NCBI GenBank assembly: GCA_964016885.1
Contig: OZ024748.1
Coordinates: 15,314,001-15,378,000 of the forward strand
Source of the DNA: Eledone cirrhosa
Taxonomy: Eukaryota
Length of the DNA: 64,000 nt
Direction of reading: 5' to 3'
Shown: in pieces, positions 1 to 64,000 of the stretch
Numbering within the stretch: position 1 is the first letter of the stretch
How the letters are laid out: the number at the start of each line of letters is the position of its first letter
The notes under the pieces: model-generated
The model's database searches: none
Seen by the model: the letters and a program-made list of their open reading frames with translations, nothing else
What the model was told of the DNA's origin: nothing
Translations under genes and position numbers: made by a program

Positions 1-32
1 ATATTTTATTATTATAATAATCTAAATACAAG

Positions 33-185
33 GGAGTGAATTGGAAAAGTCGTTAGAATGTCAGAGAGAATGCTTGGCAGTATATTCTGGCTGTCTTCAC
101 TCTGGGCTCAAATAAAACAAAGGTCAATTTTGCCTTCTTTTCAAAATCAATAAAGTACCAGTCCTGTGCTGAGGTCAGTTCTTTC
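33..185 (+). mobile_element. Diverged tRNA-derived SINE, family A
   Basis: Decayed head, aggtcaattttgccttc core and ataaagtaccagt segment shared with the intact copy at 61848-62043. Confidence 0.6.
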
Positions 186-219
186 TTTTTCTCTTTTTCA
201 CTTGCAGTCTCAGTCTCTC

Positions 220-672
220 TCGACACTTTACAGAGTGTAATCAGTGCTTATTGTCATGGCACCAGCTCTACCAGATTACAGAATTGAGTGAGTGAATTCT
301 ATTATGGCATTAGCTTTAGAGAGGTTTTAATCTGCTTGGCCAGAATAAAGAGCTCTCTCTCTACTCTATATTGTTTCTGTTTGATTGCCTACCACATTGC
401 TGAGTGTATTGGGTGCATTCTATCATGGCACCAACACTGGAGAAACTGCCATGTGCTACACCAGGGCCAAGAATACACTCTGCTCTATATCATCTGTTTG
501 ATTGCCGACCACATTACTAAGTGTACTGGGTGCATTCATTTATGGCACCAAAACTGGAGAGACTGCCATATGCTTGGCCAGAGTGAAGAATACTCCTTGC
601 CCTATATTATCTCTGCTTCATTGCCAACCATATTACTAAGTGTACGGGATGCATTCTATCAAGGCATGAATA
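220..672. repeat. ~118-bp minisatellite, 3-4 units
   Basis: ctgtttgattgcc-like motif recurs at 377, 494 and 613; each unit carries gtgtactgggtgcatt..atggcacca; explains the repetitive ORF 288..680. Confidence 0.8.
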
Positions 673-1374
673 CTGTTTAATCATAACATTTTTATTTGAT
701 TGCCCTCCCAAAATGTTATCTTATACAGAAATCAAAATCTACAATACACAGCTAATCAATAGAATTAACACCTAACACAAAATATTTATTTGATATGATT
801 TATCAGTTACATTAGGATATTTAGATTAAATGATTCTATATATTTAAATATCACACTAATAAAAAATACAACATTGAATACAAAACCAGTTTCATATCCT
901 TTATTTCAATTTTGCTTGTCTTTGATCTTATTTCAACACTAGAATTTCATTTTCATTCACAGAGATTAAAATATTCCAAAACTAAGATTCCGATCAATGA
1001 AATTTATTTATTATTTTTATCCATATTATTATTACCAATAAAATAAAGCACCAGAACTGGGGTAATTGCTGGTCTTGTGCCAAAAGTAGAAACAATTAAT
1101 TTTATTATTATCATCATCATTATTTTTTTAACCTTTTAGATACCAATCCATCAAAAATGCAACCCTGGTTCTATAAAACAAAATTAACCCATCCAACATA
1201 ATTTTGTAGAAGAATCTTCTTTCATTACTATCTCAGTAATGAAATATTTTATAATTTTAGTAAATCCCTCAAACTTCTTCGTCAATTAATTGAGATGGGG
1301 AGGATTTCTTCCAAAGCACCTAAGAGAAAAATACCTGCAACTGGGCCATCCATTTAGTTTTCATCTTAAACAAG

Positions 1375-1657
1375 TTGCAGGCATAGCTCTGTGGTTAGGA
1401 AGTTTGTTTCACAACCACATGATTCTGGATTTAGACCAGCTGTATGGCATCTTGGAGAAATGCTTTCTACTATAGACTTAGGTGGGCCAATGCCTGCGAG
1501 TGGAATTTGCTAAGTGGAACCTGCAGAAGCCTATCATGTATATAAGGGTGTGTGATTGTGTTTCTGTTTCATAATTTACCAGTGTGACAAAAGAGTGATT
1601 GATTACATCAAGACAGGGCTCTAGTATGGCCATAGTCAAATAACTGAAACCAGTAAA
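1375..1657 (+). mobile_element. tRNA-derived SINE, family C
   Basis: Head gcaggcatagctctgtggttaggaag and tail atggccatagtcaaataactgaaaccagtaaaa; related pieces near 18085, 35352, 44675, 46600 and 57230. Confidence 0.7.
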
Positions 1658-1844
1658 ATAATTGTTTCTACTTTTGGCACAAGGACAGCAATTATCCCAG
1701 TGCATTACTGGTACTTTATTTTATCGACCCCGTAAGGATGAAAGGCAAAGTTAACCTCAGCAGGATTTGAACTGAGACTGCAAAGGGGCGTAACTCCATG
1801 TTTCAAAGCATAGCATCCAACCCTCTCCCGATACTGCCAATCCA
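1657..1844 (-). mobile_element. tRNA-derived SINE, family A
   Basis: Reverse complement of the 61848-62043 element including B-box, gcctttcatccttacggggtcgataaaataaagtacc core and tail. Confidence 0.85.
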
Positions 1845-1879
1845 ATAATAAAAGAATAAAAGCATAAGCTTCCTACAAA

Positions 1880-2091
1880 ATAATTATTTCTACTTTTGGA
1901 ACAAGGCCAGCAATTTAAAGGTAAGAAGAGAATCAAATAAATTGACCCCACTGCCTTACTTTATTTTATCAACATCATAAGAATGAAAAACAAAGCTAAC
2001 GTCAGCAGGATTTGAACTCAGAACATAAAGGGATGTAACGATGCTGCAAAGCATGTTGTCCAATGCTTTACTGATACTGTCAATCCACTGT
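1880..2091 (-). mobile_element. tRNA-derived SINE, family A (diverged)
   Basis: Same head, B-box (ggatttgaactc on + strand) and tail as the neighbouring copy. Confidence 0.75.
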
Positions 2092-2254
2092 AATGTCTAA
2101 AATAATGAGACTGAGAAAGCAATGCCCTCTCTTATTTAATGATATCCATAATGGCTTTTCTGTAGAGCTAGAAACAGTACTATATTTTTTTTTCATCAGA
2201 TCTTTTCACCATTTGTTTGACCATGTGAGATGTGAGATTAGCATTAACCTTAAT

Positions 2255-2400
2255 ATAATGGGATTGACAGAAAGTTGGGATTATAGCAGATAACTTCCAT
2301 TCCATATCACTGACCAAACAACTTCTAGCAGAAGAAAAGCCATTGAAATGTCAGTGTGAACTGGAATATAAAATGAGAGAGATCTACCAAGACAGCATAT
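2255..2400 (+). pseudogene. Possible piggyBac transposase fossil
   Basis: Reads IIADNFHSISLTKQLLAE then, shifted, V*TGI*NERDLP; resembles the piggyBac DNFFTS..LA..L....GT.R.NR..LP segment. Confidence 0.35.
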
Positions 2401-3954
2401 AATTATTTCTTAGACCAATATATTGCAGAGAAATAGAAATAAAGATCTTATTACCAACAATACTTTGGTAAAGAAATATTCAGGCAGTAAACATTACAAA
2501 AAAGGGTGATAAAGGGATAGAAGCTGAGTTAACAAACAATTACCAGTAACAACCTCATACAGTTGGCTGTCATCATCAAACAAAAAAAATTCATCACTTA
2601 TTTTTCAGCAATGATGGCGCACAGGTTTGCAACATAGATCTTATTTTTCTTGGCTGATCTAATGGACTAGTCAACCAGAATTTATATTTTGAGTGGGGGT
2701 GATGCTGAACCAATATCTTGGTGTATTATTATGGTATGCTAAAACATCCAACTAAGCCAGATGTTCAACCACCTACTTAAGTATTCTGTCATTACCTACA
2801 TCTAAGACATGGAGCAATAAATTTAGAAACTTCCTGTTGCACTTCCAAAACCTACAACAGCCTAACATATGCATCAAGAGACATATATTATACAAATATT
2901 GAGGTGGTGAATTGGCAGAGTTGTTAGAGTGTAGGACCAAATGCTTAATACATTTGATACTAAAATGCTTGAAACCACACTTGGTTCTATGGTACACAAG
3001 TGTTTATTTTAAAGAAATTATGTTTTTCTAAAAACCTTACATCATAATTTTATGAAAGAACCTTTGATAAGTTATGTTCCAAACACCAAGAAAGTTAGTT
3101 ATGTCATTAAATCCCTTAAAATTATTTAAAATACATAAGCAGTATATTCCATTATAAATATGGTATCAGTAGGGCTAAACCAGCATGAAAATGTACATAA
3201 ATGATGATGATGATTATGATGTATATGTATGTAGTGTCGAGAGATATAAATATTTAGATGTAAAATATTTAGTGTAAAAAATATATGTATAATCACTACT
3301 TTATCTAAAAGACATTATCTTAATGAGATTACAGTTTGTTAGTCAACTTTAATGACTGTAATAGCTGTGAAAGGTAATCAGATGATTAAATGTAAATTTG
3401 ACAGGCAAGAAGTTTTAAAATTGACCTGAGAAAATGTCACATATTGCAATCCTCAATTTGAAAAATAATCAATACCGCAAGCCTTAAAAACGAAATATTT
3501 CTCACTTAATGAAAGTTTGATACAGAAATAGGGGAGCAATTTGTTATTTCATCTTGACGTAATGAGCATAATGAGATCTATGAGCATTTGGAATAACATG
3601 CCAATTTGCATCCAATGTTAGCTAATTAAGACTTAATTAATGACACCTGATATTCCTACAAGTAAATAAATAATGATGGTAGCAACTTGATGAAAATATC
3701 TTATGAAGCCTTAAGGCATTGACTAAATATTGCCGAGTTTCTCACAAGATTTCTATAGAGATAAATTGAATTCATTGTTAATATGGTTCAGTTGTAAAGA
3801 TAATTGCCAAGAAATGATAATTATGCAAACAGACAGGAAATAAATTAAACATTGCAACAGTTTTGTCCAACCTCCAGGTGTAACAATATTTAGCTAACTA
3901 TAGACTTCAGACAACACAATATATGTATATATATAAACTTTTAGCTAAATGTCA

Positions 3955-4110
3955 ACTGGTGAATTGGCAGTGCCATTAGAACAAGAAACATATGTATTTG
4001 TTTCAGTTCTCTGCACTCTCGAGTTCAAATCTTGTCAAGGTTTAACTTTGTCATTCATCTTTTTGAGGTTGATAAATAAAGTACAAAGCCAGTACTAGAG
4101 TTGATTCTTC
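3955..4110 (+). mobile_element. Diverged SINE, family A
   Basis: ggtgaattggcag head, gagttcaaatc B-box, actttgtcattcatc core. Confidence 0.65.
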
Positions 4111-4262
4111 TCTCTCTCTCTCGATCTGTCTATCTTCTAGAAGAATTGGCTGTGTAAAGACAATTACATAACTCCTACAAGAAAATCTTGATTTCGTACG
4201 AGTAAAACAGTTCTAGTTTTGTATAAGTCATTTATATAATAAAATAAATAAATATATATATA

Positions 4263-4363
4263 TAGGGTGTCCCCAAAAAATGTATATACACTTCAACAAC
4301 ATTCTAATAAATATTGCCTGTACAGATAATCAAAGTGTGTATACATTTTAGGGGGATAACCTG
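4263..4363. mobile_element. Tc1/mariner-type MITE
   Basis: TIRs tagggtgtccccaaaaaatgtatatacactt / aagtgtgtatacattttagggggataacctg with TA on both sides. Confidence 0.8.
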
Positions 4364-5389
4364 TATATAACACAAATTTATACTATTTCAATCTTAAAAA
4401 AGAAAAGATTTCGATGAGAGTTGCCCCAATTTATTGTATATTTTCTTTTGTGTGTGTGTGTGATTTAATTGTCTCTGTAATGCAATCTTTGAATGATTCG
4501 ATACCTGTAAAATATATTTGTGAGTTCCACAATATTTTGAAAGTCATTTCGGCATCACTGCCTTAGATAATTACATAAATTATAGTGTAGTAGAATTGTC
4601 AGTAAAATATGAATAATTTCAGATATCTGAAATACTTTTATAACTTATATTAAAGATGTTCCTGCAAAAAAAAAATATATATTTTCTTGGTATTATATAG
4701 TTAAACAATTTTGAGATAACACTATTATTTCCTGCTATTAAATTCAAACTAATCTTTGGATTAATCCTTATATTCACTAGGAAATCTTTTTCTTTTTAAA
4801 ATTTGTATCTAAGAAATCTGCATAGCCATTAGAAAAAGTATTTAAATTTTAAATTAGATTTCAGAAAATTAAGTAAAATTATTTTTATTGTTGATAAAGA
4901 TTTATTGAAATGTCTGAGAAGATGCCAAGAATTAATGCAAAAACATGCAACATTTACTTGGCTATACTTAAATAAAGTTGGCACTGGTTAAAGGTCATTT
5001 TAACTTTTTCAAAATATAGCCAACAAAAGTTTCTTTGATCTAATAATTCATTCTAATAATACAAAATAACCTTAGTAGAAAATTTGAAAATATCTCTCTA
5101 GTCTCTAATGATAATTTCAATATTGGTCAATCCTAGATATAATTCTCTATTATTAAAATCTGTGTCCATATTTTGAATGAATATTCCCTTACTTAATCAG
5201 AAGTCTGAGGTTTAGTAAAAAAAATAACATTTTAACATCTATAATCATAAGAGATTATTGCCATATATTATGACTAGTTGAAATTATTCTAATTGCATCA
5301 AGTAAGGTCACAATAGAAAATGATTGGGGTGTTAGACACACACACAGAGAAGGGTAAAGTTTTAAGATAATAATAATAATGACAATAAT

Positions 5390-5655
5390 GAAGATAACGA
5401 ATGTGGATGTTGAAGACAGAAACAATACCTATAATTATAGGTGCTCCGGGAATGATAAAAAAGCATGCAAACAGATACATAACCAAAACTCCAGGACTTA
5501 CAAATATATACAACATACAAAAAAATAGTACTACTAGGCACCACACACATATTACGAAGAGTACTCTCAATAGAACAAATACCACCAAAAAACCACACTG
5601 TACATATTCAAGGTGCACAGAGCTGCGCTCAGTAATACAGTGATAACACGCAAAA
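5390..5655 (+). mobile_element. 5'-truncated R4/Dong-like non-LTR retrotransposon (C-terminus of RLE domain plus 3' UTR)
   Basis: MWMLKTETIPIIIGAPGMIKK...IQK then, after a 1-nt frameshift, IVLLGTTHILRRVLS; (TAA)n on both flanks. Confidence 0.75.
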
Positions 5656-5935
5656 TAATAATAATACTGATGATGATGATGATGAACTCTTTTCCTACAC
5701 AAATTTGAAAAAAGAAAATTATGTGCAGCACGGCTACTGGGAGAAATAACAGAAATGCATTATAATTGCAAGTCTCAATAATAACTATGTAATTATCTTA
5801 CTATGTCACAATCTTGCTAAGTTTTTGTGTTGAATACAAATATATTGGTGGCTCTACTACAAAACAAATTAAACTTAAGTTGCAGGGGAGGATGAGCCCT
5901 CCAAATTGTATAAGGTGTCCTCATAACAGTTCACT

Positions 5936-6122
5936 GATGAAGATGATGATAGTGATGATGATGATGAAAAGGATGATGAAAATTATGATGAAAATTATGA
6001 TGATGATAATGAAAATGATGTTGATGATGATGCTGATACAGATGACGAAAATGATGTTAATGATGATGATGATAATAATACTAATAAAGCTACAGCTGCT
6101 GATGATAATGATGATAATGATT
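5936..6122. repeat. Degenerate (GAT/AAT)n low-complexity tract
   Basis: Trinucleotide periodicity visible directly; source of ORFs 5814..6221 and 5921..6133. Confidence 0.85.
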
Positions 6123-6518
6123 AATCTGAACAAAATACTTCAAAATGGCAAGATTCAAGTAGTAGATATTTCAGAAATGGTGTCAAATTCATTCAATACA
6201 ATATTAATTCTGTTGCCATGAAGGAATCCATATTGTGTACTTCAGTTCACAGCTAACCATACTGTAGTTGAAAACTGACATCTTACATGTTCACAGATGG
6301 TAACGTTGAGAGATAGAATCTGCCAAACTTGTTAAACCATAAACAAAATGAAATTCTTTACATATACATAACCACTTTACAAAAACCCCTATCACTTTTA
6401 CATCAGCACTACTAATAGGAAAATGTTTTTATAGTAACATTCTGTTTTAACCATGTTCCACAATACTTTACAACAAATATTTTCTCTAAACTTTGCATCT
6501 ACTACTACAGTACTGTTC

Positions 6519-7116
6519 AGTGGTATTAGATAAAGGTATACCAGATCAGAGGTGGTAGTTGTAGTAGTGGTGGTGGTGGGGCTCAGGTAAACTACTCTCA
6601 AGTGGTATTAGATAAAGGTAGACCAGATCAGAGGTGATAGTTGTAGTAGTGGTGGTGGTGGGGCTCAGGTAAACTACTCTCAAGTGGTATTAGATAAAGG
6701 TAGACCAGATCAAAGGTGGTAGTTGTGGTGGTGGTGGAGCTCAGGTAAACCACTCTTAAGTGGTATTAGATAAAATGTAGACCAGAACAGAGGTGGTGGT
6801 TGTGATGGTTGTGGTAGTGGTGGTTGTGGTTGTGGTAGTGGTGGTTGTGGTAGTGGTGGTTGTGGTAGTTGTGGTAGTGGTGGTAGGGGTAGTTGTGGTA
6901 GTGCTGGTTGTGGTAGTGCTGGTTGTGGTAGTGGTGGTGATGGTTGTGGTGGGGCTCAGGTAGACCACTCTTAAATAGTATTAGATAAATGTAGGCCAGA
7001 AAAGAGGTGATAGTTGTGATGGTAGTGCTTGTGGGGCTCAGGTAGAACACTGTTAAGTGATATTAGATAAAGTTAAGCCAGAATAAAGGTGGTTATGGTA
7101 TGGGTCAGGTAGACCA
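6519..7116. repeat. ~82-bp minisatellite with internal (GGT/AGT)n expansion
   Basis: agtggtattagataaa-like motif at 6519, 6601, 6683, 6759, ~6975 and 7056. Confidence 0.9.
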
Positions 7117-7279
7117 TTTGGCATGAACCTAAAATTTGCAGTCCTACTCGCCTCAAGTTTTAATTCTTATACTCTGTTTTCACATTTGTAAATACATCAT
7201 GTACACTAACTACATTTACATGTTTATATCTGTAACTCACAGATAAACCATGTGTATTTAGCATTGATTACTAAAACAT

Positions 7280-7508
7280 TTAACTCTTAACATTCTATAA
7301 TGATTTAGCAGAAATTGTCTAATATCGGGTTTGTTAATTCAAATAATTATAGATTTATATCTTTACTAGAGGGCAGATTGTTGTGAATATTTGCAATATT
7401 AGAAAAAAAGACTAATTTTTAATGTGATGAAGTCATGGTGCTGTTTTTAACTTTTCAAGAATGTCTTGCTAATGTGTTTTTCATGTTGTGTGGGGTGTTA
7501 AGAGTTAA
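7280..7508. mobile_element. TTAA-flanked (piggyBac-like) MITE
   Basis: ttaactcttaaca ... tgttaagagttaa termini; right part recurs near 47700-47780. Confidence 0.7.
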
Positions 7509-7686
7509 TGAGCAGTTTACAGTTAACAGCTTTGGAGACCTAAATTGTAACCTGCTACACTTAATGCTGAGTGAATGAATTATGTATTTTTTACTGTGCA
7601 GGCTTTCCATGGTGGAATCAGAAGTGTACTGAGTCTTGCAATTAACCTGGCCATCCAAGCTACACTGACAAACAGATTGCTCACTA

Positions 7687-7872
7687 TTAACCCTTTAGCA
7701 TTTACATTACTCTATATTTCTCACATAATAACGAATCTATGAGACTTTGATATGATTTATTTTGAGATCAATACCTTAACATAAGTATGAGTGGCCAGTT
7801 ACAGTCAGTTTGAACAGAAAGAAGTAAGAGAATTCTGGCCAGATGCAGCTGGTTTAAATGCTAAAGAGCTAA
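7687..7872. mobile_element. piggyBac-like MITE
   Basis: ttaaccctttagcattta ... taaatgctaaagagctaa termini. Confidence 0.7.
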
Positions 7873-8515
7873 GAGGTGGATTCTATTTTCCTTACAATTT
7901 TTGTACAGTGTTTATATTATCAGTTTCTTTGTTTTGTTTTTTTTACATTTTTTAACATTTTTCTACAACTTTTGTTTTATATTGCCAAAATATCCAGTGG
8001 GCCAGTCCACTTCTGAATGGAAGACTCAACAGGATAGAGACATTAAGGGTGTTGCTACAAGGCTATACCGATGATATACATATGTCCAAAAACTTTTGCA
8101 ATGTAGAAAAGTACATCAGAGTTATAACAAAATAAATTAGCAAAGAAATTCTATAATTTAAATCAGAAAATTATTTCAGACATTTAAAAATTCTTCATAG
8201 AATTTATATATTATTATTCCTATTTTACAAAACCACATATACAAAAACATATATATATATATATGCACAGACATGAATTTATAGTATTCACTCCATTTCA
8301 CTTGATGCAATACATTTACCAAAATAACAAGACAAAAAATGCCAGATAAATAGAATAATGGTTTCCATTTACTTGAAGATTCCAAACTTATTTGTTATGT
8401 TTTCTAAATACTGTAATCATAATATATTCTGAAAACCTACCCATAATTTATATGTGTTTGGGTGTTTGTGGGTGTGTGTCTGTCTAGGTATGTATACTAC
8501 ATATGTGTATCTATG

Positions 8516-8569
<54 letters not shown>

Positions 8570-8856
8570 TATGTATGTGTGTGTATATGTGAAAAAGATT
8601 CAGCAGATTTTCTCTCTTCGATTATTCATTTTAGGACAAATATTCTATTGCATTTGTCAGTCATTAATATTTTAGAACCCTGCATGAATAGATAGATAAA
8701 GAATGAGGGTGGAGTGACTGATGCAATATCGAATATGGATATATAAACGTGATGTGTTATTTATTTAATCTGACACACACACACACACACACATTCCATA
8801 TATTTGTTTCATTTCATTATAATTTTTGTAAAATAAAACAAAATCAAATTTAAAGA

Positions 8857-9088
8857 AATAATAATAATAATGGTTTCTTATATAGGCAAACGGCCAGCAA
8901 ATTTGGGGTGAGGAGAAAGTCGATTAAATCGACCCCTGTACGTGACTGGTACTTTATTTTTTTGACCCTGTAAGGATGAAAGGCAAAGTTAACCTCAGCA
9001 GGATTTGAACTCAGATCATAAAAGGTCGTAACTCTATGCTGCAAAGCATGGCGTCTGACCCTCTACCGATACTGCCAATCCACTGCCC

Positions 9089-9137
<49 letters not shown>

Positions 9138-9248
9138 TGTTTCTACTTTAGGCACAAGGCCAGCAATTACCCAGTTCATTACTGGTACTTTATTTTATCG
9201 ACCCCGTAAGGATGAAAGGCAAAGACAACCTCGGCGGGATTTGAACTC
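8857..9248 (-). mobile_element. Two tandem family A SINEs (full copy 8857-9088, 5'-truncated copy 9089-9248 with long (AAT)n tail)
   Basis: Both contain the core ggtactttatttt..gacccc/tgtaaggatgaaaggcaaag and the B-box. Confidence 0.85.
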
Positions 9249-9282
9249 ATAATAATGATAATAATAATGAAACAAAAAATAT

Positions 9283-9419
9283 TATAAATATATAAATATA
9301 TATATATATACATAAATATATATATACACATATATATATACACATATATACATATATATATATACACACATATATATATATATATATACACATATATATA
9401 TTTATATATACATATACAT

Positions 9420-9462
<43 letters not shown>

Positions 9463-9587
9463 AATATATATATACACATATATATATACATATACACATA
9501 TACACATATATATATACACATATATATATATACACATATATATATACATATATATACACACATATATATATATACATATATATACAC

Positions 9588-9620
<33 letters not shown>

Positions 9621-9703
9621 TATATATATACATATATATATACACATATATATATATACATATATATATATACACATATATATATACATATATATATATA
9701 CAC

Positions 9704-9734
<31 letters not shown>

Positions 9735-9903
9735 TATATACATATATATATATACACACATATATATATATATACATATATATACACATATATATATACA
9801 TATATATATATACACACATATATATATATATACATATATATACACATATATATATATATACATATATATACACATATATATATACATATATATATATACA
9901 CAC

Positions 9904-9934
<31 letters not shown>

Positions 9935-10497
9935 CACATATATATATACATATATATATATATACACATATATATATACATATATATATATATACACATA
10001 TATATATACATATATATATATACACACATATATATATACATATATATATATATACACATATATATATACATATATATATATATACACATATATATATACA
10101 TATATATATACACATATATATATACATATATATATATACACATATATATATACATATATATATATACACACATATATATATACATATACACACATATATA
10201 AAAATATATATATATATACATATACATATACATACATATATATATATACACATATATATATATATATATACACATATATATATATATATATACATATACA
10301 TACATATATATATATACACACATATATATATATATATATACATATACATACATATATATATATATACATATATATATACACATATATATATATATACATA
10401 TATATATATACACATATATATATATACATATATATATATACATATATATATATACATATATATATATACATATATATATATACATATATATATATAC

Positions 10498-10580
<83 letters not shown>

Positions 10581-11652
10581 CATATATATACATATATATA
10601 TACATATACATATATATATATATATACAAATATATATATGTATATAAATATACATATATATATGTATACATATACATATATATATATATATATACATATA
10701 TATACATATATATATACATATACATATATATATATACATATACATATATATATACATATATATATACATATACATATATACATATACAAACATATACATA
10801 TATATATATACATATATATACATATATATATACATATATAGATATATATATATACATATACATATATATACATATACATAGATATACATATACATATACA
10901 TTTATATATATACATATACATACCTATATATACATACATATACATATACATACATATATATACATACACATATACATACATATATATACATACATATACA
11001 TATATATATACATACATAAATATACATCTACATACATAAATATACATATACATATACATACATAAATATATATATACATACATATACATATATATATACA
11101 TATACATATATATACATACATAAATATACATACATACACATATATATATATATATATACATATATATATACATATACATATATATACATACATAAATATA
11201 CATACATACATATACATACATATACATATATATATATATATATATACATATATATACATATACATACATATACATATATATATATATATATACATATATA
11301 TACATATACATACATAAATATACATATACATACATATACGTATATATATACATATATATATTTATACATATATACATATATATACATATATATATATATA
11401 TATACATATATATATAAATACACATATATATAAATACATATATACATATATATATATACATATACATATATATAAATATATACATATATACATATATATA
11501 TACATATACATATATACATATATATATACATATATACATACATATATATATATACATATACATATATACATATATACATATACATATATATATATATACA
11601 TATGTATACATATGTATATACACATATACATATATATATATATATATATATT
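9283..11652. repeat. ~2.4-kb compound (TA)n/(TACA)n microsatellite
   Basis: Almost pure purine-pyrimidine alternation; produces all Y/I/M/C/V ORFs here. Confidence 0.98.
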
Positions 11653-11798
11653 CCTACTATTCAGCTATAATTTTTACCAGTTACGAATCATTAATTTATC
11701 ATAGTTTCTATTTTGTTGTTTTGTTTAATTTTATTTAGTATTTTTTCTTAGCTTTCAGTCGATATTAGGGCAGTAAAATATGCCAGACAGAACAACTA

Positions 11799-11840
<42 letters not shown>

Positions 11841-12283
11841 ACATATATATATATAAACATACATATTTATATATATATAAGTAACATATACTTATATATT
11901 GCATCAGGTGCCTTTCTTTATCTATACAATATGAGATGAAGAGAAGTAAAAAAAAAAAAAAAAAATTTTAAATAATAAATTTTGAAAAAATGAATTTAAT
12001 ACATTTTTTTTATATTTACGTTTGAATATGTTCACTTTTCTCTCTTTTTAAAAGGAATAAATAAAAGAAGAAAAAAATATAGAAACAAAAAAACTAAAAT
12101 AAAATTAAAAAAACATACTTTAAACTACATGAAGGTAGTAAGCTACATAAAACAGATTAATGGAAAATGTATGAAGCAATTTACAGAAATCAATACTTAA
12201 TGGCTTGCTAATATAAAAGTATTCGAGGGTGATTTAGATACATAATTCATACTTGGTATACTAGTGTAATTTTAATGCCAGGG

Positions 12284-12287
<4 letters not shown>

Positions 12288-12334
<47 letters not shown>

Positions 12335-12520
12335 CATACATACACATATATGCTCACACAGGCAATAATATATATATAAATAAATACATACATGCACATA
12401 TATGCTCACACAGACATATATATATATATATAAATAAATACATACATGCACATATATGCTCACACAGGCAATCATATATATATATAAATAAATACATACA
12501 TGCACATATATGCTCACACA

Positions 12521-12553
<33 letters not shown>
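12288..12553. repeat. ~53-bp minisatellite embedded in (TA)n
   Basis: atatgctcacaca motif repeated four times. Confidence 0.85.
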
Positions 12554-12558
<5 letters not shown>

Positions 12559-13312
12559 AAACCTATCATGGAAAACCGACGTTAAATGATAATGATGATA
12601 TATATCATCATCATTACTGTTTTATGTCCTTTTTTTTCTTTCTGGCATGGGTTTGGTTGGTTGTCATGTTCTGAAACTAGACAGGTCTGATGAAACTGTT
12701 TTGCTCATACATTCCATTTTGCATGGTTTCTCTGGCTGGATACCTGTAGTCATGCCAACAACTTTACACAGTGTATTGGATGCATTTTATCATATCACAA
12801 GTACTGAATTTTACAGAGGTAAGTTGATGCATTTTATCATAGGACCAGTATTACAAAACTACATGTATATAATCATCATTGTTTGTATGTAGTTGCTCCC
12901 TTTACTATCATGTGTTGGACATGACAATTTGAAGCAGTCCTCCAAGAGGCCCTTTCTAATGCCAAACCATATAGTCACCTCTTATGATATGAAGAGATAT
13001 AGGATATCTATTCTAAAATCCAGGTAATCCAGGATAAACATTAGATGGAATAATATTGAATTTTTTTGTTGTTTTAACCAAATGACTATCAGATAAGATC
13101 TACTTTTTTTCTGTGTTGGCCTGGTTTTCTAAAATTTGAATTAATTGATATTATTAGAGTTATTTCCCTTGCTTGCTTCTACAAAGGGAATTATTTTCTT
13201 CAAATTTCTTCAAATTGCAAACTGAAAGGAAAATCTCAGTTAATTGAAGATTTTCTGCTGAGTACATTTCATATTGTATTATATGAAACTGTTATATATA
13301 TATATATATATA

Positions 13313-13411
13313 TGCAAGCAAGACAACCACTCTTGCCTCAAGTGGGAAAACTCCCGTCCAAACCCATGCAAGCGTGGAACATGGATGTTAAACGATGATG
13401 ATGATGATGAT
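13313..13411 (+). mobile_element. Short RTE 3' end with (GAT)n tail
   Basis: Nearly identical to 55457-55560. Confidence 0.85.
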
Positions 13412-13794
13412 ATATACACACACACACGTGCATTTATATATACATGTATATGTGTGCATGTATTATATATATATATACACATACACACTCACAAATATAC
13501 AATATATAGAATTGAGGTTGTTTTATTTCCTTCAGTTTTATGTTATTTCTGAAATTAAATTAGAACTAGTCTCAAAAGAAGAAAAATCTATGAAAATTTT
13601 TACATCAATAACTTAAGACAAATTTTCAAAGAAAATTAGCAATAATGAATGAAATCTAATTGAGGAATTTAGAAACAAGCAGAGCTTCAATATCAATCTA
13701 TGTGTGCCCACCCATCACATTTTTTACATAATTAGAAGAAATATTTTTGTGCATTAACAACCAAAACGTTAACCAATGAAATCAAAAGGAAATT

Positions 13795-14057
13795 TTCCAC
13801 TTTGTTACCATATTTCTAATGAACGACACTGTCTATAATTTTCAAAGTATTTTGAAAATAATCAAGCATTTCGAGGGAATTAGTGATGTAACTAATTTTC
13901 ATGTTATGAAGCTGTTGTTTGGAGCCTAACATTATGTAGGTTCTTACATTAAATTATGATGGAGGGTTTTTAGATAAATACACACTTTCTAAAATTAACA
14001 GGCTGATATCATAGAACCAGCTCTGTTTTCAGACACTTTACTATCAAAAGGGTTGAT
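13795..14057. mobile_element. piggyBac-like MITE, abundant local family
   Basis: tttgttaccatatttctaatgaa ... tatcaaaagggttga; inverted relative to 37254-37505. Confidence 0.65.
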
Positions 14058-14764
14058 TTGTTCTCAGCTGTTAGCCTTCCAGGTCCCATGAAAGGCTTTA
14101 TACTCATCATGAGGTCCTTTTTGAGACAATGTTTTATGGCTAGATACCCTTCCTGGCAACAGCCCTTTTAGTTGCTTTTACAACATACAAGTATATTGTG
14201 TACATATTGTAAACTAGATGCACACATCATCAATAGTTATTCAGTGTTTAAAAGTAATTTATACGACTATCTATTAAAGCTACTAAGAGCTGAGTGGTAT
14301 TTTCTTTATTATATACCTATGTGTTTAAATACGCACATATATATATATATCACGTTTTATATAGAAATGGTTCTACTAATGTATTGAGTACCTTACTAAC
14401 TCTGGTTATCCCCAATAGAATATATACACATGGGTGAGGCAATACATAAGTGATAACGAAAGAAGCAGAATATTCCAAGTGATTGCCGATTATATTAGGT
14501 AAAAAAAGAGAACCTGAATTATGTTGGTTATGTGGTTATGTAATAAGGCATGATGGAATGATAAAGAGACTCATACTGATACAATTCATTTTGAAAATAA
14601 AACAGTTTGGCAATGTTAGTAAAATAACTACGAACATTAAAAGAGTTCAATGTGTAAAGTGGTTGGTGATAGGAAGGGCATCCAGCAGTAGAAGCCATGC
14701 CAAAATGAGAATGTATGTGAGATGTGGTTCCCAGCCTGATTGGGATGCCAATAGGTCTGATTAA

Positions 14765-15005
14765 GTAATGATCATAATGTTGTCGGTGCGCTTCCTGGGT
14801 AGCGTGTGTGTGTTCCTGAGCAAAACACTTCATTTATCTTACTCCAGCATACTCAATTGAAAATGAGTCCTAGCAACAGTTTAACCCTGTGATAGACTGG
14901 TGTCCTGTCCAGGTTGAGTCTTGTATGCTCAGTCACTTCATGCCACGGAAACTGGGATAAGCACCAGTCTGATGAGCCTCTGGACTCAAGACAGACAGAC
15001 TTTTT
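14765..15005 (+). mobile_element. CORE-like SINE, family D
   Basis: gtgttcctgagcaaaacacttca CORE-like segment and tail ccacggaaactgggataagcaccagtctgatgagcc; relatives at 41410 and 62430. Confidence 0.6.
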
Positions 15006-15516
15006 TTAGTGATGACCTGTCCATTTCATGTCAGCATAGAAAAACGGATATTAAGCAATGATGATGATTATTTTATTTAAATGGTGTTTGGTATATAAGT
15101 TAATAACATATTCTTTGGTAACATTATAATAGATAGTTTTAATTTCAATATCAGCATTTTTGAAAACGGTTTTGCATCTTAGAATTAGCAGAGGTTTCAA
15201 GTAGGTTAATATAAAAATGGTCTTAATTGATAGTAAAGAAGGAAATTTTAATTCCGAGTTAAAATGGAAGAAAAAAATTAACAAAAAAAAGACCGCAAAA
15301 TAAAGGCTAATTTAACTGAAACCTGTTGCATGTGTTGTTAGAGCAATTAAAATCAAGACATTGATTAACATGCCTTAATACACAGGAAATAATGGTTGCG
15401 ATATTGAAGCAGCATTGGTATAGCACAGCAGAGGCAATACAATATAACTGGAGGAGTAATTTTATATGGATTTTAGATAATGGATAAAGCAATAAAGTTT
15501 GTCACTGCAAAAATAT

Positions 15517-15891
15517 TTAACTTTTTCCTTAATATATTTCTAATGAAAAACACTGCCTATGTTTTGTAGACAATTTTGAAACTAATCAAGAATTTAAAGG
15601 AATCTAGTAAGATACAGGCAGATTGTCCCTTAAGATATGCTGTTTATATACTATATTTCACAGTACCAATTGACATCAACACACACACAGTAACTAGATT
15701 AGAAATGTAATAATTCATGTAATTTGTAAATAATTTCTTTATTATTAAGCTAGTGTTTGGAACATAAATTAACCAAGGTTCATACATAAAACTATGATGA
15801 AAGCTTCTAAGATAAAATATAAATACATTAAAAAAAACAATTTCATGTGATAGAATCAGGGGCGATTACAGGCACTATCAAAAGGGTTGAA
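15517..15891. mobile_element. piggyBac-like MITE (same family as 37254)
   Basis: atatttctaatgaaa at the left end and tatcaaaagggttgaa at the right end. Confidence 0.55.
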
Positions 15892-15949
15892 TAAAATACA
15901 GTTGGGATGGCACTAGAATGTTGAATGGAGTGTATTAAAGTACTACTGG

Positions 15950-16133
15950 TGCACTGGGGTAATTGCTGGCCTTGTGCCAAAAGTAGAAACTCTATATGAC
16001 GCATAGTTACGGCCCTTGCTCTTCTGAGTTCAAATTCCCGCCAAGGTTAACTTTGCCTTTCATCCTTACGGGGTCGATAAAATAAATGCACTGGGTAATT
16101 GCTGGCCTTGTGCCAAAAGTAGAAACAATTATA
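15950..16133 (+). mobile_element. Family A SINE, 5'-truncated, preceded by an extra tail copy
   Basis: B-box gagttcaaattcc, core, and tail ggccttgtgccaaaagtagaaac present twice. Confidence 0.8.
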
Positions 16134-16589
16134 TTTCTTACCAGACAGATTCCAGAAACTTTTAAAAAATCAAAACCCTTAGAATGGTATTTGTTGCCAT
16201 AGAGTAAATATTTGATATGATCCCTATTTTATAAAATGTTGAACTCTGAGGAACTTTACTCAAAAGAAAACGAAAGGTATTGGATATAAACTGAAAAGAA
16301 AGAAACAATGTCATGATACCTAAGACCACTGGATGTGGTCTGCTATCTTGAATAAATAATGATGATGATAATGATGATGATGATAATAATGATTTCTGGT
16401 ATAGGCACAAGGCCAGTAATTTTCTTTTGGGGGGAGTCGATTAAATCGACCCCAGTCTATTACTGGTGCTTTATTTTATCAACCCCATAATAATAATAAT
16501 AAACAAGAGTATAAGAAAAGGAGAAAAGGAGAAAAGGAGAAGATAAAAATTAACCGGTTAAATAACAACAATGCCTGAGATATCAAAGT

Positions 16590-16777
16590 AATAATAATAA
16601 TAATTGTTTCTACTTTTGGCACAATGCCAGCAATTACCCAGTACATTACTGGTACTTTATTTTATCGACCCTGTAAGGATGAAAGGCAAAGTTAATCTCG
16701 GCGGGATTTGAACTCAGTATGGCAAGGGCCGTCAAAGCATGGCGTCCGACCCTCTACCGATACTGCCAATCCACCGC
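16590..16777 (-). mobile_element. Family A SINE, near full length
   Basis: Close reverse-complement match to 61853-62043. Confidence 0.9.
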
Positions 16778-17182
16778 ACAGTAGCATTTGAGCCACGGAC
16801 TGGTGCCGGCCCTCGGCTCGGTTGTTGGGGATCTCTGATATATATCCCCTAGCTTATGAAGGTGGAAGGGAGGCATGATAAAAAGGGAGTTTGCATGGTT
16901 TTTGATATGTTCTGGATTGCAGGGAGGTTTACTAGGAAAAGGAGTGTGTATGTAATGACACTGTTAGGTACACTTGCCAAGGAAAATAAAAACGCATGGA
17001 AGTGTTCTTATAGGGGTCATTGTGGGTAGAACATTGATAGAAACCAGATTTTGTTGGGTAAATTTTACAAGGGAGTTAGACTCTCATACAAGAGAAATGT
17101 ATATTCTGTGAGACAATAAAATAAAACATGCAATGAAATAAAAAAGATTTTGATAAATCACACCAAATGCAATTTTGCATGT

Positions 17183-17279
<97 letters not shown>

Positions 17280-18626
17280 AATGCTTAAAATTATGTCACA
17301 ATCATTGCTGATCCTACATTTTTATACCCCCAGCTAGACTATGCTTTCACTACCATCTACTGATTATTATGAATAATGAGTGTTTGTAAAGATCAAATGC
17401 AGTTCAAGCATAGCTTGACACTGACCAACAAAGAAATAAACAAGTCTCTGTTGTATTTTATTGAAGTTCTCTGGCACTAAGCAATTACTAAATTGAAGTT
17501 TTTATTGATTTGGTTATGTTAATAATTTAATTCAATGTTATTATATTATATATTTTTTTAATGTTTTCTACTGCTACAAACAGCCTTTTAGGCACCAAGC
17601 TGAGATTACAGCCAACAAACAAAGCCAGCTAAAATATATAGATGTGGGCAAAAATAAAAAATAAACGACAACAAAAAACACGAAACAAATTAGCTGTATT
17701 TCTACTGAGACTAACTACATTGAAGTAAAACTACTACAATCATCATTTGCAATCGAGTATAACTTAGTAGTATGAACCATGCATTTGTTAAGGGTTTTAG
17801 GTGCCCAAGTAGTTGTGAACAGACACAGACACCTTTTCGAACACTCATTTTTTTTTATCTTGCAGGACATCCAATATGTGATAGCAAGAAGGAAAGTGGG
17901 TTAGGCTGCACCAGCACACAGTTAGTGCTTTCTTTATTAATTCCAAAAGGATGAAATGCACAACGGACCTTAGCAGGATTTGTTATCAGAACATAGAGAT
18001 GAGAACAAATAACCACTGTTGTAAACATTGTCAAATTGACTGCCTTATGTTCAAGTTATGCCAAAATAAAAGATGAAAATAAATAGGTATGGCTGTGTGG
18101 TTAAGAAGTTTGTTTCACAAACATGCAGTTTCTGATTCAATCCCACAGTGTGTGGCATCTTAGATAACTGTTTTTTACCATAGACTTGTGGTTACCCAAT
18201 ACCTTGGGGTAAGATTTTGGAGAGAGAGACTGTGTCAAAGTCCGTTATATATGTTGATATGTGTGCATGATCTTGTTTCTGGCCTTACACTTACTGTTTA
18301 TATTCCCTAACATAGAAATTTGACAAAAAAGGATCGATAAAATAAGTAGCAGATTTGAAATATTAAGTACTGAGATCGATATTGTTGTTTTCATTTTATG
18401 TCTGCCTTCCATGTTGGCAGCAGTATCTGATGGGGTTATCACAGTCTGAGACTAGACAGATCAGGGAATAGAATAATGCCTTGCTCATACATTCCAATTT
18501 CTGGCATTATTTATGCAAATGAATGTCCTTCATGATACCAATAAGAGTAACTAAACTCTTTGAAGACCAAAACTCCAGTATAGCCATGGTCTAATTATTA
18601 AAACAAGTAAAAGAGAAAGATGAACA

Positions 18627-18687
<61 letters not shown>

Positions 18688-20612
18688 GAATGATTTAATA
18701 AGGAATGGTGTCTACTGGAGATAGTGACTTGACTGTTATATTGTGTTGGTGTAATGATGAGAGCTTTTAGTAGAAATCATTGCAATAGTGTTTACTAGTA
18801 ACTAGATTCCTCCTCACAAAATGTCTATTACTAGCATCCAGAAATAATAATTGTAAAATGAGCTAACATAGCAGTTGCTTTAATAGCAGTATTATTTCTA
18901 ATTCTTCTCATACATATATGTGTGTGTGTGCGTGTAGAGAGAGAGGGGTGGGGTGGGGTAGGAAGGTAGGTATGTTTGCATGTGTGTTTTGTTTTTTCTT
19001 CCTACAATAATGGAGTTAATGTATATGCCAACACAGTCTGCAGGTGCTATTAATACTAATACTACAATTACTACTACTGTTGCTGCTAATCTCATCTGGT
19101 TACTCTACATGTCAAGTATACAAGATCAGGCAGTGACATATAACTGATTTCCACCTTTCTTTAACATTATTCGAGATTCTGTGAAACAGGGTTGGTGAAG
19201 GATATAGAAATAACTTCCACTGTTAATGAAATGCTGATTGGAGACTCAGTTGATCAGATACTTAAATTAACAGCAATTCATCACAACAGAATAGTATCAG
19301 GAAATATGTAATGCCTCATACAGCATAAGTGTTAATTAAATATAACAAGAGCCAAGACAATTGACTCTCCAATCACATCAATGACATGTGTCAACCTCTT
19401 TGGGATTAACCCCACTACAAAATACACCCAGTACATTCATTAACTAGGTTGGTTATTGGAAAGGGATCCATCTGTAGAAACCATGCTCAAGTCAGAATAT
19501 ATGTAAACGAGACATGGCTACCTGAGACCAAGATGCAAAGTGGTATCACCAAAATGATGGGATTAACTTTTTGTCTTATTTGCAACAGGTCATTCTTTCA
19601 CACTTCACACTCCAATTGTTGGACTACATTAATGATCCTGAGAGGGCCATCATGATGTTTAGCAAACCAGTAATTCCATATATTTCTCTCACACCTTGCA
19701 GACCAGATCAATTATGCTATCTAAATTCGTTCAGTGATGATGAAGCCTTCTGTAAATTATTCGTAAACTATTTTACAGCAAGTTACTCTTGCAAATAACA
19801 GTCTAGTAAAAGTGAAAACATTGAACTATAGTAAATGAATGGGTTTATTGGATTTTAACACTTGAAAGGCTTACTTTAGCTATAAAATTCTGGTTACATT
19901 TCAAAGGTATTTTATGAAAAGCCTTTTCTTTCATCATAGTTGTTGATCCACATCTCTATATGCAAAGTAAACACATTCAATAAAGAAAGCAAAAGATTCT
20001 GAAATGGTAAGCCTAATTAGAGTTTTACAAAAGGCTTATCAAAGAATCTTTATCCAAGATTTATTTACTTCCTGAGATTTCTTTCATTGAACTATTCATA
20101 AATTTAATGGATGGATTCACATTGATAGAGGAAGATGTAAGGAACTCAACTGTGTCAGTGTTGAAGATAGGTTTCATATAAAAGAAACATTAACCTCACA
20201 TAGAACAATTTGCTGTAATAGATTATGGTAGTAGAGATACTGATAATGCAAAGTTATTCGCAAACATTAATTCTACCTACAAGGTATATAGATATTTTTT
20301 AATGTTGTCTGAGTAGAAATACTCAGTTGTATTTACCTGTACTGTTTATTTTCTGTTTAGTTACTTTGTTGTTGTGTTATCTCTCCAACACCAAAACAAA
20401 TTTATACAAAGATTTATCCTAAAGTATGAAACTGTATTACCAAGAGGTGGCTGAAGAGGAGAATAGTTGCTTGTATTTGCTTGTTGCTTGTCTATTTTCC
20501 ATGTGCACATTTGCTAATATATATATATATATGTCCGTATATAGTTGATGGACAGGAGAAAATATTACTCAATGCCAAAGTAAAGATTAAATAGTTATTT
20601 ATTATGGCTAAG

Positions 20613-20690
20613 AAGTGAGAATTGTTGCCCCGGAGTTTCACCTGCACACTGAGTGCACAGGTAAATCTTCAGATTAACAAGACTCACTTT
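20613..20690. repeat. Fold-back remnant related to the 63173-63286 hammerhead-like element
   Basis: aagtgagaattgttgccccggagtttcacctg ... caggtaaatcttcagattaacaagactcactt. Confidence 0.6.
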
Positions 20691-20744
20691 ATTTATATAT
20701 ATATATAAACAAAGGGTGAAGAGGAATCTTCAGTTGCGCCATGG

Positions 20745-21062
20745 GCGTGTTGGTGACACGATAAAACACAACCAGTGCACTGTGTAAAGTGGTTGGTAAT
20801 AGGAAGGGCATCCAGCCATTAAAACTTACCAAACAAATGGTTTAGAAGACTCTTAAGATGTGTCGCAGTGGCAAGAAACTGTGGAAAATGAAAACTGACG
20901 AGACCTGGGCAGACGTGGTGAGAGCTGATCTAAAAACACCGAACCTCACAGTGACCATGGTGAAGGAACACAATGAGTGGTAAGACGAGCGTGTGCTGGA
21001 AAAAACCCTTACAACCAATGTAAGCATAGATAAACAGTCATAAAATGTTGATGATGAAGATT
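20745..21062 (+). mobile_element. RTE LINE 3' fragments
   Basis: TWADVVRADLKTPNLT...EHNEW, 3' UTR motif aggaagggcatccagc, (GAT)n tail. Confidence 0.7.
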
Positions 21063-21408
21063 ATGTGTATATGTGTACATATATAATATATATAAGTATT
21101 AACATAAAAATCTATTACTTATATCATATAAATACTGTCAGATGGGGTGAATATATCAGTTGTTGACTTAACTACCTGGGTAAAATATTCTTTTTTACAG
21201 AGTTATTGGTTTCTTGATATTACATTTCTATTTTCAAATCAATTTCCTTTCAAATATACATTTGTAAATGTGCCACATAGGTCATTTTAAAGAAATAAGT
21301 CGACTGCACAGTTGTTTTAGACCAGGAAGGAAAGCTCAAGGAAAAATATTTAACCTATAACCCATATGGGAAAGAAGTGTAGATATTTCTATGTTTCATA
21401 GATTAAAC

Positions 21409-21649
21409 TATTGTTTCCCAAAATGTTCACTACCAAGAATCTCTTTTTGCATAGATGACTTTCCATGAACCCCAAGTAATATTCATCACCTCCTAGATTG
21501 TGAAAGAGCAAGAATAACAATTTTGTTTTTTAAATATTTATACTTTAAAAGAAATGGATATCCAATATTGTGTGGATATTGTATTTTAACAGAATACTTG
21601 AAATTTTGAACTTAGGTTACTTTTGAAGACAACAGGTTGGGAACTATTG
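21409..21649. mobile_element. hAT (Charlie-like) MITE nested in the RTE RT
   Basis: Ends tattgtttcccaa / ttgggaactattg; 8-bp TSD gattaaac/ggttatac; removing it restores FIDY-KAF. Confidence 0.75.
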
Positions 21650-21824
21650 GGTTATACCAAGCATTTGTCAAAGTTTGTCATGTAAAGATGATCAAATGTC
21701 TATCAGAAACTGGGATGCGTGATAAAATCTTTCAAATAATAAGAACAATGTACTGGACATAAACAGCAGTGATAAGAAACCTCAGGATCTAAAATTAAAA
21801 GAGGAGTCAAACAATACTCTATAC

Positions 21825-22021
21825 CAGTGATCCACAAACGTTTTGCATCACAGACGGATAACATGCAGGACAATTTATCCATGGACCAAGAGGGGGGGGG
21901 GGGGGACTTCAGTGACAGTTATGCACATAACAAAACAATAAATAATGAAGTGTATATTTTATAATTTGATTATTACATTTATACTGGTATCATCCCATGG
22001 CCCAGTGGTTAGGGACTGCTG
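21825..22021. mobile_element. hAT (Charlie/MER1-like) MITE nested in the RTE RT
   Basis: Ends cagtgatccacaaac / ggttagggactgctg; 8-bp TSD ctctatac/ctgtatac. Confidence 0.8.
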
Positions 22022-22256
22022 CTGTATACTAACATCTAGGCAATTTCCTCAATACAATGAAATGATCTTCAGAGAAGTAAAAGCAGGAGTATAAATAGGA
22101 AGTATAAACATCTACAGACTTAGATATACAAATGATACTAGCTTATTAATTTACAACAGAAAGGAATTACAAATACTTGGAATACAGTAAGAACAAAACG
22201 TCCTATAGAATGGAAATGGATATAAAGAAAAAAATCATTTGTAAGAAAGACAGCAA

Positions 22257-22293
<37 letters not shown>

Positions 22294-23872
22294 ATATCTA
22301 ATAAGAAAATGGAGAAATGTGAAGTAGAAATGAAAAGAAGGATTGAGATAGCTAGAAAGTTCTTTGAAAAATATCAAACATTAACATCAAGACACCTTAA
22401 TAGAGAAACCAAAAAGCGATTATTAAAATGTTATGTATGGTCTACTCTACTGGATGGAACTGTAACATGGACATTAACAGAAGTATTAACCAATAAATTA
22501 GAATCCTTTGAGATGTGGGCATATAGAAAACATTTGAGAATACCATGGACAAAACAGAAAATCAATGTAGAACGGCAATCAATGTAGAATGGCAAAAAAT
22601 ACAAATATTTTTATTAAACACCATCAAAGAGGCTACACTTAATTAGAAAAAATAATTTAAAGAGATTATTAATAGAAGGCAAATGAATGAGGAAAAAAGG
22701 AAGATGAAAACCAAGAATTATATGGATGGATAATATCAAGAATTAGACAGAATTAAAATACAGTGAATGTGTAAAGATATTATACAAAAGACTAAGAAGG
22801 TGATCCATAGCATTCAACAAACTGAGAGCAGACAATATTATAATGATAATGAATTCATAACAGCGATTTTATGGTCTTTCTTTAACATGAAAAAATATTT
22901 ACTGATTATATTTAATTTAGAAATTGTGAGCGTTCGTTTTGATCATAAAACTTTTTTATTACACAAGATTTATTATTCAAAACTTGGGTGAATGCTTCTG
23001 ATATCAAACTACCTAATTCTATGATAGTGCTAAGAAACTCTTGGGAGAGCTGGAGAGCAGAAGGTCGTCAGAGAAGAATCCTCCCCCTTCTCAAGTGAGT
23101 GTTTCAACCTTTAACTCTAAGGAAGCCAGACCACATCCAGGTCATGACTCCTGGGTCCCCTTCTACTGACATTTAGCCATTCGGAAATCAGCAACTTGCT
23201 ATGTATTTAAACTATATGGAGATTTTCTTGACAGGATCTAGCTAATTTAAAGTGTTCATATTTATACTTAAACCTTCTATTATAACTTTCTCTCAGCTAA
23301 AAAAGGAAAATGTTATTTTACTAAACCATTTCAATGTTTTATTATTTTTACAATTAATTAAAAACCACAGGCAGTGTATTTCATTAGAAATATGGTAACA
23401 AAAAGGGTTAATACACACTCTTAAAATAAGTAATTTCAAACAAATATTGACAAAATATTTATAATCTAACATTCAAATAGTAAAGTTTATATAACTTATA
23501 GATTTTCTCAAGATCATTAACTCAAATTGAAATGCTGGGTATGGCAACATAGAAAGAATTTATTTAGTTTTATATATTTTGCTTGAAACAAATTTGATTT
23601 TCCAGATTATTAAGAATTCCAGCAACTGATCTTTTAGGCAAGAAAATTTGCCATCTTATCAATAGATTAAACTAAAATGTCTGGTTCAAATAAGTCATTT
23701 CATGTTAGAGAAGCAACTCAATTTTCAATTTTGTAGATGCGTGGATTGGCTGCCAGTGGTTCCTGTCACAGACTAATTGCTTCTTGATTCAGGCATTTCA
23801 CACAATATATTGGAAATCATCCAACTCTAAAATGTGTCTGCTGTCCATGAACAACAACAATAATAATAATAT

Positions 23873-23903
<31 letters not shown>

Positions 23904-24464
23904 CCATATTCAGTTAATTAAATTTCGGCTTTATTGGGTCTATATAGTTGAGAAAAGAAATTTTCCAAATGGTCTTCAACATAAACAAAACGCTAAACAT
24001 TAATAGCAATCTCTCTAAGCAAATTCTATTATATATATATATACATCACACAAACACACATGTGTACATGTATATATATTTATATATATATACATCACCC
24101 AAACCACACACATATTTGTGTGTGCATGTGCACGTGTGCGTGTACATGTGTGTGTATATATACACAGTTAAAATTCTCTCAGAGGCAACAAGCACCAACT
24201 GATAATGGAAAATAATGTTTGGAGAAAGGATTTTATTGAAAATATCCAAAGTTATTCCCTTTTCAAGAATAGTTAATATTGACAATCTAGAAATTCTTCG
24301 GTAAAAATTATATATTTTCACTTCCTAAACACACAAACTCAACGAAATTATTCCAATATCTTAGACACCAAATAGTTTGATATAATCCATGTTTCTACAA
24401 GGTAGAATATCAGATTATTTATTGTTTATCATTTTTTTCTTAATATTTATTGTATGATAAAGTG

Positions 24465-24810
24465 ACAGATTTGTTAGAATGCAGGATAGATTGCTTTGCA
24501 GCCATCATTCTAGCTCACTTCACTTTGAGTTTAAATCTTACCCAAGTCAACTTTACCTGTCATCCTTCCAATCATCATCATCATTTTACGTCCACTTTTC
24601 CCTGCTTGCAAGGGTGGGACAATATCTATAAACAAAGTACCAGTCCAGTACTGAGGTCAATTCTGCCTCTCTTTCTTGCTTTCTATCTCTCTTTCTCTGG
24701 AAGAAATAATCAACAGTGTTCAAACCTGGAGAAGAGTGGGTTCCACCAGATTTAAGTGGATGAGACATGCTGCATGTCGTAACAATACAGCTATGACTCC
24801 ATCAGGAGTT
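24465..24810 (+). mobile_element. Family A SINE, long-tail variant, with small internal insertion
   Basis: Head and core, then ctctggaagaa...ctatgactccatcagga tail shared with 57735-58030. Confidence 0.55.
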
Positions 24811-24936
24811 CAGATCCAATGGATGGATTGTGTCGTACGATCCAAATTTTGATTTCATGTGTTCTAGTTTCAAGGTATGCTTTACACAATTTAATGTTAC
24901 GTATTTGATTGGATTCAACATTATTACCTCTAAACC

Positions 24937-25414
24937 AGTGCTTCTTAATGGCATGTGCTTGCCCCACAGAAATAAAAATTTGAATAATTTAGAGGCCAAT
25001 TTTTCTTCAATAGGTTCCTCATCAAATCTATAGCTGTGAAAATATTTAACATCCAGAGACCCTGGGTCATCTCTTTCGTCTCTCTTTGATTGGGATGGAG
25101 ATGGTTAGTGACAAGAATGAACCCTATGGGTTGGATTTTGTCTTTCAGTTCATCACCCTCACCATTCTTCAGAGAAATGCATTCACCATTCCCTCAGAGT
25201 TACACATTCATCTTACCATGAAGCAACAATAAAATAGAACCCATTTACATTGAAAAGAGAAAAATATTCCATATACTTTTCTAAAGGTTAATTTATATCT
25301 TTTTAACATCAAACATGTTTTTATATTGAGAGAAGCAACAATTTTTGTTTTTTGGGTTTTTTTTTAATTAGATATTGGGATGCAGTATGCAGTGTAAGCA
25401 TATGAAGAACCACT
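24937..25414. mobile_element. hAT-like non-autonomous element
   Basis: cagtgcttctt ... gaagaaccactg termini with ctctaaac/ctttatat flanks. Confidence 0.5.
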
Positions 25415-26587
25415 GCTTTATATTCTATAAGTTACTAGTTTTGGTGTATTGTATGTACTTTAGACAACAAACACTATAGTCTACATTCTCACTTTTGAAT
25501 TTTCTACATTTTTAACAGAATATATTCCTAACTCCTACATCACCTAGTTTCACCTCCTTACCAAACTCTGTTGATTAATTATGGTAGCAGAATAAACGCT
25601 AACATTCTCACCACCCAAAATATTTTCTCACCTGAGTAAAAAAAAAAAAACGTCTATGCCACCCTATGCTGTCTGGAAGTATTTTAGATATAGATATATT
25701 GCCATGTGGCATGTAGTATCAGGCAGATATTGTGTATATAACCAGTATGTTAGATACTAGATATATGTTTACATATGTCACTGTATTTATTTGCTTATTT
25801 CCACCACTTCAGTTTCTGTACAGATATCTATTGATAATTAGTATGTGTATAATGATATATTGATATGATAATGGTCAGGAGATCAGTACAATAGCTACTG
25901 CTCTTAGAGGTTTGAGAGAAAAGACACTCCTCCCTTAACGATTTTGATATGAAAATCCCTGAAATCACCCCTGTCTCTAGTATATAAAACTGTTTGTTTC
26001 AAAGTGTTTATATTTATCTAAAAACATCCCATCATAATTTAATGTAAGAACCTTTATTAAAGTTTGCTCTAAACAACTGCACGACAATGGGAAATCCCTC
26101 CAAATTCATATTTTCAGGATTAATTTAAAACCATAGACAGTATATCATTAAAAATAAGGTTTGAAAAAGGGTGACAAACAAAAGGAAATTGTGCATCCCT
26201 TCATACCTGTGCCTGGTGGGTGTTGTGTAACTGCACCACCTCAAAATCCTCTTGTTATAATACAGCAGGAAATGTACCATCTTAAGTCCATATGAACTCA
26301 GAGAAAGGTTCCAAGATCTTTCAAAATCTTTCAAAACTAACATAATTCCTCACTGGATAGTAAACTTTTAAAATATTTTCAGGAGCATGTGTAGTCGTAG
26401 AAGAATTTCATGTCGGAAGTAAAGCATTGGGAACAGAATTCCACGTAATTACTTCAATTATATTTGAAACAAAGCCTAGCAATTATTATACAGAAAATAA
26501 AAAAAAATATAGAGAAACATTTTACAAGCTTTGCCTTAGGACTTGCTTCACATCATGTAAAAATAATGCAAAGAATTTCCCAAAGAT

Positions 26588-27381
26588 GTTTTTACAATGC
26601 TAAATATACAGAGAACCCCGTCACATAGACGAACAGTAAAATGAAGTGTGCTTTTAGTATTGAATCTTGGTTTTCTATTAGCTGTGCTATAATTCTAACA
26701 AATCCTAATAACCATCTAAAAGTTACTGCATGCTGTACAATTTTAGGCTTTCACTGAACATACAGATGCTTATCAATTATTAATAACTACATTACCTACC
26801 AACCTAAAGAACACTGTGACACTGAAAAGTAAGCAAGGTAAGAGACAGGAAGCTGCAATGTCTGGTGGCTTAACAGAAGTAATACAGGGTTTGTCAGGAG
26901 TCTTCAGGCTGAAGGAGCATGTGATAACATCTCTAGAGTTGGTGCCATAATAAAGTGCCCCTAATATACCTCACAAAGTTTTAGTATTAGTGTTGGTATT
27001 CAGTCCACTCTGTAAAGTGGTAGGGCTGGTGCTGCGAAAAATACATCCGCCCAGTACACTCTGAAAAGTATTAGGAAAGGGTATCCAGCTATAGAAACCA
27101 TGACTAATATGGAACATATGAGCAAGATGAGGTCACTGTGACATAAAATGAAGATAATGACGTTTTTACAATGCCAAGTACAAAGAAATATCTGTCACAT
27201 AGATGAACAGTAAAATGAAGTATGCTTTTAGTATTGAATCTTGTTTTCTATTAACTGTGCTGTAACTCTTAAGAATGATAATAATCATGTAGCAGTTACT
27301 CTATGTAGTAAGATTTTTGGCTTTCTCAGAATATACAGATGTTCATCAAACATTAATAACTGCATTACTTGCCAACCTAAA
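26588..27381 (+). repeat. ~220-bp direct repeats (26588-26808, 27162-27381) flanking an RTE-type 3' UTR insert
   Basis: Both copies run gtttttacaatgc...gtcacataga.gaacagtaaaatgaagt...ccaacctaaa; insert ends gacataaaatgaagataatga. Confidence 0.8.
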
Positions 27382-27698
27382 TAATTTTCTAGTAAACAAG
27401 TTCTATAAAATAAGATTAAAAAAGTTCTGCAAAATGGTAGGAATATATTCAGTAAACAATACCAAATAATTGCATATTGATATTACTCTTACCCTCTGTT
27501 AACATACGATATACACATTACAATCTCTCTCTCTCACACACACACACACACATGTATATATATGTCAAGTTATCTTAATGTAGTGATCTATGCAGTTGTC
27601 TGGTCTACAAGAGATGAAGTGTTTAATTCCCACAGATGATTCTGTCATATTTCACATGTATAAATGTATTATTGATGTTTATCATTAAAACATCTTAA

Positions 27699-27759
<61 letters not shown>

Positions 27760-28738
27760 AAACTCTTATGCAAGCCCAAAACAGAAGGAAGATGGTAGAA
27801 TGGTTAGCATGGACCTATGGTATTGAGGGAGGGTGCTAGGAAAAGTATCTAGCTGTAAAACCCATGTCAAAAATTGGAATGTACACTTGAGACATGGTCC
27901 TCTGAAAAAGAACTGACTTAGATCATAAGAACACATCCAACCTATTTCGGTACAGAAAACAGATGCAAAATGTAATGGCGTGTGTGTGTGTATTATAAAT
28001 ATAGATAAAAATAAAATTATTTCAATCATATTACACCATAAACAGCTCAATGCTTATACAGGCTAAAAACCATATTTTACAGAGCTTCCTTTATACAAAT
28101 AAAAAATTTAGCATAGTAAGCGAATAATATATTTAAAAGAAAAACATAATTTTACTTACAAATTGCTTTTATGTATATATATTAATGTGAGGAAACTGCA
28201 TGCCAGCAAAGTGGCTGATGAAGAAAAGATGCAGCTATCTTTTCGTCTAATCTGTGTGTATTTTTTGCTGATACTATATATACATTATTGTGGGTATTTG
28301 GTAAATTCAAGGCTCTAAAGTGGATGGATAGTAGATAGAAAGATAGATAGATAAAGACATAATAAATACACTGAACATAGAAGAAATTATGGTGGATTGT
28401 AGATTGATTTCTCATAATACCATTAATTCCTCTAAGTATTTAGTTTTACTTTCCAATTTAGTTTCTATGTTTTATGTCCCGAGATGTCTGCAATCCTGAA
28501 ACTGATATGATGTTATTCTCTGATAAACAAAAGAAAGTACCACTGATAGAAAAAAATACACTTTACAATATATATATGCATGCGCATATATGTACACATA
28601 TAACGTCTGTATGCATACACACACACACACATATACATTATCATCAACATTTAATGTATATATCATCATCTTACGTCTGCTTTTATATATATACACACAC
28701 ATATATACATTATCATAAAGATCTAATGTGTGTGTGTG

Positions 28739-28772
<34 letters not shown>

Positions 28773-29043
28773 AAGGGAAATATAGAGAGAGAGAGAAAGA
28801 GAGAGAGAATATTATTTCTAATCTTCTTCTAGACTTCAGATGAATTCCTAACAATTTTTATTTGTATTCTAAAATATTAAATAGAATGGTATTAATCGAT
28901 GCAATTCTACAAATATCTTTTATGGATTTCATAGAATTTTGCTCTCATTATAAATAGTCTTTTGTTTAATTAAATACTCCTACACGTTTATTTAGAAAAC
29001 AAAATGTGTGGAATTGATAGAATTAGTAGTTTAGTAATATTAA

Positions 29044-29665
29044 GACATGATTTAATGCTAGGGTGTTCAGCTCATGATCATAAGGTCTTTAGTTTGAATC
29101 CCAGCAGTGCATTGTGTCCTTGAGCAATAAATTTATTTCATATAGGTCCAGTCTCACCTGCTGGAAATAGTCATATCTGTAATTTAAAGAGTTGCTCCAG
29201 GTATAGCCACTGCTACTTTGAATTGAGATAACACAGCTCCAATATTATGGGCATGTGGTTAAAATATTTCAGGAAAGAATTGCTGGACAGATTTTATAGG
29301 CAAAACCAACAGGTAAGAGACCCCAGGGGTAGATGCTGAGCAAGATGGTTGGATAACGTCCTTCACCTTGGCTGGTCTTGTTTGGGGATCCAGCCAGATC
29401 AATTAGCGATGTTGCAGGAATGTTTGAGAACACCCCTCCCCCCTCCTCGCTGACTCTCCTAGGAATAAGTGGTTGAAGAAGAAGAAAAAGAAGCTTTGTT
29501 ACACATGCACTTGTGTCAAGCTGAATCACTCTGAGGAGTATGTTAAGGATATATGTGTCTGTGGAATGCTCAGTCACTTGTGTGTTAATTTCACTAGCTG
29601 CTAGCTCCATTGATCAAATAACTGGAACACTTGTCAATGGAACTGACAAAGGTTCAACAATAACA
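29044..29665 (+). mobile_element. CORE-like tRNA SINE split by an RTE fragment
   Basis: Head plus gtgtccttgagcaa; tail tgttaagg...gtgtctgtggaatgctcagtcacttg also seen near 44900 and 46800. Confidence 0.7.
29200..29493 (+). mobile_element. RTE-like LINE 3' end with (GAA)n tail
   Basis: IEITQLQYYGHVVKIFQERIAGQIL*AKPTGKRPQGR..RWLDNV. Confidence 0.8.
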
Positions 29666-29977
29666 GTTTAGTAGTTTATTTACCATAATAGGTTGAGATC
29701 TGGACTAGATCCAAACTTCAGAGCATTTCACTGTTCTGATTTTTCATTGCCATTTATCCTTTGGGGATCGATGGAATAATACCATCAATAAATTGAGTTA
29801 ATTTGATTATAAATCTCGTTAAGATCATGGCAGTTGAATATTTCAGACTTTATTGGTATCTAATATGTCATTAAATTTTAGATTCCTTTCATACTAACAC
29901 AACTAATTAATTGGCTATCTTTGAAGAATTCTGAATATTATTCTTTTCCCATTCTGAAATACCACAATCAATAGTCT

Positions 29978-30589
29978 TTAACCCATTTTATTCCAAAGTA
30001 CCTGGCACTAAAATCTGTTTATTTTACTATGCTTATATTAATCCTAAAATATTCCATTATGCTTTTATTTAAGGACATTTGTTAAGTTACCTTCCAAACA
30101 TCAGCTAAATAATGAGAAAGTCAACTATATTACAAATTCCTTCAAACTTCCTTATACTTTTCAATTAAAGGTACTGCTTTTCATTAGGAATATGGTAAAA
30201 AAAGGGTTTTACTGTTTATATTTATCTAAAAACTTTTTATCACAATTTTATGTAAAAACCTTTGTTAAGTTATGTTCCAAACTGCTAAATAGCACGAATG
30301 TAAGCTATACTACAAAGTCCTTCAAACTTACTGATAATATTCAGAATGATTTGACAATTAAAGGTAGTGTCTTTCATTAGAAATATGGTAAATAAAAATG
30401 TTCAGTTTTTATATTTATCTGAAAACAATTTATCATAATTTCATGTAAAGACCTTTGTTAAGTTCCAAACAACATAATAGGGAAGTTAGTTATATTATTA
30501 AATCCCTTGAAATTTGTCATATATTTTTAGAATACTTTGAAAATTATAAGTAGTTACTTTCATTAGAAATATGATAATCAAAGGTTTAA
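29978..30589. mobile_element. piggyBac-like MITE with ~3 tandem internal ~190-bp units
   Basis: Starts ttaaccca; tttcattag.aatatg.taa motif at ~30180, ~30372 and ~30558. Confidence 0.7.
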
Positions 30590-30850
30590 ATAATTAAGAA
30601 TTACCTGCTGAGATTTTATTACAAACAATATTAGACTTTAAACATTTCTATTTGATATAGAAAAGAATAATAGAGAGGATTCCTCACACACAATTCCCAA
30701 CTGACAGGATTCAAACCTCATATCTATTATCTATCCAGCTACTTCAGTTAAAATTACAGAAAGAGTTTATCATAATAAATTTAAAAGGAGGAAGGAATAG
30801 TAGGCACTCTGTATTGTAACAACTAAAATGACTGATAAGTGAGTGAACCA

Positions 30851-30920
<70 letters not shown>

Positions 30921-31303
30921 TGTGTGTGTATCATCATCACTGGCAATGTTTAATGTATATTTCCTATGCTTGCATGAGTTAGACGTTTTGTTGTGCAGAT
31001 GATAGACTGGTCAGATGAGAATGTCTTGCTTATATGCTGTTTTTGGCTTGATTTCTATAGCTGGATATGCTCCCTAAGGCTAACCTATTTACAGGGATAT
31101 TTTATCCTGACTGTAGCACAACCACTTTACAGAGTAAACAAGGTGCTTTTTTCATCATGTTCCTAGTACTACCACTTTTATTTTATAATTGCACCAGCAT
31201 TACCCATTTATAGAGTGAGCTGTGTGCATTTCATCATGGTGCCACCATGACATTGCCACCAGCACTAATATACTTATGTTTTTCTATATATGAATAGAAA
31301 CTA

Positions 31304-31455
31304 GAGTAGAGGAGAGCTGAAGAAAAGTTGGGTAGTATTGGTGATGGCTGATCTGAAAACACTGAACCTTATATAGAACATGACAAAGGAACACAACGAG
31401 TGGGGGGAAGCTGTGTTGGAGAAGACTTGCCAAAGCATGGAAAAAGATGATGATC
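31304..31455 (+). mobile_element. RTE LINE 3' end remnant
   Basis: ADLKTLNL...MTKEHNEW..AVLEKT followed by gcatggaaaaagatgatgat. Confidence 0.7.
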
Positions 31456-31670
31456 ATATATATATATATATTGTATAATGTACATAGACATTTATCTAGA
31501 GAACTATAGTATTTATGTTTTAGGAGAGAAACAAACTATTTATATTATAAATATTTGTTTCTTGCATGATAATACTAATTCAAATCTTAGGCCAGAATTT
31601 TTATTAATGTTCCACTGACAGTTTCTATTATATATATGTGTGTGTGTGTGTGTGTGAAAACATAAATAAA

Positions 31671-31725
<55 letters not shown>

Positions 31726-31727
31726 TA

Positions 31728-31762
<35 letters not shown>

Positions 31763-34700
31763 TATATGAATTTTTAAAATCGTTTCTTCACTTTCTCTAT
31801 ATTTTGCAATGTTACATTAAAGTGATATATCTTGATGTCAAATGTAAAAATGCAACTCTGATACAAACATTGTTTATATTTTTAGTTTGTTCTCTTTTCA
31901 ATCTAATTTTATTACACACATTTTACACAGTAGCTTTAAACTATGTGAGTTAACATTTCAATTCACTAAAATATATAAGGCACAATCTATATCAAACAGT
32001 TTGTTTTTTACACATAGCTATATAATATATGTATATATATAACAAATGTAGTTTGTTTTAGACACACACCTATACTATATATATATATATATATTATATA
32101 TATAACAAATGGTGTTTGTTTTATTGGTAAAAGAAAAATATATTATTTTCACTTAATAATTGATGAAAAAAACATTTAAAAACTAAACAAAAAATTGTTT
32201 ATTAAATTCGTTAAACTAAATGAATGAAAATAACTACATTTAGTACAGGGTTAAACACGAATGAGGAAAATGGTGTTTTTTTCCTTCAATTTTTCCTGTT
32301 CAAGTGTTAATGTGCTGCAGTAAGAATAACAATAATAATAATAATAGTAATATCTGAGAAATAAACAAAAAATTCTGCAAATGATCGCAGTTTATGCAAT
32401 AAGTTTTTCAACAAGACTTGTGAAAGAACAGCCTATTCCTTTTAGAAGATGTATTTTAAGAACTTAATTACTTTATTTTTTGTCTTTATTTAGATTAAAT
32501 TTGCTAGTTAGAGCTTTTTATTCTCCTTTACTTTGCTGAGAATTCAAAAAAGATAGCATATGAAAGTAATTAGCTGTGTTCAGAAGTTAAAAACTACCAA
32601 ACAAAACATAACACGCACAAAAAAAACAACAAAAATTTATAAAAATCAATGTAATGTATGTCAGTCTTTTCCTGACTAGAAATGAATTAAAATGAGCAGT
32701 GGTAACTGTCTTGATCAATTCCAGTTTGATGTACAATTTCAGCAGTTTCAACTATCAACTATAAATTTGTTAAGTGGAGCTGAAATGCTTTAAACAATCT
32801 CTTGTTGGCTTAGTGATTCAAATGTCTAATTATTTCCTAATGTTTGTTATATTTGTTTATTTTTTGTATTTTTTTCTAACTGTCCGCAAATATAGCATTT
32901 CTTAAAGATGATAAGAAACGGACAAGATCCCAGAGCTCATTCAGTTACCAAGCGGAGTAGAACTCAATAAATTGGACCAAGAAAACAATGTTTTCATTGG
33001 TCTATTCATTGCTGATGTTATCAACCAGTCACAATTCCTTGCAGAAGAAGCAACATGAAATAAAGTGTTTTGCTGAAGGACACAACACATTGCCTGCTCT
33101 GCAAATGCAACCTCAATTGCAAATTCAATTATGTAATCACTAGGCTACACTCCTTCATGATAAACTTCTTAAATAAGGAGTCATGAACAGGTAGGCAATG
33201 GCTTTTAAGTGGGACATCGGCATATCATTTGTGGGCCTTACACCGTTTATTCAAATTTTTGTTTGTTAGATATGATACATGTGGGCCATGAGCAAAAGGA
33301 AAAATACTCAGGTGGGACGTAGTTTACAAGTGCTCCATTGAGATGATCTCTGTTGTCTCCCAACCTTTAAAAATGTTTTTATATTAAAAAAACCCCATCA
33401 AAGTGGTCCATTACAAAAAGACGTTGGTGACCTCTGCTTTAACCTATTCATTAACATATTTCAGAGAATGGCCAGCAACAGATGCTGCAACAGCCACTCC
33501 ACAGGAATAAAACTAAACCCAGAACCACATTGATGCAAAGTGAGCTCCTTAACCATTCAGCCATGCCCACACCTATATTCTACATCTTCAAGCATAAAGA
33601 TAAAAGAAGTATACCAAATACAAAAAAATCTACTCCTAAAGTATTCTCCCATTTCTAAAAGAAGAATCATTTGATTTTCAGTTTGTTTTTCTTGGAGCAG
33701 TTTGTGTTTAGCAAAAGCTGACATGTTCTTCAATAATCTATTGAGATAAATGTCTAACTTGGTTATTACTTTTACATTCTCTCATTTAAATACTCATCCT
33801 TTCCTGTTAAACAAATGGGTGGCTGTATATGTGTGTATATATATATGTGTGTGTGTGCATTTGTGTGTGTGTATGTGATATATTTATATGAGTGTGTGTA
33901 TATATATATATGTGTGCATGTGTGTATATATATATAGAGAGAGAGAGTGAGAGAGAGAGAGAGATGTATATATATATATAGACATACATATATACACATA
34001 CATACATACTTACATACACACACATATACACACACACACATTCAGACACATAAGCCAAACAGCACTTGAGATAAACACTCCATCTGTTCCTTAGTAACTG
34101 AGTATGTAGACTGAGATACAATTGTAGAATTAAAACAATATTCAAATAAAGAAACCTCAAGCTGTGAATAACTTGAAATTTAATTGCAATTAAAATTTGT
34201 TGCAATTTTTAAAGAACATATTGTCTAATAATAATTAAATCTTAATTAACAGTTAAATGAACAGAATAAACCATTATGGATAAAAGTTTAAAACCTCTTG
34301 GTCAAAATCTGGACTATAACCCCAGTATAAAGTGATTGGTGAAGGATTGTGGTTTCATGGGTATGGCTTTGTACTTAAAATCATAAAGGTCTTGGTTCAA
34401 TTTATTGACGGGACAGCACATTGTGTTCTTAAGCAAGACACTTTATTTCATACTATGATTGGAGTCCCTATCATGAAAATATCAAAGAAGCAGCCAATGA
34501 GATGCAGCATTATAGAAAATTAGCTAAACCTACACAGGTGTGAGTTGTAAATTTCTAATCTGTGCATATAGCTGGTTTAGAATAGAAACACCATATACAT
34601 GTATGACGTAAGAGTTTGTTACAAGGAAGGGTACCTACCTGGCTGTAAAATATTACCTCAAGAAAGACTCCATATACACACATACATGTATGTGTCTGTG

Positions 34701-36467
34701 TGTATATATATATATATATATATACATACATGTATGTATTTACATAAGTGTGTTGGGGTATGCATTTACGTATTACATAAACCATGCACACACATGCATA
34801 TATATATAAATTCCAAAATCAAAAGCAAGTTTTACTTTTTAATTTAGTTTTTATAGTTTTTTGGGTCAATACTTGAGTTGTTGATATCTAGCGCAAAAAA
34901 GTTCAGTGTCGGTTCTGGCACAAAATAAGTTGTGTTTTAAATTTAAGCAATAAACAGTTATCTTGTGGTGAGCACACAGAGTAAACATTTATAGATGCCT
35001 CAGATAGATGGTGTCTGTTGTGTATTTAAATGGAATGAGGAAGAAGAAGAAAAATAGAGTAAAATTTACTTGAAAGAACTTTAAGTAATTTTAGTATTGG
35101 TAAAAATGTTGAGTTTAAACAAAAGTGGTAAAAAAATATAACAAAGAATCCATTATACTTCAAAACCTCACATTGTTTGAAGATATGGGTGGTAACAATT
35201 TGATTTAAGACCTCTCCATATTGCTGATGCTCTTCTGTGCTGCAAGTATGTGGATTAAACTGCTTTGAACTCCACCGCTTCTTACTGCACACACATGCAC
35301 ACACAAATATATATGTACTTTAAGCTCTAGGTTCCTTTTACAGCATATGGAAGGCATGGTTGTATGGAGAAGAGGCTTTTGCTTCACAACCACATTGCTT
35401 CCATTTCAGTTCCATTGCTTGGTATCTTGGCTAAATGTTTCTACTAAAACATTAGGTTAATATTCTTTGAAAACTACAAAATAGCCCAAAGACTTCAGCA
35501 CATTAAAAATCTAAATCATTCCTCTGACACTGCAAATGTTCACTACAACTTGCTTACTAGTAAATATACTATAAACATTTGAATTGACAAACCTGTTAAA
35601 TCATTAGAGGATGTTAAGTGTTACATGATGGTGCTTTACAGTTGTTAAAATATTTTATTAGCTATAATGTATCTATAAGTATATTATTCACAACAGTAAA
35701 GATCATCATCATCATCATCATTTTAATGTCTGCTTTTCTTGTTAGCAAGGGTTGGACGGGTCTACATATCTCCCAGACAGGCAAGGTATCTGCATCTCAG
35801 TCTTCATTGCTCCACAGTCCCACCACAGTACTCTAAAAAGTTTTATGACCTGACTCCCCTCAATATAAAATTTAGAAAAAAAATAAATGCCTCCCTAAAA
35901 TATCTGGATTGATTCCATGTTCAAATTTTTTGTGGTAGAGTATATTTTTGTTTCAAAAAAAGATTTGGGTGCTTTGCTATTTCTAGCAATGTTGAGTGAC
36001 CACAGAGTGGATCCACTGTTTGGCTCCTACGTTCTGTTACTGTTTGCATGCGTTGTTGTGAAATAGTAAGTTTTGTTTTCCTATCAAATGGAATCTGTAG
36101 CATCCAAACATTGTGTCTAGAAAAGATAAAGCTTGCTTTAATTAATGGTATTTTAGCTTCTTTGTTGTTGTTGCTTGTTTTTTTTTTATATTTCTTTCCT
36201 CCTCCTCACTCCTCCATAGTGAAAGAGAAGAACAGACCACCACCACCACCAGTTTATGAGATTCAGAAAGTGATAGTTACACATTAAAGCTTGTGTGAAT
36301 GTTTATTCTTGAAACTATTGACCAGCAAAGCTATATTTTATATTTTACATTAATCTTTTTCAAAAATTAAACAAATATATCAATTTGCTTAAAGTAAACT
36401 ACAAGAGTGTGAAAACAGTATAAAAATATACAATTGTGTACACAATATAAAATTACATTCATTAATT

Positions 36468-36508
<41 letters not shown>

Positions 36509-36574
36509 TACACACACATATACCTATGTATATTTATATATATATAATTACGTTCATTAATTTAATATACATAC

Positions 36575-36614
<40 letters not shown>

Positions 36615-36746
36615 GCTGAAAAAATAGCATTGATATGATTTATTGAAGACAATTTTCTATTCTAAAGTCAGTATTTCTCTATTTCAAAACGTGTGTATTT
36701 CTACTCTGAGAATTGTATAGTGTTACTAAAATAACACACCACTAAA

Positions 36747-36962
36747 TCTATATAATCAGTTCAGAAGTTTGTCTGTTTATCTTGAGACAATGTCGCCATT
36801 TCTCAGTGAATTGTTGCAAAATTTGGCACAGAAATCCAGATTCATCATACATGAACAGAAAACATACTGACTCCATGAAGTAAACATGGTGGAAAGGGGA
36901 TTCCTTATAGGGGATCGAGAAATTCTGTAATTTCTAACAGAACATGGGTGTCATGTAACTAA
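36747..36962 (+). mobile_element. Possible non-autonomous Helitron
   Basis: A|TCTATATAAT start, gtttgtctg tract, aaatttggcaca motif; only a decayed CTRR-like end. Confidence 0.35.
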
Positions 36963-37253
36963 ATAGAACTTGTTAATAATAAAATATAATAAAATACAAG
37001 GCTGACTAAACTACATCTGTATTAAAGGTAATTTTCAACCACTTCACAATGAAAACCCTTTAAGACAATAACTTTGATCTGAAGGAAGAGTGACTAAGAT
37101 CATGGAATGAATCCAAATTTGCCAAACAAGACCTTATCCAGTACCCCACATCTAAACCAGCTGGTTTTTACATTCCTAGACATATATAAATAAATCTTAA
37201 TTTTTAAGGGAAGTATCTATTCTATATAGTTAGTGCGACACAAATAAATGATG

Positions 37254-37505
37254 TTAACCCTTTCAATACCACTTAAAACCACCCCTGATACTACAATACT
37301 AATCTGCTTATTTTAAAGTGTTTATATTTATCTAAGAGCCTTTAATTACAGCTTTATATAAGAACATTTGTAAAGTTATATTCCAAACACCAGTTTGATA
37401 ATGAGAAAATGTGTTTTATTACTAAATCCTTTCTTGATTACTTTCAAAGTTATTTGAAAAATTATAGGCAGCTTTTCATTAGAAATAGAGTAACCAAAGG
37501 ATTAA
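37254..37505. mobile_element. piggyBac-like MITE, best-preserved copy of the abundant family
   Basis: ttaacccttt ... aaaggattaa; further partial copies near 1128, 2980, 23255, 25930, 37740, 51667 and 57620. Confidence 0.75.
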
Positions 37506-38039
37506 AACAAACATTTTACAGTTTCATTTAAACATCATAAAATGCTTAAATACAAGTGCTTGGCAGTTCCAAGGTTGAAAGATTTTAGATATTCTCTGTA
37601 TTAGAAGTTTGTATCAATCAGTGTCATTTAGACAATAGAATTATTTTGAAACTATTTCTAATAAAACACACCATATTTCGATTAATTAATGAAGATGTTT
37701 CAATTGTTTTACTAAAATTATAAAATATTTCATAATTCAGACAGTAGCATAATGTATGACTCTCATATAATTATATTTGAAGGTTTTAATTCAAATAGGA
37801 ATCCTTTAGAATGGGTGGTATTTTTTCATAGAAATCGAGCCAGTTCTGGCTCAGTTAGTATCAAAAGGGTAGACATTACTTGGTTTGAAAAGAAAAAATA
37901 TATATGTAATTTGAAATAAAACTGAAATGATCAGAATTTCTGTCAAGATGATGAGACACGACAATATTGATTTCTTTCTTAGTTCAACAGTTTATAGATT
38001 TAGCTTCGGGAAAATAAAAAAATAAAGGAAATTCAAAAG

Positions 38040-39090
38040 TGAGAAGATTTAAAAGATCTCGTTATCTCATTTTGATATATTGATGATTTAAAATTCAAAT
38101 ATCTCTTTCAAAGGTATTGATGATAAGCAAAATAGTGAAAGAGAAAAAAAAAATGCAAAATAAAAGACTCAATGAATGAAAAAAAAAAAAGGACAATACC
38201 TACTTAAAGATATGATAATAAAGAGAAAAACAACAAAAGTAACATTATGTAGACGTGAAAGAAATTGAATATTAAAAAATATAGAACTACTAGATTGTGG
38301 AGATAAAGACAAAACTATACATGACTATATAGTTAGAGGGATAGGAGAACTGAAGAAATTATAAAATTATAGGGAAAGCTTAGGCTCTCTTCCTTTATTT
38401 TTCTATTATGGGTTTGTGTGGCTAAGGGAATATATGAAAGTGGAACACATAAGATGAAGCAATATATGGTAGCAAAACATGAAATTTAAACCAGCTGTGG
38501 GTTTGTACTACCACTATTTATACATGGGAGTGAAATATGATTGCTGTTGCTAACAGTAATACATGGGAGTGGGACATGGTTTGTATAGCGACCAGGTATA
38601 TCTAGGAGAGGAAGAAGGTGTATGTTGTCAACATATATAGATAGGAGAGGAATAAAGTTCGTGTTGCCAAGTTTTACACAAGGGTGGAACAGGGAAGGTT
38701 AACCTGAGCAGTAAAGAGAAAACAAGAACAATGTGATATGACAAGGAAAAAAGAATGTTATCACATCAAAAGTTTGAATTAGGTGTGAAGAGATAAGAAG
38801 AAAAACAGGAGTTAGAGATATACGTTAGAAAATAGCCAAATCAAACTTGAGGTGGGCAAGTTATTTAGCTAGGTTGGTGGAAAGACATTTAGCTAGAAGA
38901 TAGGATGGAAAGAACCAGAGTAGGTTTCACGAGAGAGATGCAGAAGGAAAGAGAGATAAAAAATACGATGGAGAGATGATATCGAAGAATATATGAAGGG
39001 CTTGAAGGGAGGTACAAGACCAGTTTGTGCAAGAATGGCAAAGGACAGAAAGGAATGAAAGGGAGTTGAAGAAGGATTGGACTACTATCC
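38040..39090 (+). mobile_element. Highly decayed RTE LINE
   Basis: FVLPLFIHGSE, IRRKTGVRDI..IAKSNLRWASYLAR, IRWRDDIEE, RMAKDRKE. Confidence 0.7.
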
Positions 39091-39424
39091 TAAAGTGTAT
39101 AACAACTCAAGAGATAGTCAGTGGAAATATAAATATACGAAAAAGAACTTCACAATTCACACCTATAGAGCCCCACTTCTATCAGGAAAAGCCATATGAA
39201 ATGAAGCATCTTGCTCAAGAACATAATACACAGCTTGATTCAGGAATCAAACCCATGACCTCATGATCAGGTGTCTAACGCCCTAACCTCAAGACCATAT
39301 GTTTTCATACACCAGACACACATGAGAGAGAGAGAGAGAGAGGGGAGACAGAGAGCTGTATGGATTCAAAAATATTCCTACCTGAAAATATGTCACACAT
39401 TGTATATATATATATATACAATGT

Positions 39425-39470
39425 GTGAAACAATTGTTCTCAGTATGGTGAACTAACTGTTGTGTTACCA

Positions 39471-39526
<56 letters not shown>

Positions 39527-39572
39527 TGGTAACACAACAGTTAGTTCACCATACCGAGAACAATTGTTTCAC
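39425..39572. repeat. ~148-bp palindrome: ~50-bp arms around a (TA)n spacer
   Basis: gtgaaacaattgttctcagtatggtgaactaactgttgtgttaccactta and its reverse complement with one mismatch. Confidence 0.95.
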
Positions 39573-39592
39573 CTTAGCGGATCCTCAGCTCG
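39555..39592 (-). ncRNA. Minimal type I hammerhead ribozyme motif
   Basis: Minus strand CGAG-CTGAGGA-T-CC(GCTAA)GG-T-GAAA-CAATTG-TT-CTCG: stem I, core, stem II, palindromic stem III, GUU triplet. Confidence 0.7.
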
Positions 39593-40717
39593 TAATGGTC
39601 ATGGTTATACGGAATTGGAAGAACAACCGTATATATATATAGATATATATATATACATATATATATATAATCTTAAGCAGTTTCAGCAATGCTAATATAA
39701 GCTATAAAGCATTATATCAGATGAAGTGAGAAAGTCACAGATGACCCATGACCACAGCAATAGGGTTCCATTCAGACAAGCAGAAGTGTGAGGCCAGTCA
39801 GTAGTAGTATTCTGACCTCAAAACTGTGTTACATTCACAGCCAAGATATTGAACTCACATCAGCTCAATCCACTAAGTAGGTAACACAGGGTTAAATAAT
39901 TCACCAGTACAAGCTACAAAAGCGGCAACAGCAGAATCAGCACAATAACATTGACAAGTGTTTAACAATATACGATTTATAGTCTCCTTTAGACTTGGGC
40001 AACATACAATAATCTTTTTCTTTTCTTTTTTCATGATACAAAAATGTCATAATTTTTGCATTTTCCTATTTGGCTTGTTTTTAATTTAATTTTTACCCTA
40101 AAATTATCTTTTCATTCCTATTGTATATCTTAATGGCATAGAGAATAGCAAGGTCTGATAGATATTCTTATAATGTCAGCTTTACAGATCTTATCACACA
40201 CATTTATTCTACAGATCTTCATCTCTTTTCTCACAATTTTTGGATATTTTCCTCTTGAATGTCATTCAATATATCACTTCTGACCTATGTATTATTTCCC
40301 CCAACCCCACTCACATTCCTTTTTTTTTTTTGCATGAAAAAAATATAATGCTTTCCTTAAAAATTAATGTAATGTTGACCAGATTCTCTCCTCTTTCCAT
40401 TCTCACTATTCCACCACCAATAACAACAATACTACCACCACTACAACTATCACCACTATTACCATCACTATCACACATGCCTTGTGGCCCCCCCCCCCTC
40501 TGTATTAAAATTGTGATGGCCTAGTGCCAGCAAAGACTTAACTGAGATGCAATTTTCATTGATTTGAGAATGGCGACTACATTTTGTAAAAACCCACTTG
40601 CAGAATAAATTGCATAGTTATCAATAAAGTCAAATAAAATTCTAATAGAAACAGTCAAATACAAAATACCCTGTAGGAAGCCATAAAAACGATTTTATAT
40701 ATTTTCTCTATAGAATA

Positions 40718-40765
<48 letters not shown>

Positions 40766-41407
40766 ACACATATATATATATAATATATATATCTGTGTGT
40801 ACTGTTTTTCCCATTCTTACAATAGAATTATATGTAAAGTATTTGGTAAATTTGTGTACTTACATATTACTAGCAAACATACTAAATGGATATATGCCTG
40901 TATTTATTTATTTATATTTACCCCAATGGTGAAAATAAACATTTTGCCTTTCATTTATATATGCATGAAAACCAAAATAATAAAAATATATAAATAAAAA
41001 GAAATGAAATAAAATATGTAATTGCCAATGTATTGAACCTGACTTGCCTAATCATATAGACACAATAATGCTGAACCATTTAGGTTTTATAATCTGTTAT
41101 TTGAAGTGGGGAGAGAGATTTGAATTATACGCATGTTATGTAATGTAACAATAAATATTCACAATCGTTTGAAAATCAGAAATAAATTTTACAATTCCTT
41201 ATCAATGAGAAGCAATTCAGTTTCTCTAAATTTGTGTTTCTCAGCATTTCACTGGTTTATCTGATAAAACCATACTCACTTCCTTCTGTATTTATGTTTG
41301 AACAAAGCTTTGTAATTAAAAACCTACATTGATGATTTGTATAGTTAAGACTGATTGGAATATTAACTTAATATTTTCTGTTATTTTTCTTATCCAAACA
41401 TATGTAT

Positions 41408-41662
41408 GTGCGTTGGACTTATAATCATAATGTTGTGGGTTCAATTCCTGAGTAGGGTTGTGTGTAGTGTTCTTCAACAAACACTTCACTTCATGTTGCT
41501 TCAGTACATCCAGCTGAAAATGACCACAGCAATACCTGGGGGTTGAACTCTGCATTAGACTGGTGTCCTATCCTGGAAGTAGTCTTGTACTTCCAGTCAC
41601 TTAATTCCACGAAAACCAGAATAAGTACTGATCTGAGAAGCCTTCAGGCTTGAGACAGAGTT
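41408..41662 (+). mobile_element. CORE-like SINE, family D
   Basis: gggttcaattcc B-box, CORE-like segment, same tail as 14765-15005. Confidence 0.65.
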
Positions 41663-41769
41663 CATGTGTGTGTGTTATGTCTCCACCAATTCCGAGGATG
41701 AGCGTTTTTGGTTGTCTTGACAAAACAGCCTGCTTCTAAAATTCATATACAAGTGGCTTGAAAATGATA

Positions 41770-42125
41770 TGCATGGAAGAAGTTCTGCATGTTGTGCTAA
41801 TGAGGAGGCAGGTATTGCTGAATCTGAAGGGAAGGGTATATGTTGTATGTGTGAGAAGGGAATAAGTCATAGGTGATAAGTATCTTGCAGAAGATAATGA
41901 GAATAGAACCAGTGATGAAAGACGTGAAGGGAAATGGAATTAAATAGTTGGGCTATGTATTGAGGAAGGATGAAAATGACTGGGTGAGAGGAGTGATGGA
42001 AAGGTGTGTGGAAGAAAGTTTAAAAAATGGAAGACCAAGAAAGACAGAGAAGGAAATGAAAGACAAGAGGTTGGAATTCAGAATATAAGGAAAAATGGAG
42101 AAGCTTGTCATGGGGCCTGCTTTAA
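41770..42125 (+). mobile_element. Decayed RTE LINE C-terminus
   Basis: LKGRVYVVCVR, LGYVLRKDENDWVR, GRPRKT. Confidence 0.65.
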
Positions 42126-42212
42126 CAAGGTAGATGACCTTAAAATACTTGTTATTGTGTATGTAAGCATATATATGTATATATATATAGATAGATAGAT
42201 ATATGCATAGAT

Positions 42213-42404
42213 ATCGAGTTAAATCAGGGGTAACCACGGCAAATAAGATACTCAATACAATAGTAGAGTGAAAACATAAATATTTAATATAGAAATGGCT
42301 TCTACAGGACTAGAAATGTTTCATTCATAAGAAATCATCATTCTTGATGATTGCTTATGAATGAAAGTTCTTGTCCTGTAGAAGCCATTTCTATATTAAA
42401 TATT
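42213..42404 (-). mobile_element. Fold-back hammerhead-family element, decayed copy of 48573-48760
   Basis: ~60-bp inverted arms at 42279-42404 plus a unique flank homologous to the reverse complement of 48687-48760. Confidence 0.85.
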
Positions 42405-43751
42405 AACATATTTATATATATATATACCCACTCTGCATCTCATCCTGTATTGAGTACTTCCATGATTACTGGTCTCCCCACTGCAGACTCTATAGATATA
42501 CATATATAAGTCCACTGCTCTCACAATTCTACCACAACTCACCCTAGTGTATATATTATATATCAGTATATTCTTTTTCATTTGAAACTATGGAGGTAGG
42601 TTAGAAATACAGGAGTCAATATGTATTTTATATATTGGTTTTTATTTGTGATTCACTTTACAAGAACATGTTTTCATAGTGACTTCTTACAAGGCTTTTG
42701 TTATCATTATTGTTATTTTTTCTTTACTTTTTTCTATTGTATAACTATGAATACATATGTTGTAGCAATGTTACTAGCTTTTCATTGATTTAACTGCTGT
42801 ATACCAGATGGTTTTGTATCAACGAATCAACAATCTGTCTTGTTTAGTTGACAGCAGCTTTTTCCTTGCCCTTTTACTGTATAAAAATCATCGCCAGATG
42901 TAAAGAGCATACATCAACAACAATAACAATAACAACCATGATAGCAATAACTCTGACGATGTCAATGATGATGATGAATTCTTTTGTACACTAATTTATT
43001 TATTGTTTATTGCTCATCACAAGTTTCAGTTATAAAAAAAAATACAAAATATAAATGCAAAATAAAAATACAAAATAAAAATGAAAAATAAAAATGCAAA
43101 ATAAAAATACAAAATAAAGAAAAAGATGAAACAAAAAAAACTGTAGTCGTATTATTATTATTTGTTTTATTATTATTATTAATGGTAGTAGCAGTAGTAG
43201 TGGTGGTGGTTGGGGGTAGTAGTAGTAGTAAATGGAGGGATAACAAGCTTAAATCTGGCTGCAAGATTCGAAAACAAGTATTTTAGGGGCGGGAGAGTGG
43301 TTTCGTGTTGCAACCATTAGATGTAAATATAAGGTAATTGTAGAATATGACAATTTATGAAGACCAGAAAGAAAAACAAAGTATTGGGGATATTAAGAAA
43401 AGGATAACACTTTTAATACAATTATATACTAAATTATTGTCTAAAACACACATTTCACAAAACAACTTTGTTTTTGTGTCAAACAACTATCATAACAGGG
43501 AAGTGAAACATTGTTTGGGAAATCTTGGGTGTGAATGCCTGCACGTGTGTGTGTTCATGCATGTGCATGTATGTGTGTGCATACATGCATGCCCGCTTGT
43601 GTGTATGCATCCCTCTAATACAATAAACTTGTCAGAAATGGTAGGTATAAATGTTGAACTATCTAATTTGAGAATCAAATTTGAGTCACAGCTTCATCAT
43701 CTTCATTCTTGTTTAACATCAGTTTTCCCTATTTTATTTATATATATATAT

Positions 43752-43962
43752 GATCACTGGGTGAAGAAGTGCCAGGAAATCCCAGTGGAAGGAAGCCGTA
43801 GTGTAGAGGTAGACCAAGAAAGCCCTGGGCAGAGGTGGTGAAAGCTTGTCTCAAATCATTGTGACTCACAGAGGAGATGACAAAGGATGGAATGATTGGA
43901 GAGCTCCTGTTCTGAGAAGGACCCATCCAACTCATGCATGGAAAAACATTACGGTGATGATG
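43752..43962 (+). mobile_element. RTE LINE 3' end
   Basis: DHWVKKCQEIPVEGS, GRPRKPWAEVVK, then catgcatggaaaaa and (GAT)n. Confidence 0.8.
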
Positions 43963-43968
43963 AATATA

Positions 43969-44297
43969 CATGGCTTAGTGGTTAGAGCATTGGCCTTGCA
44001 ATCGAAAGGTTGTGAGTTCAATTCTCAGACCGGGTGATATGTTGTTTCCTTGAGCAAGACACTTTATTTCACATTGCTCCAGTTTACTCAGCTGTAGAAA
44101 TGGGATGATAGGGACTGGGGTCCCTATCATTCCACTGTAAAGTGGACGTGGAGGTGCCATGGCAAAAAAAGCACCCAGCACTGTAAATGAGGTTGGTGTT
44201 AGGAAGGGCATCCAGCTGTAAAAATCAAGCCAGAATCAGTTCCCGTCCCACCCTTGCAAGCAGGGAAAAGCGGACGTAAAATGATGATGATGATGAT
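43969..44297 (+). mobile_element. tRNA-derived CORE-like SINE with RTE-type tail, family B
   Basis: A-box tggcttagtgg, B-box gagttcaattc, ccttgagcaagacactttatttcacattgctccag, tail ...ggacgtaaaa(tga)n. Confidence 0.9.
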
Positions 44298-45949
44298 ATA
44301 TGCAAGAGCTAATGAGGGAGCTAGTATGTGGTTATTCAACCCATGAGGGAATAACAAATAAAGTCACTCCAATCACACCCTATTATTTTAGTGGTCCTGG
44401 AATCCCTGAACACAGGCAAAAGATGAAATAGCCATAACTGGAATGTCTTTCATTATAGGTTTGCTCTATTGGGGCTAAACATAAACACTGAAATACATGC
44501 ACACATGCACACATACTCATTCACTCACTCTTCTACTATATATATCATTATCACTGTCATTGTTTTAATATCGGACCACTGTCACCCCTTGATAAAACAA
44601 CATACTAAGAAAATATAGTACAGGTGAATTGCAAATATATTATCTAAGTATACATGCGTAGTTATGGATACAATATGGCTTGAATGATTAAGAAGTTTGC
44701 TATGAAATTATATGTTCTTGGGATCAATCCCACTAAATGACATGTAGAGGATGTGCCATATATGATAACTTCCAACTGACTTAGCTTTCTGAGTGAAATT
44801 GGGTACATGGAAACTGTTTGGAAGCTCATCAGATGAACTATATTTGTAATTGAAACAACCAAGGTTGTTGCACATTGTCACAATTTCATTGTGCATTAAT
44901 TAAAGGGCATACATATGTTTGTGAAATACTCAGCCAACATACTAATTAATTTCATGAGCACAATGTTCCTTGGACTAAACAACTACAATAGTCATCCTTA
45001 AAACCAACAAAGGTCTATTCCATTATTTCTCAGCTCTCAAAATACTTTCTCAACATGTCCTTACTTAACCTATTGAAAACCGTATCTCAAATAAAATATA
45101 CTGCCTATGGTTTTTAAATATCTTGAAAATAATCATATATATGGATAGATTTTTTAATACAATTAACTTTATCATTATTAAATTCAAATTCAGCACAAAA
45201 AAACAAAAATGCAAAATCAAAATTGTGAACCACTCATCATTGAAAATGAAGAACATCCATTCAATATTATTTCATTCCATTTCACATATGTAGTCCTTTC
45301 AATGATGAAAACTGCATGAAATAAATCCCATTATATACATATATCTTTTTAGAAGTTGACATTTTCTTCTTACATATAAGCAATGAAGTAGTTACTTCAG
45401 ATCAAGTTGGTAATATAAAAACTACACAAGGCAACTTGTCTGAATTTTTAACTCACTTCCATTAAAGTAGATTTTGCTATTAACACCATGATAAAGAGAA
45501 GTAAGATGCTGCCAAAATAAATTGATTTCAGAAATAAATTGATTTCAGAAGTGACAATAAGTATGAGGAAAATTTGCAACATAAAATTGAAACCTTAAGG
45601 AACTCCTTGTCAAGAAATGTGATTTTTATTTTCAGTAAATTCAATCTACCACTGCTCACTCCTTACATCTGAGCTGTGAAACATCAATATGCATGTTACA
45701 AACACATTGGCTGAAAACATTAACTTTCTATAAGAGTAAACTGACTCACATAGTACAAAGAAAATTATTTCCACTATATTGTGTCAAGGAACAACAGCAA
45801 GATTTCTTAGTTTGTAACTTAAAGAATGAATGCCATTTTGACCTTAACTAAAAGCCACATTTACTTTTATGACTATGTACGAATATTTTTCAAAGAAGAA
45901 TCCTAGATTAGCTTAACTACAAGCAGCACAAAAATCAACCTCTGGAATG

Positions 45950-46350
45950 TAACACTTTAATCTGATTAGTGCAGAAGTTATACATAGCAGAAAGTCAAAA
46001 CTGCTTTTCTGAACGATTAATATGGTTTTGAATAGCTTGCTTTCTTGGAAACAAATCAGCCGATAAGTACTGATAAATCTCACACAAAACACTGAAGCAA
46101 GTGAACAAAAATTATTGATCAGAATATATGAAAGTCACTTACATTGTATTTTTATGTTTCACTAGAAGAAAGTGTATATTAATGATTTGCTCTGTGTGTC
46201 ATAGAGAGAGTCTTTAGTTGTTGCAAAGAATTATCAGTGAGAACCATTCAACAGGAACTCTTTTGACAACCGATTCTTTATCAAAACCATTGCCAGTGAA
46301 TTGGCTATAGAATCCCTTGCTGAAAGAGAGCCTGATTCTCGTTGGATGAA
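45950..46350 (+). pseudogene. Probable hAT transposase fossil
   Basis: Ordered fragments LLSWKQI/ISTD, CHRESL, then NRFFIKTIASEL...PDSRW, matching hAT motifs STDG, CxxH and RW, with stops and frameshifts. Confidence 0.45.
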
Positions 46351-48267
46351 AGTAAGACAAAATAGTGTCCCAACAATCATAATCATCCATTTATGTCTGC
46401 TTTTCCATACTTGCATGGAGTGGATTGGTCTTCTGCAGTACAGCCTGCTCCAACTCATTGTGTTCTATTATGATCATGATCTTCTCTGTGAGGTTCAATG
46501 CTTTGAGATCAACTTTTCCAGCTTCTTTGAAGACCCGGCTAGCCAATGCAAGCAGGGAAAGTGTACGTTAAATGATGATGATGATGAATGCTGTATAACT
46601 AAATAGTTAAGAATTTGCTTTGCAACAATTGGGTCCTCAATTCATTCCAACTGTGTTATATCTTGGACAAATGTTTTCTACCTAAGCTTTCATTTACCAA
46701 CGTTTCGTGGGGGAGAATACGTGGATAGGAACTGTTTTGAAGACTATCAAATGGAGAGCTGGCCTTGTTACACAATGTGCCACACTGAATTTCCCTGAGA
46801 ATTATATTAAGGGTACACATGTCTGTGGAATACTTAGCTATTTACATGTTAACTCTTAAAGGTATATAACGAGTTAGCACAAAATATCTAAAAGTGGGTT
46901 TAATCAATTGATCAGAGCTATATTTAATCAATTGATCAGAGCTATATAACAATTATAAATATGAAGAGAAAATAGACAAAATAAACCTAATTTTTTTTCA
47001 AAGTCCTGACTGTAGAGTTTCACTGAGTGGTAGCAGCCAGAATGTAACTAAAGTGCAGCAGGGTCATGAGGCTATTGGCTTTTCAATGAAAGGGCGAATT
47101 CTTGAACTGACCACTACAAGTGTAAAATTTTCGAGAGGGAGAATTATTGCATGGTATAACAGTCACAATTATTATGGTATCTTTACTTGTGGAAATCATC
47201 ATGGAAATTTATAGTATTAAAGTAAAGGCTTATTATTCATATCATTAGAGAAAAGGTTAATCCTCCATATTATATCCTTAGTGCTGCATTATTTAAATAA
47301 TATTACATAAACTCTTATTGTAGCCCTAATCTCCATTTGTCTTCCTTTCTTTCTTGTCATTTCTATGTGCCAACATACTTCTCCCCCTCCTCTCTCAATA
47401 GTTTCTATTTGTCACTCACCTCACAACTTACTTTTCTCTTTACTGGCCACTAATTTCTGTCCTTACCTGACTTACACGCAGTCATTAACAACATTTAGCT
47501 GTTTTAACGGCTATTCTTGCATTTGAGTTTTCAAATTCTTTTATGAATTTTAAATAACCTGTTTTAGGGGAAACTTTTACAACAAGACATTTTATTTTAG
47601 TATATGATTTTTTAACATTGGTATTGCTTTTGTATAAAAAAAAAGGCACTAAGAATAAATATACTTCCTGGAATATATATTTTAAAAAACGATAAAGGGA
47701 TGCAGTCACAGCACTGTTTTGTAATTTTCAAGAATGCCTTGCTAATTCAGTTTTGGTGGTACAGGATATTAAGAGATAATTTAACAAGAAAGCCATTACA
47801 TTCCTTTAACAACTGTAATACTGATCGTCAAAACTAACAGATCCTTTCTAGACCCTTCAGCTATAACCAAACATCATAACAACTCTGCTATCCATAACCC
47901 TGCTTTAGTGATGGCATGGTGATTTATAATAAAAATAGCTACGTAGTATATACAACACAAGTTCTGGGGTTGCACCATATTATAAAGTGTTAAAACATTT
48001 GTTTAAACAGCATGTATATATGTTTAGTGTATAATAATACCATGGAAACATACACACACACATTTTTTTTTAATGTTATGTATATATTTCTATGTTTGTT
48101 TCAACCAATTTAGTGAATATTCTGATCTCTGAGCAAATTTCCAATTATATATTGCTAAACAAAATTTTTATGAAAGTTAGTAGCATGCTTGGAATGCTGA
48201 AACTAGTTATTCAATGTAATGTCATATTATATATATATATATTTATCAGTATTCAAATCATGCTAGC

Positions 48268-48286
48268 AATATATATATATATATAG

Positions 48287-48329
<43 letters not shown>

Positions 48330-48336
48330 TATATAG

Positions 48337-48387
<51 letters not shown>

Positions 48388-48407
48388 TATATATATAGTT
48401 ATTTATT

Positions 48408-48451
<44 letters not shown>

Positions 48452-48469
48452 TATATATAGTTATTTATT

Positions 48470-48515
<46 letters not shown>

Positions 48516-48570
48516 TATATATAGTTATTTATTTATATATATGAATATATATATATATATGTATATATAT
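48268..48570. repeat. Minisatellite of (TA)n plus gttatttattt units
   Basis: atagttatttattt repeated about five times. Confidence 0.9.
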
Positions 48571-48580
48571 ATTATAGAAA

Positions 48581-48631
48581 AGCTTCAACAGGACTAGAAC
48601 TGTTTCATTCTTGCGAAATCATCAGGAAGCT
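48581..48631 (-). ncRNA. Type I hammerhead ribozyme motif (antisense twin)
   Basis: AGCTTC-CTGATGA-T-TTC(GCAA)GAA-T-GAAA-CAG(TTCTAGTC)CTG-TT-GAAGCT. Confidence 0.75.
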
Positions 48632-48678
48632 TCCTGATGATTTCGCATGAATGAAACAGTTCTAGTCCTGTAGAAGCT
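48628..48678 (+). ncRNA. Type I hammerhead ribozyme motif
   Basis: AGCTTC-CTGATGA-T-TTC(GCAT)GAA-T-GAAA-CAG(TTCTAGTC)CTG-TA-GAAGCT; three helices and full core; predicted cleavage after GUA at 48672. Confidence 0.8.
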
Positions 48679-48759
48679 CTTCTATATTAAACATTTATAC
48701 TTTGCATTGTATTGAGTACCTTACATACTGTGGTTACCTCCGATTGAACCCGGATTAAC

Positions 48760-48791
<32 letters not shown>

Positions 48792-49424
48792 ATTTATTTA
48801 TATATATGAATTTGTGTGTGTATATATATATATATTAAAACACACACACACATATATATATATATATATTCTATTATCATGTTTCAGTGATAAATTCACT
48901 CATTGGTGGGGATTTAGATTCTGTCTGATAAGATTACTTTTAGATGATAAAATTTAAATCATGTGTCATGTATTATGTATATTGAAGTTTATGAAAAAAC
49001 AAAAACAAAAAAGAGTTATAGTTGACTAAATTCTTTTTAGTTTTAGCTAGAACTATATTGATGGTAGTACACACATAAATGTATGGAGGGGTCGCAGCAG
49101 ATGAAGATAAAAGTTTGTCTCTCTCAGATGAATAATTTTAACTTTGTTTTCTCTCTCTCATGCAGAACTGTTCTGCATTTTGAGCAAAACAAACTCTCAT
49201 TGTGTCTGAATTGCTCTTTTGTTGTTGTTGTTTTTTTATGTCTAAGCTAAGAACGCCAGACACAGAACATTCCATTCCAGGAGGATCTTAGACATTCAGG
49301 AACCACAGAGAGAGGAGTGGTGATAACTGCAACAGCTCAAGTGTACTGGCATAAGATTACATGCTTTGTGCACATCAAGGCATGAGAAAACCTCAGACTG
49401 AAAATAAAAAGTCTGAAAACTAAG

Positions 49425-49730
49425 GACAGCCTCCATGACTTTAATAAGGCCTCATAGAGTAGAGTGAGGTAAAGGAAAGAGAAACCATGATTCATGAGAC
49501 ACTGCAATAGGAAATAGTGGATTAAAATATTAAGGTAGTTTCTGACCCAAAACATGGTCTGAATGCTTAGAATAGATAGCCTCCATGACTTTTATAAGGC
49601 CTCACAGATTGGGGTGAGGAAAAGGAAGGAGAAACCATGATGTATGAGACACTGCAATAGGAAATAGTGGATTAATATATTGAGGTAGTTTCAGACAAGA
49701 AACATGGTTCAAAGACTTACAATAGAATAG
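49425..49730. repeat. ~150-bp tandem duplication
   Basis: agcctccatgacttt...atgagacactgcaataggaaatagtggattaa...aaacatggt twice. Confidence 0.9.
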
Positions 49731-49955
49731 ACTCAGATATAAAGAACTGAAGCACCAGGTGTCAGTGTTATTGATAATTATTTCAACATCCATCTTATGG
49801 AAGAAACAAAACAGTGCATCAAAATATTGAGTTGTTGTCAGACCAGAGATAAATGTGCATATAATGTATATATGTATTATATGTATATAGACACACATAT
49901 ACACGCCCTTATACATAAACATATATACATACACTGATATACAAACACACACATT

Positions 49956-49989
<34 letters not shown>

Positions 49990-50896
49990 CACCCATATAT
50001 ATATTCACACAAATACAGACACATACATACATACATACACACACACATATATATATACACCCATACATTCAGAAATATCTGTGAATGTTTACCATCTACA
50101 ATAGACGACCAGCATTAGTACAATACCACAATACCACTATCTACTCACTCCAATATAGCATCAATTAACGTTTTCAACATAATAAACAAAACATTTCTAT
50201 ATTTGGACACTTAACACTGAAGACAATGGCCTTTACGTGGTATAGACTCAAAACAACGAAATATACTAAACTATTTTCAGAATTTACAATGTATCAGTAA
50301 TATAACTTTTAATTGATGAAATAAGTTAGAATTTTTAATAATTATGGGATATAAAAATCTATAAATAATTATGTTTTGCAAAAGAAGATTTGTTTCCAGA
50401 TCTAAGTGTTTCTTTAAGAATAAAATGCTTTCCACATACTATTGATAGTGAAAGGCTGTCAAATATTTTCCATAAACATCCTGTATATTATTTGATATAC
50501 ATCACATACATAAATGCATATAACACTATGTTGGAGCACCAATACTAATTCTTTTAATTTGCGAAGCCAGCTGCCACTCCATCAGCTCATATGCATAAGC
50601 ATGAAATCTATAAGATTCTAGCTTGTTTTTGACTCGGCGGAATCTAGGTGGATGCGTAACTTTCACAACCACAAATAAGCAAGAAACAACGTTGTCAGTT
50701 ACTTCCCCCTTGTTTTTGCTAAGGCAAGGATGTGTGACAGTAGACTCAACCTTAAAAATTTATAGCGAAAGGCTCTCAAATGTTTTCCATAAACATCCGT
50801 TATATTAATCAATATACAACATACATGCGTGTGTGTATATATATATATAATAGATGGATGCCCAATGTATATCAAGAAGTGACCACAGTTAAATAA

Positions 50897-50968
50897 GTAA
50901 GAAATCATCAAGAAAATCCTGATAATTTCTTACAAATGAAACGGTTCTAGTCTTGTCGAAGTCATTTT
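50897..50968 (+). mobile_element. Decayed copy of the 48573 hammerhead element with short fold-back
   Basis: gtaagaaatcatcaag...cctgataatttcttacaaatgaaacggttctagtcttgtcgaagtcattt. Confidence 0.7.
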
Positions 50969-51710
50969 GAAAAATATATATATACATATATATATATATA
51001 CACATATATACACACACACTATATATATATACATACACAGATTATCAGTTATGTTCTTGTGAAAGATGACAGATGGTAAAATGAGGAAAAATAGATGATA
51101 TGATAAACTCCGAATATAAAACACAAGTACTACTTTCTCTCTATAACACCTCACAATTATCTAGCCGAACAATACAGCATTTCAGTGGAAAATGAAAAGT
51201 GTATGAGATATCATCCTAGCAATCTATATAGATTCACTGCCATGTAAGCCAATGAGTATTCATCTTTTAGTTAAGATATAAATATCTATGATAGCATTCA
51301 TCAACTGATTGAGCACAAGAAAAGTTGATCTGTTAATAATTCCTTGTGTTGGGTGAAGTACACAGGTTATCAGATAAACAAGATAAAAAGACATTTTACG
51401 TAGGCTGAGTGGCAATAATAGAAACTGAATCTTAGATTTTCTAGTTTGTGTCAGATTTTAATAATTGCAGTCTCCATTCTGACACTATGCTTATTGTCTA
51501 CGTTTACATTCAACAACTATACTATTTTTTCTATAGTGAAAGACATGAGACATTGTGGTTAGAGTGTTGATCTAATGATCATAAGGTTGTATGAAGATTA
51601 GTGGAAGTTAACCTTGTAACAGATTGATATCCTATACAGGAGTTGGAGTCTTGTAATCTCAGTTACTTAACCCTTGTTTTACTATATTATCATATTATGC
51701 TTGAGATCAT

Positions 51711-51906
51711 GGATGGTGGATTGGCAATATCGGTAGAGCATCAAACACATATGCTTTGCAGCATAGACTTCTGGCTCTTTATGTACTGAGTTCAAATCCC
51801 ACCGAAGTTAACTTTGCCTTTCATATTCACAGGGTCAATAAAATAAAGTACCAGTCATGCACTGGGTAATTGCTAGCGTTGTGCCAAAAGTAGGAAATTA
51901 TTATTA
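51711..51906 (+). mobile_element. Family A SINE nested in a piggyBac-like MITE (~51667-52260)
   Basis: Full head, core and tail; ttaacccttg upstream and MITE-family sequence downstream. Confidence 0.85.
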
Positions 51907-53787
51907 AGAACATATGTACATATTTATGACAATATCTTGCAATAGATTCTTATATAAAATTATATTGGAAGATTTCAATTTAAATAGGAACCCTTTAAAT
52001 GGGTGCTTTTGCATAACCATTTCATGGCCATATTTCTAATGAACTACACTCTATTTCACTTAATTATTGAAGAATTTTGAAGGATTTACTAAAGTTAATG
52101 TAAGGTTCTTATATAAAATCATTTTGAAAGATTTTAATTTAAATTGGAAAACTTTAAAATGGGTGATTTTATTTCACAGAATCAGAGCTGGTTTTGGCTG
52201 GATTGATGACCAAAGGTTGAACCAGTGCTGGCTTTGGCCAAATTGATAGCAAAAGATTTAACTGTTTTTTTTTAAAATTCCAACACTACTTTTCTTGTCT
52301 ACATTAGTATTCAACAACTATACTAATTTTTCCACAATGATATATTATATACAATGCAATATAAAAGAAATTCATTTTCCTATTCCTCATTACTTCGTTC
52401 AATAATCAAATATTCTCAGAATCACTGGAAGTATGTACAATTCCAATTAGTAATTGAAATTAAATATTTTTAATTTTTTTTTTTTTCCTTCATTTGAATG
52501 AACGTAGTGTAGCAGAAATTTCACTAAAAGCATTCTACAGAGTGATGTTATAAAATTTGCATAATTTTAAACTTGTTTCTTGTTTTTCTGTGATGCCATT
52601 TGAAAAATTCTATAAATTAGTCTTTCATCATTTTTATTCTTCCTTTAAACTAATTCATGAAATGCTTCAATCTGTGAATATTAATCCTTTAAAAAGAATA
52701 AAACATCAATTTCTAACGAGATAATAAATTGCTATGCTAATGACAATAGCAATAAATTACTATGAAAATAATGGCATAAGATTAGAAAGAGAAAAAATGA
52801 CACTGAGAGAGAATATATTATTGGACTAACTGTTGAAGAATCAACTTCCTGACCCAATTTAGATATTTTAATATGTATCTAGGTTATAGCAATTCATTTA
52901 ATTCTTTACATCCTAGACCACATAAAACCACATTAGCAAGACATTCTTAAAAAGTATAAAACAACATTATGACTGCACCACATTAACAATTGAAATCTTT
53001 ATCCTGAAACTGAAAGTTTTTACAATGAAATGTTGGTTAGAAAGGATACTATAAACATTTCAATTAACAAACCATATGAAACACTATTAGCAATAATTTG
53101 GAAGGTGGATCATAGTTTGATTTAGCCGGAGTCATGCGTGCAGATTGGTGTTTGGCTTAGAGTGTTTGCTCAGTGTTTTGTGGATTGAGTGAAGCAATAA
53201 TTGCCTTATTTACATATATATAAAGATGGAATACTTACAAATCCATATGTCATTCTATAATTTTTTTTTTTTTTCAGATAAGAAAAGAGTAAGCAATCTG
53301 TTTCAAGCTTTCACTCTAATTGGAGTTATCCTCTAAGACAATATACAACTCTCTCTTTCTGTCCAGAGAAATATGTAAATAATGGCTTTATATGCCCACC
53401 AATTAATGTAGTACTGGCAAACGAGAAAAACCAATTAGCATAATAAGTGCTTACACTGGGAGCTAATTCAATCAGATATTAGATTGTATACTAAGCAGCT
53501 GAGATGTACATATTCATCTCTCTCTTTCTCTCTCTCTCTCTCTATATATATATACACACATATATATATACCCACACATATATATACACACACACTAAAA
53601 TGAGATGTATGTGTCTATCTATGTGTGTGTGCATGTATGTGTATATACAAAGAAAGAGAGAGAGAGAGATTATATAGATACATAGACTGAATTGTGTATT
53701 TATAAATACATAAATGACAAGAAACAATTATTGATGTGGTGACTCTATATTTGCATATACATATATATAATGAATAAAATATACACA

Positions 53788-53823
<36 letters not shown>

Positions 53824-54023
53824 GTAATGAGTATAATCGAAGTTGCAGCTGGAAGTAGCAGATTCGTTCTGATCTTCAAAAGCTGTCACAAAGCACTCAA
53901 TGAGACAGTAATTAATAACTTTCTCCGCAGAGTGAACACAAGAGGCTTACATATCCCATGCTAGCGTGGAAAAATGCATTTTAAATAATGATGATGATGA
54001 TATATATATATATATATATATAT

Positions 54024-54364
54024 ATCATCATCAATTCATTTTACGTCCGCTTTTTCCCTGCTTGCAAGGGCGGGACGGTAACTGATTTTGGCTTGATTTC
54101 TACAGCTGGATGCCCTTCCTAACACCAACCTCATTTACAGTGAGTGCTGGGTGCTTTTTTTGCCGTGGCACCTACACGACCACTTTGCAGTGGAATGATA
54201 TGGACCCCAGTCCCTATCATCTCATTTCTACAGCTGAGTAAACTGGAGCAATGTGAAATAAAGTGTCTTGCTCAAGGAAACAACACATCACCCGGTCTGA
54301 GAATTGAACTCACAACCTTTCGATTGCAAGGCCAATGTTCTAACCACTAAGCCATGTGCCTCCA
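54024..54364 (-). mobile_element. Family B SINE, full length
   Basis: Close reverse-complement match to 43969-44297 including the 5' end tggaggcacatggc. Confidence 0.9.
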
Positions 54365-54394
54365 TATATATATATATATTATATAGACAATATA

Positions 54395-54681
54395 CCCCCA
54401 TCCCCTCCCACTTTTAAGTGGTCGTGTAGGTGTCACGACAAAAAAGCACCCAGCTCACACTGTAAAGTGGTCGTGTAGGCACCATGGAAGAAAAGCACCC
54501 ACCACTCCCTGTAAATGATGTTGGTGTTAGGAAGGGCATCCAGCTGTAGAAAGCAAGCTAAAATCAGTTCCCATATGAGCAAGACAAGGTCACTCGACCT
54601 GACACTGCATTGCCCACAACAGGACAACCCGTCTAACCCATGCTAGCATGGAAGAATGGACATAAAACAGTGATGATGATA
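54395..54681 (+). mobile_element. RTE-type 3' UTR copy
   Basis: Aligns by eye with 55300-55560; ends in (GAT)n. Confidence 0.75.
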
Positions 54682-54857
54682 TATATATATATAAATCAGG
54701 ATAAATTCAATTTGAAACAGGTAAGACCATTACGCAAGAGAGTACTCAATTGAACGGCTAGTTCAACTTGAACAGCTAGTTCCATTCTGAGTCTAGAACT
54801 AGCCGTTGAAATGGAAGAACTCAGTATATATATATATATATACGTAATAGTAATATA

Positions 54858-55562
54858 CGTAATAGTAATATACGTGAACGACAAAGCATAAACGAACTAA
54901 GGAAAAAATTAGAAATAAGAGGGATCAGATGTTGTTTACTAGAGAGAAGGCTACGTTGGTATGGTCACGTGATGCGCATGAAGGACGATAGCTGTATAAC
55001 AAAGTGCAGGGCAATAAAGATAGACGGTAGCCACGGAATAGGCAGACCCAGAAAAACCTGGGACGAGTTGATAAACTCCGACCTCACACACTTACACCTC
55101 ACCAAGACAATGTCACTGGACCGAGACCTTTGGCGGTACTCAGTAATAGAGAAGACCCGCCTTACCTAAATACAAAGTAAAACCTACTACAGTCAGTAGG
55201 CATCTCTAACAAAATACACCCCGTCCACCACCCCCACCCCATCCACACCGCCCCCTTCTATGTAAAGTTATGTTGGTGCCACACCATCCAGGCCGAAACA
55301 AATGAGATCGTGTAGGTGTCACGACAAAAAAACACACAGTCCACGCTGTAATGTGGCCGTGTAGGCAACACGGTAAAAACCTCCCAGACCCACACTGTAA
55401 ATGTGGTTGGTGTTAGGAAGGGCATCCAACTGTAGAAAACCTGCCAGACAGTCCTATGCGAGCAAGACAATCACTCTTGCCTCAAGTGGGAAAACCCCCG
55501 TCCAAACCCATGCAAGCGTGGAACACGGACGTTAAACGATGATGATGATGATGATGATGATA
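54858..55562 (+). mobile_element. Relatively young 5'-truncated RTE LINE (ORF C-terminus, 3' UTR, (GAT)n tail)
   Basis: Uninterrupted RERQSINELRKKLEIRGIRCCLLERRLRWYGHVMRMKDD...GRPRKTWDELI...DRDLWRYSVIEKTRLT* ending at 55169. Confidence 0.92.
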
Positions 55563-56317
55563 TACTTCACTTTATTTTTATAACAGGCTGAATGAGTTGG
55601 GGAGCATAACTCAACAAAACTTAAATACCTGTATATGTCACTGTTGTAACTAATTATAATTAGCTTGTCCTATGGACTGAGTGTTCTGACTATGGTTACA
55701 AATGGAAAGTACTGTCAACATGTAATGTGGTAGATTGAGATTATTTATACTAAGAGTTTGACTCATAAATTAAGCATTACAAACATATTTAAAAAACATA
55801 TTTACAGGCACTTGAAGACATTAGATTATTTATATCTACAAAACCACTGGTAATGCATAAATAGAACCATTAATATAAATATCCTACTTCCATATTGGGC
55901 TGATTGGTCCTTTCTTTCATACATACATATATATAGAGAGAGAATGGAAGTAATTTGAACAGTTAACATGAAAAGCATGGCAATTGCTCAACATTCATTC
56001 CAATATTTAACTGAGTAAATTTACAAACCACAGATGTTAAGTAAAATAATCAAAGACAAGAAAAAACTAATCCCTTGGAAATTTAGAGAACTGTTTGTAC
56101 CTAAACAATTATATTTCATCATTGAAAATCATTAAAGTTACTTGAAATTACAGGAAATATTTAGTTAGGGAAGTCTGTGAAACAGCAGATGTTTAAGCAG
56201 AATAACCAACAGAAGTATTTAATCTCTTGGTAATTCAGATAACTGTTTGAACTTAAACATTATATTTCATCAAATAAAATAGAGAGAAACGAATTGAGTA
56301 ATGTCTTAACATGCAAG

Positions 56318-56349
<32 letters not shown>

Positions 56350-56495
56350 GATAATATCTCCATAATATTACATCGAGATTGACCATACAGAATGACCAGT
56401 TCTATCCAGTGGTGAACTAACAAACCTAAATAGATAGATAGATATAGATATATACACATACCAGCATATACACATGCAAACACATATACTTGCAA

Positions 56496-56558
<63 letters not shown>

Positions 56559-56714
56559 AGTATATATACATGCAAACATGTATATACTTTATTTTACAAC
56601 TGTTTTCCATTGGCATGGATTGGATGGGTATTCAAAGTCCAAAAGTAAACAATGAGGACTACATCATGCTCATATGTTCTATTTTGAACAGGATTTCTGC
56701 AGCTGGATGCTGTT

Positions 56715-57065
56715 CCTATTGCCAAACACCTCACAGGGTGCATTGTGAGCATTTTATCATGGAACTGGCATCACTATTTTACACAGTATTCTTATTATGT
56801 TTTATTATGGCACCAGCACTACCACATTACAATGTACCAGGTGCATTTTATTGTGGAAATAACACTACAAATTTACAGAGTGTACTGAGTGCATTTTATC
56901 ATAGGCCCAACAGTACCACTTCATAGAATAAACTGGGGACATTTTATCATGGCACCAAAACTACAATTTTACAGAATGCACTGAGTGCATCTTATGTCAC
57001 CAACAGTACTACTTTACAAAATGAACTGGGTGCATTTGATTATGGCACCAGAACTGCCATTTTGC
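56715..57065 (-). repeat. ~47-bp minisatellite derived from an RTE 3' UTR unit
   Basis: Repeated ttacagagtgtactgagtgcattttatcatggcacca-like units following the reverse complement of the aggaagggcatccagctg motif. Confidence 0.75.
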
Positions 57066-57732
57066 ATAACACAAAAAATCACACAATAATTTGATAGACA
57101 GAAACTGTGGTAGAAATTCCTTGTAATATATGTGTCATATATGAATAAAATAAGTACCAGATAAATAAAATAGATACCAAAATATATGCTGAGGTTGATA
57201 TGATTGACTCAAATTCCTACAGGGCAGTGCTTCAGCATTGCCATACTCTAATGACTGAAACAAGTAAGAGACTAAAAGAAAAACCACATATTTCAACTTA
57301 ACTATATATACAAAAGTAAGCACCAATAAGCTTCCGATTTCCATATATATTTTATACCCACAATTTTCTCAATTACAAATCTTCACACTGACAATCAGCT
57401 TATATTTTCACAGAGTAATTCATGTGTGAGAATTAAATAAGTAATTTAAACTATTCTTCAACAGTTAAACATTATAAAACAGCATTACAAATGCAGGCAG
57501 ATACTTCATATACATATATTCAATCTCTATTGGCCATAAATAAATATATTTCTCATCTAATCATGTTAATCAGTAAAGATACTGCAAGTGTCAATTATTA
57601 AAAATGTCTTGTTAACAAACCACCTGTAACTGCCCCTAGTTCTACACTACAAAACTGCATATTCTCAAGTATTTTTATCTAAAGTGTATTTATCTAAAAA
57701 CCTTCCAATAAAGTTTTATAAAAAAAGCATTT

Positions 57733-58030
57733 CGGCAAATTAGCAGAGTCATTAGAACATTGGATAGAATTCTTTCCAGTATTCATTCTATCTCTTTGCT
57801 TTCCGAGTTCAAATCCCACCAAGGTCAACTTTGCTGTTTATCCATTTGAAGTCCATAAAAAAAGTACCAATCTAATATTGGGGGTGATTCTTTCTCTATA
57901 TCACTTTCTCACGTCTCTCTCATTGTCTCTATCCTTCTCTGGAAGAAAGAGGCTCCGCCAGGTTTTAAAGTTTCCCTAGATATATCGTATGTCAATACGC
58001 TGCCCCTACGACTCCTTCAGGAATTACAAG
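57733..58030 (+). mobile_element. Family A SINE long-tail variant nested in a piggyBac-like MITE (~57610-58137)
   Basis: gagttcaaatcccaccaaggtcaactttgc; the MITE resumes afterwards and ends gagggttaa. Confidence 0.7.
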
Positions 58031-59149
58031 ACTATGCATGCATAAAAGCCTTTAATAAGTAATGCTCAAACACCAGCTTACTAATATTTGATTATAGGCA
58101 GGATCTTTAATTAGAAATATGGTAATATGAGGGTTAAATAAATTATGTTAGAGTCTCTCTTCTATAGCAGGGCTTCTCAAAATGTGAGTCATGATGCTCC
58201 AGAGATTTGGTGGTGCTATGAAGAATTCTCTATATGTTAAATAATTTGGTCAAAACTATCTAGCTTTGGTCAGCATCCTACAATGTGATATCTCATAGGC
58301 CATCTCATGAATGTTTTAAAGACAGGGGGCTCCAGCCCTATCATATGTATTAGCTTAATATAAACTCATTAAAATCAATTGAGGTAGAAAAATAGAAGAT
58401 TTACCAAAAGAAGGTGACAAGCATGCATTAGAAATCCTACATATTTGACCAACATCTAAAGGAATCAAATAATAATAATTTTTTTAGAAGGCTAAAGTGA
58501 AGCAGACTGATCTTTTTTCTCTTTGAAGAGCCATCTTGAATTGGTGACAATTGCAGAGATAAATCTTAAAAAGAAATCTAGTAAATAGTTTAAGCATCAT
58601 TTGAAATGCAGTAGTTTTTTTTTTTTGTTTTTAGTTTTTTTGTTTTTTTTTTGTATTAAAAAATAAAATTATTATATTAAGTCCATGAAGATCAAGAAAA
58701 AATCTATACAAGTATTCTATCCATACATATATAAAATAAAAGTCAAGAGATACATTTTACTTTTGTTGTTGTGTTGATGGATTGCAATTTAATGAGATTA
58801 TTTTTTCTTGTCACTGGAGCTGTCTCCAACTTTGCCTTTTATGATCAATCAAAAAAAAAAGAGACAATTATCAGAAGACAAAATATATATATAAAAAACG
58901 ATTTGTAAAGAACTAGCAGATATGTTTTAAAAGAACTAGCAGATATGTTTTAAAAGAAAATAAACAATTTCTATATATAATTTTGTATATATATATATAC
59001 ATATACAAGTTTGTTTGTTTGTCTATAACATGATAGAAAAAAATGAAGAATGTTCTGATAATGAGAAATTGCTTGCAAACAAAGTATGGCGTGTAGGACA
59101 TAAATATAAAGACAGAGAAAAAATTAAAAACAAAAAGATAGATAGAAGC

Positions 59150-59450
59150 AGATGAGAGAGTGTGAGACAAATGAAGCTAGAGAGAGAGATGACTAGAGTG
59201 AAACTGAATGAAAGCATGACAGAAAGAGAGAGAGAGGGGTGACTAGAGAGAAGCTGAATGAAAGAGTGACAGAAAGAAAGAGAAAGATGGCTAGAGAGAA
59301 GCTAAATGAATGAGTGACAGAAAGAGAGTGGGAGAGAGAGAAAAAAAATGAGAGATAGAACTAGAGTGAGAGAAAGAGATAAAGAAAGTAGAGAAGAGAA
59401 AGGGAAGAAAGAAGAGAGAGGGAGGCAGAGATAGAGAAAGAGACCAGGAT
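59150..59450. repeat. Purine-rich (GA)n region with short tandem units
   Basis: ctagagagaagct.aatgaa.gagtgacagaaaga repeated. Confidence 0.8.
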
Positions 59451-60273
59451 GCAAAAATAAAGTGGCATTGTATAATATGTACTGTTCTGCGAAAAGAAAG
59501 AAAAAAGAGAGATGAGAAAAAACTAAAGCACAAACTTTTTGAAAAGTGAATAACAAGAAAAAGACCAATCTTTGAACTGCTACTTTAGATCACATAAAAC
59601 AACGACAACAAAAATCAATAAACCTGTTATGTATTGTGCTAGATACCATAGAGTTAGTCTTTTTTTTCTCTTTTTTGTGATGTCTTCAACTTGGTTGATG
59701 TCTTTAAGCTGTCCATACAAACTATTCAAAGAAATCCACATCAGAAAAATAGAAAATTGCTGATATAATAATGACAATATTTAGATAAGTTTACTGCCAC
59801 CATCATCACCCTCCTGCCAAAAGACAACAAAAACTAAAGAGCTCTACAGACAATAATTCTTCAAACTTGAGTTTTATCTAATACCTATATTATACCAATA
59901 CATGACATCCCACAAGGGAAATCAAAATACATAAGCTTACATGGTTAGATTTAAAATAATGCGTTCCCCTGTGACAAGATATTCCATGTTTTCAACACAA
60001 AATTGGATAAAAATAGAAATAAAAATAGAAATAAAAATTAAATAATTCATAAAACAAAATTCCAAGAAAATTGCCCTGTAATTTTATTGGTTGATTTTTT
60101 ACTTTTTTACTGAAATTAGTACATCAAAGGGTGTTACCATTGGACAATAAATTGGTAAGCATCAGTCTCTACTGACTAAAATTATGAAGTAGGATGATGG
60201 TTTGCTACACTGATACAGAGATAAGCTTGTCTATTATCTCTAAGCTAAGATTTCACATTGTGAGGCAGAATTT

Positions 60274-61490
<1,217 letters not shown>

Positions 61491-61847
61491 TAAATGTGTG
61501 AAGTAAATGCGTGGGTGAAAGTATGTGTGATGTATGACAAGTTGTTAAAAAGTGAAATTTCACACACATTCATATATACACATACATACACACTCACTGG
61601 TATGTGTGTATAATGTACACACATATGAAAAAGAAGAGAAAAAAAACACTAATGATAATAGATAACCATCCCAAAATAAATTTGTATACTTTCACATCTT
61701 TGCTAGACTGAGTTTGTTTACTGATAAAACCAAAGATATATTAACTCTGCCTCTGCCGCTGTTGACTGACTCAGTTGTAAATGTATTTAACACTTACATA
61801 GAAGAAACTACATCCCTTGTGGCAGCAACATTACTACTCAACAATTC

Positions 61848-62043
61848 GTAGGGGCGGTGGATTGGCAGTATCGGTAGAGGGTTGGACGCCATGCTCTGAC
61901 GCATAGATTTACGGCCGTTGCCATTCTGAGTTCAAATCCCGCCGAGGTTAACTTTGCCTTTCATCCTTACGGGGTCGATAAAATAAAGTACCAGTAATAC
62001 ACTGGGTAATTGATGGCCTTGTGCCAAAAGTAGAAACAATTAT
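61848..62043 (+). mobile_element. Intact family A tRNA-derived SINE with TSD
   Basis: A-box tggcagtatcgg, B-box gagttcaaatcc, core, (ATT)n tail; perfect 13-bp TSD tactcaacaattc at 61835-61847 and 62044-62056. Confidence 0.92.
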
Positions 62044-62429
62044 TACTCAACAATTCACATTATCATTATTTTTTTGGGTTTTAGTTTTAGTTTTAGTTAT
62101 ATATTTTACAAAACTTTAATAGCATCCTGTAAAATGTGACTTAACAGTTTCATGAATATATCCCTTCTTTGCCCACATATTCCTGACAATTTTGTTGGGG
62201 CAGAGTCCTCAAACACTCCTTCAAGCAGGTCCTGTCAGAAGCAACTATCTCTAACTGATCCAGACATGTTAGATCATGTAGTTCTAATGTAGTCATATGA
62301 AAATTTGACAAAAACCTATCAGTCTAAAGGACGGTGGATTGGCAGTATCAGTAGAGCATCAACTAACATGCTTTGCAGCATTTAGTTACAGCCCTTTACA
62401 TTCAAATCCTGCCAATGTTAGCTTTTCAT

Positions 62430-62630
62430 GGTGTGAAGCAGCTGGGTGTACATGACTCCCCTACTGGACAGGATGCTAGTCCATCACAAAGTTAAACCCC
62501 AGCTATTGCTGAGTATACTAGTCAAAGTGAAATGAAGTGTTTTGCTCAAGAACACAACACAACCCAGTCTAGGAATCAAACATTAAGGTCCTAAGTCCAA
62601 CACCCTTACTACTAGGCCACACAGCTCCAC
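62430..62630 (-). mobile_element. CORE-like SINE, family D, abutting a truncated family A head (62330-62428, +)
   Basis: gaaatgaagtgttttgctcaagaacacaac and ggacaggatgctagtccatcac. Confidence 0.65.
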
Positions 62631-63172
62631 ATACAGTAATCTATTATCAACATTTCTAAGTTTTCGTGGTCACATCTTTAGTATGTGAAGCATTACTAAC
62701 ATGTATAATTGCCTCATTTGTTGTAAGCAAACAGCATTTGTGCATGGACTTAATTGCTGGAATTATATATATATCACCATCATCATCCAGAAGTGGATGA
62801 CTCTCTGTATCAATTGGCATTCATATCAGCACTATATCGAGTTCTAAGACAGTTACAAGTCATGTCTTGAGTAAGCAGAATACTCCAATCATTTAATGTC
62901 TATTTTCCATAGATATGCAAATATATATATATATATATATATATGCATGTGTATGTGTGTGTGTGTATAGAAGTGCATGTGTTAGAAATGAAGAAATATA
63001 TTAATTTAAAGCTTGATATAGTAGAAAAAGAGTCAATGTTTCAGATACTAGTCCTTCATCAGAAGATAGAATGAGAAATAAAAGATGAAACTGAAAGATA
63101 AAGAGTGAGAAGAGAAAGGAACACAAAGAAAAATTGAGAAAAAAATACACATACGTATTCAGTCAGCAAGTT

Positions 63173-63286
63173 TAAATAGTGAGTCTTGTTATTCTGGAGT
63201 TTAACTGGGACTTCAGACAAGTGTTCATACCTGATGACCCTGTGAGCAAGAAGGTGAAACTCCAGAGTAACAAGAATCACTATTTA
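63173..63286. mobile_element. Fold-back element with two decayed hammerhead motifs
   Basis: 33-bp inverted arms; + strand CTGATGA..GAAA-CTC(CA)GAG-TA-acaag; - strand cttgt-CTGAAG..AAA-CTCCAGAA-TA-acaag. Confidence 0.6.
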
Positions 63287-63868
63287 GCCAAATGAATATT
63301 TAACTTCTACTTCAGTTTTTGAGTACTCTTTTCTCTTGTCTGTCAACTACATACAGATACACACACACATAAATGAATTCATATATCGATATACAAAATA
63401 TGAACTTGCTGTATATTTATCTAGCTTAGGTGTAGATTATTAACAACAGAATGTTTTGTTTTATAGACTGCTAGCAATTATTTTGTATTTTAATTAAAAT
63501 ATCTGGTAATATGATATATTATATGCCTTAAAACAATACATATTTGTGAAAGCTTTCAAAAAAACACAATATTATTAAATCTGAAAGATCATTTTAATAA
63601 TAATTCTGTTTATTTAGTGTTTTTTACAAATCTTTATTTTCAAGCTACATATTATAGCATTTGAAGTATCTTTGAATTTGAGAGAAATGAAAAATTTAAT
63701 TTTGAAAAATCTTCATAACTATAATGAAAATAAACTTCAGCTGAAGAAAAAATATATACACATGTGCATGTGTGTGTGTGTGTGTGTACATATATATATA
63801 TATATATATATACACATACACACATAAATGTGTGTATGTATGTATATATATATATATAAACAAATATG

Positions 63869-63902
<34 letters not shown>

Positions 63903-64000
63903 CACACACATACACACATACATTTGTATATACATACCTATATATATATATATATATATATATAGGCATATATACACATATACACATATGTGTATATTCA

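Follow-up and report, generated by a model that had tools for sequence, protein, structure and literature searches.

We identified a family of short fold-back elements dispersed over the window (the whole 64-kb stretch of DNA that was analysed). Its five loci (family 1, copies A to E, Table 1) are best explained, mechanism included, as pseudo-LTR stumps, the outermost 3' ends of a Penelope-like element (PLE), probably Hydra-like, inserted at (TA)n; we give this reading a probability of about 0.6. The PLE class, which the original prediction had left unnamed, accounts for nearly all of their features. The data support a real, dispersed family of retroelement type that is tied to (TA)n and whose fold-backs cluster just 5' of the ribozyme core.

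Table 1. Fold-back loci and hammerhead-like features in the window
Feature	Position	Strand	Remarks
Copy A, short inverted arm	48573-48629	-	Intact-core hammerhead motif, GUU triplet
Copy A, junction	48626-48633		Perfect 8-bp palindrome, centred between 48629 and 48630
Copy A, type I hammerhead-like motif	48628-48678	+	Predicted cleavage between 48672 and 48673
Copy A, AT-rich spacer and one-sided tail	48679-48760	+	Bulged hairpin at about 48699-48717
Copy B, long arm and tail	42213-42340	-	Lacks helix I 5' strand and C3
Copy B, second arm	42341-42412	+	C3 to U; 2-nt deletion after GAA; then (TA)n
Copy B, diverged second tail	42427-42492	+	Past the (TA)n of copy B; bulged hairpin kept (42430-42455)
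Copy C, long arm	50850-50911	-	Internal deletion of about 75 nt; helix II joined to distal tail
Copy C, junction and short arm	50912-50970	+	7-nt junction at 50912-50918; core G8 to A in the arm
Copy D, decayed short arm	4178-4240	+	3-nt core deletion
Copy E	14352-14421	+	Outer end of inverted arm joined to tail; 5-nt microhomology at about 14372-14376
Family 2 (unrelated)	39425-39629		Minus-strand hammerhead at 39588, same U..U closing
Family 3 (unrelated), copy 1	63173-63345	+	Short inverted arm; core at 63231
Family 3, copy 2	20540-20695	-	Decayed fold-back centred in helix II loop; (TA)n at both ends

With 48625-48765 as query, matches were obtained at 42215-42340 (E 9e-27), 42341-42404 (3e-13), 50917-50961 (9e-8), 4189-4237 (1e-6) and 14380-14420 (1e-6). 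All four loci that the original prediction had named as homologous copies were recovered, together with a fifth, copy E, which was absent from its list and lacks both the central palindrome and the ribozyme. A profile search of the window agreed on these copies, the next match having an E value of 0.55; all family-1 copies examined lie within the 64 kb. The predicted link with (TA)n also held: the nearest ends of the five loci were 1, 9, 1, 12 and 2 nt from (TA)>=5, a joint adjacency with a chance of about 5e-6 under random placement (element ends set by eye), and just 2 of 60 other dispersed-repeat loci, a set that includes both family-3 loci, had an end within 15 nt of such a tract (Fisher p 2.5e-6).

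Copy A served as the reference. Its motif comprises a helix I of 6 bp, the core at 48634-48640, a U-flanked helix II of 3 bp and a helix III of 4 bp with an 8-nt loop. The junction palindrome overlaps the 5' strand of helix I (48628-48633), and the fold-back has a zero-nucleotide loop. The short arm stops at (TA)n about 14 nt beyond the predicted cleavage site, and the tail ends at (TA)n 88 nt beyond it. The exact CUGAUGA core, which the original prediction had placed next to the fold-back in three copies, was accompanied by all three helices just in the two arms of this copy among six aligned arms.

The common layout is a short inverted arm placed head-to-head with a longer arm that bears a tail of about 65 nt. 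An inverted, 5'-truncated copy is present in copies A, B, C and E and in both family-3 loci, and three copies (48573, 42213 and 50897) fold back just upstream of the core, as predicted. Copies A, C and E have a tail on one side: the left flanks of A and E and the right flanks of C and D lack it. Copy B is tailed on both sides, and its second tail was equalled or exceeded in score by none of 1500 background windows. Measured from the cleavage site, short arms run about 14-32 nt and long arms 88-113 nt before they meet a microsatellite, in two unrelated families. Arm lengths do differ as originally noted; most of the differences are later internal deletions. The 17-bp arm of copy C (50897) is not a short fold-back: it runs on into tail-homologous sequence, and the start of this copy was therefore placed at about 50850. 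Of 1500 background windows, 1 scored as high as this tail piece, and with a longer profile the count was 33 of 1200. A single global alignment put the piece elsewhere. A 4-nt microhomology is the likely join point of the deletion. The short arm of copy C meets (TA)n about 16 nt beyond the cleavage site. Copy D (4180) is decayed, and its hairpin on its own was not significant (104 of 300 shuffles). A deleted long arm on its left side is suggested; 55 of 1200 background windows scored as high as the left flank, and a separate tail profile search of that side was not significant.

We examined the strength of the hammerhead motif in several ways. A descriptor scan gave 4 matches in the window, whereas each of 20 shuffles gave 0-1; the matches include both arms of copy A, and one at 38350 was taken as chance. 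The elements are twin in the sense that two motifs are present, but these lie on opposite strands, one ribozyme per strand. Predicted energies were -94.9 kcal/mol for the hairpin versus -7.4 kcal/mol for the ribozyme fold, with modelled ribozyme pair probabilities below 1e-14, and the hairpin is accordingly predicted to bury the ribozyme. Transcription from either side yields the antisense arm first, for which reason self-cleavage of the stumps is predicted to fail. Several results count against the PLE reading: helix II is weak (predicted pair probability 0.05-0.07), no arm folded better than shuffled sequences, and covariation was thin (2 of 13 pairs, a level reached by 104 of 500 shuffles). 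PLE ribozymes often self-cleave as dimers, and for the helix III regions here the predicted energy was -12.8 kcal/mol when two copies were cofolded and -1.4 kcal/mol for one alone. In Rfam, no hammerhead family occurred among the 150 listed of 209 matches for the whole window or among 12 matches for the copy A arm; microRNA matches in the same database were regarded as microsatellite or hairpin noise.

The hammerhead framework was shared by three unrelated families with different stems. The family-2 hammerhead has a self-complementary helix III and a truncated partner at 39425-39472, arranged tail-to-tail across (TA)26. In the first copy of family 3 the junction is near the helix I 5' edge and the tail ends at (CA)n about 90 nt past cleavage; in the second, a core-like match at 20672 is probably a decayed inverted arm. 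Elsewhere in the window, a LINE-like fragment was present at 54846-55166 and ARAGORN found no tRNA.

Assignment to PLEs is based on a combination of features. PLEs have a 5'-truncated copy inverted at their 5' end, show a (TA)n bias and usually have a tail extension of 30-40 bp at one end (PMC8557442). Family 1 has the inverted truncated copy, a type I hammerhead motif close to its 3' terminus (by descriptor match; Rfam was negative) and a mostly one-sided tail, which at about 65 nt exceeds the published length. In sequence the family is none of the listed Hydra-clade families. The Hydra sheet of the survey by Craig et al. 2021, which includes Hydra-1_Obim of Octopus bimaculoides, lists 26 of its 27 families at (TA)n and notes an inverted 5'-truncated copy in Penelope-13_HM (PMC8557442). 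Family 1 resembles this clade in its (TA)n insertion, in having its type I hammerhead some 100-200 nt short of the 3' end (by eye) and in the U..U-flanked helix II, with acag/ctgt in helix III of some clade members. Counted by eye in File S2, 14 of the 25 families of the Hydra clade have the core ctganga-t ... t-gaa, and 3 have acag/ctgt-a in helix III; the rows of this clade alone were compared. By eye, the UU-bulged hairpin of copies B and E recurs in the Hydra-2_Amil tail. Unlike these elements, family 1 has no ORF, its whole insert is below 200 bp and its helix III loop has 8 nt rather than 1-3. A search for the exact family-1 motifs came up empty in the supplement of Craig et al. 2021, and that of the O. 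vulgaris repeat paper (5,371 characters) gave no motif match either. A scan of bacterial and archaeal genomes yielded 2 exact matches without continuation into the motif, which were read as chance.

The Hydra clade is defined by DKT and RWK motifs, a CxCX5C linker, absence of CCHH and RT phylogeny (PMC8557442). A Pfam scan of 183 of the 211 reading frames of at least 58 aa detected no remnant of reverse transcriptase or GIY-YIG endonuclease; the 28 frames set aside were mostly low-complexity or overlapping, shorter frames were also left out, and three weak matches below the cut-off (E 0.006-0.009) were to neither domain. Absence of a PLE ORF is expected of truncated stumps. It also counts against the PLE reading, since the clade is then assigned from RNA motifs; insertion at (TA)n is not diagnostic, being shared by Naiad and Neptune.

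Among the closest published structures are the inverted pLTRs of Adineta vaga Penelope, which show head-to-head repeats with junction palindromes, an optional one-sided tail, solo pLTRs, microhomology-mediated deletions and 8-10-bp TSDs, but differ in having 18-38-bp junction palindromes and pLTRs of about 200 bp that flank ORFs (PMC3846280). Head-to-head palindromic junctions and microhomology-mediated deletions were described there for PLEs, and ribozymes were not considered (0 occurrences of "hammerhead"). Minimal hammerheads on opposite strands, 100-700 bp apart, are a further published PLE trait (PMC4209133). Animal non-LTR retrozymes are likewise short, non-coding, PLE-derived and equipped with a type I hammerhead; they form head-to-tail tandem units (bioRxiv 10.64898/2026.07.22.740005), whereas the motif was in no tandem array here, all pairs being inverted. 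Head-to-head units would thus give no same-strand dimer or circle in cis.

A plausible route to these stumps is as follows. The GIY-YIG endonuclease of an autonomous partner would nick both strands of a (TA)n tract, and reverse transcription would begin on uncleaved RNA at two internal sites, one per DNA strand, at about +15-30 and about +88 relative to the cleavage site. Both cDNAs would end at the helix I base or close to it and then join via 2-4-nt microhomology. The resulting 55-bp palindrome would be unstable, and deletions bounded by microhomology may later remove its centre or a portion of one arm. The precedent for the two-primer step is a single Poseidon element, PAc of Anolis, whose protein nicks and extends both strands in vitro from two internal start sites that delimit the tail, ribozyme cleavage being dispensable (Frangieh et al. 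2024, PMC11167929). PAc also shares the AT-rich target, but belongs to a different clade, its ORF begins inside the ribozyme and its start sites are farther downstream. The diverged second tail of copy B is not predicted by the two-primer model.

A possible, if somewhat unlikely, variant keeps the PLE origin and derives the inverted arm from cDNA that snaps back at a short self-complementary stretch of the ribozyme, copies itself and, at the AT-rich spacer, switches to the opposite end of the target; the product would be the same. In the reading of Arkhipova et al. 2013, PLE junction palindromes arise by self-priming with an antisense strand as template (PMC3846280), the family-3 copy at 20540-20695 is centred on the helix II loop, and the short arms finish within an AT-rich stretch resembling the target. 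However, the zero-nucleotide loop of copy A offers little to prime on, and in vitro work has demonstrated two tail-delimiting start sites and elongation of both strands (PMC11167929). We consider it unlikely that the palindrome of about 190 bp is instead a non-autonomous master copied as a unit, with an inherited junction, which would be compatible with either fold-back origin. That no arm at the five loci passes about 8 nt upstream of the core fits such a master, as does the identical non-palindromic 7-nt junction of copies C and D (4181-4187 in D) despite 12 differences in 50 sites. It is opposed by three junction types among four copies, by the same layout in an unrelated family and by arms that cluster by copy and not by side (3 differences in 51-52 sites within a copy, 5-7 between A and B arms), though gene conversion could produce the latter. 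Furthermore, in both A and C the junction is complementary (by eye) to the helix I 3' strand of the same copy, which would be expected of junctions cut out of parents whose ribozymes worked.

The original prediction had proposed as possible that reverse transcription primes itself from the RNA end made by ribozyme cleavage; this now appears very improbable. The fold-back centre of copy A lies 43 nt to the 5' side of the site where cleavage is predicted, and both arms are intact across that site, which argues against priming from the cleaved end; with junctions about 39-46 nt upstream in copies A-D, four of five copies contradict it, and the geometry is head-to-head. Copy E, whose inverted arm stops about 3 nt or less from the site, would fit, but is equally explained by deletion at its 5-nt microhomology (frequency at random deletions, 0.8%). 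Hammerhead cleavage also leaves a 2',3'-cyclic phosphate, which is not a primer. In vitro, cleavage was dispensable (PMC11167929). Hardly any credence is left for an ordinary palindromic MITE or foldback DNA transposon targeting (TA)n with an incidental ribozyme match: the loci are short, non-coding, palindromic and TA-flanked, and an 8-bp direct repeat (42207-42214, 42492-42499; chance about 0.013) around copy B and its second tail is the single candidate target-site duplication, others being masked by (TA)n, but the outer ends vary and in A, C and E are asymmetric, without terminal inverted repeats at both sides, in agreement with the original expectation, and three unrelated families retain the hammerhead framework with different stems.

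The structure is already published for PLEs, and the finding is therefore mostly ordinary; the placement of most junctions at the helix I 5' edge may be new. Such copies are easily misannotated as MITEs or microRNA hairpins. In a broader scenario, which is speculative and which we think rather unlikely, several PLE families here would spread as miniature palindromic elements (about 190 bp), with the helix I base setting the 5' limit and the ribozyme acting as a structural boundary of the reverse-transcription template and not as a cutter; every insertion would trap the ribozyme beneath its own antisense and so give rise to long RNA hairpins by the tens of thousands. Both the role of hammerheads in PLEs and the origin of inverted repeats have been posed as questions (PMC8557442, PMC3846280), and the value of these loci is as material for how PLE inverted repeats arise. 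If thousands of stumps pile their junctions at the helix I edge, this would test two-primer joining against snap-back, and the ribozyme would gain a role besides cleavage.

Five loci in the window form a real family of dispersed repeats associated with a hammerhead-like motif (family 1, copies A–E). The four originally named, A–D, were confirmed as homologous, and a fifth member, copy E, was identified. The noted tie to (TA)n also held: every copy has an end, placed by eye, no more than 12 nt from (TA)5+, a tract found within 15 nt of an end at 2 of 60 other dispersed-repeat loci. Such adjacency is compatible both with targeting and with TA having expanded at the ends afterwards. From five loci per 64 kb the Poisson range would be 25–182 per Mb, but three of the five are clustered within 9 kb. 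The window is AT-rich (GC mostly 28–35%), is crowded with (TA)n and kindred microsatellites, and yielded no Pfam-recognisable gene among the 183 reading frames scanned; it looks like non-coding animal DNA, perhaps from an octopus. Other repeats, and a frame whose product resembles the C-terminus of an RTE-type LINE protein, are listed in the table.

Features of the window and their coordinates
Feature	Position	Remarks
Family 1, copy D	4180	
Family 1, copy E	14352-14421	junction (14371-14377) no more than about 3 nt from predicted cleavage site
Family 1, copy B	42213	
Family 1, copy A	48573	
Family 1, copy C	50897	
Bulged tail hairpin, family 1	48699-48717, 42250-42269, 42430-42455	retained despite differing loops
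Identical 23-bp units on both sides of copy A	48524-48546 / 48789-48811	in TA-rich minisatellite, 62-bp period
Family 2	39394-39629	two copies, tail-to-tail, (TA)26 between; 5' end of left copy abuts 9 bp of flanking DNA that are duplicated in inverted orientation around (TA)8
Family 3	63173-63345, 20540-20695	head-to-head short arm/long arm, layout as in family 1
Degenerate TA/CA arrays, very long	9283-11651 (2.4 kb), 60275-61479 (1.2 kb)	
Related tandem repeats	376-666, 56800-57063	periods 117 bp and 45-96 bp; short motif in common
SINE-like family, ~190 bp, abundant	1652-1844, 8874-9253, 15997-16777, 51715-51906, 61852-62075	inverted pair at 16009-16732; no tie to (TA)n
Inverted 319-bp repeat pair	43968-44281 / 54039-54357	95% identity; more inverted pieces inside 54 kb locus
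Reading frame	54810-55169	protein search matched unnamed proteins only

Once oriented, the copies share one layout: (TA)n, a short inverted arm, the junction, and a sense arm containing the ribozyme motif, an AT-rich spacer and a tail. Short arms reach the microsatellite ~14–32 nt beyond the predicted cleavage site, and long arms 88 nt (A) or 113 nt (B) beyond it. Copy C looks short-armed only through loss of ~75 nt from its long arm. Its tail sequence restarts immediately past the deletion (1 of 1500 background windows scored as high); this piece was weaker in a second test (33 of 1200), and one alignment put it elsewhere. The entire centre of copy E was deleted at a 5-nt microhomology, seen in 0.8% of random deletions, and copy D may carry a comparable deletion (55 of 1200). 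In copy B a second tail, now diverged, is present (0 of 1500), together with what may be an 8-bp duplication (p about 0.013). The bulged tail hairpin, a candidate protein-binding signal, resembles the 3' end of Hydra-2_Amil, although its z-scores for folding, −0.1 to −1.5, are weak. The 23-bp units beside copy A may reflect a long duplication of the target, or just the structure of the array.

Copy A fits a type I hammerhead (standard numbering), a ribozyme whose cleavage yields a cyclic phosphate. It has a 6-bp helix I, an exact core, a GUA triplet, a 3-bp helix II with U at both flanks and a 4-bp helix III. A descriptor scan found four sites in the window (both arms of A, one in family 2 and one likely chance match) versus 0–1 in each of 20 shuffles. 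Against this reading, helix II is weak, covariation is thin across 6 arms, and no hammerhead was among the Rfam matches listed. The arms outside copy A have core lesions. The best support for the putative hammerhead is comparative. The same framework with other stems occurs in two unrelated families within the window, families 2 and 3, and the U..U pattern recurs among the Hydra-clade families of Craig et al. File S2 (14 of 25, counted by eye; PMC8557442). Helix III of family 3 resembles the actc-n-gagt rows of that Hydra table. The "twin" hammerheads are predicted not to work as a pair, since in a head-to-head arrangement the antisense arm comes first in any transcript and the predicted hairpin (−94.9 kcal/mol) would displace the fold of the ribozyme (−7.4).

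In copy A the junction is centred 43 nt 5' of the predicted cleavage site, 4 nt before C3. By eye, the long arms of A, C and D start with the first base of helix I; that of B starts a few bases inside it. C and D share a 7-nt junction unlike that of A, and B has a third type. The junction of family-3 copy 63173 is at about the same place as in A, C and D, and copy 20540 folds in loop II. After masking, the window holds 7 local inverted repeats, of which 4 belong to these hammerhead families. Thus, fold-backs do cluster at the ribozyme, although no more than four or five independent events lie behind this pattern. Copy E is uninformative on junction position; its junction could reflect insertion from cleaved RNA rather than later deletion.

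For the palindromes we favour, at roughly even odds, priming on both target strands from two internal start sites, modelled on the Anolis Poseidon enzyme (PMC11167929). Early termination near helix I would follow, and then microhomology joining of the products. A close second is snap-back of the cDNA, proposed for palindromes of Penelope-like elements (PLEs) in 2013 (PMC3846280). The data do not bear out self-priming from the cleaved end: position and geometry are wrong, and intact arms run across the site. At none of the five loci does a family-1 arm reach beyond the ribozyme on its upstream side, a pattern suggesting a strong stop or a short template, and a non-autonomous master element may exist.

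The family-1 loci behave like PLE 3' stumps, and we put the probability of a PLE origin at about 0.85. Compared with non-LTR retrozymes and with MITEs, they fit neither. They likely belong to the Hydra clade, a clade defined by protein motifs. The PLE literature already contains every main trait (PMC8557442, PMC4209133, PMC3846280), and O. vulgaris is credited with 190 PLE families making up 6.83% of the genome (PMC13282606). Our literature search, which covered mainly open-access papers, found neither a link of PLE inversion points to helix I nor a description of these hammerhead families. The family is real but of a known kind, and the cleaved-end mechanism is unsupported.

Follow-up and report, generated by a model that had tools for sequence, protein, structure and literature searches.

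A candidate hammerhead ribozyme lies on the minus strand of this DNA within two nested palindromes, each built around TA repeats. The locus raises the question of what kind of element the ribozyme belongs to, and of how the element's 3' end and the adjacent flank came to be mirrored side by side. The window (the whole 64-kb stretch of DNA that was analysed) is AT-rich, with 13-41% GC in 2-kb bins, and is dense in TA microsatellites, of which 232 tracts were counted. A first-pass annotation had read the locus as a minimal hammerhead from an independent family, derived from Penelope-like elements (PLEs), that occupies TA tracts, cleaves as a dimer and has its symmetry axis on the side of the ribozyme opposite to that of another hammerhead element in the window, at 48573-48760.

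The reading that we favour, with moderate confidence, is that the locus holds a copy, truncated at its 5' end, of a very abundant repeat (likely a Penelope-type element or a non-autonomous derivative) with a type I hammerhead motif close to its 3' end, that this copy lies in a TA tract, and that the nested palindromes are likely the product of one fold-back repair event. The locus is mostly ordinary transposon debris; the motif and its family are real, and both are of a known kind.

A type I hammerhead motif

The minus-strand string on which the first-pass annotation was built is present as written. The features of the motif, with residues in hammerhead numbering, are as follows.

39559-39588, minus strand: type I hammerhead core that matches the descriptor, with CUGAGGA, helix II, GAAA, helix III and a GUU triplet
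39592-39589, minus strand: 5' strand of helix I
39588-39582, minus strand: C3 to A9
39581 and 39571, minus strand: U10.1 and U11.1
39570-39568, minus strand: G12 to A14
39567, 39560 and 39559, minus strand: A15.1, U16.1 and H17
Between 39559 and 39558, minus strand: predicted cut site, 34 nt from the 3' end of the element
39548-39599, minus strand: helix I in the predicted fold, with 4 bp (39592-39589 with 39558-39555), a 2x2 internal loop and 5 bp (39599-39595 with 39552-39548)

The order CUGANGA ... GAAA ... NUH, with an A15.1-U16.1 pair, is found at 39588-39559, and the motif has the three helices and open helix I of the type I class (4+5 bp in helix I, a U·U and 2 bp in helix II, and 2 bp in helix III). 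The five pairs of helix I beyond the internal loop had been overlooked, as had the composition of helix II, which consists of U10.1·U11.1, two Watson-Crick pairs and a 5-nt loop. Helix III was correctly described as palindromic: it is the perfect 8-nt palindrome ACAATTGT, and its monomer form comprises 2 bp and a 4-nt palindromic loop.

The type I descriptor calls for the core, a helix II of at least 2 bp (first pair free), helix III, NUH, and a helix I of at least 4 bp. It matches the window three times, at 39588-39559 and in both arms of the 48573 element, and the background is a mean of 0.04 matches per 64 kb in 200 windows simulated with a Markov-3 model, none of which (0/200) contains a perfect short palindromic helix III. 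Rfam searches with the whole window and with 39525-39630 gave no hammerhead among the matches listed. The folding energy of the isolated motif is no better than that of shuffled sequences (z of -0.79 and 0.12), and its monomer minimum free energy (MFE) structure differs from the active fold. Because Rfam is blind to this motif and its fold resembles that of shuffles, the case for a ribozyme rests on the descriptor match and the family data, not on folding energy. Judged from its sequence, 39588-39559 is a real hammerhead motif, with predicted self-cleavage.

Several other candidates were set aside. A core-like site at 63062-63039 was dropped, as it lacks helix III and helix I. Rfam matches to miRNAs are noise from TA hairpins and score far below the gathering thresholds. 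An exact search of metagenome and viral contigs for a 22-nt motif gave no matches, and a degenerate core motif gave five matches in metagenome contigs of 52-64% GC, without helix III or helix I, which were attributed to chance.

A high-copy repeat family

Read evidence came from four of six public runs (X1, X2, X4 and X5), placed on 39100-40000 at 80% likeness. X1 and X2 are contigs, and X4 and X5 are RAD libraries from other samples. Contig depth and loose ends delimit the copy at this locus.

39525-39630, minus strand: 5'-truncated repeat copy of 106 nt, with its 3' end adjoining (TA)26
39630-39669, unstranded: imperfect (TA)20 at the 5' truncation point, with TA common to the continuation of the family

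Summed contig depth is 5-7 × 10^5 at 39534-39595, compared with 3-15 in the unique flanks, and the two ribozyme bins have depths of 681,000 and 496,000 in X1. The bin at 39348-39378, beside the left flank arm of the palindromes, has single-copy depth. RAD depth at the ribozyme is ~6,000 reads in each of X4 and X5. The ribozyme belongs to a very high-copy family that is also present in two other individuals. Summed contig depth is not a copy number, and short contigs may over-count; with up to 31-fold over-counting allowed, we infer roughly 2,000 to 70,000 copies. Loose ends indicate that the family extends past 39630, where the copy at the locus turns to TA after two shared letters, so this copy is 5'-truncated with TA microhomology.

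The variation listed among the copies fits a hammerhead under selection. A variant at 39584 (N7, a free core position) accounts for 19% of X1 depth, one at 39593 that adds a fifth helix I pair for 9%, and one in the palindrome and loop III at 39564 for 3.6% in X1. A subfamily (771+351 loose-end reads in X4) has a loop II that is 1 nt longer and six contiguous helix I pairs, and family variants lengthen helix I to 5-6 contiguous pairs. Among the 40 variants listed of 94, all sit at N7, the edge of helix I, loop II or loop III, and none at the invariant core positions, which suggests that the core is conserved among copies. In X4, 1,750 of 2,388 RAD molecules end at 39565, at the AATT inside helix III. 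These ends look like a restriction cut, so the centre of the palindrome is intact in most molecules and RAD allele counts are biased there.

Other copies of the family appear to be joined in inverted orientation. Of the 12 contig joints listed from a total of 20, four read as head-to-head, with strand inferred: 39569, 39576 and 39586 to 39425 in X2, and 39563 to 39434 in X1. In one of these, 18 intervening letters read as the sense-strand core and helix II. The four appear to be an antisense copy followed by a sense copy, like the 48573 element. Separately, an X1 contig joint from 39596 to 39555 may represent a ~44-nt ribozyme tandem elsewhere, a candidate natural dimer.

The first-pass annotation had proposed looking for tandem copies and PLE reading frames. 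The 64 kb contain one core of the family and no other same-strand core nearby. None of the 143 window ORFs (at least 58 aa, not low-complexity) matches Pfam, and neither does any of a smaller set of eight, as expected beside a 106-nt 3' fragment. The view that this family is distinct from that of the 48573 element is upheld, in that the 3' parts of the two align no better than 551 of 5000 shuffles.

Other elements in the window

The element at 48573-48760 is a head-to-head twin hammerhead between TA tracts, with three differences between its arms in the compared stretch. Each helix III comprises 4 bp with a loop of 8 nt, GUA and GUU serve as the triplets, and a U·U opens helix II as at 39588-39559. 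Beyond the right arm, but not the left, lies an extra stretch of ~75 nt. In both families, ACT is the last sequence before (TA)n.

A region of ~80 nt between microsatellites at 56350-56430 (plus strand) shares a 12-nt exact match with the 3' part of the 39525-39630 element (blast E of 0.56) and has the same outer helix I pairing. It is without a catalytic core, and is possibly a decayed relative or a chance resemblance. At 54690-54830, ~140 nt between TA tracts include a 10-nt match to the 5' helix I strand of the ribozyme, along with short inverted repeats.

The remaining observations concern unrelated repeats. The sequence at 39162-39290 is a high-copy repeat with a summed depth of 21,500 in X1, which we take to resemble an octopus tRNA-derived SINE. 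Short ORFs at 22291-22587 and 54810-55169 (plus strand) lack a Pfam match and are presumably C-terminal remnants of RTE-type LINE proteins. Degenerate TA/CA microsatellite arrays of kilobase length occupy 9150-11700 and 60240-61600.

Penelope-like or retrozyme membership

PLEs are described as having (TA)n targets, heavy 5' truncation, hammerheads near their 3' ends and inverted copies (PMC8557442). The element at 39525-39630 sits in TA tracts, as had been claimed, and it bears out the Penelope-type traits that had been invoked: its hammerhead is near the 3' end, where PLEs carry one in the pLTR, it is 5'-truncated at a (TA)n target, and the copies of its family are dispersed. A head-to-head inverted copy is absent at 39393-39630 and is represented elsewhere by the four joints described above. 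From TA target, truncation, 3'-end hammerhead and inverted copies, membership in the PLEs is probable. In Octopus vulgaris, 31 recently active Penelope-like families are listed (PMC13282606).

A retrozyme-derived monomer is an alternative to PLE membership. Head-to-tail units of a few hundred base pairs, each with a hammerhead, are lacking at the locus, where only TA arrays surround the element. Dispersed retrozyme monomers have been described in a 2026 preprint (bioRxiv 10.64898/2026.07.22.740005), which also argues that retrozymes are non-autonomous PLE derivatives.

The nested palindromes

The palindromes consist of the following parts.

39393-39402, unstranded: a, the left flank arm and template of the small mirror, likely pre-existing host sequence
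39403-39418, unstranded: (TA)8, the axis of the small palindrome
39419-39428, unstranded: a', the 10 nt of left flank that adjoin the TA tract, copied in inverted orientation
39425-39428, unstranded: GTGA, a 4-nt microhomology common to the ends of both mirrored arms
39425-39472, plus strand: b', the final 48 nt of the element in inverted form, with GAAA, helix III, the cut site and the 3' end, and without CUGANGA
39473-39524, unstranded: (TA)26, the axis of the large palindrome
39525-39572: b, the right arm of the large palindrome, within the element

On the plus strand, the order is thus a, (TA)8, a', b', (TA)26, b, the rest of the element and (TA)20. The mirror across (TA)n that had been reported at 39425-39572 is present, with b' and b identical at 47 of 48 positions around (TA)26; the mismatch is at 39442/39555, and at 39442 it is a CpG-type G>A change. 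The small hairpin previously placed at 39395-39427 also exists and spans 39393-39428, where a' is the exact reverse complement of a, giving perfect 10-bp arms around (TA)8. The overlap of the two palindromes by 4 nt (39425-39428) had been overlooked. The junction between the mirrored arms contains no untemplated base, and deleting a', b' and one TA tract restores a simple insertion of the form flank-(TA)-element-(TA).

Among the 232 TA tracts, only these two adjacent ones have non-microsatellite mirrored flanks of at least 10 nt. The probability by chance is ~6 × 10^-4 for six unique mirrored bases and 7 × 10^-3 for the microhomology. No contig piece among those listed spans the palindrome, and TA tracts were skipped in read placement. 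RAD joints from 39418 to 39403 (4-5 reads) and from 39437 to 39559 (10-13 reads) were discounted because they involve few unique letters at 80% likeness.

Origin of the palindromes

Under the favoured reading, the copy would have arisen by target-primed reverse transcription. Because it spans the cut site, the template RNA would have been uncut or re-ligated. A break would have occurred in the TA tract that separates the left flank from the 3' end of the element, made either by the endonuclease of the element, at the time of insertion or later, or through cleavage of a cruciform. Both TA ends, being self-complementary, would then have looped onto themselves and been extended along the adjacent flank (by 10 nt at the left end and by 48 nt at the right), and the new strands would have annealed to each other at GTGA/TCAC. 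The copying enzyme could be host polymerase theta or the reverse transcriptase of the element. The other 230 TA tracts lack such arms, so the presence of two mirrored arms side by side points to one event, and the arm pattern is likely what snap-back at both TA ends followed by 4-nt annealing would leave.

In synthesis-dependent microhomology-mediated end joining (SD-MMEJ), snap-back at TA/AT precedes microhomology annealing, and TA/AT events are reported among the most frequent in the assay used (PMC5728401). For long AT repeats, cleavage of the cruciform is predicted to yield two ends that are each capped by a hairpin (PMC12972899). A purified PLE protein is reported to cut and extend both strands of AT-rich DNA and to use unprocessed RNA (PMC11167929).

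A plausible minority explanation is that two members of the same family inserted into one TA tract in opposite orientations. The shorter of them (48 nt) would have gained its 5' junction when the reverse transcriptase jumped and, starting from the TCAC microhomology, copied 6-10 nt of the flank. Given thousands of family copies or more, with a 3' end that is well conserved, the 47/48 identity of the arms does not call for local copying. Moreover, no private variant is listed for the right arm at 39534-39572; with the conservation of the 3' end, this makes two separate insertions possible, and it leaves copying of the left arm from the right unproven against them. PLEs are also said to tend to insert into or beside existing copies (PMC6765202). 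However, this explanation needs a second strike on one tract, when the family is found at one locus among 232 TA tracts, as well as a templated junction, whereas a fold-back yields both arms in a single step.

A more speculative and still less likely reading is that the locus is a fossil of a predicted and rarely seen Penelope self-priming, in which TA repeats serve both as target and as fold-back primer, and the reverse transcriptase of the element turns at (TA)n ends to copy adjacent element or host sequence. If so, the family would seed tail-to-tail hairpins that silence its own ribozyme and that supply long double-stranded RNA for editing or small-RNA silencing.

Self-priming before integration is improbable. 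A sense RNA or first cDNA ending in (UA)n or (TA)n would have folded back and primed its own reverse transcription, and the tail-to-tail hairpin would then have integrated; self-priming of a sense template is a published route to a tail-to-tail repeat (Arkhipova et al., PMC3846280). By itself, however, it leaves the second, flank-derived hairpin unexplained, and the short arm begins 13 nt upstream of the predicted cut site rather than at the cut site. In addition, the other joined family copies read as head-to-head.

It is quite improbable that assembly or amplification errors at the TA tract produced the mirrored arms and that only one truncated copy is real. Assemblies are known to have difficulty with such inverted structures of PLEs (PMC8557442), and no read or contig among those listed spans the structure. 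Nevertheless, the arms differ by the CpG-type transition at 39442, the junction is base-exact with its 4-nt microhomology, and the unique flanks show no differences from X1 and X2 contigs.

The tail-side mirror is very improbable as the architecture that defines a second family, in the form of a hairpin or MITE-like unit, and the earlier claim that an opposite-side symmetry axis is a family property fails with it. Left-arm bins do carry a depth of 1-2 × 10^4, but this is ~3% of that of the right arm, a level to be expected when ordinary copies are assigned to the opposite arm. Depth in the small-hairpin bin is 366, compared with 681,000 in the ribozyme bin. Since the ribozyme extends across the boundary of the arm, the arm is no terminal repeat, and contigs of other copies read as joined head-to-head.

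Predicted cleavage and masking

Dimer-type hammerheads have a short helix III with palindromic positions 15.2-16.2 and loop 3, and the 8-nt palindrome at the locus has this form. In silico, the active dimer has a free energy of -30.8 kcal/mol compared with -19.6 kcal/mol for two active monomers, in line with the earlier suggestion of a dimer form, and the two-molecule MFE structure (-35.6 kcal/mol) contains the intermolecular 8-bp helix III and both helices I. In the family, the ribozyme would cleave best as a dimer through its 8-bp palindromic helix III. This prediction is made by likeness to tested motifs of the same build (PMC7229834, PMC4209133; reviewed in PMC6765202).

The copy at 39525-39630 is predicted to be in a different situation. 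The mirror arm, which lacks CUGANGA, is antisense to the ribozyme within the same transcript, and in the predicted fold it pairs with the 3' half of the ribozyme in a 74-bp hairpin. The pairing probability of helix I falls from ~0.3 before the mirror arm to 0.00 when the transcript contains the whole palindrome. On read-through, the RNA would adopt this hairpin, which would mask helix III, the cut site and helix I, so the model predicts that the copy is inactive when transcribed through the mirror arm.

Significance

Small PLE hammerhead variants that cleave as dimers were reportedly described by Lunse et al. in 2017 and may include this motif type. No octopus hammerhead family and no nested double fold-back at a PLE end was found in the main texts consulted, and published figures or supplements may hold the motif. 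PLE-type hammerheads, the occurrence of several such families in one animal genome, cleavage as dimers by way of a palindromic helix III, a U·U at the foot of helix II, TA targeting and inverted copies are all already in print, and the family is therefore a new example that adds no new principle.

The double fold-back scar is the sole unusual item; it occurs at a single locus and is likely a one-off. How PLE inverted structures form is described as an open question in the literature (PMC8557442, PMC3846280). The locus is of value for its base-exact double fold-back junction, and the thousands of copies of the family allow head-to-head, tail-to-tail and flank fold-back junctions to be counted.

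Comparison with known systems

The closest structural description to the motif is that of the axolotl HHR_Amex2 (PMC7229834). Compared by description, both are type I, have a helix III of 2 bp closed by a tetraloop, and begin helix II with a U·U. For the published motif, cleavage of the monomer is reported to be weak (22% in 1 h) and that of the dimer to be better (Cervera and de la Pena 2020, PMC7229834). Natural hammerheads with U10.1·U11.1 and with 2-bp stems II have been described (Perreault et al. 2011, PMC3088659).

The label "minimal" given in the first-pass annotation does not suit the motif. In the description by Cervera and De la Pena (2014, PMC4209133), min-HHRs have no helix III or loop 3, a helix II of 6-8 bp, a conserved G10.1-C11.1 and one unpaired base after A9. 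In contrast, the motif at 39588-39559 is canonical in type with a short helix III (2 bp and a 4-nt loop), and its helix II consists of a U·U and 2 bp, without the G10.1-C11.1 pair or the bulge after A9. With the PLE hammerheads of Drosophila, rotifer, shrimp and mosquito described in the same paper, it shares the type I form, a palindromic helix III, dispersed and mostly truncated copies, and several families per genome.

The hammerheads of metazoan non-LTR retrozymes, as described in PMC7229834, occur in tandem repeats of 330-350 bp and in circular RNA, whereas the copy at 39525-39630 is monomeric, truncated and dispersed, lies between TA tracts and has its 3' end mirrored. Endonuclease-bearing (EN+) PLEs with a (TA)n target, among them Neptune (Craig et al. 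2021, PMC8557442; Arkhipova et al. 2013, PMC3846280), are described with the same TA target, 5' truncation, 3'-end hammerhead, inverted partial copies and palindromic junctions. They are usually inverted head-to-head through the 5' end, like the 48573 element, whereas the locus is tail-to-tail and nested with a flank-derived hairpin.

The arm pattern shares with snap-back SD-MMEJ, as described in PMC5728401, an inverted TA/AT primer repeat, short synthesis, a new microhomology and a longer inverted repeat that is left behind. It differs from that system in that, at 39393-39572, both ends apparently snapped back, and one of them copied 48 nt.

Follow-up and report, generated by a model that had tools for sequence, protein, structure and literature searches.

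A hammerhead motif on each strand of a TA-repeat insertion in Eledone cirrhosa, read as the head-to-head stump of a Hydra-type Penelope-like element

A palindrome that carries a complete hammerhead motif on each strand, the two sharing one AAGCTT centre, raises the question of how two such motifs came to lie head to head and whether they act together. The locus considered here lies in a 64,000-nt stretch of the Eledone cirrhosa genome (contig OZ024748.1, positions 15,314,001 to 15,378,000), referred to as the window. The best explanation overall, which is regarded as very probable, is that two ends of a Penelope-like element (PLE) lie head to head in a TA repeat, where they were likely made in one insertion, probably by the joining of two separately primed cDNAs.

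The palindrome, its two motifs and the extent of the insertion

The 114-bp palindrome that an earlier, sequence-only reading placed at 48573-48686 is borne out. Its arms are 57 bp long, its centre lies at 48629/48630 (AAG/CTT), and three pairs are mismatched (48580/48679, 48587/48672, and 48611/48648), at the sites given in that reading: loop II, H17, and just outside stem I. The type I hammerhead motif claimed for each strand is also confirmed, with the CUGANGA core, GAAA, NUH, and three stems. The plus-strand motif (48628-48678), which rests on its sequence and on pair counts in the family, has stem I at 48628-48633/48673-48678, CUGAUGA at 48634-48640, GAAA at 48653-48656, a stem III of CAG/CUG plus A15.1-U16.1, and a GUA triplet; its predicted cut lies at 48672/48673. 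The mirror motif (minus strand, 48581-48631) has GUU and a GCAA loop, and its cut is predicted between 48587 and 48586. Stem III comprises four pairs with an 8-nt loop. Stem II, a detail omitted from the earlier reading, has only three pairs and is closed by U10.1-U11.1, the usual G-C pair (G10.1-C11.1) being absent. The Rfam search that the earlier reading proposed did not return a hammerhead: the window has no hit at the gathering score, and no hammerhead family is among the 18 hits of 48540-48800 at E ≤ 10. The microRNA-precursor hits were rejected as generic hairpin matches far under the gathering score.

Element sequence runs beyond the palindrome to 48762 (+90; relative positions count from the predicted plus-strand cut), with TA repeats on both sides, an extension missed in the earlier reading. 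The whole insertion (48573-48762, 190 bp) has an extent shared with other genomic copies and consists of an inverted tail-less copy and a tail-bearing copy of the element's hammerhead end. The tail-bearing copy (plus strand, 48628-48762, -45 to +90) matches the end of a long natural copy at 92.6% identity across 135 nt. The tail-less copy (minus strand, 48573-48631) spans -45 to about +13, and its outer end merges into the TA repeat. The two overlap at the AAGCTT axis (48627-48632) by the self-complementary AGCT that forms the 5′ end of stem I, and we infer the RNA 5′ end to lie at 48628 on the plus strand and 48631 on the minus strand. The axis is supported by 114 exact loci and by 5′-end clustering and TATA spacing in the parents. 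The 76 nt past the right arm (48687-48762, plus strand) hold the tail of about 70 nt, which corresponds to the 5′ UTR between hammerhead and ORF in full-length elements. The flanks, taken as the target, are a TA-rich microsatellite on the left (48226-48572) and a (TA)n run on the right (48763-48787). Judged by these parts, the locus reads as a short head-to-head stump of a very common Hydra-type PLE in (TA)n.

The parent element and its family

The motifs had been linked in the sequence-only reading to PLEs with inverted terminal copies, and this link holds: elsewhere in the genome, the same hammerhead and tail flank a reverse transcriptase (RT) plus GIY-YIG frame. A hammerhead match lies within 1.5 kb of the ORF in 17 of 30 ORF-bearing loci; at 8 of these it shares the ORF strand (upstream at 5, downstream at 3), at 10 it lies upstream in inverted orientation, and one locus shows both arrangements. 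Read upstream from AGCTTC, long copies enter a common 3′ UTR, beyond which one locus (L061) has a broken frame with features of an RT thumb and of GIY-YIG. The same locus (L061:1358-5049) shows two long head-to-head copies about 3.6 kb apart around a broken ORF 3′ half that has its own inverted hammerhead end.

At locus L119, hammerhead and tail precede the ATG; 48 nt separate the tail end from the ATG, and the ORF starts about 138 nt after the cut. The 474-aa frame of L119 contains YRDDG, CNCLNKEAC, and CDLC/CMH motifs beside conserved E and N, and its GIY-YIG match (PF01541, E = 0.00081) is under the curated cut-off. The coding region measures about 2.1 kb (L119 357-2478), with a 3′ UTR of about 1 kb that has an internal microsatellite (L096). 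At E ≤ 0.001, the L119 frame has 914 homologues; the best of them shares about 42% identity with it, and no named reference proteins occur among the 914. In 20 aligned homologues, RWK is found in most, together with DKT/DKS and the same linker as in L119; the N-terminal motif of L119 itself reads RWR, and its DKT region is frameshifted. Comparison of the L119 frame with solved structures gave 11 matches (E 0.62-0.94), all to caspase-1, which were discarded as chance.

RT followed by GIY-YIG in one frame, with hammerhead-bearing pLTR flanks, places the family among EN+ PLEs. The inverted 5′-truncated copy and one-sided tail are also present in the family, and both are standard for this group (PMC8557442, PMC3846280, PMC2377424). 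The Hydra clade is marked by a CxCX5C linker, CxxC and CxH by conserved E and N, RWK, DKT, (TA)n targets, and a length generally below 3 kb (PMC8557442). The family shares with this clade the C-terminal GIY-YIG, the CxCX5C linker, CxxC and CxH, insertion into (TA)n, and the type I hammerhead. From its motifs and target, the parent is assigned as a Hydra-type C-terminal EN+ PLE.

The family also has features of its own. None of the hammerheads in File S2 of PMC8557442 is the same as that of this family, and the supplement text of that source does not contain the family's stem III/loop string. The tail is about 70 nt against 30-40 nt in Hydra elements and, unlike in those elements, most copies are stumps that stop at the hammerhead 5′ edge, so that the two motifs touch (PMC8557442). 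Inverted PLE copies with an opposite-strand hammerhead are already in print: Penelope-13_HM has an inverted 5′-truncated copy with a hammerhead on each strand (File S2, PMC8557442), and Schistosoma has dual opposite-strand motifs 100-700 bp apart (PMC4209133).

Other known systems share single features. As in minimal PLE hammerheads (PMC4209133) and non-LTR retrozymes (bioRxiv 10.64898/2026.07.22.740005), the motifs are of type I, lie in pLTRs, and have a palindromic loop III element. Compared with the minimal PLE hammerheads, stem III has four pairs and an 8-nt loop here and stem II is closed by U-U, not G-C; compared with the retrozymes, dispersed head-to-head stumps in (TA)n are found here, not tandem hammerhead units. 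Poseidon of Anolis carolinensis (PMC11167929) likewise has an AT-rich target, and two RT start sites bound its tail. It belongs to a different clade, and its ORF starts inside the hammerhead, whereas the ORF here starts about 138 nt after the cut.

The family is abundant. A genome-wide copy count, one of the checks suggested with the earlier reading, gave 26,595 exact core motifs in the 3.0 Gb searched (26,205 with a pyrimidine and 390 with a purine at 10.1), and the reversed control gave 0. DNA searches returned 2,008-2,710 candidates, 40 being scored in each. There are 114 loci with the exact 24-bp axis and 612 matches to the unbroken parent junction; of 40 copies anchored on the tail, 20 have an inverted arm next to them. 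The 100 motifs that head the listing all lie within the first 23.4 Mb of contig C1, and 24 of them make up 12 tight head-to-head pairs (4-17 nt apart). A rough extrapolation from this fraction to the 26,205 motifs gives roughly 3,000 tight twins genome-wide, among which the present locus is an ordinary one.

A lack of stem conservation and covariation among copies was part of what would have refuted the earlier reading. Stem I in fact covaries between subfamilies, and on this ground the ribozyme fold of the parent is taken to be conserved. In the 23 distinct rows of 30 motifs, hand-picked to span subfamilies, 95.3% of cells pair in standard fashion. Two-sided changes at two stem I pairs (C-G to A-U; A-U to G-C) occur in 13 cells against 4.8 in shuffles, and represent few independent events. 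Within the family, loop II varies freely and the core and stems II-III are fixed; stems II and III vary across 29 related families. These related elements, from 78 metagenome loci, contributed 58 motifs, with 12 of the 29 families closed by U-U and 10 by G-C. The Hydra-type elements among the metagenome loci (L157-L234) fall into G-C-closed and U-U-closed hammerheads.

Decay was considered as the source of the U-U closing pair and rejected. The pair is found here and in most listed core matches of the family, is common in related families, and closes stem II in many Hydra elements (File S2, PMC8557442); it is also a natural hammerhead variant that supports more cleavage than other mismatches do (PMC3088659). 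The hammerhead is a conserved part of the parent element, with predicted self-cleavage. Loop III (48660-48667), of 8 nt with a central CUAG palindrome, hardly changes from one subfamily to another, in contrast to loop II, and could pair two RNAs.

Origin of the twin

Each twin appears to have been built at its own insertion, because arms match by subfamily and junction sequences vary. Arms are discordant at loop position -28 in 0 of 51 cases (16.1 expected at random) and at +6 in 3 of 60 (28.1 expected); at the CpG site -25, the count is 10 of 50. The window's own arms are among the three discordant at +6, which we read as a later substitution. Concordance of this kind would be expected whether a single RNA was used, two RNAs came from the same source locus, or one arm was copied from the other. 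For the window, the 190-bp insert likely stems from a single insertion event.

The 3′ ends fall into two main classes. For 99 of the first 100 motifs on C1, 55 end at +13 to +29, a class in which the alignment runs into the TA flank, 38 end at +81 to +92, and 6 end elsewhere. Among 48 motifs with an inverted arm, a tally in which twins with both motifs exact count twice, one tail is present in 43, two in 2, and none in 3. At the one-tailed twin loci, the tail-less arm extends at least 6 nt further 5′ at 12 and the tail-bearing arm at 4, and the ends lie within 5 nt of each other at 23 of 39. These counts are better explained by two cDNAs, each primed from one of the target ends, because tail-primed snap-back cannot extend the tail-less arm 5′. 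Later deletions could mimic the asymmetry.

A sequence of steps can be proposed. The element protein would cut both strands of (TA)n, and each cut end would prime RT of uncleaved element RNA, one at +90 and the other at about +20. Both cDNAs would end by run-off at one shared point and be joined there through the self-complementary AGCT. If the run-off point is the RNA 5′ end, 30 nt below the pLTR TATA box, the stump would be a strong-stop-like cDNA pair without a promoter. This two-primer model is in line with the behaviour of the Poseidon PLE in vitro, where both strands are cleaved and extended, RT starts from two internal sites, and uncleaved RNA is used (PMC11167929). The excerpted text of that account makes no mention of cDNAs joined head to head at the RNA 5′ end (PMC11167929). 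Uncleaved RNA as template also fits the truncated copies among the first 100 of 255 matches, in which cut-site ends are not enriched: 1 of 34, counted by eye, ends at the cut into TA, and 3 end at another TA, 10 nt upstream of it.

The position of the axis at -45 likely marks the transcript 5′ end, because copy ends cluster about 30 nt below a TATA box. The 5′ ends of 99 motifs lie at -39 to -52 in 73 (29 at -44 or -45), at -53 to -90 in 2, and further up in 24, so that 73 of 99 copies stop within 13 nt upstream of the core; in rare subfamilies without a long copy in the set, these ends may sit too near the core. Of 44 long copies, 40 have a TATA[AT]ATA whose first base lies between -74 and -78, and its spacing holds in 287 exact matches of the gapped pattern, 100 of them listed. 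A start about 30 nt below the TATA box is established promoter geometry. Here, 30 nt below the box is -45, the first base of stem I. AGCT alone would not cause the 5′ cluster, because the cluster holds in subfamilies that read AGATTC in stem I. In distant relatives, a TATA box is found in 6 of 29 families against 2.0 expected (35 of 5000 rotations), with the interval chosen post hoc. A G at -46, as from cap copying, is present in 13 of 31 listed junctions, but the other arm accounts for at least 8 of these. Splicing into a 3′ splice site at the AG of -45/-44 was another possibility; it was rejected, as the junctions have no upstream exon in common.

From this spacing, opinion leans slightly towards the run-off point at the axis being the RNA 5′ end. 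The fuller proposal is that the transcript starts on the first base of stem I and that a dimeric enzyme joins two strong-stop-like cDNAs, one per target strand, from two start sites; it is tentative, and could go either way. A start-site run-off reading, and the term strong-stop, were not found in the excerpts of the PLE literature searched, which lay mostly outside subscription papers.

A close precedent for the layout is found in the inverted pLTRs of Penelope elements in Adineta vaga, which are also head to head with a junction palindrome, a one-sided tail, and a putative pLTR TATA box and initiator there (PMC3846280). Unlike in A. vaga, the target-site duplication is unreadable here in (TA)n. 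For A. vaga, self-priming on an antisense template was proposed (PMC3846280), and the main alternative for the present twins follows this idea. It keeps the same element and insertion origin, and derives the second arm from snap-back self-priming of one cDNA (or from an antisense template), with the axis as a pause or microhomology site due to stem I, the pause being one that the stem I mirror in the cDNA would cause. Snap-back accounts for arm concordance, some junctions use the stem I mirror sequence (L081, L265, L303), and the near-coincident arm ends at 23 of 39 one-tailed loci agree with it. However, a tail-primed cDNA cannot give the 5′ sequence that is confined to the tail-less arm at 12 loci (4 in the reverse case), and the end cluster, 30 nt below the TATA box, is found also in subfamilies without AGCT. 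The arm asymmetry here favours two primed cDNAs, and snap-back is considered possible but doubtful.

It is improbable that the palindrome is itself a self-spreading unit, either MITE-like or a retrozyme-like family derived from one fold-back event. The exact 24-bp axis common to 114 loci would be expected of such a unit, but junctions vary by locus, and twins arise separately in many subfamilies with arms matching within each. The stump also lacks a TATA box, and no tandem arrays occur among the fetched loci.

The origin of PLE inverted pLTRs and tails is called open in PMC8557442. The value of the family is statistical: its many natural copies obey sharp regularities (two 3′ end sites, a single tail in each twin, and a single 5′ end 30 nt below a TATA box) that make a two-primer, run-off model of PLE insertion directly testable. 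If the fuller proposal, with its start on stem I, is true, thousands of twins would form a genome-wide record of PLE transcription start and of the origin of the inverted pLTR and the one-sided tail.

Individual twins also deviate from the common pattern. The L056 twin has a full tail on both arms, an exception to the one-tail rule. The L043 and L037 junctions contain short reiterated core pieces between the arms, resembling repeated priming or slippage at the join.

Hairpin, ribozyme and decay of the arms

The sequence-only reading had further suggested that transcripts from either direction could be cut and that hairpin and hammerhead might form a conformational switch. Predicted folding supports neither. 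The whole palindrome forms one predicted hairpin (-84 kcal/mol, z = -19; 0 of 200 shuffles equally good), and within it the ensemble is favoured over the hammerhead fold by 66.4 kcal/mol on the plus strand and 68.9 kcal/mol on the minus strand. For the isolated motifs this gap is 2.6 and 3.6 kcal/mol, and 8 nt of the opposite arm cost 8.3 kcal/mol. The predicted hammerhead population falls from about 1e-2 to 1e-6 with 8 nt of complementary arm and to 1e-47 with the whole arm. In read-through transcripts of either strand, the complementary arm emerges first and is predicted to block the hammerhead. With the hairpin favoured by about 66 kcal/mol over either hammerhead, and with the blocking arm, by symmetry, ahead of the motif in transcripts of both strands, a balanced switch is unlikely. 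The hammerheads in the twin are thus predicted to be shut off by the hairpin.

The twin shows no sign of being kept intact, and its arms decay regardless of the ribozyme. Arm mismatches number 59 of 1889 at core and stem sites versus 45 of 1185 at tolerant sites (Fisher p 0.36), and 39 of 55 twin pairs have a difference at a critical (core or stem) site, in a sample biased towards copies that resemble the window's. If transcribed, the hairpin could serve as a substrate for ADAR. Arm differences show no A-to-G bias (9 A>G vs 15 T>C). If read through, twins would yield long perfect RNA hairpins, a possible source of dsRNA.

A two-way ribozyme device under selection, in which hairpin and hammerhead would alternate and A-to-I editing might adjust the balance, builds on the inference of the earlier reading and is now very unlikely. 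At this locus, both motifs are intact and all three arm changes fall at tolerant sites, for which the chance is about 0.06-0.08, and the fold is conserved in the family. Yet the energies above favour the hairpin on both strands with the blocking arm always first, mismatch rates are equal at critical and tolerant sites, and many twins are without part of one motif. Editing of A residues would also strike the conserved A residues of the core (hammerhead consensus, PMC3088659).

An assembly or library fold-back artefact, to which palindromes beside microsatellites such as this one are prone, can practically be dismissed: the arms differ at three positions, the layout follows fixed rules across loci, and three public runs, all from one sample that may also be the source of the assembly, have contigs that cross the axis in look-alike copies and extend over 31 nt beyond it on each side.

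A Pfam scan of 8 of the 26 listed long frames in the window matched no family. Further pieces of the same kind are found in the window. A second, older twin of a related subfamily lies at 42218-42404, with the tail-bearing arm on the minus strand and both cores damaged. Decayed pieces of the same family include a twin remnant (50901-50961), a single motif remnant (4189-4243), and a tail fragment (14379-14420). At 39425-39572, there is an unrelated inverted repeat with arms of about 50 bp and one mismatch, the arms facing a central (TA)n run; it could represent two element ends in one TA target. A 150-nt tandem duplication, 85% identical, lies at 49425-49724.
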